A stretch of DNA of 53,845 bases, the filler included, from Jimgerdemannia flammicorona (lineage: Eukaryota), in NCBI GenBank assembly GCA_003990765.1. It is 2 parts of 2 records of this genome, joined end to end, with 100 filler letters (N's around TTAATTAATTAA, not from the genome) between each part and the next. Parts side by side here need not be neighbours in the genome. Positions count along the whole stretch, not along the records: positions 1 to 26,875 come from RBNJ01000686.1; positions 26,976 to 53,845 come from RBNJ01000687.1. One strand, 5' to 3'. This document shows, in pieces, positions 1-53,845 of the stretch. Positions within the stretch are counted from its first letter, which is position 1; each line of letters starts with the position of its first letter. The notes below the pieces were generated by a model. The model searched no databases, was not told where the DNA came from, and worked only from the letters and a program-made list of their open reading frames with translations. The position numbers and the translations under genes were made by a program.

Positions 1-53
1 AAAAAAAAAAAAAAAAAATAATAAATAAAAAAAAAAAAAAAAAAAAAAAAAAA
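1..53 (+). repeat. Poly(A) tract, probably the tail of a non-LTR retroelement inserted into gag of gypsy element A
   Basis: A-run with embedded AATAAA, directly followed by degenerate gag codons; upstream part is outside the window. Confidence 0.5.
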
Positions 54-54
54 G

Positions 55-900
55 ATATTCTGAAGAAGATTCAAGAGAATTTCTTAATAGAATTGAAGGA
101 ATTGCAGCTCTGAAGAATCTCTCTTCTGAAAAAAAAGTTGCCTTCTATAAAGTCCAACTTAGAGAACCAGCCAAAGGAATTTTTATCTAAGTAAGAAATA
201 ATCTACATTCAGACCTTGGAGTAGCTATTAATATAGTACCAACTTGGCTAGCAGAGTATGAAGCCATGATTCATTAACTTATTGAGAAGTATACAGAAAA
301 TGAGACCCACTACAAGGCTCAAGAATCTATTATGAAAATGAAGATGAATCTTAGAGAATCACCCAGAGCATTCTTCATAAGAATTCAAAAGAGAATATAT
401 ATATACCACTAGATTTAATGCCACCAATTAAGATATTATAGGCCCAATAATCTTCATGAATGGAATTCCTCTGAATATTACCCAGTATGTCTATACTCTA
501 AGCATTAGAAGGTCTAAAGAGCAAGTAGATATAGCTCAAGGATTTTTCAATATAAGACTACAAGGACTCCTTCAAGGATAAGAAAGATCTGAAGAAAGGA
601 AGTCAGCCAAAGAAGAGAAGAAGGAAAGAAACAAAATTTAAGACCTCAGTTCTAAGTTGGACAGATTGGTGGAGTAGATAAAAAAACTCATCACATATAA
701 AAATCAGAGTTACCAACAAGACAACAGAGGGTATGCACTACAAAGAAACTAAGGATATCTACTCAGAGATAATAGGAGCTACCAGTAAGAAGAAAGAAGA
801 TACCCTGTCTAGGACAGAACTCAAGTTCAGTGCTTCTACTGTAGATAATTCAGACACTATATCACTGAATGTGATAACAAAAGAAATGACTAAAGGGACT
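55..900 (+). pseudogene. gag: gag relic with CCHC zinc knuckle (element A)
   Basis: ~829-873 reads QCFYCR*FRHYITEC = CX2CX4HX4C. Confidence 0.8.
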
Positions 901-1399
901 CAGAACTACTAAATTGAAGAAATGAAACCCATTATAAGAAGACTGAAGTCCATTCTGTTGAATATTTTGAAAAAGAAAGCAATAGTGAAGACTATAGTGA
1001 TTTAGACTTATATCTAGCCAAAGTTACTGTCAGAAGACAGTCTATCTAATAGAGAAAAGGAAGAGACCTATAGGAAGACCATTTAGGAATACTAGTAAAA
1101 TAATTTAAGAAAAAGATAAAGAATATAAAGAGGAGCAAGTAGAACACAAATCTACTGCTCTGAAGCTCAAGAAGAAGTATGCCCCAAAGACCATGCCTAG
1201 AGATATCTATAATGAAGCCTGGTAAAAAATTTAAGAAGTTAAGATAGAAGTCTCTCTTCTATAGTTTCTACAACTGACAGTAGCTAGAGTCTGAAATAAG
1301 TTATTAAGAACCACCAGATCTAGTACTGACCAAGTCCCAATTCCATAGTAAGAACTAGCTTCCACTCCTATTTAAGCTACAGAGAGACATATCAGCATC

Positions 1400-1760
1400 T
1401 ATCTATATGAAGATATTGGAGGACAAAAGGCAAAAATTCTCATTGATATAGAAATAGCTATCTGTATCATTGCCAAATGATTTCTGAACACCCTCCAATG
1501 GCCCATTGATAGACCATCCAACCTTAGCATTATAGTAGTAGATGGAGCCTGAACTTAACTCCTTGGAGTGGTGTAAAACATTACCATCTCTCTGGGACAC
1601 ATTTAGTTCTCTATCCCAAAAGCTGTTATCACTGAAGCCATCATCTATAATATGATCTTTAGTATTAACTAGATGAAGGAAATGAATGTAGTTGTTAATA
1701 TCAGCCAACAAGTACTCAAGTTTAATTTCTGAGGTAAGAAGTATAAAGTTAAGGTGATTA
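1400..1760 (+). pseudogene. Aspartic protease relic (element A)
   Basis: IGGQKAKILIDIEIA at ~1415-1460, consistent with ILIDTG.. after transitions; lies downstream of the gag knuckle. Confidence 0.65.
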
Positions 1761-3049
1761 GCTATAAGTAATCAAAGAAGAAGAAGAAGATTACTATCTA
1801 GAAAAAATATACCAATAGTAAAGAGTCTACTATAGAAGAAGAAGAGGAACCCAAAGATAGGAATGATTCTAGACTCAATCCCCAAATCAACCTAGTAGAT
1901 GACAGGTCAGAAGATAATATTTGGGCCAGAAATATCATCTCTATCACAATCAGAGCCATTGCAGGACAGATCAAAGGATGCTCCATCTGCCTCAAAAGAC
2001 ACAAGTGCTCTGAGCATTTCTCTAAGATCATTGAGACAAGGAATTCATCTGGTATTGCCTGCCCTGAGTATAGAAAAAGAAAGAAGAAATACAGATATAT
2101 TCTGAAGACACTTATAGCTGAAGCTGCAGAAATATAAGCAATCTGGGGCCAAAAAGTATCTGAGGAAGAAGAAACTCTGAGCAAGAGGTTCCTGAATAAG
2201 AAGTACCTGAGAAGGAAGAGGTCTCTGAACTCATTCTCTGAGATAACTCTCACTGGATACTACTAGAAGATAATAACTCCTAGAATATTGAAGAAGGACC
2301 CAGTATAATCCCCATCATTCTAAAGTAAGAAATACATCAAGAAAGTGCCTTTGGTTAGAAAGATATTTATATTAAATAGTCTTCCACTCTTTCTGAGATC
2401 AGTGTTACCTACTAGATTAATAGAAAAGATAGAGACCCTAAAGGCCAGAACTCTTAACTATAATTGCATAGTTAATTATCTTTCCGAAAGTCACTATAAG
2501 ATTACAAAGCTGAGCTAAAGGACAAAGTCTTTTTATCTGAACAGAAGTATATCCCTTGGCCACCCTTCTTCTAACCTATGATTAAGATGAATACTAATTC
2601 ACAAGATAATAAGATATCAATAATCAAGAACAGTATTTTCAAGTAATATAATATTGCAACCATGAAAGATATCCAGATTGCCAAGACTATAGATATCAGA
2701 AGATTCATCTCAGCCAGAATGTTGTAGTCTACATTCTAAGGAGAGGAGACAACAGAACTCAGATTCAAAAAAGTCAGACCAAGAATTTAGAAAAAAGGAC
2801 TCTCAAGATCTATAATTTGAGAGAAGATATTCTAGCTCTCATCAGACATACAACCTGTCAAGAATAGATAGAAGATGTCACCAACTTTATGGAAGCCTTA
2901 GACTCTATAGAAAAGAGAGAAATTAACTATCTCTAAGACCCTTCTACTGGAGCCAGATGGTCACACCTCAACCTCAGAGCCTGGAGACTTTCTACTAGTG
3001 GAGCTTCAGCCCAAGGATAGTCTGAACTCAGCACAGATACTGTCCAGTA

Positions 3050-3450
3050 TATTCTGCTATATCCCAAGGCCAAACCCCTAACCAAAGCTTACTAAGAAGA
3101 TGTAGGGTATGATCTTCACAGTCTGGAAGATAAATCTATTAGACCTGAAAGAACATTGGTGTTCAGAATAGGACTAGCCATACAACTACCTAAAGAAACT
3201 TACATCCAACTGACCTCAAGGTCTAGACTTGTCAGACAAGGAGTAACTGTAGAAGGAGGAATAATAGACTCAGGATATACAGGTGAAATTAAGATCATTC
3301 TACATAATAGTAGTATAGAATATTACTAAATTCTTAGAGGATAGAAGATTGCTCAAGCAGTTTTCATGAAAGTCAAGATCTCTCAATTATAAGAAGTCTT
3401 TAAACTGACTAAAGGAATAAGATAAACTGAAAGATTTGAAAGCTCAGACA
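3050..3450 (+). pseudogene. dut: Trimeric dUTPase domain (element A), between PR and RT
   Basis: Motifs in order: VGYDL, SRSRL (RSG), EGGIIDSGYTGEIKIILHN, KIAQ, R*TERFESS (RG.GFGSS). Confidence 0.92.
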
Positions 3451-3949
3451 AGAAAGAAGTATATCTCCTCCAGATCAACTATCTTAAGAAGGATATCTTC
3501 TAGCAAGTGTATTACCAATCAGTCAAATTATACAAGAACCTCATCCTGGAGCCCAAAGAGCAAACTACCTTCGAAATCTTTATACCACCCAACCCCAGAA
3601 ATATCTTCTTCAAACCCAATGAAGATATCTCAAACCCAGATATCAAGGAATATACATTCTCTGACAAAATGAATCCAGTACACTCCTGAGCAACCAACCA
3701 GAGCTGGAAAAGCATCATCTTGCTAAAAGGAACCATTATAGGATATCTAGTACCCTTCCTCAATCAAACTCACAGAGAAGTCTATGAGCAAAACTTATTG
3801 AGAAATGGAAAAAGGTTCCAGAAGAACAGAAAGGCCCCTCTGTAACCCAGGAGACAGTAAAGCCTTCCACCAACATTAGAGAAGAATTGACCCTTCAGCA
3901 ATTGTAACAACTAATACAACTTCTTAAAAAATACCAAGATATCTTCACT

Positions 3950-5235
3950 ACTAATTATAGCAATCTGTCATATAACTCATTATATCACTATAGTATAAAT
4001 CTGGCAGAAACTCTATAGAATACCCTATCACCTAAAGATATTTAAAAAAGAATACATTTAAGAACTCTTAGATAATAAAGTCATCTAATCCTCTACTAAT
4101 CCTTAGACCAGCCCTATACTTATTGTACCAAAGAAAGGAAGATAGAGACTCTGTGTAGACTAAAGGAAACTCAATTCAGTCACCAAGAAGGATATATATA
4201 CTCTGCCCAGAATTGATGATCTCTTGGACTAGTTATAAGATACCAGATATTTCAGCAGTATGAATCTTTTTGCAGGATTATGAGATCTCCATAGATTCCA
4301 AAGATATTCAGAAGACAGTCTTCCTTGCCCTAGAAAAACTATTTGAGTATCTCTGAATACACTTTGGACTTTACAATATACCCTCCACCTTCCAGAGAAT
4401 GATGAACTCAGTCTATGGCCTACTAATCTACTACTGCCTAATTATATACATAGATGATTCCAATATCTATTCAGCAAATTTTGAAGAGCACCTATACTAT
4501 CTATAAGAATTCTTCAGACTCACCTGCAAGAACTATCTGAGACTCAATGCCAAGAAATGCTACTTCAGAATACAGAAATATAAATTCTTTAGATTTATAG
4601 TTTCAAAAGAAGGAACCCATACAGATCTGAAGAAACTGAGAATATTAACAACTGGTCAGTACTCAAGACTCTGAAGGAAATACTATAATTTCTAATATTA
4701 GTATCCTACTATAGAAGATTTATTAAGAACTTTACCCAAATTACTGCTCTAATCTGAACTTTGCTCAAGAAGGAAATACCATACAAATAGATAGAATCAC
4801 AAGTACTAGCCTTCAAGAAACTTAAGCACCACATGACTACAGTACTAATTCTTATACATCTCAATCTATAGAAGCTATTTGTCTTATATACAGATACTTC
4901 CAAAGATGGCCTTAGAGCAGTTCTAGCCTAAGAATAACCTGACCAACAATACTATGTAATAGCTTATACAAGCTGAGCTATCAATCAGCAGCAGACCAAC
5001 TATGGTAGTAATAAATTGGAATATCTTATAGTCATATGGACTGTCACTCTGTTCAAGTATTACTTCATTGAAAAAAGATTTACTCCAATAACTGAATATG
5101 CTGCTATTCAACTATAAGGAACTCATCAGAATCCTTGTCTACTGGATCCTTATTCTTCAGGATTACAAAATTACCATTATCCACAAAGCAGGGAAAGCTT
5201 ACAATAATGTTGATATACTTTCCTACCAACCTTAA
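3950..5235 (+). pseudogene. pol: Reverse transcriptase and RNase H (element A)
   Basis: SPILIVPKK, RLCVD*RKLN, LPRIDD, YIDD at 4447-4458, LYTDTSK, ADxLS-like end. Confidence 0.92.
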
Positions 5236-5289
5236 TAAATCAGAAGAAGGGTACACTAGGAACTACATCCTAAAGGAAGCTCCTCTAAC

Positions 5290-6290
5290 TATTGAAGTAT
5301 AAGAAGATCTCATCCAAAAAGAACATCAGAAAGCCCATCAAAGATAGGTAAATATGGAAGAAAAACTGTGAACAATATACCAATATTGGCCCAATCTCAG
5401 AATACAAGTTCAAGACATACTCAAGAAATGTAACACTTGCCAGAAGTACTAAGAAAAGAAGAATTATCAAGTACTATTATAATTAATTATACTACTAGAC
5501 AACATCTTTCAAAGATGGAAAGTAGATATAATTGGACCTCTATCAGTTATACTAAGAAGAAATAAGTATATTTTAGTATTTATAGAACATCTGACCAAGT
5601 GGCCCAAAGCCTTTCCAATAAAAATCACAGATGTCCTGATCATCATTAGCCTCCTCCATAGACTCATACTTAGATATAGACCCCCAGAAAAACTCATCTC
5701 TGACTGAGGTACAGAATTCATCAACAATATAATCATAAGTTATATCTGAATTTACAAGATTCATCTCAAGTGAACTATATCATACCACTCTCAGATCAAT
5801 GATATGACAGAACAAATAAATCAGACTATTAAGAAAGAACTTGTCTAAGTCAATTCTACTAACTGAGACCTCTGCTTATCTGAGATCCTATGGGAAATTC
5901 AGAACATCTCTGCTGTCTCCATCAAACAAAAGCTATTTGAGATGATGTTTACTAAGAAAACCAGAACTGCTGATCATGAGAATCTTGAAAACCTCCTCAA
6001 GAAGGCAGAATAGTTATATAATCAAGTCGAAGTCCAGATTATCAAGACCCAAAAAAGACAAAAGAAGTATTATAACCAGAAGCAGAAGAATCAGAAGATC
6101 ATGATTGGAGATCAAGTACTAGTTTGAAGAAGCATGATTGAAACAAACTTTGCCACCAAATTGGAGCCCAAATGAGAAGAATCTTATCTTGTACACAACA
6201 TCAGAAGAACTAGTATCTATTTAAGAAGTATGGATAGATGAACTCTGACAATACCAGTATATATCAATTGTCTCAAGATATATCTCTCTC
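5290..6290 (+). pseudogene. Integrase (element A)
   Basis: CNTCQK zinc motif, VDIIGPL, IEHLTKWP, ISD*GTEF, YHSQIND.TE, C-terminal KLEP(W)EESY GPY/F-like motif. Confidence 0.88.
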
Positions 6291-6296
6291 TATATC

Positions 6297-6800
6297 ATGA
6301 ATCAGAGAATTGACCAGTATCTTCAGACTCTTATCCTCAGTTCTCTGCAGTCTCTGTCTGTTCCCTTACCCACATTCCACCAATCCCAAAGAACTCCCAG
6401 TAGACAAATTCAAAAGTATCTTGAAAACCTTACCATAGCCCAGAGATTGCTACAGATTCATCAGTTATAAGCCTACTTCTTCATTAGACAAGTCCTTTAA
6501 GATCCCATATATATAAGGAGGTCTGTATGTTTAAATTGCTGAAATGATATAGCTGCTGAAAGAATCTATGTACTCTACAAATATAATGAGAGAGTACTTA
6601 CTCAAGTATAGTTTCATCTCAATGATATCCAAAAGATAAATGAAGTTATCTTTCAAAATATACTACAATAAGTAGAGTTCTTATTCTCTGAGCTAGAGCA
6701 ATAAGACTCAGATCTTAAATGGAGTGACTCTGACTCTAATATAGATGATAGTATAAGTATTGATGCAGAAGATACTTATACCTACTGAGATGATGACTAA
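6297..6800 (+). pseudogene. Accessory ORF of unknown function between integrase and 3' LTR (element A)
   Basis: ATG at 6297; MNQRIDQYLQ..SVPLPTF..IHQL*AYFFIRQVL*D..AAERIYVLYKYN, acidic tail; homologous by eye to the ORFs at 20880 and 35442-36287. Confidence 0.7.
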
Positions 6801-6840
6801 AGAATAGTCTAAGGATAGATCATTCTTTAGTAGAGACTGA

Positions 6841-7114
6841 TGTAATATATAATATACATAAATATTAGATACTTAAATGATGTAACCCTCATATACTATA
6901 GTTACTCTCATAGTTACCTAGTTGCTGCAGAAACCATATAAATAGCACCAGATACTCAGATTGAGACAACTGAACCTTGAAGGTACTGTACCTTGTAGGT
7001 ACTGTACCTTGAAGATACTATACTCTGAGAGAATAGTAAAAGTTATATACTATATAAAATATCCCAGAGATAAGAGTGAATAAACCTCAGTCTGAAATTG
7101 AATATAAAGCAACA
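6841..7114 (+). repeat. 3' LTR of element A (partner not in window)
   Basis: Starts TGTAAT after purine-rich AGTAGAGACTGA; TATAAATA ~6938, AATAAA ~7079; ends ..GCAACA. Confidence 0.6.
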
Positions 7115-7299
7115 GCCTCTCTTTCCACTCTGGTCTACTTTCTAATACAAAGCTTGAAGGTTTGCTATCAAAGTTCAAGTGAAGAACTTCACTATCTTTG
7201 AAGAGAAACCTACTGCTTAAGGAATAAGCTACCTTTTGAGAAGTCTGCTATATTTTGGTCTGCTTGCTAGATAAGCCAGAAGAATCTAAGAACCTATCT

Positions 7300-7800
7300 C
7301 TTATCTCAAAGTCAGTCTTCTGATATAACTTCATACAAATGAAGCCAGTTTTAATATAACTTTGGTCAAGAACTCACTATTCCCAGAGAGTTCAATTCTT
7401 GTCACTAAGCCAGTCTATCTGATATAACTTTGCAGTGGAGCTAGTCTATAATGTAACTCTGTACAAATGAAGTCAGTCTTTGATATAACTTATTAAGAAT
7501 TTACAATTTATATCATCTGAGTTATTTTCCAGAAGCCTACCAATTCAGAAAGAATCTGTATTATTCACCATTTTTGAGTTATCTGAGTTATCCAAGTTAT
7601 TGAGTTATCTGCCAACCAAATTACCCAAGTTATTAAGTTATCTAATATTCCCAGTGAGTCATTGATTCAAGAGAATCTATGTCAAACTAAGTTATCTACC
7701 ATTTTCAAAAAATCTATATAAGGAATATTATCAGGATTATCATACCAAGATTATTATACAAAAATCAGATACTTTTGGAGATTATCATACTATACAGAGA
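7300..7800. repeat. Degenerate short tandem repeats of unknown origin
   Basis: Recurrent ~30 bp unit AGCCAGTC..TGATATAACTT (7305-7495), ~9 bp GAGTTATCT units (7575-7645), GATTATCATAC units (7735-7790). Confidence 0.6.
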
Positions 7801-8149
7801 TTGCTACCACTTAAGAAGAAAACTGCTAAATTACTAGATAGTTATATATACTACATCATATATATAAATTGCTGCTATATCCAGAGAACCATTCCAATAA
7901 GAAAATTGATCATTGTATCCAGATTAACTATTATACCACTAAATACTAAGAATACCAGGAATTTTAGAATATTTTGTCACTTTTTAACAAAGTAACTGAA
8001 AGCTCAAGCCAAACTATACTAATCTCCAATCTTGTAATTTGCCTCTATTGAGCTGGGTATGTTATACTATGAATATTACTTTATCAGTATAATATTGAAT
8101 ATATATATAGTTATTCACTTCACAGTATATATAAAGTCATTGTCAAAAA

Positions 8150-10980
8150 GATATTTATTGATTTTTCTATTCTGTAAATGAACTACTTATTTCATATTAT
8201 ATAATCCTTTATATAGTTTATATATAAGATTATCATTTTGTTTATATTCTTATAGCTGATAAATATATAGCTTTGTATCTATATCATTATTGAGAAAAGT
8301 CATCTTTATATCTATCTGATGGATTTCTAGATTATATAAAGCACTGATCACAAGAAGTATTCTTAGTAAAGTAAGCTTAAATATTAACAAAAATATCTCA
8401 TCATAGTTAATACTATAATCTTGTAAATAACTCTTAGTAACAAAATGAACTTCATACTATTCTATACTTCTATCATTTTTGTATTTGATTTTATAGACTC
8501 AATGTGATTCTATGGCTTATTGATTACTTAGAAGAAGTACTAAATCTCATATATTATTCTCAATAAGTAAATTATACTTTATATCTATAGCTTACTTCTA
8601 TTTCTTATTGCCAGGAGAAGTTATTGCTTTGTTATATATATATATTTAACTTATCAGAAGTTATAATAAATATATATTCATATGTCTCAGTATAGCTCAT
8701 ATAGTCTTTATATTGAAATATCTTTAGTATATTCCAATAACTCTCTAAATTAGAATAAGTCTTATTTCTGGACTTATACTATGGCTTTTCTTACCCTTGA
8801 TGGACCTTTTGTTATTGTTATTATCATCAGTCTTGTTATTTTTAATCTTTATTATCTTTGGCTCAGATAACTCTGGCTTAAATATATATATATAGTAGTT
8901 GAAAATAATTTTGCTTTATTAGAGAGGTTAGTATTGAATATTACACTTATTGAGATATTGAAGTTGAGATTCTGACAGATATTTACATAGGGTTTCTGAT
9001 TTTCTTTTTTTATTAAATTATATATTATATAAGATTACTATATAATATTTATATAGATCTTAAAGTTGGTACTATATGTCTTGTCAGAATATATATATTA
9101 TATCTGAATATATATAGATACATTATATCTGACTTTATTCTACTCTATAACTCTTCAGAAGTTAGATTATTATCTCTGAAATACTTATTATTATTGTTAG
9201 ATTTTTTACTTAATACTCAAGATATACATTAGTTGTATATATATACTATTATATTAATGGCTTCAGTCTAATAAGAATATGATAATCTAGTCATATTGAT
9301 CATCATTTATACTATTTTTACAGCTATATAGTTAAATTACTCAGTTATACTATTTTGCTATAATATATATAGAACTGTTATATACTGTATTTTCTCAGAT
9401 ACTGTTTGAATATACTATTGATATATATATTTACATCTATTATTTGAATATATAGTATATATTCTATACTCTATTTTATTCTCCATAATTGCTTTAAACT
9501 CTTTAAAATAAATATAATGAAATATCTCTTCTCTCTATTGAAGTAGTATGTATCAGACTATATATATTCATATTGATTAAATTGAGTATGCTGGATATGT
9601 ATTTCATCTACTTCTCAAAATAAATACTGAGATGCTTTGTTTGCTATTAGTGCTCTGAATGAGCTGATCCAGATTAGATTCAAATTCCATCTAGATCAAC
9701 TCAGATGGGCATCTGAATCAATTTGAATCAACCATTGTTTTGATTTTCAAATTAAATAATTAAATGTTTATATCAATAACTTAATGAATAATTATCCAAT
9801 TTTGATAATCTTGATGTTATTTGAAAGTCCTTAATAAAGTCTTTCTAATGATATCAAGAATATTGAAATTATATTATATATTGCTCAGCTATCAAGGAAA
9901 ACATCTGACTTACCAATTTTGGAAATTATTCAACTTACTGATTTTGAAAATTTCTTCAAAAGAATGTTTTCTTTAATAGCTTGGCAACATATGATCTAGT
10001 TTTAATATTCTTAATATTATTAGAAAGGCCCTATTAAGGGCTTTCAAATGACATCAAGATCATCAAAATTGGATGATTATTCATCAAGTTATTATAATTA
10101 TCTAATTTGGAAATTAAAACAATAGTTGATTCAAATCAATCCAGATGGGATTCAAATCTCATCCAAGTTGATCTGGATAGGATTTAATCTGAATCCAATC
10201 TGAAACTATCTAGATTAAATTAACTTATTTAGAGCACTATTTGCTATATAATCCTTATAGAAGTTATTATCAAGATATATTATTAATAATTCTCATATAG
10301 ATCTATTTCTAATCATTCTTTTTAAGCTCAATTTTTCTATATATTTTAAGTATTAATATTATATTTTAGATATATTAGACATAGTTATCACATATATAGA
10401 GGTTTTTATACTACTTGATATATTATTGATTATATAAAGATTGCCTCATTTTGACACTATTATAATCTTCTTGTCATTCTTCAAAATATATACTATTGTT
10501 CTCATTAGATATATATATTTTTCTTTATTACTATAGGTCATCATTTTGTTGATTAAAAAGAGATTCTTTCTTATCTTTAGAGTATATAATATATCCTAGA
10601 AAGTACTAGTAGACTCTATGATATTTCTATAGAGATATATACTGATATTTCCTCTTTCTTGAGTATATATAACATTGTTATTATCTAATTTGATTAACAC
10701 TAGATGCTTGAAGAACTTATATATAGAGAACTATTCTTAGTAAGCTATTATATATTATATAGTATCTAAATCCATAAGTCATATATCATTATCATTGGCT
10801 ATATTAGTATATACTTCATTTATATTATTACTTTTACTTTTCACTAACTTGAAAGTATATAACTTAGATATAGCTATATATAGATGATATTTTCTCCAAA
10901 TACTTAGCATATATTATTTATATATAGAATACTATATACCACTTCATTTTCTTATTTTATAACCAATATGTATTATTTGT
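8150..10980 (-). mobile_element. Highly degenerate Ty1/copia relic (PR-IN-start of RT)
   Basis: Minus strand FKEFKAIMENK and *QNSITE*FN (QQNGxAERxN) integrase motifs; homologous to the copia at 39415-41850 (8480-8580 vs 39820-39905). Confidence 0.8.
9648..10239. mobile_element. hAT-type fold-back MITE inserted in copia integrase
   Basis: Termini TAGTGCTCT..AGAGCACTA; exact 8-bp TSD TTTGCTAT at 9640-9647 and 10240-10247; ~260 bp imperfect inverted arms. Confidence 0.9.
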
Positions 10981-10982
10981 AT

Positions 10983-11239
10983 GAGGGGGCCAATTGTGGT
11001 CTTGGTGGGGACATTGTTACCAGTAGAGAGAGGGGGGGTAGGAGTGGCCCAGGATAGAGAGAACCAGGCTCTGGCTACCTTAGCTCTACTAAGATTAGGT
11101 GCTGGATAGCCTAAGGTTACTCTGTTATGTAGCCTGACCTCACTTACTTCTTATCAGGAAATCTGGGGAATGTTTTCCTGCTGTTTGCTATGTAATTATA
11201 TTTTGAATAAATGAGTGTAGAAAAAAAAAAAAAAAAAAA
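10983..11239 (+). mobile_element. Short 3' end of a LINE with poly(A) tail
   Basis: GC-richer segment ending AATAAA..GTGTAG then A-run at 11221-11239. Confidence 0.6.
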
Positions 11240-14200
11240 GAGAGTGGTAGAGAGACTAAAATCAGAAGTTCTAGTAGTAATGTTAGAGGTTAAGAATTAT
11301 GAGATTGATGCAGATTTAGTGGTAACTGCTGAGCATACTGTTTTCTAATAGAGATAGAGAAATAGATTAATAATCTAGCAGATAGTATATGAGGAGTATA
11401 AGGAGATGATAGAGACCAGAGATGATAAGAAGATAGCTGAGATACTAACTGGATTAGATGCTAAGAAGAATGAAAAGAAGGAAGTAATGATGGAACATAA
11501 TCTGGACATAGTTAGAGAGGAGATAGGTATAGAGTTGTAAAGAGGATGAGACTATTAAGAAATGCTAATTTTTAATAAATAGTATAACTAATATTTTCTC
11601 ATTAAATATGAATGGTCTGAGAGACACTGTGAGTTATTAAAATATTTTTACTTAGTTGAAAGACTTGGAGGTGGATTTTTTTCTAGTATAGAATGTATAC
11701 TGTGAGTAGTGCTTAGAATGAATTAAATTGAATTAATGTCCAATTTAATTCAAAGTCCAATTCAAATCTAATTTTTCAAAATTTAATAACTTGACCAAAA
11801 CCTATTCAAATTTAATGAATTTTTGCTTGTTTAATATACCTTATGATGAAGAATCTAGTATAATAAGGAATATTAAATTTAGATATATTCTATTAAGTTA
11901 TTATATTTTGAATTTAAGATAAATCTTTCAAATTAAAATGGACCCCAATTCAATTCATTTAGAAGTACTAACTATAAGGAAGAATTAGACAGTTAGATAT
12001 AAATAAGAGAATGAGATAGTGTGGCAGTTTTAAGGGATAAGGTGGAAATTCTAGTACAGAAAGGCAAGGGGAAATTGTATGAGATCAGAGGATGGAGAGA
12101 CTGATGATTGGTATAGAAAGAGTAGTGGAGATCAGAGTAGGATCCAGTAGTAGTTAGCTCTTACTACTGTTCAGCTATACAGAGTGATAGAGTAGAGTAG
12201 ATAGAGGGGCTTCTGAACTATAAAGCTCTAGCCAAGACTGGTGTAAATATACTAGAAGGAGACTTTAATATAGTATATGATATGCTGGTAGACAAAACTG
12301 ATAGAGAGAGGGGTGTGAGTGACCATAGTGGAGATATAGATAGTTGAGAGATAGTGGAGCAGCTCAGCTCTCTGATAGATACTAGTAGAGTGGTATGGGG
12401 TGATAGGAGGGTCTATATATACTGGGTGAATGAGTTGGAGATATAGATTGACTGAATTCTGATACTGATTGCTGGGGGCTAGATATATAGAAGATCTTAG
12501 AGATAGAATAGTGCTCTTGGTCTGATCATTGGAGACTATTTGGGTATGACTAGTTTGAGAAGAGTAGTGATGAACCTGAATATTGATATTTCAACTCCAT
12601 CTTATTAAAGAAGAAGAAGTTGTAGGATATATAGATGATAGATAATGAGATAAAGATTGTTTACTAAAAAAGTAAGAGATCCCTAGTGAGAGTCTACTAG
12701 ATGAAGTTAAAGGAAGCTATTAAGTTATATATATTGGGGTAAGGCTAATAGATTTAAAGAGACTCAGCAGAGGTAGTAAGTGAGGTAGGCCTTCTACAGA
12801 ATAGAGATATTGCAGCTAGAGTGGGCAGGAATATTGATACAGAGAGAATATAGAGGATTGGAGACTAGCTAGTCTAGCTAGAAGTAGAGGAGTTGAAGAG
12901 AGTATTGAGAGAGAAAGAAGAGGCTCATATATAGAGTATAACAGCTTAGCTATGGTGGCAGAGACTTGAGGAAGATGAGAGATCAACTAAGTATCTATCT
13001 AGACTTCTTCAGATAAAGGAAGATGAGACAACAATAGAATGAGATGCTTGATAAGAAGAGTACTCTAGTAAATGAGATGTAGAAAATCTTGAGTTTATTA
13101 ATAGATAAATAGAGAGATCTGTAGAGTGAGAAAGAAAGAAGTTCTGATGAGAGAGTGATTGAATACTCTCTGGAAAATTAGTACTCTCTATAGGTTAATA
13201 GTCTTGGAGATTTAGTTTGGTCAGTTCAGAAAGATGAATTTTGAGTATCTTATTAGATATAAAATAGAGTACAGCTTCCAGTGAGGACAGCCTACCTTGG
13301 AATTTTTGAAAAAAGATAATAGAAGTCTCAAGGGTCTTAGTGGAGATAACAGTATTGTACAACTTAGTCCTTATATCTAGAGAGTGGGTTGGGGGTCAAG
13401 ATTTCAGTCTAGTGATACTACTTTATAAAAATAGAGACAAGAGGGAAGATTGGAAGAACTGGAGGCTAATTATACTCCTAGATATAAACAGAAAATTAGT
13501 CATAAAGATAATTGTTATAAGGTTGTAAAAGATAGCTCAACAGATGTTGAGAGTTAAACAGAGGGACTTTATTAGTAATAGGCTAATAAGGAACAGAATG
13601 ACCTGAGTTTATGGCATAATTGAGGGGGTAAGAACTAGTGGACTGAATAGCTAGTTAGTCTTTCTGAATCAGAAGAAGGTCTATGATCAAGTATGAGAAG
13701 GTGTTGAAGAAGATTGATATCTCTCACTAATTTTAGATATTGATAATTAGTATTTTAGAAAACAGCTGGGCAGTAATCTTATATAATAGACATTATAGTA
13801 TCTCATTCTCATTAGAGAGAAGAGTTCTCCAGGGAGACCTACTGTCTTCTATTCTGTATATACTATTATTAGAGCTATTGATGAATAGAATTTACTATAG
13901 AGTATTAGAGCTTTCAGTTTTAAAAATTGTCTAGAAGATTGGGATCTTTGCAGATAATATAGTAGTGAAACTTAGTTTTATTAATAATGTTAGTGAGCTG
14001 AAGGCTGCTGTTGACTGATATGAGGAGTGCTCTGAGGCTAAGCTCAACTAGTATAAGTATGAGATAATGATACTAAAAAATAATTTAGTAAGTAGAGATA
14101 TTATTAGTACTATTGTCCCTACTGAAGAGATGGTATAGTATATATATATATATCTGAGTATATTTTTATCAGTATATGGATCTGTCTTATCCAGAGTATG

Positions 14201-14288
14201 GTGGAAAAGGAAGATAGTAGAATAGAGGAAGACTCTTCAGAGTTGGGGAGAATATTATATTTTTCTTATCAGATAGGTGTTAATTCTT
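11240..14288 (+). mobile_element. Degenerate L1/Tx1-like LINE (ORF1 end, APE endonuclease, RT)
   Basis: EGDFNIV, WSDH, NWRLIILL, QEKVYD-like, VLQGDLLS, FADN; colinear with the LINE at ~49870-52655. Confidence 0.9.
11707..11970. mobile_element. hAT-type MITE inserted in the LINE endonuclease region
   Basis: TIRs TAGTGCTTAGAATGAATT / AATTCATTTAGAAGTACTA; 8-bp TSD ACTGTGAG vs ACTATAAG (two G/A transitions); absent from other LINE copies (~50340, ~45590). Confidence 0.82.
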
Positions 14289-14294
14289 ATCTCT

Positions 14295-14505
14295 TAGTCT
14301 ATATTGTAGTCAAATTTGGCTACAAAAATCAACTATATCAAAAATATGAAATAAAAATAAATTGTAAAAATTAATTTACTATAAAAAAAAATAATTTTTT
14401 TTATTAGCTTTTATATATTTTCTTTAATTTTTTTTTATTTTAATTTTATATTAAATATTAAGTCAAAAAAAATTTATAGCCAAATTTAGCTATATTTTAA
14501 TACTA
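14295..14505. mobile_element. Possible MITE with palindromic subterminal motif
   Basis: GTAGTCAAATTTGGCTAC near the left end and ATAGCCAAATTTAGCTAT near the right; TAG..CTA ends; no TSD found. Confidence 0.45.
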
Positions 14506-14530
14506 TTTAAGGAATAACATTCTTCTACTC

Positions 14531-14535
<5 letters not shown>

Positions 14536-14575
<40 letters not shown>

Positions 14576-15750
14576 TTTTATAGACTCAGAGTCCTGTAGA
14601 TTTTTATTGGAAGGAAACCTAGACTATATAGGCCAAACCCCTTCTCCACTACCTATCAAGCACTACTCTCTTATTAACCTAGGCTAGCTATTGTCTAGCA
14701 GCTTGACTATGCTAGGTATAGCAGGGCCTATAGTGACCTATATCTCATTCTACATATACCATGCTCTCTCTACTATCAGGAGGAACTCAGCCATATACTA
14801 ATGACCAAAAGGGTATACTGGAAATCCCAATGTATATATAAGGCTATGCTCGAGCAAAATAGAATAGCTCCTGCCACTCCAAGGAGAATGATAGGCATAG
14901 AAAAACTCTCATTAAAGTATATTATAGTAGATAAGACCTAGTTCTCCCAGATGAGATAAGTAAAGGACTTATATGTGAGGCAGGAGGAGATCCCCAATAC
15001 CCTACTACTCAAGCCTGTAGGCCTCAATCATATTGCCATATCAGCTCCTAGTTCTAGTTAAGTATAGCTAAGATATCTAAAATGAGTAGCCTTGTGCCCT
15101 CTAATCCCCTCTAATGACCGAGACCTAACCCTACATATTGCCAAAAGAAGCTATGAGTGACACCTACTATCTAACCACTCTGTACCAATCAAAAAGCCCC
15201 ACTAAAGCAGTACCTACCTTAGCTCCAATGACTGCCCTCAGCCTAGTACTCTACTGGTTTACTATTATTACCCTTTCTCTTATCTGTGATGACTATCTCT
15301 TCTCTCATCCTGATAATACCTGAAAAACAGTCACCTATGTTAGAACCATACTTACCAGGAAGCTTGCCAAAGCCAGAGGGCCCCACTATAGGTACCAAGA
15401 ACCTACAGATAACCTATACTAGACATTTGATGCCTAAGGTCAGCTGACTTCCTATATAACCTATAATATACTGAGACAACATCTAGTTGGCAATAGCAAA
15501 AGGAAGAAGGCACTATACTAAAATGAGTATATCCCAGATATAGCCAAAGGCACTAGAAACTGTGAAAAAGTAGAGAAGACACTGATTGGATACTGATAAA
15601 AAGGTAACTCATCACTATTGCCTCTCTCCCACTGCTCTGCAACAGGTATAGCAAACCAACCTGAGATAGAGGGGGTATTAATTGTGGAAAGTGGACTCAG
15701 AAGATTGCCTACCAAACTGTTGTGACTGGTAAGATAGCAGAGAAAGGGGT
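14536..15750 (-). mobile_element. 5'-truncated LINE of a second family with poly(A) and TSD
   Basis: Poly(T) 14536-14574; TSD ATTCTTCTACTC(T/C)CTC-type at 14519-14535 and 15751-15767; minus strand reads SCLTYKSFTYLIWE, resembling a LINE C-terminal zinc finger. Confidence 0.8.
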
Positions 15751-15767
15751 ATTCTTCTACTCTCCTC

Positions 15768-17150
15768 CTTTAACTCTAACTAATATATCAGATTGTTTAC
15801 TCTATCTAATAATTCCAAAACATTCTTTACTCTAGTTCTCAAAGTTCTCCTATCTATATACTCCAATATTCTGAATAAATATCAAATTATAGTACTGAAC
15901 TTTCAACTACTAAAATAGATTTTATCTTTTTATACTATCTTTTAGATTATTAATATTAAGTAATAGAATTTATAGATCTTGTATAATAAATAAATAAAAG
16001 TTGAGATATCATTAGTCATAGCTACTATCTTTTTTATTCTTATCTTTCAGATATTCTTACTATTTGTATTTTCATAAAACTTATCTATATACTCTACTAC
16101 AGTCTTTTTGATTTCTACTATTTGAGTCTCATCTATCTCATACCTCTTATTTTTCAAGAGTATGACTACTATAATTATTACTAATTTCTATTCCTAAAAT
16201 ATAATATTGAGAAATCTTATCTACTTCTCCTGTATATTATTGAATATATTCACCTTCTAATATTCTCTTTTACTAGCTTCTCTAGTACTATCTTGAACTA
16301 CTTAGCTTCTGAGAACTTTCTGAGTACTAATATCAAAGGTCTTAGAGTTCTGCTCAACTGCTAAAGTACCTTTCTGTCTACTGATATATATGTATATATA
16401 TCTAATATAATCTCTACTAAGTCATTCTTCTTATCAGTCTTTATCAACTTATATATATAACTATCTCACTAGTCTCAGAGTCTCACTACTCTCAGATCTT
16501 ACCTCAAGTATCTCACTATTTCAATCTTGATCCCTCTGATGATCAGACTCTTCTTAAAGGCTACCACTATCTTCTCTTTCTCTATAAATCCAATCTCTAC
16601 TATCTCTACTAATAGAATAAACTTCAAAAACTTAGTTCTCTTAATATTCTTACTCACTATCTTAAAAACCTCTCTAGCAGATAACTCTAGATCTAAGAAG
16701 TTTATTAAAACTACTTATATTAATACTAATTTATAAAAGAAGAACCTCACTACTAACTCTTCTAAGCTTACTACTAGTAGAACTCTCTTTTAACTCTCTA
16801 TCACTCCAGTAGTTACTCTCTTAGCTATACTATTACTAGTTATATTTCTTTCTCTAGCCATCAGCCTAGCCTTAGAAATATCAGTCATACTTCTCTGTCT
16901 CTAACCTCTACTTGATATCTGACCTATTATCTGACTTTTCTCTCAATCAATACTATGTATACTCCCCCCTCTCTACTATTATAGATCTGATAGTTTTCCT
17001 CTTTTTATCTACTATAGTATATTACTTCTCTATATTCTCTCTCTTTTCTAATATCTTTCTACTTCTCTCAATACTCTCAGTATTAACTATAGTAGTAAAC
17101 TTCCAAGCAATCTCAGTCCAGATCTCCTCTTCTTCAACTTCTTAGAGTCT
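15768..17150 (-). mobile_element. Degenerate LINE ORF1 / 5' region
   Basis: Reverse complement resembles ORF1 of the LINE at ~48250-49300 (16840-16890 vs 48370-48420). Confidence 0.6.
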
Positions 17151-17450
17151 GTTAATTTTTAACTTATTGTTTCTCTTAAATCTAATAAATTTTAATAAAA
17201 CTAGTACTAAATAAAAAGTAGACTTATACTACATCTGGTATACTAAAGTAAATGAAGTAAAAATTATTTTTTTACAAAAGAATATACTTGTGGCTTAGCT
17301 CTCTCTAAATAGTTCAAGTAAAAGACTTATTTTTTAACTTCTTATTCATATTTTATTTTCTTATTTATATTTTAATCTCTTATTTATATTTTGATTTTTT
17401 GTCATAGTTTAGGTTATATATAAAGTTTATATCTATAAAAAATAGTATGA

Positions 17451-20127
17451 TGTATAATATGAAATAGAATTAAGAATCAGGAGAATAGATATTTAATTAT
17501 AGTATCTAAATTCAATCTTCTGTCTTTACTATAGATATTATATCTAAAATATTATCAGTGAAACTGTTGTTACTTTCACAAACTTCAGATAGGATTTCAT
17601 ATAAAATTCTACCTGAGATATAGATGGAATTCTACTGGGAATTTCACATGAAAAGACTTGATACTTAGCTATATATTTAGTAGCAGAATTAGTATACAAA
17701 TCTATATAAATAACCCAGTATTTTAGAGTAAATAAAGTCAGTATAGTTAGTTCAATTCCAAAAAACAAATCTTCTTTATATATTCTTTCTCTTTTATATA
17801 AAATTCTACCAACTTACTAAGACTTATGTCCACTATATTATAACTTAGTACCCATTGACTAGTGATTTAAGATAAATTCTCACTTTTAAGCTAAAAAACA
17901 AATAACTACCACTATCCAATTTTGAAGACATACAGATTGCCATACGACTATTACATTATATATAGTATTTGTTTATACCATTTGCTGTTAATTGGTTATT
18001 CTAGTTGTCAGCTTTGTTTCTGTGAACTATCAGTATTGAACAATAGATACTCTGTAAAGGACTGCATTGTTGAGTTAATAGCCAGATAACTCCTTAGTTT
18101 GAGAGATAATATTATAAGAATTAATTACTAAAAAAATAACAAATGAACTATGATAAATAACTATTATATAGACCACCACTGCCACCTGATTTTGAAAAAG
18201 ACAAATAAACTATTATATAGACCACCATCCAAAGAAAACTACTGTATAAACTACTACTATTTAAATTTTGAAGATATTGTTCATCTCTATACTATTTATT
18301 ATTAATTGGTTGTTCTAGTTATTAGCCTTGTTTCTATAAACTATCAGTATTGAACAATAGATACTTTACAAAAGACTGTATTATTGAGTTAATAACCAGG
18401 TCCTTCTTAGTTCAAGAGATAACATTATAAGAATTAATTATTAAATATATCAAACAAACTACTATTCCAAATAGACTGCTATATAGACTACTATTCAAAA
18501 AAATACTACTGTATAAACCACTGCTACCCAAATTTTGAAGAGATTATTTGTCTACACCATCTGCTATTAATTAGTTGTTCTAGTTATCAGTTTTATTTCT
18601 ATGAACTACCAGTATTGAACAATAGACACTTTGCAAAAGACTATATCATTGAGTTAATAGCCAGGTTGCTTCTTAGTTTGAGAGACAATGTTATAAGAAC
18701 TAATTATCAAAAATACTGAATAAACTACTATATGAATGAACTACTATATAGACTATCACTCAACTAAAAGATATTATATATAAACTATCTGAGTAAAGAA
18801 TGCCATCTGACTTTTAATGATATATATATAAATGAACTACTATAGAGAATTAAAAATATTGTATATAAACTGCCCAAGATAATATATGAATAGACTACTC
18901 TAGAGAGTTGCAGACATTATATATAAACTACTCAAGTGAAGAATACTGTCTAACTTTTGAAGATATTGTTATTCAACTCTTAATGACATATGAATAGACT
19001 ACTATAGAGAATAAAAGACATTATATACCAACTATCTGAGTTAATTATTTAAAGAATATTATCTATTATACAAACCACTGCCTAACTAAAGATATCATAT
19101 ATGAACTATCTAAGTAAAGAATGCTGCCTGGCTTTTTGAAGATACCATCATCTGACTTTTGACAATATATATATAAATGGACCACTATAGAGAATTAAAA
19201 GACATTATATATAAATCACCTGAGATAATATATGAATGGATTACTATGGAGAATAAAAGATATTTTATACAAACTACCTAAGTTAATTATTTAAAGAATA
19301 CTATCCATTATACAAACTATGTATCACCTAACTAAAGACATTATATATAAACTATCTAAGTTAATTATTTGAAGAATACTATCTGACATATGAATACTGT
19401 AAGATACAAACTACCACCCAATATACAAATAGACTGATACCATTATCTGACTTTTGAAAATAAGCTGTCATCCAATTTTTGAATCTGATTTTGAAGATAC
19501 TATTATCTGACTTTTGATAACATATGTATTACTATCTGAATTAATTATTTGAAGACTTTATTGGGATCTTGAAAAGTATTCTGATAACTACTTGGATATA
19601 ATATTATAAATAAGTCTATATAGGGGGAACAAATATATAAATATTATAATGTAGAAATTTGAATAGGTATTTTTGTATTAAAAATAACCTATTTAGAGAA
19701 AAGATATGATATATAGTATGAAATAGAAATAAGAATCAGAAGAATAGACATTTGATTATAATATATACTTGAATCTAATTTCCTGATTTATTATAGTATA
19801 GAAATTACCTTTACTATAGATATTATATCTAAAACATTATCAGTAAAACTATTGTTACTTTTATGAACTTTAGATAGAATTTCATATGAGATTCTACCTG
19901 AGATATAAATGTAATTTTGCTGGAAATTTTACATGAAAAGACTTGATACTTAGCTGCATATTTAGTAGCAAAATTAGCATAAAAATCTGTATAAATAACC
20001 CAGTATTTTAGAGTGAATAAAGTCAGTACAGTCAGTTCAATTCCAAAAAACAAGTTTTCTTTATATATTTTTTCTCCTTTATATAAAATTCTACCAACTT
20101 ACTAAAACTTATATCTACTATATTACA
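17451..20127 (+). mobile_element. Non-autonomous LTR element (TRIM/LARD-like)
   Basis: Direct repeats 17451-17842 and 19710-20127 (TGTATA..TATTACA consensus); PBS-like ACTTAGTACCCATTGACT after the first; purine tract GAGAAAAGA before the second; no gag/pol motifs seen inside. Confidence 0.85.
17960..18760 (+). repeat. Three tandem ~290 bp units inside the non-autonomous element; shorter repeats continue to ~19560
   Basis: Core CAGTATTGAACAATAGA..TTGAGTTAATA recurs at ~18030, ~18345 and ~18610. Confidence 0.85.
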
Positions 20128-20879
20128 ATAGTTAAGTTAGTAATAAATTCTTATTAATAATACTTTATAATTTATAAATTTTTAATAAATATATCTAAAA
20201 TTATTTTTTATTTATTTATATAATATAGTCTAACTTATATAATAACTCTAGTAATTAATATCAGTTTTCTTTATTAAAAAAATATATATATATTTTAAGA
20301 GATTAGAGAGTTCTAAGAAATAAATAACTATTTTAAATAATAGATATCTAGAGTTTAAGTTAAAAAATAAAAAAACTTTATTAATAAATTAAGTTTAAGA
20401 CTAAGAATTCAGAAATATAATAAGAATAAAGTTTAGAAATAATTTTTAATATAAATATTTAAAATTTAATTAAAATAATTATTTTCTAAATTAAAAATAA
20501 GATAAATAATTTTTATAATATATATATTAAAAAGGAACTTTATCTAAAAAACTACTATCAAATTGGGAGGGACTGGTAGGGGACTTTATATATAAGCGCA
20601 CAACCTCCAAGCCACTGAAATTACATGTCACCCTCTGAACAAGCCACTGAAATCACATGCGACCTCTGAACAAATCTGGAAATCACCTGCTTGATCACAA
20701 AGCTGAGTCAAACTGAAGTCACAGCACACAAAGCTGAGTCAATACAAAGTCACAGAACACAAGATTTATACAAACGGAATCTTACCAATCAGGACCAAAT
20801 GCATATATACCGAGCACTAAGATACATCAAATCAAGAGAACCAAAACAAACAACAACCACAACTTCCAAACACACAAAC

Positions 20880-23692
20880 ATGACCACCGAGATCTATACC
20901 CACATCCGCGCTGACATTTGGAATGCCATTGTCAACCAAGCTACACCCCCTCTGCCCCTTATGAATATCCATAGCCTAGCACCCCTCTACTTCGTGGAAG
21001 CCCAATGGAATGCTCTGAACATGCTTAGCGAGGCCCACCAAATCAGACAAATTTCAAGCTACTACTAGATTGGCTGCCTCCTAGAAGACATGGTCAAATA
21101 CCACCATGATACAGACATTACCCAGATGTCTCAACACTAGAAGCTCATCGCCCGCAAACATTGAGAACTCTTCTATGAGTACAGTACCATTATTCCCCGC
21201 CTCCGAGTTACTACCAGCGAAATGGTTGCTACTCTGTCCTATGGCCAAATCGATAACATGATATAAGAACTCAACCACAAGTACCTTAAGTATGTCGAAA
21301 CCACAGACAGAACCTTTCCACACCCCAATGATCAAATCCTGCAAATGCCCCAAGTTGGATACGCCATGAAGGACATCTATTTTTTTTTTTTTTTTTTTTT
21401 TTATAGTCACTTGGACTCCACCTTTATTACCAGTCTATGAATAAATATACATCATTTCGACCCACTATCCAATCCCCACAGGGGGGCCCCTCCCTACTTC
21501 CTCATGAATGAAAATCACCCTTTCACCAACTACCCCCACTCTCCCCCCACTTTGCCTACAGATTTTCTCCACCAAGTGGTGCCTCCGACCACCCCGCATC
21601 CCCCAACCCAGCCACCAGCCTGTTAAGGTATCTTCCATAAGCCTATGCCATCACAGCAGCTGGTTCCAAGCTCTGCCTCCTCCCATCCTCAAAAACAAAT
21701 AGTCAATGACTGGCCAGCCCCACCCAAATTGCCAAAGCCCAACCTAAAGTAAGCCACTCCTTCCCTATCCCCCCTACCAATCTAACCCTCAAGTCCTCCC
21801 ATTGCCTCCGTACTTCATCACTCCTACCCCGTACCCCTAAGCAATCCCCAATTGTCTGCCAAAATTCCCCCAACACCTCACACTCTCCTAGCCAATGTTC
21901 TGGCATCTGTATATAACCCCCCTCCTGCCCTACATTATGGCACTCCTCACAGTTGAAGCAACCCCCTACAACCAGGTGCCCTGAGCGAAAATTGAGTATA
22001 ACATTTCTCCGCAGCATGTGCCACCAGACCACCCAGTACTTTGGTGGCAGCCATGCTCTCACTGCAGTGCTCCAGGTCCAAATACTCTGCCAGTTCCACT
22101 CTTTGCCAATTCCAACTCCTTGCCAACCACTAGGTCACAGATCCTGGCCTGGTCCCCTTTGGCATTCCATTCTATCACCAATGTCGAACTCAACTAAAGG
22201 AGCACCACCTAGTAGTATGTGGTCCCATCTCTACATCGCCGGGTCCCAATCCTCCTCACCTTCATTCCCCTGCCAACAAATACCAATGCAGTGTACTCCT
22301 TCTGCAATTCCCCACCAAAATCCTTTATATCATAGTTGGGCAGTGTTCTGAAGCCCAACCAAGGAGAGGAGATCACCAGTTGAGCCCCTTGGCGATGCCC
22401 ACCTCTCCCATAACTTCTGTAACAGAGGAACCCATCCACCTCCTCTCAACTCCACCGCCCTCTTCAGCCACCATGCTCTCAAGCAGTGTAACCATTTTGG
22501 GAAGTCAACCAGCCCAAGACCACCTCTTGCCACTAGTAGGGACAAGGTCTCCCAACTAATCTGACTCCGCCTGCCAGCCCAAATCTATCCCTTCGCTGAC
22601 TTCATCAATCTCTTCACTACTCAGGCTGGGAAGTCCAGATGATATGCCAGGTACCACAACTTTGGCAGCCAGTAGACATTCAAAATCAAGACCCACCCTG
22701 CCAGAGAAAAATGTCTTCCCCCCCAACTCCGCAGAGTCTCCTCCCAGATTCCAATCCTCTGCTCCCACCAAAGCTTGGGCAGAACTGACCCATAGACTGA
22801 CAAGTAGATACCCAAGTACTGCACTGCTTCACTGGTGGGGACAATTGTTCCTATAACCTCCCCTCCCACCAGGCTGTTACCAAGCACCATCGTCTCACAC
22901 TTATGCCAATTTAGCTTAGCTCCAGAATGCTCCTCATACCACTCCATAGTCCTCTTGAGCTCCTCAACATCAGCAATCGAACCCAAGCCCACCACCATGT
23001 CATCAGCAAAGGCCCCAACCTTCCATCCTATGCCAAAGACAGAGAGCCCCACTATCCTCTGCCTAATCCAGTCCATAAGCATGAAGGACATCTACGATAT
23101 AATCCACTTTGATGAAGACAAAGCAGAAGATAACGATCCCTCTGATGCCGACATGACCTCTAGCCAAGGATCTCTGCCAACCCTGATCACTCTACCAACC
23201 TTGCCAATGAACTTACAACAGTTCATAACTACATATGAGACTTATTGGGACAATGACCACTGGCATGAATACCAATCTGCATTCACCCCCGATTACTTCA
23301 ACTACAATGAAGAGACTGGAGAACACAACCTGTACCTTCAGACAACCCTCAAGATCGAATCAACCACTCCACCACCCAAGTATGAGCGACATGAACCACA
23401 GCCACCAGCATACTATAACCCCACAACTCACAGTACCATAACCTATAGAAGGTATGCAGACAGTGAATCCAATGAAAGTGAAGACAATACACCTATCCTT
23501 CGCCCACCAACACCTTATCCAGCATACAAGACAGACGATGCTATCCTGTGGGACAGAGACAAAGTTCCAATGTACTATTACCTCAGCAAACAAGGAGAAG
23601 TAATCCGCGAACCATTATTTCTAGATGACTACTTCATCAGAGATGATGCAATCAATGGTGATGTCATCAAAGACTATCCAGACAGCACCTAA
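20880..23692 (+). pseudogene. ~365-codon accessory ORF of element B, split by a LINE insertion
   Basis: MTTEIYTH..TPPLPL..IRQISSYY*IGCLLED..LIARKH*ELFYEY..IPRL..YAMKDIY; the frame continues DIIHFDED.. to 23692 once the LINE and one TSD copy are removed. Confidence 0.8.
21380..23079 (-). mobile_element. 5'-truncated L1/Tx1-like LINE (RT C-half, zinc finger, poly(A))
   Basis: Exact 15-bp TSD CATGAAGGACATCTA at 21365-21379 and 23080-23094; poly(T) 21380-21402; GAFADDM, YLGI, CFNCEEC..EHWLGEC; same family as 48190-53845. Confidence 0.96.
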
Positions 23693-24116
23693 ACCCATAA
23701 ATAGCCTAACAGTCATAGTATAGTTAGATTAGCCTTATACAATGTAACTGTGAACTGACTCAGCAGTCAGACGATCTCTTGACATGTCAGATCACACTTG
23801 TACTATATGACTGCATTCCGACTCAGCAAAGCACTTAGTGCTATATCCATATTCAGCATAGTCCAGATAGCCCCTCACTAGTATAAATATTTCCTCCCCC
23901 AGACCTCAGAATCTCAGACTTGAATACACAAGAACATTCCTGAATACTTCCCCACAAATATCCCTTCACACAAATACTCCTAGTATAGCAATATCATGAA
24001 TAGCGAATAAACCTATTTAATAACCCATAAACTACTCTTAAGTAAATCTGCTCTCTGTTAGGTCCCACTCCTAACCCTATCACGAAATTTCCTAATTGGG
24101 TATTGTCTGTAGCAAT

Positions 24117-26310
24117 ATGCCAATTCAACTAAGCTGGTCTTAGTTTCTTGAACTTCCTGAAATATGGAAAATCCTGAATATCCAGAACTAGTCCGAAAAA
24201 GGACTTTGGTTGAGACGTCAATCTGATCTTGAAATCAATAAGTATAGAGGACGTACTCCATACGAAATTGATCTTGACCATAAGAAAACGGTCTTCCAGA
24301 ATATCCAGAACCTCCAGAAAACCCTTCCAGAACTACGTAATGGTTACCTTAAAAAGCAACCCTCTTACAACTTGATAGCAGCGGTTCACAATCCAATTCC
24401 ACTTCAAGATGCTTCCTCACCCTGCTACAAACCCTTCCGAGAATTCCTACAAGTTGGTATAAAGCCCAACCTCTGAACTGGAATTTATCCTGAACTATCT
24501 GACAATCTGGAGAGAATTGAACCTGACGTACAAGGACAATTTGACCTCCACACCTGCAACAAGTGGGATAAACTTCATTCAAAGAAAGAAGTACTCAGGT
24601 TAAACCAGCAAATAGGGGAAACCCTATTCACCGAACTCCTTGCACTACACCCAGCAAGTCAAGATGAAGAAGGTCTTATTGAAGCCTTCTTTACTCTTCT
24701 CAACAAGAGTTTTGTCAGCTCCACAAATCCGAGTGACCTAGGACAACCAGCAGCAGTCTTTCTAGCCTTAGTTCCTCACAAAGCCCAAGCCTCTGTAGCC
24801 AAGTGGCTCAACTCTACCAACTTTCACCACACCAGGACCAAGACTGCCTTATACTACTGATTCCAGAACAGCAAGGCCCATCATATCCTTAAAGAAGAAG
24901 CAAGAGAAACCCTTCATCAACTACCTGACCCCGAACCTGAAGCAGGCCCTGCTACAGCCCTACCTGAATCTGAAACTAATACTGAACCTGAACTTGACTT
25001 TGAATTAAGTCTGTCTGAAATCAGATATACAACTGATTCTGTCTACTTTGATGCCGAGCAAACCCAATTACACGGGGACCAAACTGAAGAAGAGGAGGAG
25101 TATCTCAGTGAATTCGATCCCAGATATACCACCGAAGGAGAAGCACCTCCATCAGGACAGAATACACCTACTCAGCAACAAACAGCTACCTATCAAGCCC
25201 TTACTCCAGATCCACAACTACTACTCCAGCAACTTACACAGACCCAAAGAACCCCATCACACTCTGCACCAGTACCTCAAGTAGTACCAGTAACACCACT
25301 ACCAGCAGTCTAACCACCTCCAGTAAACAACATGGCAAACCAACAGATTCTAGATCTCACAGCCCAGGTAGCCATAATGGCAGCAACCATTACTGCCTTA
25401 GCTGAACAGACCCAACCTACCAAAAATCTGAGCCTACCTATCTTCAATGGTACTGCACAAGAAGTCCAAAGCTTCATTAGTGTAGTTGACACCAACTTTG
25501 AAGCCAATTAATGGACTAATGAGCGAGTTGCTGACTGCATTCTGATAAACAATCAAGACCACACTCTGGAACAACTCTTTGCTACCACTACAGCCTATGT
25601 CCGCCGAGTTGTTATGACCTGCCGAAGAATGGTGGCGAACCCTTCCTGAAAAACCCCTCATATGAGATACCTGACCTGCAGTAGTTGCTCAGAATGTAGC
25701 AAACAATGCCCCAGGATATGGAGCCCATCCTGCAGCCCCTGGACTCAAACAACTCATGATTGCCCAATACTGCAGTGAAACCATGATCGCTGAATCTCGA
25801 GTAAAACTCTGCAACCTCAAATTTGATATACATGGCAAAGAAGAATTTGAAACCTTCTGTACAAAACTTGAGTCACTCCTGAACACTGTTGGCCTAGGAT
25901 ACATTGCCAATGATGAAGCATGAAATGGTACAAGAGTAGACCATTTATTCGATGCTCTGCCTGAATGGCTTACTAGAAAAATCTGAGAACAAGGCCGCCC
26001 AGTTGGTTGTGATCACCAACAATGGTGCCTGGCAAGAATCAAGACTATGGTCAAGTGAATCCTAACAGCTGGACCAATTCTGCCCCAAAGGCAATTCAAT
26101 AACAAGAAAAAGACTTGGACCAAGAAAGAAGAACTCAAGCATGAAGCATCTCAAGCTCCCTCCATATCCACCTCTTGGACACCCAGAAATCCTGAACCCA
26201 CCCAGCCCAGTACCTTCAAGAAACTTACCGAAGGCGAAAGGAATGAACTTCGAAGAAGCGGAGCATACTTCTATTGCCGAAAGACAGGACACATGGCCAG
26301 TGCCTGCCCT
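24117..26310 (+). pseudogene. gag: gag of element B with ~405-codon N-terminal extension
   Basis: ATG 24117 is in frame with MANQQIL at 25332; knuckle AYFYCRKTGHMASACP at ~26263-26310; scattered stops. Confidence 0.75.
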
Positions 26311-26391
26311 AACCGAAAACCCTGAACAGCAACACGAGCAACTGTTACCACTCTGCACCACCTCAACAACCTGACCACCAGAACACTAGAC

Positions 26392-26793
26392 TTTGTCAAG
26401 TTAAGACAAACTGCTAAGGCCCCAACCAAAGGAAGTCAAAAAGCAGCCGGATATGACCTGTATGCAGCTGAAGAAGCTACAGTCTCCAACCGAGAAGTCA
26501 AACAAGTCTACACAGGAATCAGTATCCAAATCTCTGAAGGACATGTTGGAAGAATATGCTGTCGCAGCAGCCTAGCACTGAAAGGACTCTCAGTAGAAGG
26601 AGGAGTCATTGACGAGGATTACACAGGCGAAATTATTGTCCTCATCTGAAACTACAGTTGGACACTCTTCAAGATCCCTATTGGTTTCTGCAATGCCCAG
26701 ATCATATTCAAAAAAATCGAGTCAACTCTGACAGTCAAGGAAGTCTCTGAACTACTGCCCACCATCCGAGGATCCAAAGGATTTGGCTCATCA
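26392..26793 (+). pseudogene. dut: dUTPase fused in frame directly after the gag zinc knuckle (element B)
   Basis: AAGYDLYA, RSSLA, EGGVIDEDYTGEI, NAQ, RGSKGFGSS; one TGA inside. Confidence 0.96.
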
Positions 26794-26875
26794 AACAAGG
26801 CCCCAGCACAACTTACCATGAGCAAAGAAGAACAATTCTACAAGAAGATCGAAGATGGATATGTACCAAGTGGCT

Positions 26876-26975
26876 NNNNNNNNNNNNNNNNNNNNNNNNN
26901 NNNNNNNNNNNNNNNNNNNTTAATTAATTAANNNNNNNNNNNNNNNNNNNNNNNNNNNNNNNNNNNNNNNNNNNN
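26876..26975. other. Artificial scaffold gap / six-frame-stop linker
   Basis: 44 N + TTAATTAATTAA (26920-26931) + 44 N = 100 nt. Confidence 0.95.
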
Positions 26976-27859
26976 GACCTGAGGGAATTCCTGGCAGAAG
27001 AGGTTTCTTATTTTATATTCTTACTATATCCAGAGATATTCAGTAGTGATAGTGATCCTTGTTTCTATTTTATGGCAGTAGAGGATAAAGTAGTAAAGGT
27101 CACCAGTACTCAGGTTGAGGCTAGGAGTCCTTCTGGTGCAGGTCCTCATAGCTCTCCTGATGTCTTAAAATATTTTTTCTTAAACTGAGAAGTCCTGGTA
27201 GTTTCTGGACCTTGAGGTTTGGTGAGTGGTAGACATTTTATTTATAGTGAGTCTTTGAACTATTTTAGGATTTTGTAAGTCTTGTTTAAGTTGCTACTAC
27301 TGTGGTTTTTTAGTTCTTCTTTTATATTTCTTGAGATGTCTATCTTATAGTTATGATGACTCATAGTTGGTCATCATTGCTCATCTTATAGCCTAAGTGA
27401 GTCATACTATATGATCATCTTATACTCTAATCTGGTAACTTGAAAGGAAAGACTGTCTTCTGTAATGATATTATCATTCTGTTACATCTTTCTCCTGAAT
27501 AAGAATCTTCTCTTGAATATCCTTATTCATTGATCTAGTTTGAAAAATTTGCTAATTCCATAACCTCTGACAGAGGGTCAAAAAGTGGTGTTTATAGACT
27601 GGTATCTTTCTTATATATTTTGGTATAATGGTGAAGAGTCACTTTCTTTATATAGAGCAAGGGCCTGATTCTGATCTTAACTAATCAGTTGATGGTTCAA
27701 ACTTCTCTGACTTCAAAAGTCTTACAAATAAGTAGTTGCTGATACTATATCCCTTAGAGAATAGTTCAGACAGATTGCCTACTAGTCATGAGACATACTG
27801 TTATAATTTACAGACTAGAATCTCATGGGTGGTCATCATATTTTACTTCTCTTATATAG

Positions 27860-30320
27860 ATTCATAGTACTTCTTAAGTCTGTTCCTATATATTGTAGTA
27901 GATAGTATGGTCTCTGAGAGTTTTCTAAGCCAGAAGGTAGTTCTTTTAATATCTTACATATAGAAAGGTTCTTCCCATTTAGGCTCTAGTTTTTATAACT
28001 ATGTATGAGGTTTCTACCATATTTCAATATAGTAGAATCTTTTCTCCAATTTGAATGAGTTTTAGGGTCTTGTGATTATTTTTTACATTCTTTCTTATTA
28101 ACACTTATAACTTGATAATATAATCTTCTATCTTCTTTCTGATTTGGCATAGTCTCTAGATTTTTGAGTCAATCTATCACTAAGTTAGATCTAGATTTGT
28201 AGCTGAGGTTCCATTAGAATCTTCTTCTCCAAAGAGTAGTTCTTTTGGAGTAAAGTGTATACTCTGTAACTATATATCTCATAAGATAGAGAGGGTAATT
28301 GAGAGGTAGTTATTCCAATTCTCATATATATCTGAGATCTTGGTCAGAATATTCTTGAGGGTCTTATTGGTTCTTTCTATCTGTCTATTTCCTTAAGAGT
28401 GATATGCAGTAGTCTTGATATGCTGAATCTTGTATTTCTGATATATTATTTTATAGAATCTGTTGATAAATTCTGTACTGTAGTTTGTGGTAATTTGTCT
28501 TGATATCTTATAGCAGTAGATGATTTCTTGGTATAAGAAGTTAGTAATAAAGAGAGCATTGGCTTCTTATAGTACTCCTGCTTCTATCTATTTGATAAAG
28601 AGATCTACAATAACTATAATATAGTAGTTTCTTAATAGAGTTACTGGTAGTAGTCTAATAATATCTATTGTGATGTGGTGGAAGGGGATAGATTTGATTC
28701 TTGATAACCCAGATACTTGATCTTGCTGATCTTGTTTCTGTTTTTGATACTTGTCACACTCTTTGATAAATTGAAATAGATCTTCTTCTATCTTAGATTA
28801 CTATATGATTCTTCTTGTCTTGTTATATATATTGGTTCTTCCTAAATATCCTTGTTTGTATACTTTCTTCATTATTTGATACTTCTTATATTTAGATATA
28901 ACAAGCTTTTCTCTTTTTCTAAGTATGATGTTATCTAGTTCAAATTATTTCCAAGTCTGATTAATAATAGTAATAGTCCAGGGTTCAAGGTAGTTGGACA
29001 TCTTCTACTGTCCAAGATAGCTGATTAATCTATAGTATAGCTCCTTATTTATGTTGAATAGTCTTGATGAGGTTATTTCAGAGTATCCTTGAAAGTATAT
29101 CAGTATTGGCATTGGTTTTTTCTGAGTAGTATTTGATAGTACAGTCATACTCCTGCAGTCTATAGATCTATCTAGTATATATTCCTTTGGGATTTAGAGT
29201 ATGGAATAGCTAGATAAGAGTAGAATGATTTGTTTGAATAGTGTAGTATTTTCCAGCTAGGTAGTAGTAGAACTTGTCTACTATCCAAACTACTGCTAAG
29301 CATTCAAGCTTACATAACTTGTAGTTCTGTTCTACTTTGTATGTAAGTATCTCAGCTTACATAAGAGATGACATATTCATATCTATCTTTCTTCTGAGCT
29401 AGTACTGTTCTAAGTTCTATAACACTTACATCTATCTGCAGAATGAACTCTAGGTTCCAATCTGGTCTTCTGAGGATGGGTGCTTGGGTCAACCTGATCT
29501 TGAGTTTATTGAAGGTTTCTTGACATTCCTTGGTCCATTCAAATTTGATCTTCTTCTTCAGTAGCTTGTAGATAGATACTGCAATATTAGAGTATTCTTT
29601 GATGGATCCTCTGTAGTAAGAGGCTAGTCCAAAGAAGGTATAGACTTCTGTAGTTGTTCTAAGTCTTAGATAGGCTATGACAGCCTCAATCTTCATAGAG
29701 TTCATATAAATTTCAGTCTGGTTGATGATGTGTCCTAGGTAGGCAATTTTCTAAGCTGTAAACTTGTACTTTTTTGAGCTTGATGTAGAAGCCATGCTCC
29801 TTGAGATTCTTGAGAGCTAGCTGTATATGATTGATATATTTCTGTACAGTATTGCTAAAGATGATCATATCATCAATATAGACAAAGAGTCATTTCCTGA
29901 TTTCATTACTGAAAACTCTATTCATTATTTGCTGAAAACTTATTAGGGCATTGTACATTCCAAATAATATTTATAGATAAACATAGATGGTGTTAGATGT
30001 GATGAAGGCTAATTTCTCACTGGTATCTTGAGTGAGACAATCTGATAGAAGTCTGAGAATTGATCCAAGATGGTATAGTATTTGGCTTTACTTTTAAGAG
30101 TGATAAGAATTTTTTTAATATTTGGTAAGGACTATCTATCCTTTTTGGTGATTATATTGAGCTTCCTGTAATCAATACAGAGTCTTGGGGCAAACTCTCC
30201 AGGCTTGTTTCCTTTGGGGCAAGGATAATGGGTGAAGCCCAGAGACTAATAGCTTGCTTGATAATATTAGCTTCTTCTATTTTTTTGAGTTCTGCTTATA
30301 GCTATTCTCTATAGGCAGGT
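27860..30320 (-). pseudogene. pol: RT-RNase H-integrase of element C
   Basis: ORF 29352-29705 FFGLASYYR..LTQAPIL..FILQIDVS; CDKYQK; IDIIRLL; KLEPKWEEPF. Confidence 0.9.
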
Positions 30321-30556
30321 AGTATGGGTCTGACTTTCTGATAGATGAGCTTGATATTACTAGTATCAACTTTATGATAGTACTTGGGTTCTTGGTTTTG
30401 AATATCTCTGAAGTCTATAGCAAGTACTCCTTCATTCTGATGCAGAATCTTGAGAAGTTGTAAAGTTTTCTCCAATGGTATATGTATGCTTATTCTGGTT
30501 CTTGTCTTTCCTGTGCTCAAGTTTGGTAATCTTGGTAACAGTATAGGCTCCTCTTC

Positions 30557-30950
30557 CAGTAGATCTAAAGTCTTGTTCTTCTCTTTTAGTCTTGATGAGT
30601 TTGATGGCTTCAGTGATCTTAGGCTTCTTAACTTCATAGATCAGCATCTGGCCAATTCTATCATACTTCTTGACTTCAAATAGAGTAGTGGGATTGTGAT
30701 TCCTAACTATAAGAAAGATCTCACCAGTATAATTGAGGTCAATAACTCCTCCTTCAACTGAGATTTCACTCTTGATCAGACTGCTCCTAGTTTTGATAAT
30801 TCTGATATAGTTCTTTAATAACTTGACTCCAATTCAAGTACCAAATAGAGTGGTAGTCTGTGGTTCAAGGATATCATCTTAGATACTGACAAGGTCTATT
30901 CCTATTCTTATATTCTGAGATCTTAGCTTCAGGGTAAAACTTCTTGATCT
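30557..30950 (-). pseudogene. dut: dUTPase domain of element C, between PR and RT
   Basis: TRSSL, EGGVIDLNYTGEIFLIVRN, DRIGQML, REEQDFRSTG (RG.QGFGSTG). Confidence 0.92.
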
Positions 30951-33900
30951 TGAGAGTAATGTCTAGTTCTTATTTCTCCTCATTATTACTATCAGCTTGA
31001 AGCTCTGGAGGCTGGTCATCTTCTTCAGCTTTCTTTTTTACTTCAACAGCTTCTTACTTATACCTTTGTTGATGGATTTTTCTGACTTTACTGATATAGG
31101 ACCAGCAGTTATTTAGGTATTTGGAGCAGTATATTCTAGCACCATGGGGACATCTTTCTTGAGGAGTATAGCTATTGATGATCTTGTTATATCACTGCTC
31201 ATCTGTGAGCTTAGTTGTCTTACTCTTATTCTTATACACCAAGTACATAAAGACTTCTGTGTCCTCTTTATCTCATTCCTCCATGTCTGATAGTACTCCT
31301 TTGTGGATATTGATAGAGACTCATATCTTTCTTCCTCTATAGTTGATCTATATCTTCTAGTCATTGAGGTCAATAATAGCCTTGGTCTTGTGAAGCCATT
31401 GATTATTAATGAGGATGTCATTGTTAGTGGTATTTGTAATAATCATATCTACTGAGATGATAGCTCTTTCAATCTTGATGGAGATTTCTTAGATCTTGTC
31501 TAGAGAGGTAGCTTGTATACTATTTGCTATAACATAGACCATTTTGGTAGATTCTTCAATGTTCCAGCCTAGGCAGTCAATTGTCTTCTTACTTATGAGG
31601 TATCCTTTAGTACTGGGATCAATGATAGCATCAAAGATACAATCTTCAATCTGATATTAGATATAGGCTGAGGTCTTGTACTAATCTTCAAATTCTTTAT
31701 CTGAGTCTTCTTGTTCATCTTTTTGTATATTGTGAGCTTCTATGATCTTATACTCTTGGTTCTTGACAGTAGTTGTAAGTCCTACCCTCAACTGCTGTCT
31801 GAAGGTGGGAACTTCTGCTAGTTGTCCAAAAGTAGTATTAACCTTCTGTTCCTTAAGATTCTTGTAGATATTATACTAATGGATCTTGATCTTATATAGC
31901 TTCTGTTCTTTCTTGCTTTTACTTTCTTCTGAGACTGGAGTAGTACCTTTAATAATTTTGTGGGCAGCTTCATCTAACTCTATGTCTTGATTAATATTCT
32001 CAGATTGGGTCTTACTTTGAATAATAATAATTGAGGTCTTTTTTAGTCTTTCAACTGACTTGCTATTATCCTTCTTATCATAGGGCTTGGACTGGATTTT
32101 GGTATCTTTAGTAATAAGGTAGAATTCAGGCTTCTTATAGTATTCTTCATCATTAGTATCACTAATCTCCTCAATGACTACTACATTGGTTTGTTCTCTG
32201 GTTCTGGTAATATTACTTAGTTGAGCTCTATATCTTATTTTGGTCATGCAATTCTTTGCATAGTGGCCTTCTTCTCTATATTTGAAGCATATAATGGTGT
32301 ATTCCTCTATAGTTGCTGTAAACTTCTATACTGGTCTCCTGTTGACACTTTATACTTCTCTAATAACATCACTAAGATATACAGTTATCTTGACAAACTG
32401 CTGGGTGAGTTTCTCTACTGGATCAGCTTTGGTCATCTTGGAGGTAGGTGGAGATAGTTGTCTATTGAGAGCTGTGATGAGTATGATATTGGTTAGCTTT
32501 GGTAGCTCTATCTTGATGCCAGTTATCCTTTTCATTGAATATTTAGCAGGGTATCTGGTAGTTCAATATCTCTGTACAAAGACCATTTTCTGGTCAAATG
32601 TCAGAGCAACTGGAGTAGACTAGATTGCTAGAGCAATTTCATAGTAGACTCCTTTTAGAAAGATTGAATCAGCTATCTATTCCTTAAGGACATCATCATA
32701 GCTAGCCAAGATAATCTAGTGGTAGATTTGAGTATAGAATAAGTTGAGGTCTTTATTGAGTCCTTGGCAGATAGTATTAAGTTATTCTTAGAGAACTTGC
32801 TTGATCTCTTCAGTATAGTATATAGTTCTGAGGAAGTTCTTTATGTTGGTAAGTTTGACTGCACTATTATCAGCAATGGTGGTTATATTGAACTTATCTC
32901 TGATAGATCCTCTGAGGTTGATAGATAGAAGGGCTAGTTGTGCTTCAATACTAAGAGCTCATATGGTGGCAAATTGTTCAAAGTCTTCAATGAAAGTCAA
33001 GATTGACTCTTCAGTAATAAATCTATAGAATGTGGAGAGACTTGTTTCTATCTTGTCTTAAATTCTTATAGGAGTAACTCTTATAGTTAGAGTAGTTGTT
33101 GTGGTGATTATTTATTATTCAGCTTGAAAGTGAGTGATCCTAATGATATTATCAGTCAATGGGTACCAAGTTGTCACATAGTAGGTACTAAGTTCTCCAA
33201 GTATATCAGATTCTCTTCAAGGTATATCTCTTAGATCAACTATAAGTTTTTATAAGCAAGTTCTGTTGGAGTACCTTCTCAAGATCTTATAGTCCTTAAA
33301 CTTCTTATCTTTAAACTATTCTGTTATCTCTTAAATTTACTTATATAGAATTGAGTAGAGAACTGAAACTTTTGCACTCTTAAGTAGTTGAGTACTTGAA
33401 TACTTGAGTGTTTTAATACTGACTTTATTTTAAAGAAATGAGAGGGGTATTTATACAAAATATAATTCAATAGTTGCTAAGATATAAAGCTAAATATAAA
33501 ATCTAATAATTAAATAAGATATTTGAATATAGAAAACTTCAGATTATAAGTACAAATTTGAGTATATATATAATTGGTTATACAAAATCAGAATTTTGAA
33601 TAATTTCTAACTGTTATATAAGATCAGAATACCAGAACATTCAAGTGTTCAAACAAATAGTTATATAAATAAATTAGAGTAAAATATTCAAAATTCTAGA
33701 GACTTTGTCTTTATTACTGTTATCAAGACTAGAGATTAGAAATAGAATGTCTTTGAAGAAAATAAGGTCAGCAAACATTTCTGTTTTATTTATTTTATAT
33801 GTGTCAATTAGTAGGAAAATATCATTGCTAGTGATATTATTATATTAAATAGCAGCAGGAAGAAGATCAGAGGCTCTTTAATCTATGATATTTTCTTCTA

Positions 33901-34752
33901 CAAAGTAGGAGACAAAGGTGGGATCTTAAGGGAATCTGATCTGGATACTGGGGCCTTAGAATAATAAGATTAATTCTTACAGAAATTGATCTAGATTGTC
34001 CTTGAGAATGAGATTCTAGAACTCTTCTATCTCATTACTTTTAAGAGTAATGGTGAATTAGATTTCTGTGGCCACTATGGCCTCTAGTATATTCATATAG
34101 TAGGCTGACAATTTCTTGAAGTCTGAGACTTTGGTATACTCCAAGTTAGAGATTGACTAAGGTATATGCCTAAAGACCTGATGGATCTTTTTGATTACTC
34201 TTAATTCATATACATCTATAAAAGTGGTATCTTGTATCTTTAGAGACTGGTCTGAGGGAATTTCCAGTAGAGAAGATTTCTTATTTTGTATTTCTGCCAC
34301 ATCCAGAGATATTCAGTAGTAGTAGTGATTCTTATCTCTATTTTACAGTAGTAGAGGGTATAGTGGTAAGGGTCACCAGTACTCAAGTTAAAGCTAGGAA
34401 TCCTTCTAGTGCAGGTCCTTATAGCTCTATTGATATCTTGGAATATCCTTTCTTGGACTGAGAAGTCTTGGTAGTTTCTGGACCTTGCAGTTTGATGAGC
34501 AGTAGATATTTTATTTATAGTGAGTCTTTTGAACTATTTTGGGATTTTGTGAGTCTTGTTTGCATTACTGCTGCTGTAGTTTCTTAGTTCTTCTTTTATA
34601 TTTCTTGAGATTTGTAATAATCATAACTCATGGTTTATTATCATTACTCATCTTGTAGTCTGGGTGAGTTATGCTATATGATCTTCTTATACTCTAATCT
34701 AGTAGTTTATAAGGTTCTGTGATGATGTTACTATTCTGAGATTACTATCACA

Positions 34753-34954
34753 ATATATAGCATATTTGTATCTATTATGTATAATTGATATTCCAAGAAG
34801 ATAGGATATATTATCCATATCTGTCATCTTGAATTTCTGATATAGTATTACCTTTACATCATTAATCTTACTTGCTATCTCAACCAGAATAATATCATCA
34901 ATTCAAATTCCTAGATATATCATTTCTAAGAATATATACAAGATATAAATATAT
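34753..34954 (-). pseudogene. Ty1/copia RT core fragment stranded between two gypsy insertions
   Basis: Minus strand MIYLGI*IDDIILV..VKVILYQKFKMTDMD..YLLGI; continues the copia relic beyond 39414. Confidence 0.85.
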
Positions 34955-37900
34955 TGTCACATAGTAGTTACTGAGTCCTTCAAATATGTCATATTCTCTC
35001 CAAGATGTATCTCTTAGACTAACCTCAAGTTTATTATAAGTAAGTTCTTATTGGAGTGCCTTCCCAAGATCTTATAGTTCTCAAACTTCTTATCTTTAAA
35101 CTGTCTTGTTATTTCTTAGATTGCTTGCATGGAATTGAGAGTAAGTAAACTGGAACTAACTTTATTTCAAAGGAAATAAGAGGGATATTTATACAAAATA
35201 TGATTTAATAGTTGCTAAGTTATAAAGCTAAATATAAATTCCAATAACCAAATAAAATACTGGAACATAGAAAACTACAGTTGTCTGTACAAGTAGTTGC
35301 ACAAGTTTAAGATATCAGTAGAATTTCAGTAGTACAGAAAAAGGATACCAGAAGAATTTTGAGTTACACAAAATCAGAATACTAGAAGAATAACAGTTAT
35401 ACAGGAAAAGGATTCTGTTAGAATCTGATGTTACTAAGAACTTAGAGCAGAAAGTTCAGGATCATGGAGGCTTTATTTTTATCACTATCAAGGCCAGAGG
35501 TTAGAGATAGGATGTCTTCAAAGGAGATGAGGTCTACAAATATTTTGTCTATTTTGTATACTTCATGTATCTCACATATATCATATAGGATGACATCATT
35601 GCTAATGATATTATCACATTTGGTGGCAGAGAGAACAAGGAGGTCTGGGGCTCTCCAATCTATAATATTCTCTTCTACAAAATAAGAAACAAATATAGGG
35701 TCTTAGAGAGGTCTAACCTGGATGCTGGGGCCTTGGAATACTGAGATCAATTGTTGTAGGAATTGATCTGGGTTGTCCTGGAGGATGGGATACCAGAAGT
35801 CTTCTACTTTATCACTATTGAGGGTAATAGTGGACTGAGCCTCTGTAGCCACCATGACCTCCAGTGTATTAGTGTGACAAGCTGATAGTTCCTTGAAGTC
35901 TGAGATCCTAGTATACTCTAAGTTGGGGATTGACCATAGTATATACCAGAAGATCTGATAAATCTTCTTTACTATCCTTATTTTATGTATATCTATAGAG
36001 GTAGCATCTTGAATCTCCTGGGGACTGATCTGAGGGAACTCCTGACAGAGGAGGTTTCTTATTTTATACTCTTGCTACATCCAGAGGCATTTTGTAGCAA
36101 TAGTGATTCTTGTTTCTATTTCACAGCAGTAGAGAATATAATAATAGAGGTCACTAGTACTCAGGTTGATACTAGGAGTTCTTCTTGTGTGGGTCCCCAT
36201 GGCTCTTCTGATGTCTTGAAATATCCTATCCTGAACTAAGGGGCCTTGGTAGTTCCTGGACCTTGAGGTTTGGTAAGCAGTAGGTATTTTGTTTATAGTA
36301 AGTCTTTAGAACTATTTCTGTGAGCTTTGTTTGGATTGCTGCTACTGTGGTTTCTTGATTCTTCTTTTATATTTCTTGAGATGTCTGTCTTATAGTTACA
36401 ATGACTCATAGTTGATCATCATTACTCATCTTGTAGCCTAGATGAGTTATGCTATATAATCCTCTTATACTCTGATCTGGTGACTTGTGAGGAAAGGCTG
36501 TCTCCTGTGCTGATATCATTATTCTGAGATCACTATTACATCTTCTTTCTGAATAAAGATCTTCTTGAACATCCTTATTCATTGGTCCAGTTCTGAAAAA
36601 TTTACTGATCCTATAACCTCTGACAGGGGGTTGAAAAGTGGTATTTATAAACTAATGTCTTCCCTATGTATTTTAGCATAATGGTGAAGGGTTACTCCCT
36701 TTATATAGAGCAAGGGCCTGATTCTGATCTTGACCAATCAGTTGATGGTTCAAACTCCTCTGGCTTCGAAAGTCTCATAGATGAGTAGTTGCTGGTACCA
36801 TATCTCTTAGAGAATGATCCAGACAGATTGCCTACTGATTATGGGACATACTGTTATGATTCACAAACTAGAATCTTATGAGTGATCATTATGTTTTACT
36901 TTTCTTATATAGGTTTATGGTACTTCTTAAGTCTGTTCCTGTATACTATAGTAGACAGTATAGTTATTGAGAGTTTTCTAAGCCAGAAGGTAGTTCCCTT
37001 GATATCTTGCATGTAGAAGGGTCCTTCTCATTTGGGCTCCAGTTTTTGTGACAATGAGGCTTCTACCATATTCCAATATAGTAGGACCTTTTCTCTGATT
37101 TAGATGGATTCTAGGGTCTTGTGATTCTTCTCTGCATTCTTTCTTATCAGTACTTATGACTTGATGATGTAATCTTTAGCCTTCTTTCTGATTTGGTATA
37201 GTCTCTGGATTTCTGAGTCAACCTATCTCCATGTTAGGTCTAGATTTGTAGCTGAGGTTCCATCAGAATCTTTTTCTCCAAAGAGCAGTTCTCTTGGAGT
37301 AAAGTATATACTCTGTGACTATATATCTCATAGGACAGAGAGGACTGTTGAGAGATAGTTATCCCAATTATTATATATATCTGAGATCTATTCTTGAGGA
37401 TCTTATTGGTCCTTTCTATCTGTCTATTTCCTTAAGAGTGGTATACAGTGATCTTGATATACTGAATCTTGTATTTCTGATATATTATCTTGTAGAATCT
37501 ATTCACAAATTCTGTGCTGCAGTCTGTGGTGATTTGTCTTGGTATCTTAAGGCAGCAGATGATTTCTCAGTATAGAAAGTTGGCTATAGAGAGAGCATTG
37601 GCTTCTTATAATGCTCCTGCTTCTATCCATTTGGTAAAGAGGTCTATAATAACTATAATATAGCAGTGTCACTAATAGTGGTTCAATAATATCTATTGTA
37701 ATGTAGTGGAAGGGGATAGGCTCAATTCTTGATAACCCAGGTATCTGGTCTTACTGATCTTGTTTCTTTTTTTGGTACTTGTCACACTCTTTGAAAAATT
37801 GGTACAGGTCTTTGGTCACTATCTAGTTCTTCTTATTTTGTCATATGTATTGGTTCCTCCTAGGTGTCCTTGTTCATGTACTTCCTTCATTACTTGATAC

Positions 37901-39414
37901 TTCTTATGTTTGAGTATTACAAGCTTTCCTCCTTTTTTGAGTGTGGTATTGTATAGTTCAAATTGTTTCCAAGTCTAGTTGATGATAGTGATTGTTCATT
38001 GTTTTAGCTTGAAAGTGAGGGATTCATCTTGAATTATTAGTCAATAGGTACTAAGTTATCACATAGTAGTTACTGAGTCCTTCAAATATATCAGATTCTC
38101 TCCAAGATGTATCTCTTAGACTAACCTCAAGTTTGTTATAAATAAGTTCTTATTGGAGTGCCTTCCTAAGATCTTATAGTCCTCAAACTTCTTATCTTTA
38201 AACTGTCTTGTTATCTCTTAGATTGCTTGTGTGGAATTGAGGGTAAGTAAACTGGAGCTGACTTTATTTCAAAGGAAATATGAGAGATATTTATATAAAA
38301 TATAATTTAATAGTTGCTAAGTTATAAAGCTAAATATAAATTCCAATAACCAAATAAAATACTTGAATATAGAAAACTATAGTTGTCTGTATAAGTAGTT
38401 ATATAAGTTTAGGATATCAGTAGAATTTCAGTAGTATAGAAAAAGGATACCAGAAGAATTTTGAGTAATATAAGATCAAAATACCAGAAGAATAACAGTT
38501 ATATAGGAAAAGGATACTGGTAGAATCTGGTGTTACCAAGAACTTAGAGCAGAAAGTTTAGGACTATAGAGGCTTCATCTTTATCACTATCAAGGCCAGA
38601 GAACAGAGACAGGATATTTTTGAAGGAGATGAGGTCTGCAAATGTTTTGTCTATTTTACATACTTTGTATATCTTGTATATGTTATATAGGATGACATCA
38701 TCACCATGTTCAGCAGCAGAGAGGACAAGGAGGTCTGGGGCTCTCCAATCTATGACATTCTCTTCCACAAAATAAGAAACAAATGTGGAGTCTTAGAGAG
38801 GTCTAATCTGAATGCTGGGGCCTTAGAATGCTAAGATCAATTGTTATAAAAATTGATCTGGGTTGTCCTGGAGAATGAGATACCAGAAGTCTTCTACTTC
38901 ATCACTATTGAGAGTAATAGTGGACTGAGCCTCTATGGCCACTATGGTCTCCAGTATATTGATGCAGCGAGCTGATAGTTCCTTGAAGTCTGAGATCCTA
39001 GTATACTCCAAGTTAGGGATCAATCATAGTGCATGCCAGAAAATCTGATAAATCTTCTTTGCTGTCCTTATTTTATAAAGATAGTATCTTGAATCTCCTG
39101 GAGACTGGCCTGAGGGACCTTGGTGGTTTCTGGACCTTGAGATTTGGCAAGCAACAGACATTTCATTTGTAGTAAGTCTTTAGAACTATTTCTGTAAGCT
39201 TTGTTTGGATTGTTGCTACTGCAGTTTCTTAATTCTTCTTTTATATTCCTCAAGATGTCTGTCTTGTAGTCATAATAACTTATGGTTGATTATTATTACT
39301 CATTTTGTAGTCTGGATGAGTCATGCTATATGATTCTCTTGTGCTCTAATCTGATAGCTTACAAGGAAAGGCTGCCTTCTGTACTGATATCATTATTCTG
39401 AGGTTACTATTACA
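34955..39414 (-). mobile_element. Element D: internally deleted member of family C (LTRs 34955-36540 and 38057-39414; integrase retained)
   Basis: Two LTRs, flanking ATAT as a possible 4-bp TSD, PBS at ~38045-38056, PPT at 36541-36550; leader joins directly to the integrase N-terminus at ~37990. Confidence 0.92.
35442..36287 (-). pseudogene. ~281-aa accessory ORF encoded inside the family C/D LTR (best-preserved copy)
   Basis: 282 codons in one frame, only two in-frame stops, ATG>ATA (ATG kept at 27236 and 39161); CLWM*QEYKIRNLLCQEFP..KKIYQIFW..IPNLEYT..ELS; present in all four LTR copies. Confidence 0.85.
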
Positions 39415-42400
39415 ATATATATGAGTTAGTCTCATAATGCTTAAATATATTATCTAAGAGATATTTGTTAATTTTTTGATTTTACAGCCTTACTACTTAT
39501 TTGATACTATAGAGACCTTTTTATAATTTGTATATGAGCTTGTTTTGCTTATTATTATATAGTTTATATTCTGTATAGTTGATAGATATATAGCTCTATA
39601 TCTATATCACTATTTAAGAAGACTGTCTTAATATTTATTTAATAGATTTCATAGTTATATTTGGCTCTAATTATAAGAAGTATTCTAAGTGAAGTAAGTT
39701 TGAATATTGGAAAAAAAGATCTTATTATAGTCTATACTATATCTTTATAAATACTCCTTTATTACAAATTGAGTCTTATACTACTCTATACTGCTATTAC
39801 TATTATATTTAATTTTATATACTCAGTGAGATTCTATTACTTGTCAATTTTCTGAGAGAGAGACTAAATCTCATATATCATTCTCAATGAACAAACTATA
39901 CTTCTCATTTATAGCTTTTTACCACTCTTTCTTATCATCTGAGTGTATGGATTTATTATAGTTTACTGGTTCACCAGTCATTGCTATATAGGTATACTCA
40001 TAGATATAGTTCATATAATGTTATTTATAATAAGATATCTTAGACTAATCTCAATAACCTCCTAAATCTACTTTGACTTTATTTTGTAGTCTAGATTTGT
40101 ACTTTTTTTTTATCTTTCAGAGAGATATCCTCATCATTGTTCTCATCTATAATTTTCATAATTCTTGGCTGTGATAGCCTCATTGGTATATATATAGATT
40201 GTACTAGTACTGGTATGAGTGCTATTCTGCTTATCTTTGAAGTTAACATAGATATTATTGGCTGTATTATTGGATTAGATATAGAGATAAGACTTTTTAT
40301 ATAAATTTCTAAATTTTACAAGAGATAACTATATGGCATTTCTGTGGGTTCTATTATCTATATACCACTCTATTATATCTAAAGAATACATATATGATTA
40401 TCTGCTTTAAGCTCAAATTTGCCTCTATTACTATCTTTATTCAGAATATAAGCCTCTCTTTCAAATATCTATAAGTGTGAGATATCAGACTTAGATCTAC
40501 TTTATAATTCTTCAGAGATAAGATTACTATCATTTCTGAATTATTTATCAGATCTATCAGATCTATCAGAATTCTTACTTAGAGCTCAAGAAATATAACA
40601 ATTTCAGATATATACTATTATATTCACTACTTTAGCCCAGAAGAAGTATAGTAAGCCAGCTATATTTATTATTATTCAAGCTATCTCTACTATCATTTGG
40701 TTAAGCACTCTGTCACATATTCTGTTCAGATATATAGAGAGCTATTATAGAGTATTAGATATTATACTTCTTCAAGAAGTTTTTGAAGGTTTTATTGATA
40801 TATTTCTTACTATTATCTGAGCATAGAATTTATATCTTATATTTTATTTTGTTCTCTATAATTGTCTTAAATTCTTAGAGTTTTTCAAATATCTCATTCT
40901 TTACTATAAAGAAGTATATATAGACTTTGTAAGTATAATTATCAATGAAGATAATATATAAAATACCTCTTTCTAGAATATATTGAAGTTTGTATAAGGC
41001 TGCAGATATCTATATATATCATATTGAGAATACTGACTGCTCACTTCATCTATTTCTAAAAAGATTACTGAGAAGTTTTGTTTATTGCACATCTATTACA
41101 AAAGCTGAAATCTGGTGATATATAGTTTGGTAATCTATATATAGTTTTACTCTTTATTATCTATTTTAAACTTATCTTACCAATATATTCTAAGTATTTG
41201 TACTATATATACTAAGTATCAGTCACTGTTATAGAATATATAGATAATATACTACTTGGCATACTGTTAATTGTATATAGATTCTCCCTTTTCAATATAT
41301 ATATTAGCTCCTTATTATTCTTTAGATTAATTATCATCACACTATTTGGGTATATATTTACTCTTTTATCTTCTTAAGCTATTATCTGGCCTATTGAGAA
41401 GAAGTTCTTATCTATATCTAGTATATATAGTATATTTATAAAGGTATCTGAGAGTTCATTGATATTTTCATATAGGTATATACTAACATTATTCTTACCT
41501 TAAGTATAAATAATATTATTATCACTTAATTTAATAGGTACAGAGTACTTAAACTTCTCACATATAGAGAATTACTCATAGTATACTATTATATACTATA
41601 TCATACTGAAATCCATAAGTCAGATCTCTTTACTATATATATATTAGTACTACTAGATATATAGCTTATATTGGCACTAGTACTAAAACTGATAAAACTA
41701 GTGATTGGAGTATTTTTTATCAGTGTAAAAATATTTTCCAAATTCACTTCTATATCTTTCTCTATATATAGATAGATTATTACTTATATAAAGAACAGAT
41801 CTCTACTATCTCTACTACTTTATTATAGTTGATATTCATGATATTTATCTATCTACTTTTTTTTTTTTTATAGTCACTTGGAATTTTACTTTATTATCCA
41901 ACTATCTATAACATATTACTAATATAAATATGCTCCTCACTCAATCTCTCTCAAAAAGTCTCTCTCTTTCTCACCATTTCTCTGAAATGCCACCAACTCT
42001 CCTGATATTCCAATCCTTCCCCCACTCTTTCTAGATTATCTCTACCAGTTACTGCTGATACCCCCTACTTATACCTCCACCCCTCTACCATCTATTCAAT
42101 ATAACTATCATCAGCCACTCCTATCTAGCTACTTTCTCCCCCAATGTCAACTGGTGTCCCCTCAAATATATAGAGCCAATGATCTGCTAGTCTAACCCAA
42201 ATTACCAATACCCATCCTAATATCAGCCACTCATCTCTCAACCCCCCCATTAGTCTTCTCTGGAGATTACCCCACCTCTCTCCTGCTATCAGCTCTGATG
42301 AGTGCACCTCCAACCACACCTCCACCTCTTTTAAAAAGTTTTATCTGTCTATATTACTCATCTTTTTCTTTCTTTTTACAGTTATAGTCCTACTCATAAT

Positions 42401-43463
42401 ACTTATCACAGTAGAAGTATTTACTATTGAATTTGGTTTATTGACTATTATACTACTGGTTTGATTCTCATTCTTTATTTAACTTATCTTTGTCTCATCT
42501 ATATACTCTATAGAAGGCTTTCTCATTGTCTTTGTTATCATTGCCACTTAGTCTTGATTCCTTATTTAAAAGACTCATGATGATATACTTATAGTCTAAT
42601 AGTTTGCTAAATTCTCTTATAGTAGTAATAATTATATTATATATCTTAAGAAGGTCATACATAAGGACCAAAACCTTGTCTTCATCCTTAATAAGGTCTA
42701 TCAGTATAAAAAGAAAATTTACTTAATTTACCAGATTATTGAAATAGTTGATATAGTTCCAGATACTCTTCTTAGACTTTATTTAGAGATTAAACAGTTA
42801 TACTTTTAGATAGAATCTATTTGATATGGATGCCTGCTGATAGTTATTATATAATATCTTCTAGACTTTATTCATCATTATAGCATTAATGATAAGTTTC
42901 ATTTATATATTCAAAAGGGTAAATATAATCTCTCTTAGCACTCTGTAATCCTTTATAGTATTATATCTCATTATTTATATCTGTGGCTTCTAGTAGTTCT
43001 CCAGACTATATTATTTTAAAGATTCTTTATATGGTATATCCATATGGTATAATTTTTACTATCAAAGACAAAAATCATCCTTTTTACCATTGTTGTTAAT
43101 ACTACTATAGAAATGATTATAGTCAAGATACTTATACTACCAGTACCTGTTTTAGGTCTTGTTCTACTTATACTACTTGATAGACTTATGTTTGATACAC
43201 CTGATAGGTTTGATAACTTCTTTACATAATATGGTATATATATATATTAGAGAGGTATCTTTATCTTTATTATTATCTACTTTCATTAGTAGAACTCATA
43301 ACCTTTTATTGTAGAATACTTAAGAGAGAAGAAATAAGTAGCAGTTTTTTATTAATACTAGCTTATATGCTTTTATATATATTAGTGATACTTATAGGAT
43401 AATATAATCAGGCTGTAGCTATACTACTATATATTGAATTTCTATAACTAAGATATTTCAACA
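39415..43463 (-). mobile_element. Degenerate Ty1/copia element with 5' LTR (~43307-43463) and PBS
   Basis: LTR with TGTTG/CAACA-type ends; GGTTATGAG PBS 43295-43303; gag V*KILYNNYQQASISNRFYLK; protease *LMDFS..PIKLSDNN..KNFFSIGQ ~41390-41625; IN precedes RT. Confidence 0.88.
41857..42339 (-). mobile_element. Short 5'-truncated LINE inserted in copia
   Basis: Poly(T) then ATAGTCACTTGGA, the same 3' end as the 21380 copy; TSD TTTATCT(A/G)TCTA at 41844-41855 and 42340-42351. Confidence 0.85.
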
Positions 43464-46400
43464 AATAGTACCTATAATATCTCTACCTACTAAATCATTC
43501 TCCAGCACTATTGTCTCATCCTTATACTAGTTGAGCTTAGCTCCAGACCACTCCTTATATTAGTCAATAGCAGCCTTCAGCTCATCAATATTGGTAATAG
43601 AGCTAAGTCTCACCACTATATCATCCACAAAGGCCACAATATTTCAGACCATCTCTAAAACTGAAAGCTCAGATATCCTGTAGTGGATTCTATCTATCAA
43701 AGGCTCTAACAATAGTATATACAGAATAGGAGACAGTAGGTCTCCCTGAGAGACTCCTCTCTCTAATAAGAATGAGATACTATAATAACTATTATATAAA
43801 ATTATAGCCTAACTATTCTCTAAAAGACTGATTATTAATAACTAAAATCAATAAGAGATAATAATCCTCTCTAACACCTTCCTTAGCCAGACTTACTGTA
43901 TTCAATTATAGGTTTTTTTCTGATCAACCAGCCATCTAGTCTACTGGTTCTTACTATCTCAATCATACTGTAAACTCAGGTCATCTTATTTCTTATTAGT
44001 TTACTACTAATAAAGCCCCTCTATTTAACTCTTAATATCTATTGAGCTATCTTCTATAATCTTATAATAATCACCTTTATGACTAACTTTCTATCTATAT
44101 CTAGAAGTATAATTGGCCTTCAGTTCTTCCAATTCTTCCTCCTGCTCTTGTCTTTATAAAGTAGTACTACTATACTAAGGTCCTGACCTCCAACCTACTC
44201 CTTAGATATAAGAACTAAGTCAGATAGTATTATCATCTCCACCAAGACCCTTAGGACTCTCACCATCTTCTTCAAAAGTTCTAAGGCAGACTATCCTCAC
44301 TGAGAGCTATACCCTAATTTATAACTAATAAATACTTAAAATTTCTTTCTCTCTGACTAGCTGAGCCAATTCTCTAAAGCCATCTACTTATAGAGGGTAC
44401 TATTTCTCCAGGTAGCACTCAATCTCTCTCTCATCAGTACTATACTCTTCTTCACTCTACAGGTCTCTCCATCTATCTCTCAATGAACTCAAGATTCTCT
44501 ACATCTCATTTACTATGATATCTTTTTCATCAAGCACTCTATCTTATTACTATCTCATCTTTCTTATCTACAGAAGTCTAGAAAAATACTTGAATGGTCT
44601 CTCATCTTTCTCAAGCCCCTACTATCTCAGCTAAGCTACCATATCCTATATATAAGTCTCTTTCTCTTTCCTCAATACACTCTTCATCTCCTAGGTCTAC
44701 TCTAGTCTCTAATCTTCTATATCCTTCTATATCAACATCTCTGTCTATTTCAGCTACAATATCTCTATTCTATAAGAGGTCTACCTCACCTACTATCTTT
44801 ACTGTACCTCTCTAAACCTGTCAGCCTCATCCTAATACAACTTGGTAGCTTTCTTTGACTTCATCTAGTAGCCCCATCAGAGATCTCTCACTTTTCTAGT
44901 GAATAATCTTTATTCTAATATCTGCCACTTATTTATCTTACAATCTCTTCTTTTTTAATAAGAAGAAATTAAGATACTAGTATCCAGGCTCATTACTACT
45001 CTCTTTAAACCAGCTATACTCCAATAGTCCTCAATAATCAGATTAAGAACACCACTCTATCTTTAAGATCTCCCAAACATCTATCTCTCAGTAGTTAGCT
45101 ATCAGCATCCAATCTATCCTTATCTCAAGTCCATTTACTCAATGAGTGTAGATCTACCAGTTACCTCATATTATCCTACTAGTATCTATAAAAGAACTTA
45201 GCTACTCTACTTCCTCTTAAATATCCAGACTATTACTATTATCTAGAGTACTTCTCTCTCTGTTAGTTCTATCTATTAGTATATTTTATACTACATATAT
45301 TAAAGTTCTCTTCTAGTACATCCACACTAGTTTCAATAAGTGTACTATATTCTAAAAGCTCCTCCAACTATATAACATAATTACTCCTCACTATAGAGTA
45401 ATAATAAGAACTTACTATTACTGGATTATATTCTAGTCTTTGTCACTTCTTCTAAACTAAGTGGTTACTCTAATCTCTAATCTTATATACTACTCTCTTA
45501 TCAGTCTATATCAGAATTTCTACCTTATCTTTCCAAACTACCTCATTACCCCATTTCTTTATCTATATCAGTATATCTAAATTCTTCTTACAGCACATAT
45601 TTTATAATAGAAAGAGATCTGCCCCCAAGTCCTTTAATCAAGTAAAAATATTTCAATATCTTATAGAGCTCCTCAAACTATTTATATTTAGCAAAAAAAT
45701 GTTAGTTGTACTATTTATAAGAAAATAATATTTTGAAGAGTTTATATTCTCCTTATAATTTCACACTTATTTTTACTCTAACTATATTCAAATTATATTT
45801 TATATCAGCCTCTACATCTGCCTCCTGCCTAGTATCTAATTCAGCCAATATCTCTACAATTACCTCATCATCTCTGGTCTCTATTAACTTCTTATACTAT
45901 CTGCCAGATCATCAAGCCTTATCACTACTTCTATCAAAAATTAGTATATTTTCTGATAATAATATCCAAATCTGTCTCATACTCCTCATCTATCTCATAC
46001 TCTTCAGTCTTTAACATTACTATCAAAATCTCCAATTTGAGTCTCTCAACAACTTCTTACTACTCAATATCTCTCTTCAGGTTTTCTTATTAATAATATA
46101 CATATATATATATCTATCTTACTGAGCTCCTCAGTAGCCAAATATCTCATCATTATATATATCTAGTAAGTATCTCTTATTTATTCTTTATCATAAATCA
46201 TAGGCCTCTTTTCCTTCAATAAAGCTACACCAGCTTCAGTACTAGTAGACTTATTCTATATCTTCTCTAGAATATCAACTAACTTACCTTTCTCTACTCT
46301 TACTATATGTCCTCTCTATACTATATCTGGTATCTTAAACTAGATGCTATGCATGTCTCTTATCTCTATATATGCTATACTACTCTTCTTCTGAATACTG

Positions 46401-46500
46401 ATCTATACTGGGTATACCCTCTTCTCTTTCCAAACTTTAAGCATATTATTATTATAGAAGTTAACAATAGTCTTTATATTCTATTTTTCTCTTGTTTGAG
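43464..46500 (-). mobile_element. Degenerate L1/Tx1-like LINE (ORF1 end, EN, RT), cut by the copia insertion
   Basis: Minus strand AFVDDIVV ~43620, SQGDLLSP ~43740, KN*RPIILL ~44115; colinear with the other LINE copies. Confidence 0.88.
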
Positions 46501-47524
46501 GATCTAGGATATCTAGTCACTTTTTAAAGGATATGTTCAGTAATAGCTTGTAGGCTATTTAATAATCCTTTATTTATCTTATATCAGATTGGCTCATAGA
46601 TTCTACTATTACTAATTGTAATAGTATATCTTTACTATTATAGTAATTGTACTCTTTAAGTTAATAATCCTTATTATCAATAACTTAAAGATACTTATAT
46701 TAGATATCTTTAGCTTGAAAAAACAGCTATCTTAATACTTAAGTACTATTTGTTATACTTTTAATTAATTTAGTCTTTTTTTTTGATAAACTTGAATAAT
46801 AATTTAGTAATTATAAATTTTAATTCTTTAAAGTCTAAATCCTTTAGTGTATTCTTTTTAGATATGGTCTGGTTCTGAAAATTATATTTAGATTCTTCAG
46901 AGTTCAAGGATTTATAGAGTTCAGGATATCTAATTTTAGATGTAGTCTTTTTATTAGAGATTATTCTGAGACTTATTCATATATTATAGACTTAAGTTTT
47001 AATTGTCTTTTTTTATTCAATATTCTATAAATTCTGAAAGTTCTTGAGTTATTTCTCTAGAGGTATTTATACATTTTAAAGGCCTCTTAACATTAACTAA
47101 CTATTGGCTAAAAGATAATAAATAAAAAATCACTAGAAATAATATAAAAGTTATATTATAATAGTATTATTATGAAGTTATTATATATAATGCTATTTAA
47201 TGATATTATTTCTACATATAAACTATGAAGTAATTTTTCTGAATTTCAACTAAGACTTATGATATAGTGTTTCATTACATTATATAATAGTAACAGATCT
47301 CTATAAAAGAAGTTAAGACCTCTTCCAAAGTTTCAGAGTCAGATAATATAGTGCTAGACTCTTCAGAGTCTAGTTTTAATCTTATAGACTCAGATGATAA
47401 TATAGATACTAGTGAGACTAGTCTCATATTTATTGGTATAGGAAATCTCTATTGCCAGATATTCATAGGAATTTGGATATGAGAAATAGGTGCTTGAAAT
47501 AGACTAATGAGTTTATTGAAGATA

Positions 47525-47742
47525 CAGTGAGAGATAAAAATGGGCCAATATTATATAATTATTACTTTATAAATTTATTATAATTTAAATATAAATATTA
47601 TTAAATTTGATATTTTAGCTAATAATAAAGTAATTATATACTTTTTAGAAAATATAAAATTTATCTATATTTGGTTAATTAAATACATAGTTATTACTAT
47701 TTAAAGTTAAATTAATCATTGACCCATTTTTGTTCCTCACTA
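47525..47742. mobile_element. Tc1/mariner-type MITE
   Basis: ~25-bp TIRs CAGTGAGAGATAAAAATGGGCCAAT / ATTGACCCATTTTTGTTCCTCACTA; TA on the left flank only; AT-rich interior. Confidence 0.7.
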
Positions 47743-47816
47743 TTGTCTTAATGTTATTTATGACATAATTCATTTTGATATCCTCTACCTCTCTATATTA
47801 TTTTAACTTCTTTTAA

Positions 47817-48180
47817 ATGATGAAAAAGTTGTCTACTGATATCTGAAACTATATCATCAGTGAGTTAAAGTCTAGCAAGAAAAACTAACAGATTGCATAA
47901 CAAATAAGGATTGGTATAGTAACTATGAAATGTATATGAATGGCAGAGTACATTGACATCAAAAAGCATATGAAATGAGGCTGCCTGCATAAGCTTTCTG
48001 TTTACAATGAGGTATAGGTTATTCATCAATGAGATATGAGTCCTTCATCAGGTGATGACGGGCAAGGCAGATACAGCTATCTCTTTCTCTTGTATAATTC
48101 ACATTATACCAACTTCAAGCAATGGTTTTCAACACAACTTGGAGAAAAGGTACTATAAAAATATCATCAAGTAAGAGTTC
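47817..48180 (+). pseudogene. Tc1-like transposase N-terminal HTH fragment
   Basis: MMKKLSTDI*NYIISELKSS..QIA*QIRIG..GCLHKLS (GRP.KLS)..VLHQVMTGKADTA; truncated by the adjacent LINE. Confidence 0.6.
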
Positions 48181-48253
48181 TGATGAGCATGCTGGGTTGA
48201 GTGGACATGGGGCTTTCAGCTGACAGAATGTAGGGAGGGGTTATGGCCTGGGA

Positions 48254-50233
48254 ATGGGGGCCTTTGGGGGGTTGAAGGATGGTAAGGGCTCTGGAGGTAG
48301 ATCAGTATCTGGTGGCAATGGGGGAAGGCCTGGCCCCTCAAGATTTGTGGACAAGGTGAAGGAGAGTGAGTGGCTGACTGGATCTAGGGCTGATATTGCT
48401 GAGGGAAAAGACAAAGTAAGCTTTGGGAGGGGAGGAGGTACTCAGGCTAGGGGTGGGAGCATAGGGGCTGGAGGTGCTGTGGCTGGGGGTGGGACTGCTG
48501 ATGGAAGTGTAATGAAGATTCAGGAAAAAAAAAGAGATGTGATGGCTGATGGCAGAGTGGGGCAGAGATTTTCAATTCGGAAGAGAGATCTGGCTGATAG
48601 TGTAATGGAGCTAGTGGTGGCACCATTGCTCAAGAAGTTAATTTCAGAGTTTGTGGCTATCTTGTGCTTCCAGGGCTTAGTAGTGATGGCAAGGATAGTC
48701 CTGGGGCTTGTCTCAAAGCAGGTGGCTGGGGCCATCTCGGTGAAGTTCCTAAAGGATCTGGAGGGGGTTGAGGTGGGCTTTGAGGAGACAGACCCACTGG
48801 AAGAGACTCTGAAGACTAGAGTGGTAGTTGGAGAAGTAGTGGTCTCTATGGTGCACTGTCTGAGATGGGACCCCAGGGTGGTGTAGCTGTTGGTAAAGAG
48901 GATGCCTACAGTGATGAAGGAGGAGACTAGGAGGAGGGTAGAGAAGGTGATGGTGGAGTATAGTAATGTGGTGGATATTGGCTTCCAGGTGTGGGAGGGG
49001 ACCTCCATCAGGATGGGTGATATGGATATCAGGATTAGACTGACTGGAAGAGAGGCCACAGAGAAGATGGGTGACTGGCTCTCAGTGTTGATGTGGGGGG
49101 CCTTTATCTGTAAGGTATTGAGAGTGAGAGAGAGTAAAGAGGAGGAGGAGAACTTGTTGGAGACTCTGGAGGAGTTGAGTGGTACTGTTGAGTAGAGGGT
49201 GAAGGTCTGGCAATTGTATGTAGAGTTGATACATCTAGAGATTATTGATGGGAAGTATATTCACACTGACAAGAGGCAGTGGGAGAGGGCTCAAGGGCAC
49301 AGGAGGTAGAGAGAGTTGCTGGCGAGCATGGAAGGAGGGGCTAAGATGAAGGCAGAGGGCCCTGAGAAGTCTGGGGGAGTGGAGGTGAGTATCTAGGCTA
49401 GCAAGAGAGGAGGAGATAGGGAGGAGGGCCTAGAAGGGGCTGAGAAGGTACCACTCAAGGACCCATTTGCTGATGGTACTTTTGAGGTCTGGGACCCAGT
49501 CGTGGATGATACTCCCCCTCTGATCAGATGGAGTCTCACTACAAGAGATTAGGTAGCAGAGGATGAGCTGATGTGGGGTACTCAGCAGATACACTTTGGG
49601 GTTCCTGATATGGCAAAGGGTGGACAGGTGGTGGCTGTTGGTGAGGATGAACTAGTGGATGTCCCTGAGGAGGGATGAGATGAGACTGCCAGTATAGGGG
49701 CTGATACCATGATGCTGGATGTGGGAAGACTGGGGACACCAGGAGGGAAGAAGGTGGGGAATCTACTATGGATGAGCAAGGTGATAGATAATCTCATAGC
49801 TGAGGAGTTGGGAGAAGTGGACCTGTGAGTGATGAGTGAGGAGCATTGGGCAGGGATTCTATATAGAGAGGGGGTGGTTGGGGCACTGAAGGCAGAGATT
49901 CTTGTGATTTTCCTAGAGGAGGAGGAATATGAGGTTGATAAGGTGAGAGAGGTGGAGCTGGCAGTTGTTGCTGGTGAGCAGGCTGCCTACTATTGGGCTG
50001 AGTGTCATGGTTTGCAACTCTGGCAGGAGGTATGTCTGGAGTATCATGAGGACTTCAAGGAAAAGGAGGATGGGGTGATGGCTGAACTTCTGGAAGGGTT
50101 GGAGGTACAGATGGCTGAAGAGAAGGTGCTGGCTGCAGAACATGACCTGAACTTGACACAGGAGGAGTTGAATGTGGATTTGCAGAGGCTGCAATTGATA
50201 ATTAACATTATTCCTAATGAACAGTACAACTAA
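48254..50233 (+). pseudogene. LINE ORF1 (Gly-rich N-terminus, Glu-rich helical C-terminus)
   Basis: Same-frame ORF pieces 48254-48886, 48890-49195 and 49829-50233 separated by stops. Confidence 0.75.
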
Positions 50234-53200
50234 CATTTTCTCTCTGAATGTGAATGGATTGTGGGGTTCTGGGCAGTATAAGAACATTTTTACTTGGCTT
50301 AAGGGGTTGGAGGCTGATCTCTTTTTACTGCAGGATGTATAGTGTAAGGATGAGGATGATCAAGTGGAGTGGACTAGAGAATGGGGAGGAGCTACTGCTT
50401 GGATTGGCAAAGTAGCAATTCTGGTGAGGAAGGGTAGAGGAGATTTGGATGGAATCAAGTGCTTGGGTGACTGCTTAGTCTGGGGAGAATGGCATAGGCC
50501 TGGGTGGGAATCAGTGAAGGTTGGCTCCTACTACTGCTCTACAGTTAGGGGTGAGCAGATTGAGTAGATTAAGGATCTTTTAGAGGAGGGCATTCTCTTA
50601 GAGAAGAGTGTCAATGTTCTGGGAGGTGACTTTAATATGGTGCAGGATCCATAGCTAGATAGAACTGATAGAGGAAGGAGTGTGGGAGAGAGGAGTAGTG
50701 GTCTGAACAAGTGGGAGGAGGTGGAAAACCTTAGCTTCTTAGGAGATATGGGTAGAACTTGTTGGGGTAATTGGAGAGTCTATATGCACTAGGTGAATGG
50801 GCTGGGTATGAGAATTGATTGGATTCTGATAGCTAATTATTGGGGTGTTGATGTTTGGAGGACTCTGGAGGTAGAATGGTGCCTATGGTCAGATTACTGG
50901 GGGCTGTTGGGGTAGGGGCAGTTTGGGGGGAGTAGAGATAGATCCAGATATTGGCACCTTAACTTCTCTCTACTGGGTGAGAAGGGGTTGTGGGACCTAT
51001 GGGTGGAGGAAATCCAGAAGAAGATTACTTACTGGATACATGAGGGTTTGTCTGTGGGTGACCACTAGATGAGGTTGAAGGAGGCTGTGAGGATATATTG
51101 GGGAGGAGCTGGTAGGGAGGCTGGGAGGCAGAGAAGGAAGCGAGTGAGGAGTACTTCTCACAGGCTGATTAGATTGCAGATGGAATGGGCTGATTTGCTT
51201 TCTTCTGAAGAGGTAGAGGATTAGAGGTTGGAGAGGGCAAAATTGGAGGTAGTGGAGTTACAACAGATATTGAGAGAGGTGGAGGAGATTTGTTTGAAAG
51301 AAATGGCTGTCAGACTAAGGTGGCAGGTCCTTGAGGAGGGTGAGTGGCCTACTAGGTATTTGTCTAGATTTCTCCAAGCTAGGAGGGTGCAACATCATTG
51401 GAATGGGGTCTTGGATGCTGAGGGGGTAATGGTGCATAGCACACAATAGATTTTGGGAATACTGAAGGAGAGATAGAGAGGTCTGTGGAGTGAGGAGGAA
51501 GGGGGTGCAGATGAAGGGGTAATTAGTGATATACTGGAGGAGTGGAATCTGCCATGAGTAGAGAGACTTGATGACTTTATTGTACTAGTCCAAGAGGAGG
51601 AGATCCAGAGAATCCTTATAGCAACCAAGCCTGAGATGGCACCAAGAGAAGATAGGTTGCCTTGGGACTTCTGAAAGAAGATGGTGAAGGTCCCTGGGGT
51701 GTTGGGAGAGATGACTGTTCTCTGTGACCATGTTCTTCTAAATGGCAAGTAGGTTGGAGAGCAGGACTTGGGGCTGGTGGCCTTATTGTATAAAGATAAG
51801 GGAAGGAGGGAGGACTGGAAGAATTGGCGACCAATCATACTTCTGGATATGGATAGGAAGATGGTGACTAAGGTGATTGTTGCAAGGCTCCAGAGAGTTG
51901 TCCAACAGATGTTGGGTGAGGAACAGTGGGGATTGTAAGAGATCAGCTTATAAGAGATAGGACTGCCTGGGTGCATGGCATTATTGAGGGGGCCTGGGCT
52001 TGTGGACTGGATGGTAGACTGGTCTTTCTGGACCAAGAAAAGGCCTATGACCATGTTTATCAGGTTTGGCTGGGTAAGGTGCTAGATAGAATTAGTGTCC
52101 CCCCATGATTTCGGGCTTCTATGTTGAGTCTGTTAGAGGGCAGTAGGGCTGTGCTAATATATAATGGTTACTGGGGTCTGGTATTTCCCTTGGGAAGAGA
52201 AGTTCCTCAGAGAGATCCACTGTCTCCTATTCTCTATGCCCTTTCATTAGAACCTTTGATAGATAGGATATGGAAGAAGGTGGCAGAGCTCTCAGTATAT
52301 GGTGTGGTGTGGAAGGTAGGGGCCTTTGCAGATGATATGGTAGTTGGTCTTGGCTCAGTGGTAGATGTAGAGGTACTTCAGGAGACAGTGGAATGGTATG
52401 AGGCACACTCTGGGGCAAAACTCAACTGGTATAAGTGTGAGACAATGGTGCTGGGGAATGGCCTAGTAGGAGGGGATGTCATTGAAACAATTGTCCCTAC
52501 AGGAGAGATGGTGCAGTATCTGGGCATCTTTCTCTTAGTATATGGTTCTGTCTTACCACAGGTGTGGTGGGAAAGGAGGGTGGCCATTTGGGGGGAGACC
52601 CTAAGAAGTTGGAGAGGTCACCACATCTCTTTAGTAGGCCAGGTATCAATCTTGAATGTCTACTGGTTCCCCAAGCTGTGGTATGTTGCTTATCATTTGG
52701 ACTTTCCAGCTTAGGTGGTGAAGAGACTGATGAAACTGACTAGGGATTGGATTTGGGCAGGGAAGCAGTCCCAGATCAGTTGGGACACTCTGGTAACTCT
52801 GGTGGTTCAGGGAGGGCTTGGCCTAGTGGATCTTCCTAAGTGGCTGCATTGTCTGTGAGCTTGGTGGTTGAAAAGGGCTGTGGAATTGCAGAGAGGGAGC
52901 TGGGTACCTCTGATGTAGAAGGTGTGAGAGATGAGATTCTCTCCATAAGGATTCTCAGAGGATTTGCTTTCTCTGGTGGATCTGGATAGAAGCTGATGGC
53001 TATGGTTTAAGGACTTCTAGTGGAGAGTGGTGAATGGAGTATACCAGATAGGTCTGCAATGACAAAGCAATGAGAGGGAGATATTGTAGGGCCCAGCTAT
53101 GTGGTGATGAGACTAACTGCTTCTGGGGGGTGTTCCACTTACTGAGTTTAATATTGGTGATGGAGTGGAATATCAGCAGGGTCTTGGACAGGATCTGTGG

Positions 53201-53845
53201 CCAAGTAGCTAGTAGGCAGTGGGGATTGGTGAGGAGTGAGACTAGGTGGGAGTCTGGTCATGGAGTACTGAGGTACAGAGGTAGCTTCCTCCCAAGTTCT
53301 GGGTGGTATGATGGAGAATGCTGTGGAGGAATATCATGTTGAATTTCTGTGCTAGATATCTGGTGAATGGTGGTCAATTCAATTGTGAGGAGTGTTATAA
53401 TGTTGGGTAAGTTGGGGGATTTATATAGATACCAGAACATTGGCTGGGAGAGTGTGAGGTTCTGGGGGACTTTTGGTTAGCAGTTAGGGCTTGGTTGGGT
53501 GTGGAGAGGAGGCCAGATGGAGAGAGAGAGTGGTGGGAGGATCTGAAATCTAGATTAGTGAGAGGTGTAGATAATGGATAGCTTACTATAGAGTGGGTTT
53601 TAGCTGTATGGGTGGGGTTAGCTAGACATTGGCTCTTTGTTTTTGAGGAAGGGCAGTAGTTGGGTATACAGAAGAAGTTGTTGAGATGAGAGGAGTTGAT
53701 GGGAGAGCTGTTGATCAGGTGGTGGGTTGGTTGGGGGCCCCAGAGTGGGCATTGTCATTATTTGGTAGAAGGGATCTGTGAACAGAGTGGTGGGTGGGTA
53801 GTGATGGTGAATGGCAAAGTAATCTTTCATTATGAGAGAATAGGG
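50217..53845 (+). pseudogene. LINE ORF2 (APE endonuclease + RT)
   Basis: MNSTTNIFSLNVNGL, LGGDFNMV, RIDWIL, NWRPIILL, LDQEKAYD, VPQRDPLSP, FADD, YLGI, GGLGL. Confidence 0.93.

Follow-up and report, generated by a model that had tools for sequence, protein, structure and literature searches.

A candidate accessory gene probably shared by three divergent dUTPase-bearing Ty3/gypsy lineages in Jimgerdemannia flammicorona

Three lineages of dUTPase-bearing Ty3/gypsy retrotransposons in the genome of Jimgerdemannia flammicorona probably carry one accessory gene that descends from their common ancestor, and a regulatory adaptor function of its product is the weakest, inferred part of this reading. 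The window analysed here, meaning the whole stretch of DNA of 53,845 nucleotides (filler included), joins parts of two records of assembly GCA_003990765.1, with positions 1–26,875 from RBNJ01000686.1 and positions 26,976–53,845 from RBNJ01000687.1. Extra genes separate "simple" from virus-like retrotransposons, and few of them have a known role. The family described here was missed by annotation pipelines, yet it has been kept across lineages whose dUTPases are about 35% identical.

To characterize the host elements, Pfam was scanned with 150 of the 371 stop-free pieces that reach at least 45 aa; most piece scores fell below the gathering cut-off because the pieces are short. The dUTPase family PF00692 was detected above its 22-bit cut-off in A (4e-15), B (2.1e-22) and C (1.9e-12), and the domains are 31–44% identical, in agreement with the three divergent lineages proposed in the earlier note. 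The internal part of element A (1..6313, plus strand) contains gag, dUTPase (3096-3326), RT (4357-4503), RNase H (4977-5114) and the integrase core (5483-5704), as identified by Pfam and frame reading; the order RT, RNase H, integrase was given by RVT_1 at 4357, RT_RNaseH at 4977 and rve at 5483. The 5' LTR of A falls outside the window. Its probable 3' LTR (6842..8124, plus strand) begins with TGTAAT at 6842, carries TATAAATA near 6936 and GAATAAACC near 7079, and ends with CACA near 8124, with boundaries set tentatively from the motifs of a single copy within the window. For the B family, a putative short LTR was placed at 23742..24210 (plus strand), with a TGTAAC start, TATAAATA at 23884 and GAATAAACC at 24006, followed by a PBS-like TGG stretch and then by B gag; Pfam placed the gag CCHC knuckle in the piece 26059-26322 and the dUTPase in 26326-26646. 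Contig depth rises 3–6 fold over this LTR relative to either flank in each of 4 runs, and its boundaries are tentative, being drawn from the motifs and the depth rise of a single copy. One low-depth, unexplained contig joins 23999 to about 20591, which would fit a long B LTR holding the ORF. The TATAAATA ... GAATAAACC layout common to A and B is a likeness at the motif level only, because the sequences that follow the three ORFs are no more similar at the nucleotide level than shuffles.

The C and D elements lie on the minus strand and have four LTR copies with TGT..ACA ends, in which a polypurine tract (AGAAAGAAGA or AGGAGAAAGA) precedes the 3' LTRs and the PBS TGGTACCCATTGAC follows the 5' LTRs. 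The internal part of C (27482..33172) carries dUTPase (30833->30435), RT (29889->29716), RNase H (29750->29213) and integrase, ordered in Pfam as RVT_1 at 29889, RNase H at 29750-29213 and then integrase. It is flanked by LTR I (5' LTR, 33173..34752, followed by the PBS TGGTACCCATTGAC) and LTR IV (3' LTR, 26976..27481), which is cut by the assembly gap (N, 26876-26975). Element D is an internal remnant (36541..38055) with part of the integrase only (Integrase_H2C2, 37974->37822), situated between LTR III (5' LTR, 38056..39421) and LTR II (3' LTR, 34954..36540; 1587 nt, TGT...ACA), with the polypurine tract AGAAAGAAGA before the latter. Analysis of these features indicates that all three ORFs are carried by Ty3/gypsy elements with dUTPase, with LTRs, polypurine tracts and PBS identified in C/D and such terminal features putative in A and B.

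Translation of the window confirmed the reading frames proposed previously, with A at 6297, B at 20880 and C/D in the LTR copies. ORF-A (6297-6800, plus strand) consists of 167 codons plus stop with 7 internal stops, and P0005 and P0011 align to it at 58–59% identity; it starts at an ATG 17 nt ahead of the pol stop (6311-6313), in a frame other than that of pol. ORF-B is composed of two halves separated by a LINE insertion. Part 1 (20880-21379, plus strand) holds the conserved core with 4 in-frame stops, of which the TAA at 21264 is CAA in most related contigs (T>C depth in four runs: 1892/2306, 81.3/83.3, 13.2/13.2 and 121.1/121.1). Part 2 (23095-23692, plus strand) continues the frame of part 1 beyond the insertion, is open up to its stop, and is acidic and Tyr/Pro-rich with two PPxY motifs; its similarity to the tails of other members is below detection. 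The total is 365 codons plus stop, which replaces the 128 codons at which B had been thought to end. The inserted 5'-truncated non-LTR element (21380..23080, minus strand) has an RVT_1 match and homology to 52288-53653, its poly(A) tail appears as poly-T at 21380-21402, and a perfect 14-bp target duplication borders it on both sides (21366-21379 and 23081-23094).

ORF-C is present in all four C/D LTR copies on the minus strand. The best copy, in LTR II (36287->35442, LTR positions 254-1096), consists of 281 codons plus stop with 2 internal stops, and the coordinate 36287, taken in the earlier note as an end, is its start. The other copies are located in LTR I (34509->33677), in LTR III (39104->38547, without the first ~95 codons) and in LTR IV (27236->26976, the first 87 codons up to the assembly gap). 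Comparison of the window copies with intact proteins revealed that single C>T or G>A steps toward the window copy predominate (36, 31, 13 and 55 times in four comparisons, against 3, 4, 2 and 7 in the opposite direction), and that 16 of the 18 stops in these comparisons are explained by one such step, which bears out the transition-corrected residues read earlier. These patterns indicate that the A, B and C/D ORFs are transition-decayed copies of real genes.

Searches of public protein sets yielded 7 intact relatives, 57–86% identical to the window copies (4 from 28 candidates for C, 2 from 45 for A and 1 from 7 for B). Among 1.84 billion proteins, 13 representatives matched at E<=1e-3, 9 of them at <=1e-10. 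Look-up of 10 cluster representatives returned no NCBI or UniRef record and no name more specific than "hypothetical protein", and all 10 derive from ENA and JGI/IMG only, on contigs of 716–4848 nt. Five intact proteins from the three groups gave no Pfam match at E<=10, with Chromo, GDSL and DEDDy domains included, nor did the window ORFs when stops were read as X. The family is thus conserved and unannotated, as had been proposed, with intact relatives and no Pfam family. Word searches of open-access literature, by which absence is not proven, returned no description of it. Gypsy parts adjoin 6 of 6 ORF copies, a count limited to window copies because no DNA locus was confirmed for the outside relatives (metagenome contigs for P0007 and A3, viral contigs for A5 and A4).

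To evaluate whether A, B and C belong to one family, we compared them pairwise and by profiles. Smith-Waterman scores of the window copies were 48 for A-B (shuffles 29.5+-4.3, equalled in 1/500), 39 for B-C (30.4+-5.0, 38/500) and 30 for A-C (31.5+-5.3, 304/500), and BLASTP gave 6e-4 for A-B, 0.28 for A-C and E=27 for B-C. In HHalign, with thin profiles (Neff 1.2–1.9), B-C reached 3.9e-4 over 117 columns, A-B 1.6e-3 and A-C 0.011, and all three alignments run collinearly through the same pair of motifs. Iterative HMM searches were run on 4404 sequences, comprising 21 family proteins, 183 window ORF pieces and 4200 composition-preserving shuffles. Whether seeded from B, A or C, each search ended with 21/21 family proteins and 0/4200 shuffles; 7 window pieces were drawn, all copies of the ORFs themselves, and 0/176 others. 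From the C seed, B entered at 2.6e-8 and A at 8.1e-5, and P0015, P0017 and P0018 are divergent members that bridge the groups. The common two-part motif, weak on the decayed window copies alone, is thus convincing once intact relatives are added, and the PLP motif reported for A and B also aligns. Taken together, the comparisons indicate that A, B and C are one family, though a distant one; the link of A is weak, with no single comparison better than about 1e-3.

The ORF had been described as lying at a different position in each family and as mobile between slots. Only part of this stands: C/D alone has the gene inside the LTR, while in A and B it sits just upstream of a putative LTR, with ORF-A adjoining the integrase and ORF-B ending 50 nt before the short LTR. 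B does not occupy a third type of site. The integrase end is ~650 nt away from ORF-C, with a polypurine tract and the LTR boundary in between, and ORF-C would be situated in U3 of the C/D LTR. A conserved TATAAAAG lies ~85 nt upstream of it, with TATAAATA ~250 nt and AATAAA ~280 nt downstream (LTR positions ~1349 and ~1374 of 1587, conserved in 3/3 copies covering them). Mobility is not borne out, as the ORF lies between pol and the TATA/AATAAA core of the LTR in every case. In A and B the LTR would start after the gene, and in C/D the gene is preceded by both the polypurine tract and the beginning of the LTR, so that a shifted polypurine tract suffices to explain the difference and no gene movement is needed. 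The ORFs are 12–23% identical between lineages, more diverged than pol, which is more consistent with descent from a shared ancestor than with exchange. A gene may accordingly enter the LTR from the internal part merely by a shift of the plus-strand primer site. As part of U3 in C/D, it would be copied into both LTRs in each cycle, and would thereby double in copy number and persist in solo LTRs.

Analysis of ORF-C differences by codon position gave 66/48/99 between elements C and D (p=2.7e-6) and 55/34/69 (p=2.7e-4) and 17/8/24 (p=7.8e-3) in further between-element pairs, against 31/26/33 (p=0.59) in the neutral control, the two LTRs of D. The third-position excess between C and D and the even spread within D point to past purifying selection on ORF-C. 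Nei-Gojobori dN/dS was 0.19–0.25 between elements versus 0.50 in the LTR pair of D, a trace of the purifying selection expected from the earlier note. In a second neutral control, the two LTRs of C, dN/dS was 0.34 over 83 codons, near the between-element values, so the I-II and I-III pairs carry most of the signal.

AlphaFold models of B (pLDDT 68.8) and C (53.1), of low to moderate confidence, are all-helical with the same helix order. The protein would comprise a conserved helical N-terminal core of about 125 residues, in which a short helix, a Pro-rich loop and a ~37-residue helix with a Y-x-I-G-x-x-L motif precede three or four short helices beginning with an A-[KR]-[KR]-I motif. The tail following the core is lineage-specific, acidic and probably disordered, and its short linear motifs are PPxY in B and P0010 and DLIxF plus LNFLL in the C group. 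Over the final 40 residues, net charge amounts to -18 in P0005 (A), -10 in P0001 (C) and 0 in P0007 (truncated B); acidic tails, claimed for all, hold for A and C, and for B only when the ORF is read across the LINE insertion. No 19-residue stretch in 7 proteins reaches a Kyte-Doolittle mean of 1.6 (highest values 0.37–1.47), which argues against a membrane anchor, as previously noted. Profile search of the PDB returned only ATP synthase b-subunit coiled coils (E>=0.74), and Foldseek of the B model against the PDB gave 0 matches at E<=0.001. In the wide VIA search, the best Z was 5.3 for the B model, on the long helix only, and 5.5 for the C model, with scattered TetR/AraC-type rows in the noise; TetR-type N-terminal domains made up 7 of the 50 rows listed for C, at Z 3.7–5.1, under the tool's noise level of ~8. 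The low-confidence C model had 0 BFVD matches at E<=0.001, and the best ESM Atlas score was 0.83, with a lead level of 0.9. A homodimer test of the B core scored 0.00 against a mark of 0.32 and is evidence neither way.

We weighed these results against other readings of the ORF. It might be a C-terminal extension of Pol, a chromodomain-like integrase tail produced via frameshift or read-through; this would suit the start of ORF-A 17 nt before the pol stop and two A-group proteins, P0006 and P0012, that open 21–41 codons upstream of the usual start, with the upstream part of P0012 matching window 6172-6285. Nevertheless, the start methionine is conserved in 5/6 A-group proteins and the window copy, 4/6 begin there, and the ORF and integrase are in different frames; the distance of ~650 nt, the polypurine tract and the LTR boundary in C/D and the missing Chromo or other Pfam match in 5 intact proteins at E<=10 likewise make an extension improbable. 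The slot after pol is the one taken by env in gypsy-like retroviruses, and together with the PPxY motifs in B and P0010 it might suggest an env-like or movement protein for exit of the element from the cell. We give this hardly any credence, as the highest 19-residue Kyte-Doolittle mean of 1.47 is below membrane-span level, the models look all-helical and soluble, and BFVD contained no viral structure match.

Were the likeness of A, B and C due to chance or composition, with three unrelated lineage-specific ORFs, the A-C score of the window copies at shuffle level, the marginal B-C score and the BLASTP values of 27 (B-C) and 0.28 (A-C) would be as expected. The collinearity of all three profile comparisons on the same two motifs, the bridging by P0015, P0017 and P0018, and the recruitment of 0/4200 shuffles and 0/176 other window ORF pieces render this quite improbable. 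Finally, the ORF could be a passenger, a host gene fragment captured once and of no use to the element. LTR retrotransposons do capture foreign ORFs, according to one report (PMC5408684), and neither a domain match nor a function was found in profile and fold searches. A passenger is nonetheless an unlikely explanation of a gene retained in three lineages with dUTPases only 31–44% identical, with a third-position excess between elements that is absent within D, and with no host-gene relative among 1.84 billion representatives, the 13 matches all being on short contigs (10 looked up).

Under the preferred reading of one inherited accessory gene, ORF-A could be expressed from a subgenomic RNA or by re-initiation at the pol stop, and the C/D gene from a promoter within the LTR. 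The helical domain with an acidic, motif-bearing tail makes a regulatory adaptor our best guess for the product: in this weakest step, a trans-acting protein that would use its core to bind nucleic acid or a component of the element and its tail to recruit host factors for transcription, RNA handling or targeting. Should the product prove to be the regulator or counter-silencing factor suggested in the earlier note, it would offer a handle on how these elements overran a repeat-mutating genome. It is also conceivable, though rather unlikely, that each C/D LTR, also when solo, constitutes a self-contained gene, with a conserved TATA-like box ~85 nt before the start codon, the 281-codon ORF and the poly(A) signal of the LTR behind it. 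Its product would be a trans-acting factor, built of a helical binding core and an acidic tail with motifs, that switches on or shields the LTRs of the family. This would amount to a "complex retrotransposon" encoding a transactivator or anti-silencing protein, akin to the regulators found in complex retroviruses, within a host whose repeats are heavily mutated.

Several known systems resemble this arrangement. The accessory genes MMTV sag, HIV nef and foamy virus bel/tas of complex retroviruses lie in or overlap U3. Like them, the C/D ORF follows the polypurine tract and precedes the promoter core within the LTR, occurs in both LTRs of the DNA form, and is small, non-structural and lineage-specific; unlike them, it belongs to a non-vertebrate host and an element that is not a retrovirus. 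Searches with low-confidence models of the present family gave no PDB or BFVD match at E<=0.001. Among fungal elements, brtn of BcGypsy1 is reportedly antisense. This additional ORF of BcGypsy1 (Boty) of Botrytis cinerea, as described in its source (10.1101/2021.04.13.439636), is likewise an extra ORF of a fungal gypsy element, without a known role and left out by genome annotation, a likeness by description only. Two further reports describe ORF3 types common to unrelated, dUTPase-bearing LTR lineages of bdelloid rotifers (PMC5408684) and fungal elements with an "add. ORF" of unknown function (Novikova et al. 2010, PMC2864245). Both share with the present family an extra gene after gag-pol, diverged lineages and dUTPase elements; the rotifer ORF3 (env-like, GDSL, DEDDy) differs, as the present family has no Pfam match or sequence link to it, while the "add. 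ORF", compared by description only, may be related. CERV of the C. elegans gypsy element Cer1 (PMC10309623) is needed for Cer1's own RNA handling and has no homologues outside a narrow host group. By description, it is likewise element-encoded, has its main ORF in the env slot after pol and lacks wide homologues, but it is a 517-aa protein expressed from a five-exon spliced mRNA starting in gag. Among the 22 sequencing runs listed, there was no RNA run holding the stretch, and 20 runs, mostly soil metagenomes and one root metagenome, hold it or part of it.

Self-comparison of the window (53,845 nt including 88 N, crowded with dead transposons and containing just 104 CpG dinucleotides), together with a Pfam scan of 150 of its 371 stop-free pieces of at least 45 aa, revealed three gypsy-type elements carrying a dUTPase: A, B, and C with its relative D. 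Element A occupies positions 1–6313 on the plus strand, with the dUTPase at 3096–3326, reverse transcriptase (RT) at 4357–4503, RNase H at 4977–5114, and the integrase core at 5483–5704. Element B, also on the plus strand, has a gag zinc knuckle in the piece 26059–26322 and the dUTPase in 26326–26646, and is interrupted by the assembly gap at 26876–26975. The minus strand carries C and D (26976–39421), D being a relative of C with an internal deletion. Identity among the A, B, and C dUTPase domains is only 31–44% and between the RNase H domains of A and C 38%, with no nucleotide similarity among the three in the self-comparison; an earlier note had therefore correctly described three divergent dUTPase-gypsy families. 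DNA related to the window was found mainly in soil metagenome runs. The dUTPase match in B begins about 35 codons past the point where the zinc-knuckle match of gag ends (26059–26646), and the dUTPase of A (within 1–3326) sits roughly 2 kb inside the element, after an apparent protease judged by eye. The place of the dUTPase within Pol may thus differ between these lineages; varying dUTPase placement has been described in Postia placenta elements (PMC2864245). Upstream of the recognizable gag of B, a stretch of about 390 codons at 24192–25650 (+) is interrupted by just 3 stops, is acidic in its middle part, and matches no Pfam family; it is either an exceptionally long N-terminus of gag or a further coding region.

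The frames of the putative accessory gene (ORF-A, ORF-B, and ORF-C in elements A, B, and C/D) were found where the earlier note had placed them. A tblastn search with all family proteins detected six copies in the window, one each in A and B and four in the C/D LTRs, one per LTR (I and IV, the 5′ and 3′ LTRs of C; III and II, those of D). Intact relatives comprise four for ORF-C (72% identity, 174–271 aa; 28 candidates), two for ORF-A (45 candidates), and one for ORF-B (86% identity; 7 candidates). In four comparisons of window and intact sequences, 36, 31, 13, and 55 differences can be accounted for by a single C>T or G>A change leading to the window codon, against just 3, 4, 2, and 7 in the opposite direction, and such a change explains 16 of the 18 stops summed over the comparisons. 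The transition-corrected residues of the earlier reading are therefore sound. The window copies are pseudogenised remains of formerly open genes.

The motif proposed to unite the three frames is weak on the window copies alone and becomes convincing once intact relatives are included. With the window copies only, the A–B score of 48 (29.5 ± 4.3 in shuffles) was equalled by 1 of 500 shuffles, while the B–C and A–C scores were attained by 38 and 304 of 500, respectively. BLASTP between intact proteins gave 6e-4 for A–B, 0.28 for A–C, and 27 for B–C. A seven-protein profile searched against 1.84 billion representatives retrieved 13 proteins at E ≤ 1e-3, nine of them at ≤ 1e-10; the 13 include three divergent members (P0015, P0017, and P0018) whose match is restricted to the shared core. 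Profile–profile comparison of the enlarged groups with hhalign yielded 3.9e-4 for B–C over 117 columns, nearly the whole 128-aa B protein, 1.6e-3 for A–B, and 0.011 for A–C, all three alignments being collinear on the same motifs and built from thin profiles (Neff 1.5–1.9). Iterative HMM searches of a 4404-sequence set, made up of the 21 family proteins, 183 ORF pieces from the window (at least 60 aa), and 4200 family-protein shuffles, served as an independent test. Whether seeded with B, A, or C, each search ended with all 21 family proteins, none of the 4200 shuffles, and seven window pieces, all of them own copies of the ORF. Starting from a single C protein, B joined in round 1 (2.6e-8) and A in round 2 (8.1e-5). 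All 15 chosen members aligned collinearly in MAFFT. The B–C relationship is firm, and the link of A to B and C, recovered from all three seed directions, is weaker.

The best LTR copy of C/D (36540→34954) spans 1587 nt and ends in TGT...ACA. A polypurine tract precedes both 3′ LTRs, TGGTACCCATTGAC follows both 5′ LTRs, and D has an ATATA(T) duplication on either side. ORF-C, whose best copy runs 36287→35442, occupies LTR positions 254–1096 (281 codons) and therefore lies entirely within the LTR. About 250 nt past its stop, TATAAATA and AATAAA are kept in all three LTR copies covering them; on the usual reading they would be the promoter and poly(A) signal, which would place ORF-C in U3. Genes located inside U3 occur in retroviruses. 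TATAAAAG, identical in all four LTR copies, lies about 85 nt ahead of the ORF-C start codon, and ORF-C could possibly be expressed from a promoter within the LTR.

The two LTRs of an element start out identical when it inserts, so differences that later separate them can serve as a neutral control. For the D pair (LTR II versus III), differences at codon positions 1/2/3 of the ORF are 31/26/33 (p = 0.59). Between elements they are 66/48/99 for LTR I versus II (p = 2.7e-6), 55/34/69 for I versus III (p = 2.7e-4), and 17/8/24 for II versus IV (p = 7.8e-3). The Nei–Gojobori dN/dS is 0.19–0.25 between elements versus 0.50 for the D control; a second, less clean control, the own LTRs of C over 83 codons, gave 0.34 (14/14/21, p = 0.29). 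We read this pattern as suggesting purifying selection on ORF-C during the activity of the lineages.

In element A, the ORF-A start codon lies 17 nt ahead of the pol stop in a different frame. With the start just upstream of that stop, ORF-A might be expressed by termination-coupled re-initiation, which occurs in some fungal viruses. The ORF-A stop is followed by TGTAAT (6842), TATAAATA (~6936), and GAATAAACC (~7079), suggesting that the LTR of A starts at 6842, with one LTR copy in the window and the 5′ LTR outside it.

For ORF-B, the apparent 128-codon frame, closed by TAA at 21264, proved wrong. Related contigs from four runs almost all have CAA at this codon (CAA depths of 1892/2306, 81.3/83.3, 13.2/13.2, and 121.1/121.1). 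A minus-strand LINE (21380–23080; RVT_1 match, FADD motif) lies 113 nt beyond the TAA. It is 5′-truncated, its 23-nt poly(A) appears as poly-T at 21380–21402, and a perfect 14-bp target duplication (21366–21379 and 23081–23094), both copies read in the same frame, brackets it. Beyond the LINE, the frame resumes and stays open until 23692. On these features, ORF-B originally comprised 365 codons, and its acidic, Tyr/Pro-rich tail includes two PPxY motifs. The LINE splits B and is therefore younger than this element.

TGTAAC (23742) lies 50 nt after the ORF-B stop and is followed by TATAAATA (23884), GAATAAACC (24006), PBS-like TGG stretches, and the gag of B. Contig depth in bins 23665–24297 is 3–6 times that of the ORF and gag/pol parts in all four runs, and ORF-B depth equals that of gag/pol, depth summed over contigs being a poor measure. 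This fits a short high-copy LTR from 23742 onward with ORF-B upstream as internal sequence, which would mean that, in the B block, one B copy ends and the next one begins at an LTR that both share. However, a single low-depth contig in run X4 connects 23999, in the middle of the putative LTR, to ~20591, and this join does not fit the short-LTR reading. Position ~20591 is the onset of B-like sequence in the window and reads like TGTAAG, that is, an LTR start, with a purine-rich tract (20557–20577) just upstream. The rival reading would be a long LTR of B beginning near 20591. A pair of direct repeats of about 430 nt (17430–17843 and 19690–20128, 82.5% identity) encloses AT-rich tandem repeats (17966–19395) and adjoins the B block at its truncated upstream edge, possibly forming a small LTR element of non-autonomous type.

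The accessory gene thus has pol on one side and the promoter core of the LTR on the other in each of the three lineages, at the 3′ end of the genomic RNA. The earlier claim of a different position in each holds only for the LTR start, which follows the gene in A and B, whereas in C/D the polypurine tract and LTR start precede it. If the plus-strand primer site shifted by some 1.1 kb, one layout would become the other, so movement of the gene need not be invoked; as a consequence, the gene of C/D is doubled and is left behind in solo LTRs. The identity of the ORF between lineages is 12–23%, versus about 35% for pol, and this greater divergence is more consistent with a common ancestral element than with exchange.

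The five intact proteins matched no Pfam family at E ≤ 10, in agreement with the description of the family as unannotated, and the best match in a PDB sequence search was only E = 0.74. AlphaFold predicts an all-helical structure for B (pLDDT 68.8) and helices along the shared core of C (pLDDT 53.1), both models having a short helix, a loop, a ~37-residue helix, and several short helices in the same order. Foldseek and VIA-align searches with the models found no match above noise, TetR-type helix-turn-helix domains recurring in 7 of the 50 listed noise-level VIA-align rows (Z 3.7–5.1), and an Atlas search gave no match at lead level. No membrane span was found in the family proteins, in line with the earlier note, which saw no obvious membrane anchor. 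The tails are acidic (net charge of the last 40 residues −18 in the A-group protein P0005 and −10 in the C-group protein P0001) and contain short sequence motifs, namely DLIxF and LNFLL for the C group and PPxY for B and P0010. Viral adaptor and activator proteins are usually built from a folded core and a disordered, acidic, motif-bearing tail. By this analogy, a trans-acting regulatory adaptor would be the likeliest single role, although its odds are well below even, with RNA handling, integration targeting, and particle trafficking as alternatives.

Extra ORFs in gypsy elements are an already known kind. As in A, B, and C, rotifer ORF3 types are described as common to lineages also bearing dUTPase (PMC5408684). 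Fungal elements are described with an "add. ORF" of unknown function (PMC2864245), and other examples are CERV of Cer1 (PMC10309623) and brtn of Botrytis (10.1101/2021.04.13.439636). The present family has no apparent sequence or domain match to rotifer ORF3, "add. ORF", CERV, brtn, or the U3 genes of retroviruses; "add. ORF" and brtn may still be related to it. None of the ten cluster representatives looked up has an NCBI or UniRef record, and a word search of open-access papers retrieved no description of the family, which does not prove its absence.

The LINE within B belongs to a G-rich non-LTR family with FADD-type RT, also present at 11335–14211 (+), 43464–45947 (−), and 50608–53653 (+). 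Another repeat family occurs in the same orientation at 8132–10824 and 39442–41663, 7–20 nt past the "...ACA" ends of A (~8124) and the reverse-oriented D (39421); either A and D inserted at the same spot of this repeat, or the repeat lands beside LTR ends. A copia-type RT fragment (RVT_2, E 5.7e-6; 34702–34902, −) occupies the 200 nt between C and D, which places both gypsy copies in or beside an older copia element. The CpG observed/expected ratio is 0.00–0.03 in old elements and 0.2–0.57 in the younger B block. Transitions make up 69–100% of the differences that separate LTR copies, and 92–99% within D (LTR alignment 33093–39421). Private C>T changes affect 68 of 234 CpA and 38 of 148 CpC sites versus 58 of 531 CpT sites, an excess indicating that the process is not CpG deamination alone.

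Follow-up and report, generated by a model that had tools for sequence, protein, structure and literature searches.

The long terminal repeats (LTRs) of a Ty3/gypsy retrotransposon family in the genome of Jimgerdemannia flammicorona contain the remains of a protein-coding accessory gene, and comparison of the repeat copies and of homologous sequences shows that this gene was real and evolved under purifying selection while it was carried by the LTR. To our knowledge, a few retroviruses have genes located in their LTRs, but such genes have not been described as a feature of LTR retrotransposons. The analyzed stretch of DNA (hereinafter, the window; 53,845 nucleotides, filler included, from assembly GCA_003990765.1) harbors four LTR copies of this family, none of which retains an intact gene. 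Nevertheless, it appears likely that the LTR of the ancestral element carried a complete accessory gene that consisted of a TATA box, a leader of ~50-80 nt and an open reading frame (ORF) of 270-290 codons.

Two decayed Ty3/gypsy elements

The window contains two dead, minus-strand Ty3/gypsy elements of the fungal type, in which LTRs of ~1.59 kb with the ends TG..CA are accompanied by a polypurine tract and a primer-binding site. Self-BLAST and LTR alignment assign the four LTR copies, denoted C (39414-38057), B (36540-34955), A (34752-33172) and D (27486-26976), to a single family, with identities of 72-87%, in agreement with the ~1.6 kb LTRs of the original prediction, which was made from the sequence alone; the range given there, 33172-39414, extends exactly from LTR A through LTR C. 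The LTRs start with TGTAAT or TGTGAT and end with GTGACA, which decay has turned into GTGATA in copy C.

Element 1 (26976-34752, minus strand) is a near full-length, decayed element that comprises the 5' LTR A (33172-34752), an internal region (27487-33171) and the 3' LTR D (26976-27486), the latter cut by the artificial contig linker (a run of N). A Pfam search of three frames with X read-through identified RVP_2 (read-through residues 525-609), dUTPase (750-872), RVT_1 (1018-1139), RNase H (RT_RNaseH/RT_RNaseH_2; 1212-1341) and Integrase_H2C2 (1429-1480), that is, the gypsy order of protease (PR), reverse transcriptase (RT), RNase H and integrase (IN), with the integrase following the RT; a CCHC knuckle is encoded within an ORF at 31876-32325. 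The domain order of the family is gag, PR, dUTPase, RT, RNase H, IN. The primer-binding-site-like sequence TTGGTACCCATTGAC (33155-33169, minus strand) lies 2 nt past LTR A, and the polypurine tract GGAGAAAGA is directly 5' of LTR D.

Element 2 (34955-39414, minus strand) is internally deleted and consists of the 5' LTR C (38057-39414, 1358 bp), an internal remnant of ~1.5 kb (36541-38056) and the 3' LTR B (34955-36540, 1586 bp, TG...CA), the best-preserved copy. The remnant, which matches positions 27481-28980 of element 1 (Pfam rve and Integrase_H2C2), is composed of the primer-binding site with ~80 bp of 5' sequence fused to the last 1.44 kb, the integrase part; a decayed copy of the primer-binding site is likewise located 2 nt past LTR C (~38040-38054), and the polypurine tract AGAAAGAAGA (36550-36541) directly precedes LTR B. 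The spacer between the two elements (34753-34954, minus strand) retains a fragment of the insertion target, a copia-type RT gene (RVT_2 at E 3.8e-6, covering profile positions 153-211): the RVT_2 profile stops at ~154 just upstream of LTR C and picks up at 153 just after LTR B, and because of this continuity, element 2 represents one clean insertion into the copia RT gene. Both edges of element 2 show ATAT, but within an (AT)n context that is too simple to count as a target-site duplication. Neither tRNA genes (ARAGORN) nor RNA families (Rfam) were found anywhere in the window.

The decay of the elements is RIP-like. The two LTRs of element 2, B and C, differ by 159 transitions and only 7 transversions; the next base is A, so that the C-bearing copy reads CpA, at 110 of the 159 transition sites compared to 105 of 394 unmutated C, and the most common dinucleotide differences are CA/TA and TG/TA. 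The LTRs themselves, like 15 of the 18 3-kb bins, have a CpG observed/expected ratio of 0.00-0.03; in the three bins at 18-27 kb, the ratio is 0.16-0.31.

The accessory gene and its protein family

In LTR B, the accessory frame spans 282 codons (36287-35442, minus strand) and occupies positions 254-1099 of the 1586 bp repeat, so that it lies wholly within the repeat as bounded by the polypurine tract, the primer-binding site and the continuity of the disrupted copia RT gene. Thus, the originally predicted length of the frame was correct; the frame is intact, however, in none of the four copies, and no LTR in the window contains an ATG-started ORF of at least 100 amino acids (aa). Copy B has ATA instead of ATG as its first codon and two internal stops, TAG where the homologues have W and TAA where they have Q. 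Copy A (33674-34509, minus strand) also starts with ATA and contains eight internal stops and a 1-bp deletion, the remaining ORF indels relative to copy B being 3, 3, 6 and 3 bp long. The start codon is retained in copy C (38544-39161, minus strand), which has four stops along with 206-bp and 10-bp deletions, the larger of these removing codons 15 to ~83, and in copy D (26976-27236, minus strand), in which four stops occur in 86 codons ahead of the N run. Accordingly, the ATG that starts the frame downstream of the upstream TATA box is found in C and D but not in A and B, and the claim of an ORF recurring in every one of the four LTRs was overstated: only the first ~14 codons are shared by all copies, and the full-length ORF is present in A and B alone. 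All four copies are dead, having been inactivated after insertion by RIP-like C-to-T/G-to-A hypermutation and deletions; since every copy in the window is broken, no protein is expressed from them, and the originally proposed delivery of two cassettes per insertion describes the ancestral active element rather than the present locus.

Despite this decay, the frame of copy B contains only three stops, the terminal one included; the other sense frames have 18 and 26 stops, and none of 2000 shuffles yielded two or fewer stops. Five homologues of the accessory protein were detected (E 3e-107 to 1.5e-36, 61-69% identity), the most significant match (E 3e-107) being an intact environmental protein of 271 aa; the intact homologous ORFs encode 271, 291 and 342 aa. 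An exhaustive HMMER search returned six matches, of which four were accepted, two of these distant (34-38% identity), and a profile search delineated nine clusters in the family. The N-terminal motif MP(A/P)x(R) is conserved. All nine clusters come from environmental contigs of 0.6-4.8 kb, none of them named, and the sources are limited to ENA and JGI, with no member from an annotated genome source among the matches.

The original prediction named frame-preserving indels and codon-position bias as checks of coding, and both signatures were found. Indel lengths are multiples of three in four of the five cases within the ORF, compared to two of the 12 outside it (Fisher p 0.028, a test that rests on five ORF events). 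Between the elements (B vs A), transversions are distributed over the three codon positions as 14/2/14 (p 0.008) and transitions as 52/46/85 (p 0.0007). In the B vs C comparison within element 2, where the differences are post-insertion, the distribution of transitions is 30/26/33 (p 0.66). The density of transversions is 30/833 in the ORF versus 39/452 in the downstream part of the LTR. Given the intact homologues, the codon-position bias and the in-frame indels, the frame is a real LTR gene that has since decayed, as the original prediction of a protein-coding LTR had it, and its product belongs to a new orphan protein family that so far has been seen only in environmental contigs.

Searches of Pfam, PDB and Atlas produced no match to the accessory protein, and hence no link by sequence to Sag, Nef or Bet, and the AlphaFold2 models (pLDDT 43.6 and 36.0) are too poor for a structure search. 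The four accessory proteins examined contain no long apolar run; the net charge of the first 45 residues is +4 to +8 in three of the four and +1 in P0011, and that of the C-terminal tail is -12 to -13. The product is predicted to be a soluble protein in which a helical core is flanked by a basic N-terminus and by an acidic tail that includes the conserved motifs DLIxF and (I/V)LNF. It might be a regulatory or adaptor protein, for instance, one that transactivates the LTR promoter through its acidic tail and would thus parallel the 3'-end accessory genes of complex retroviruses, a guess to which we attach rather low confidence.

Promoter motifs and alternative explanations

The upstream TATA box of the original prediction (TATA1), TATAAAAG, is located at 36371-36364 of LTR B, 84 nt 5' of the start codon, and is invariant in all four copies (also 39238-39245, 34593-34600 and 27319-27326). 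Between the ORF stop and the second TATA box lie 3.1 copies of a 33-bp tandem repeat (35311-35413, minus strand), the predicted short direct repeats, which possibly are enhancer-like. The expected second TATA box with a CT-rich block near the LTR end is there as well: GTATAAATA is followed by this block at 35194-35170 of LTR B, with the box itself (TATA2), TATAAATA, at 35186-35193 (minus strand; also 38288-38295 and 33448-33455). AATAAA, a candidate poly(A) signal (35161-35166, minus strand; also 38263-38268 and 33424-33429), comes 27 nt past the first base of TATA2, the respective LTR positions being 1375 and 1348. The tandem repeat, TATA2 and AATAAA are conserved in A, B and C; this conservation of TATA2 carries little weight because the LTR copies are close relatives. 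Judging by the positions of TATA2 and AATAAA, the accessory ORF most likely resides in U3, and these two motifs, together with the tandem repeat upstream of them, fit a separate promoter for the genomic RNA.

The only homologue for which DNA was obtained, the distant L001 (1535 nt), carries TATAAAAG 80 nt 5' of its ATG and a leader similar to that in the window; the last ~24 leader bases align closely, and the remaining flanks match no part of the window's LTR. Directly 3' of the L001 stop codon, there is a purine run followed by TGTAATA, so that the ORF could sit there upstream of an LTR start, not inside an LTR. At the level of motifs, the originally proposed two-promoter layout is consistent with these data, given that the succession of TATA2, AATAAA and the LTR end fits it and that TATA1 and the leader recur in L001. 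In active elements, TATA1 would drive a short mRNA of ~1.2 kb that would end at the LTR's own AATAAA, and TATA2, downstream of the tandem repeat, would start the genomic RNA at or just past the poly(A) signal, so that this RNA would escape 5' polyadenylation. Each insertion would comprise the cassette in duplicate, with one copy retained in a solo LTR.

The same motifs could be read as a single promoter: under this scenario, which we regard as unlikely, TATA1 would be the real promoter, the ORF would lie in a very long R/U5 (~1.2-1.4 kb), and TATA2 would be an incidental motif of AT-rich DNA. The ORF would then come first among the cistrons of the genomic RNA, or of short forms that result from premature polyadenylation. 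TATA1 is the one promoter motif that finds support outside this LTR family, in L001, and TATAAA occurs 3-6 times in each of the AT-rich LTRs. However, the conserved pair of TATA2 and AATAAA, 27 nt apart, and the upstream repeat resemble a U3/R boundary, the AATAAA of the 5' LTR would have to be read through to produce the genomic RNA and, as is established for cap-dependent translation, scanning ribosomes would be stopped by a 282-codon ORF that precedes gag.

The TATA box and leader shared with L001, the other flanks of which are unrelated to the LTR, would also be compatible with capture by the LTR of a host gene along with its promoter, in which case the ORF would be useless to the element, and L001, P0010 and P0011 would be host genes. 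The lack of any retroelement domain in this orphan family and, weakly, the lack of pol-fused forms among proteins of 600-2000 aa point in the same direction. Yet the codon-position bias and the in-frame indels arose between two element lineages, that is, when the gene was already LTR-borne, and relatives of the whole region, ORF included, were recovered from one soil run as 1806 short contigs, in all 30 of 30 bins; together with the restriction of the family to ENA and JGI sources, without a single annotated genome, this makes a mere passenger quite improbable, and capture is in any case compatible with a function for the element. Finally, the probability that there is no gene at all, and that the frame is open by chance or through the composition of the AT-rich, strand-biased repeat DNA, is negligible: the copies are all broken and the composition is skewed, but this reading is refuted by the shuffle test, the codon-position bias and the intact homologues with conserved blocks down to 34% identity.

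Relation to known systems and implications

The closest parallel to an accessory gene carried in full by an LTR is mouse mammary tumor virus (MMTV), with an LTR of >1.3 kb and the sag ORF of ~300 codons in U3, so that the gene is present in every LTR; Sag is a type II membrane glycoprotein. The family described here shares the long LTR, the ORF of about this size inside it and the presence of the gene in each LTR. An ORF in the 3' LTR is reported to control an endogenous superantigen (PMC2118998). The differences are that there is no sequence similarity, that the protein encoded here lacks a hydrophobic segment, and that the present element, in what is probably a fungal host, is of the Ty3/gypsy type and carries no env. 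In foamy viruses, the accessory genes tas and bet at the 3' end run into U3, partially overlapping it, and a second, internal promoter, located in env, drives accessory gene expression separately from the LTR promoter; lentiviral nef is also a 3'-end accessory gene that partially overlaps U3. The foamy virus arrangement comes nearest to the two-promoter logic proposed here, as well as to the possible role of the product as an acidic-tail transactivator; unlike in foamy viruses and lentiviruses, the promoter motif, the ORF and the candidate poly(A) signal are all inside the LTR in this case. Cassandra TRIM elements of plants contain a 5S RNA gene inside the LTR, transcribed by Pol III; as proposed for the present case, an independent transcription unit is LTR-borne and copied with every insertion, but Cassandra carries an RNA gene rather than a putative protein-coding Pol II cassette.

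Among LTR retrotransposons, the brtn gene of Boty, described by Zhao et al. in 2011, is reportedly antisense, judging from the title. Additional ORFs (aORFs) of plant LTR retrotransposons are extra orphan ORFs of the internal region (PMC7264820), as is, according to its description, Retrosat2 ORF0, which is located upstream of gag-pol (PMC3485330). In the review of plant aORFs (PMC7264820), the phrases 'within the LTR', 'in the LTR' and 'inside the LTR' do not occur. Like the accessory ORF, these are orphan, lineage-restricted, fast-evolving ORFs without an assigned function that are borne by Ty3/gypsy elements. The ORF described here differs in being sense and wholly inside the LTR, and therefore duplicated at both ends of the element; it is not internal because the polypurine tract is upstream of it in the 3' copies and because its other copy, in the 5' LTRs, precedes the primer-binding site. 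A dUTPase domain between PR and RT is shared with the fungal Ty3/gypsy elements of Postia placenta, Phanerochaete and Tuber (Tmt1), and is described in PosPlaTy3-5 from P. placenta (PMC2864245). The accessible portion of that report makes no mention of an LTR-borne gene, and a figure legend in it lists an 'add. ORF' with no assigned function.

Only a few complex retroviruses are characterized by LTR-borne accessory genes, such as sag of MMTV and the genes that overlap U3, and the extra ORFs described in LTR retrotransposons are internal. If the scenario of a complete LTR-borne gene is correct, this layout arose outside retroviruses too, the gene dose per insertion would be doubled, and solo LTRs would survive as free-standing genes, which would change the annotation of solo LTRs in such genomes and open a route from transposon to host gene. 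A more far-reaching and, at this stage, improbable proposal is that of a complex retrotransposon, a fungal Ty3/gypsy lineage with a self-contained regulatory gene in the LTR, complete with promoter, ORF and poly(A) signal, the product of which, acting like foamy virus Tas from an internal promoter, would activate the genomic RNA promoter or recruit a host factor. Any solo LTR left by recombination would then be an autonomous gene, with the potential to affect other copies in trans or to undergo domestication by the host. The function of the orphan family is now open to testing.

Two related Ty3/gypsy elements within a copia gene

Self-comparison of the window, together with alignment of four repeat copies (A to D), identified two Ty3/gypsy elements of the same family, both with the sense strand on the minus strand. 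In element 2 (39414-34955), an internal remnant of 1.5 kb separates the 5' LTR (copy C, 39414-38057, 1358 bp) from the 3' LTR (copy B, 36540-34955, 1586 bp). In element 1 (34752-26976), 5.7 kb of internal sequence lies between the 5' LTR (copy A, 34752-33172, 1581 bp) and the 3' LTR (copy D), which runs from 27486 to 26976, where it abuts N(44)-TTAATTAATTAA-N(44). The latter stretch (26876-26975) looks like an artificial linker with stops in all frames that joins two contigs, so that the truncation of LTR D is a matter of assembly, not biology; the GC-rich DNA to the left of the linker (21-26.9 kb) is not necessarily the genomic neighbor of LTR D.

By structure, these repeats are true LTRs, starting with TG and ending with CA. 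A purine tract directly precedes both 3' LTRs (AGAAAGAAGA and GGAGAAAGA), and TTGGTACCCATTGAC is found 2 nt past both 5' LTRs, the copy behind C having decayed through transitions. With stops read as X, the internal region of element 1 encodes RVP_2, dUTPase, RVT_1, RNase H and integrase zinc-binding domains, in that order; the element 2 remnant retains an integrase core domain, and a CCHC knuckle is present in the gag region. The dUTPase domain (30432-30833, minus strand; Pfam E 1.9e-15) lies between the protease and the RT of the gypsy pol, an arrangement that passages of an earlier study describe for some fungal elements (PMC2864245).

The 202 bp that separate the two elements encode a fragment of a copia-type RT (RVT_2 profile positions 153-211), and the sequence just upstream of LTR C encodes profile positions 54-100 followed by 54 further residues. 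Because the profile is matched on both sides of element 2, the copia gene is continuous across this element, which establishes where element 2 begins and ends without recourse to the LTR alignment. A single copia RT gene (34753-34954 and 39415-40100) thus contains two gypsy elements of one family that are oriented alike and separated by approximately 200 bp. Both insertion junctions are within (AT)n, which could reflect target preference or chance.

Diverged repeat pairs with 67-74% identity flank the studied region, namely 8139-10824 and 39449-41663, and 11335-14114 and 45947-43464 (inverted); the members of the first pair are probably copies of the copia element struck by the gypsy insertions. 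The blocks 21000-27000 and 48000-53845 have a GC content of 0.42-0.51 and very strong strand asymmetry, with GC skew extremes of -0.45 and +0.50, depletion of C on one strand, and CpG observed/expected ratios of 0.02-0.31. These blocks contain related RT fragments of the non-LTR type (RVT_1 at 22621-23091 on the minus strand and 52109-52714 on the plus strand), and an inverted match links 21682-23047 to 53653-52288. No tRNA was detected in the window by ARAGORN, and no Rfam family was found there.

Decay of the accessory reading frame and traces of past selection

The original prediction placed a 282-codon frame (36287-35442, minus strand) in LTR B and held that it recurs in all four LTRs. The length of the frame is borne out, but it is present in full only in copies A and B, and recurrence in all four LTRs holds only for approximately the first 14 codons; the ORF is intact in none, every copy being damaged. 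In copy B, the start codon is changed to ATA and there are two internal stops, with no other damage; copy A likewise starts with ATA and has eight internal stops and a 1-bp deletion; copy C retains the ATG but has four internal stops and deletions of 206 bp and 10 bp; and copy D retains the ATG but has four stops in the 86 codons that precede the linker. Counting the terminal one, the copy B frame contains 3 stops, whereas the remaining sense frames contain 18 and 26; in 2000 shuffles, a count of two or fewer never occurred, so this frame is far too open for its composition. The TAG and TAA of copy B correspond to W and Q in homologous proteins at exactly these sites, and the N-terminus of the homologs, MP(A/P)x(R), aligns with the ATG retained in C and D; hence G-to-A and C-to-T changes account for both the stops and the loss of the start. 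We also considered an intron around the shared TAA that follows RPL and rejected it: the candidate interval of copy B (GT...TAG) spans 43 nt, which is not divisible by 3, and copies A and C have AT in place of its GT; a change from CAA to TAA is preferred, the homologs having Q at this site.

Comparison of copies B and A, which belong to different elements, revealed a codon-position bias in both substitution classes, with transversions at positions 1, 2 and 3 numbering 14, 2 and 14 (p 0.008) and transitions 52, 46 and 85 (p 0.0007). The indels between A and B within the frame are of 1, 3, 3, 6 and 3 bp, that is, 4 of the 5 are multiples of 3, against 2 of 12 outside the frame (Fisher p 0.028). 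Codon-position bias and frame-preserving indels, two of the checks suggested along with the original prediction, thus both gave a positive result. Together, they show purifying selection during the divergence of the lineages, at a time when the gene already resided in the LTR. The accessory ORF is a real gene that is now decayed. The two LTRs of one element are identical at insertion, and for the LTRs of element 2 (B and C), the transitions are spread over the codon positions as 30, 26 and 33 (p 0.66); the decay of the gene since insertion is neutral.

Of the 1359 sites aligned between copies B and C, 166 are different, with 159 transitions and 7 transversions. In the copy that bears C, 110 of the 159 transitions are in CpA, compared to 105 of the 394 unmutated C, and the most common dinucleotide differences are CA/TA (44) and TG/TA (38). 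This combination of transitions and CpA context is a RIP-like hypermutation signature and, taken with the dUTPase-bearing gypsy type, points to a probable fungal host. The CpG observed/expected ratio is 0.00-0.03 in the LTRs and in most of the window (15 of 18 bins of 3 kb), a depletion far stronger than expected from CpA-biased RIP alone; the three bins at 18-27 kb have ratios of 0.16-0.31.

Among the sequencing runs listed for the region, none is an RNA run; one soil-metagenome DNA run shares 6% of the words of the region, and its contigs gave 1806 short records on 33171-39421, with 80-99% likeness and all 30 bins covered. Relative to the window, these contigs, which represent related copies, show changes both ways (A>G, 156, and T>C, 110, versus G>A, 115, and C>T, 71), with the former changes somewhat ahead, which fits the window copies being the more mutated ones. 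The element family seems to be abundant in some organism of the soil sample; the summed word depth in this run reaches several hundred.

Homologs and features of the accessory protein

A search with the protein of copy B, stops read as X, retrieved five proteins (E 3e-107 to 1.5e-36, identity 61-69%). An exhaustive HMMER search gave six matches, of which P0003, P0009, P0010 (38%) and P0011 (34%) were accepted; the other two, P0012 (709 aa, E 1.7e-6) and P0013 (831 aa, E 1.5e-4), are repeat proteins whose similarity to the query is confined to its residues 117-158, in 5-6 stretches, and were therefore dropped as spurious. After a profile search, the family comprises nine clusters, all members being encoded on environmental contigs from ENA or JGI that measure 0.6-4.8 kb (4848 nt for P0011 and 2375 nt for P0007) and named 'hypothetical protein' at best. 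Intact members include P0002 (271 aa), the ORF of the 1535-nt environmental contig L001 (291 aa) and P0011 (342 aa). A search of proteins of 600-2000 aa revealed no fused form.

At the DNA level, scans of metagenomes identified a single homologous locus, L001 (an earlier scan gave zero), and none were found in the viral and genome contigs scanned. The L001 protein is approximately 38% identical to that of the window. Local alignment of the L001 flanks with the parts of the LTR, with 200 shuffles each, gave no significant match; the highest z, 2.6, was reached once in 20 comparisons. At 1252-1270, immediately behind the stop codon of its intact ORF, L001 contains GGAGGGAGGA followed by TGTAATAAG, which resemble the polypurine tract and the beginning of the LTR in the window family (AGAAAGAAGA, then TGTAATAG); given this purine run and TGTAATA, the ORF could be internal in the L001 lineage.

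The conserved core of the family spans approximately residues 60-215 of P0002. The first 45 residues are basic in three of the four proteins examined (net charge +4 to +8; +1 in P0011), and the last 45-90 residues are strongly acidic (-12 to -13), this tail carrying, in every full-length member, one or two copies of DLIxF along with (I/V)LNF; there is no signal-like or membrane-like apolar run. Pfam searches with the copy B protein and all 10 alignment members gave only sub-threshold matches (GLF, CPSase_L_D3 and ATG5_HBR, the last in 3 of the 10 members with a best E of 0.028, which is noise), and PDB searches by sequence and by profile gave no usable match. The best ESM Atlas feature score was 0.83 and TM was at most 0.33, all below the tool's own bars; two AlphaFold2 models (mean pLDDT 43.6 and 36.0, from alignments of 10 and 12 sequences) are unreliable. 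The basic head and the acidic tail with hydrophobic motifs might point to a regulator or adaptor, a doubtful guess.

Promoter arrangement and relation to known systems

A TATA box with an ATG some 80 nt downstream had been predicted ahead of the frame. The box, TATAAAAG (TATA1), is invariant in all four LTR copies; in B, its first base is 84 nt ahead of the start codon, which is ATA there, not ATG. The same motif begins 80 nt before the ATG in L001, and the last ~24 bases of the leader align closely between L001 and the window; L001 is the sole comparative support for a promoter, and it concerns TATA1, the upstream one. The short direct repeats and the second TATA box expected downstream of the frame are also there: a 33-bp unit is repeated 3.1 times, and TATAAATA (TATA2) is located at LTR position 1348, followed by AATAAA at position 1375, approximately 210 bp before the LTR end, all three kept in A, B and C. 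The DNA is AT-rich, and each LTR contains TATAAA 3-6 times.

Under the arrangement we propose, the genomic RNA would start from TATA2, at or just past AATAAA, such that the signal would be read at the 3' end only; a transcript from TATA1 would include AATAAA and end in the same LTR, yielding an mRNA of ~1.2 kb for the accessory protein. Alternatively, TATA1 could be the only promoter, with the ORF inside a very long R region. We rate this lower and consider it improbable for two reasons: translation of gag would be impeded by a 282-codon ORF in front of it, and the AATAAA of the 5' LTR would have to go unused in the genomic RNA. The layout with two promoters, which we infer from motif positions, agrees with the two-promoter cassette proposed originally.

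By layout, an ORF in the LTR, the nearest analog is sag of MMTV; further analogs are tas/bet of foamy viruses, with an internal promoter, and nef of lentiviruses. Homology of the accessory protein to sag, tas/bet and nef was looked for and not found. The brtn ORF of Boty, described by Zhao et al. in 2011, is reportedly antisense, going by the title. For MMTV, the ORF of the 3' LTR is reported to control a superantigen (PMC2118998). Retrosat2 ORF0 is placed upstream of gag-pol, and hence internally, in the part of the source that deals with it (PMC3485330), and a review of additional ORFs in plant elements nowhere mentions a location in the LTR (PMC7264820). Full-text searches of literature that includes few subscription journals turned up no LTR retrotransposon with a protein gene inside its LTR. 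The location of the accessory gene in the LTR is known from this one locus, where all copies are dead. Whereas the extra ORFs that these sources describe in LTR retrotransposons are internal, the ORF of this family lies inside the LTR itself.
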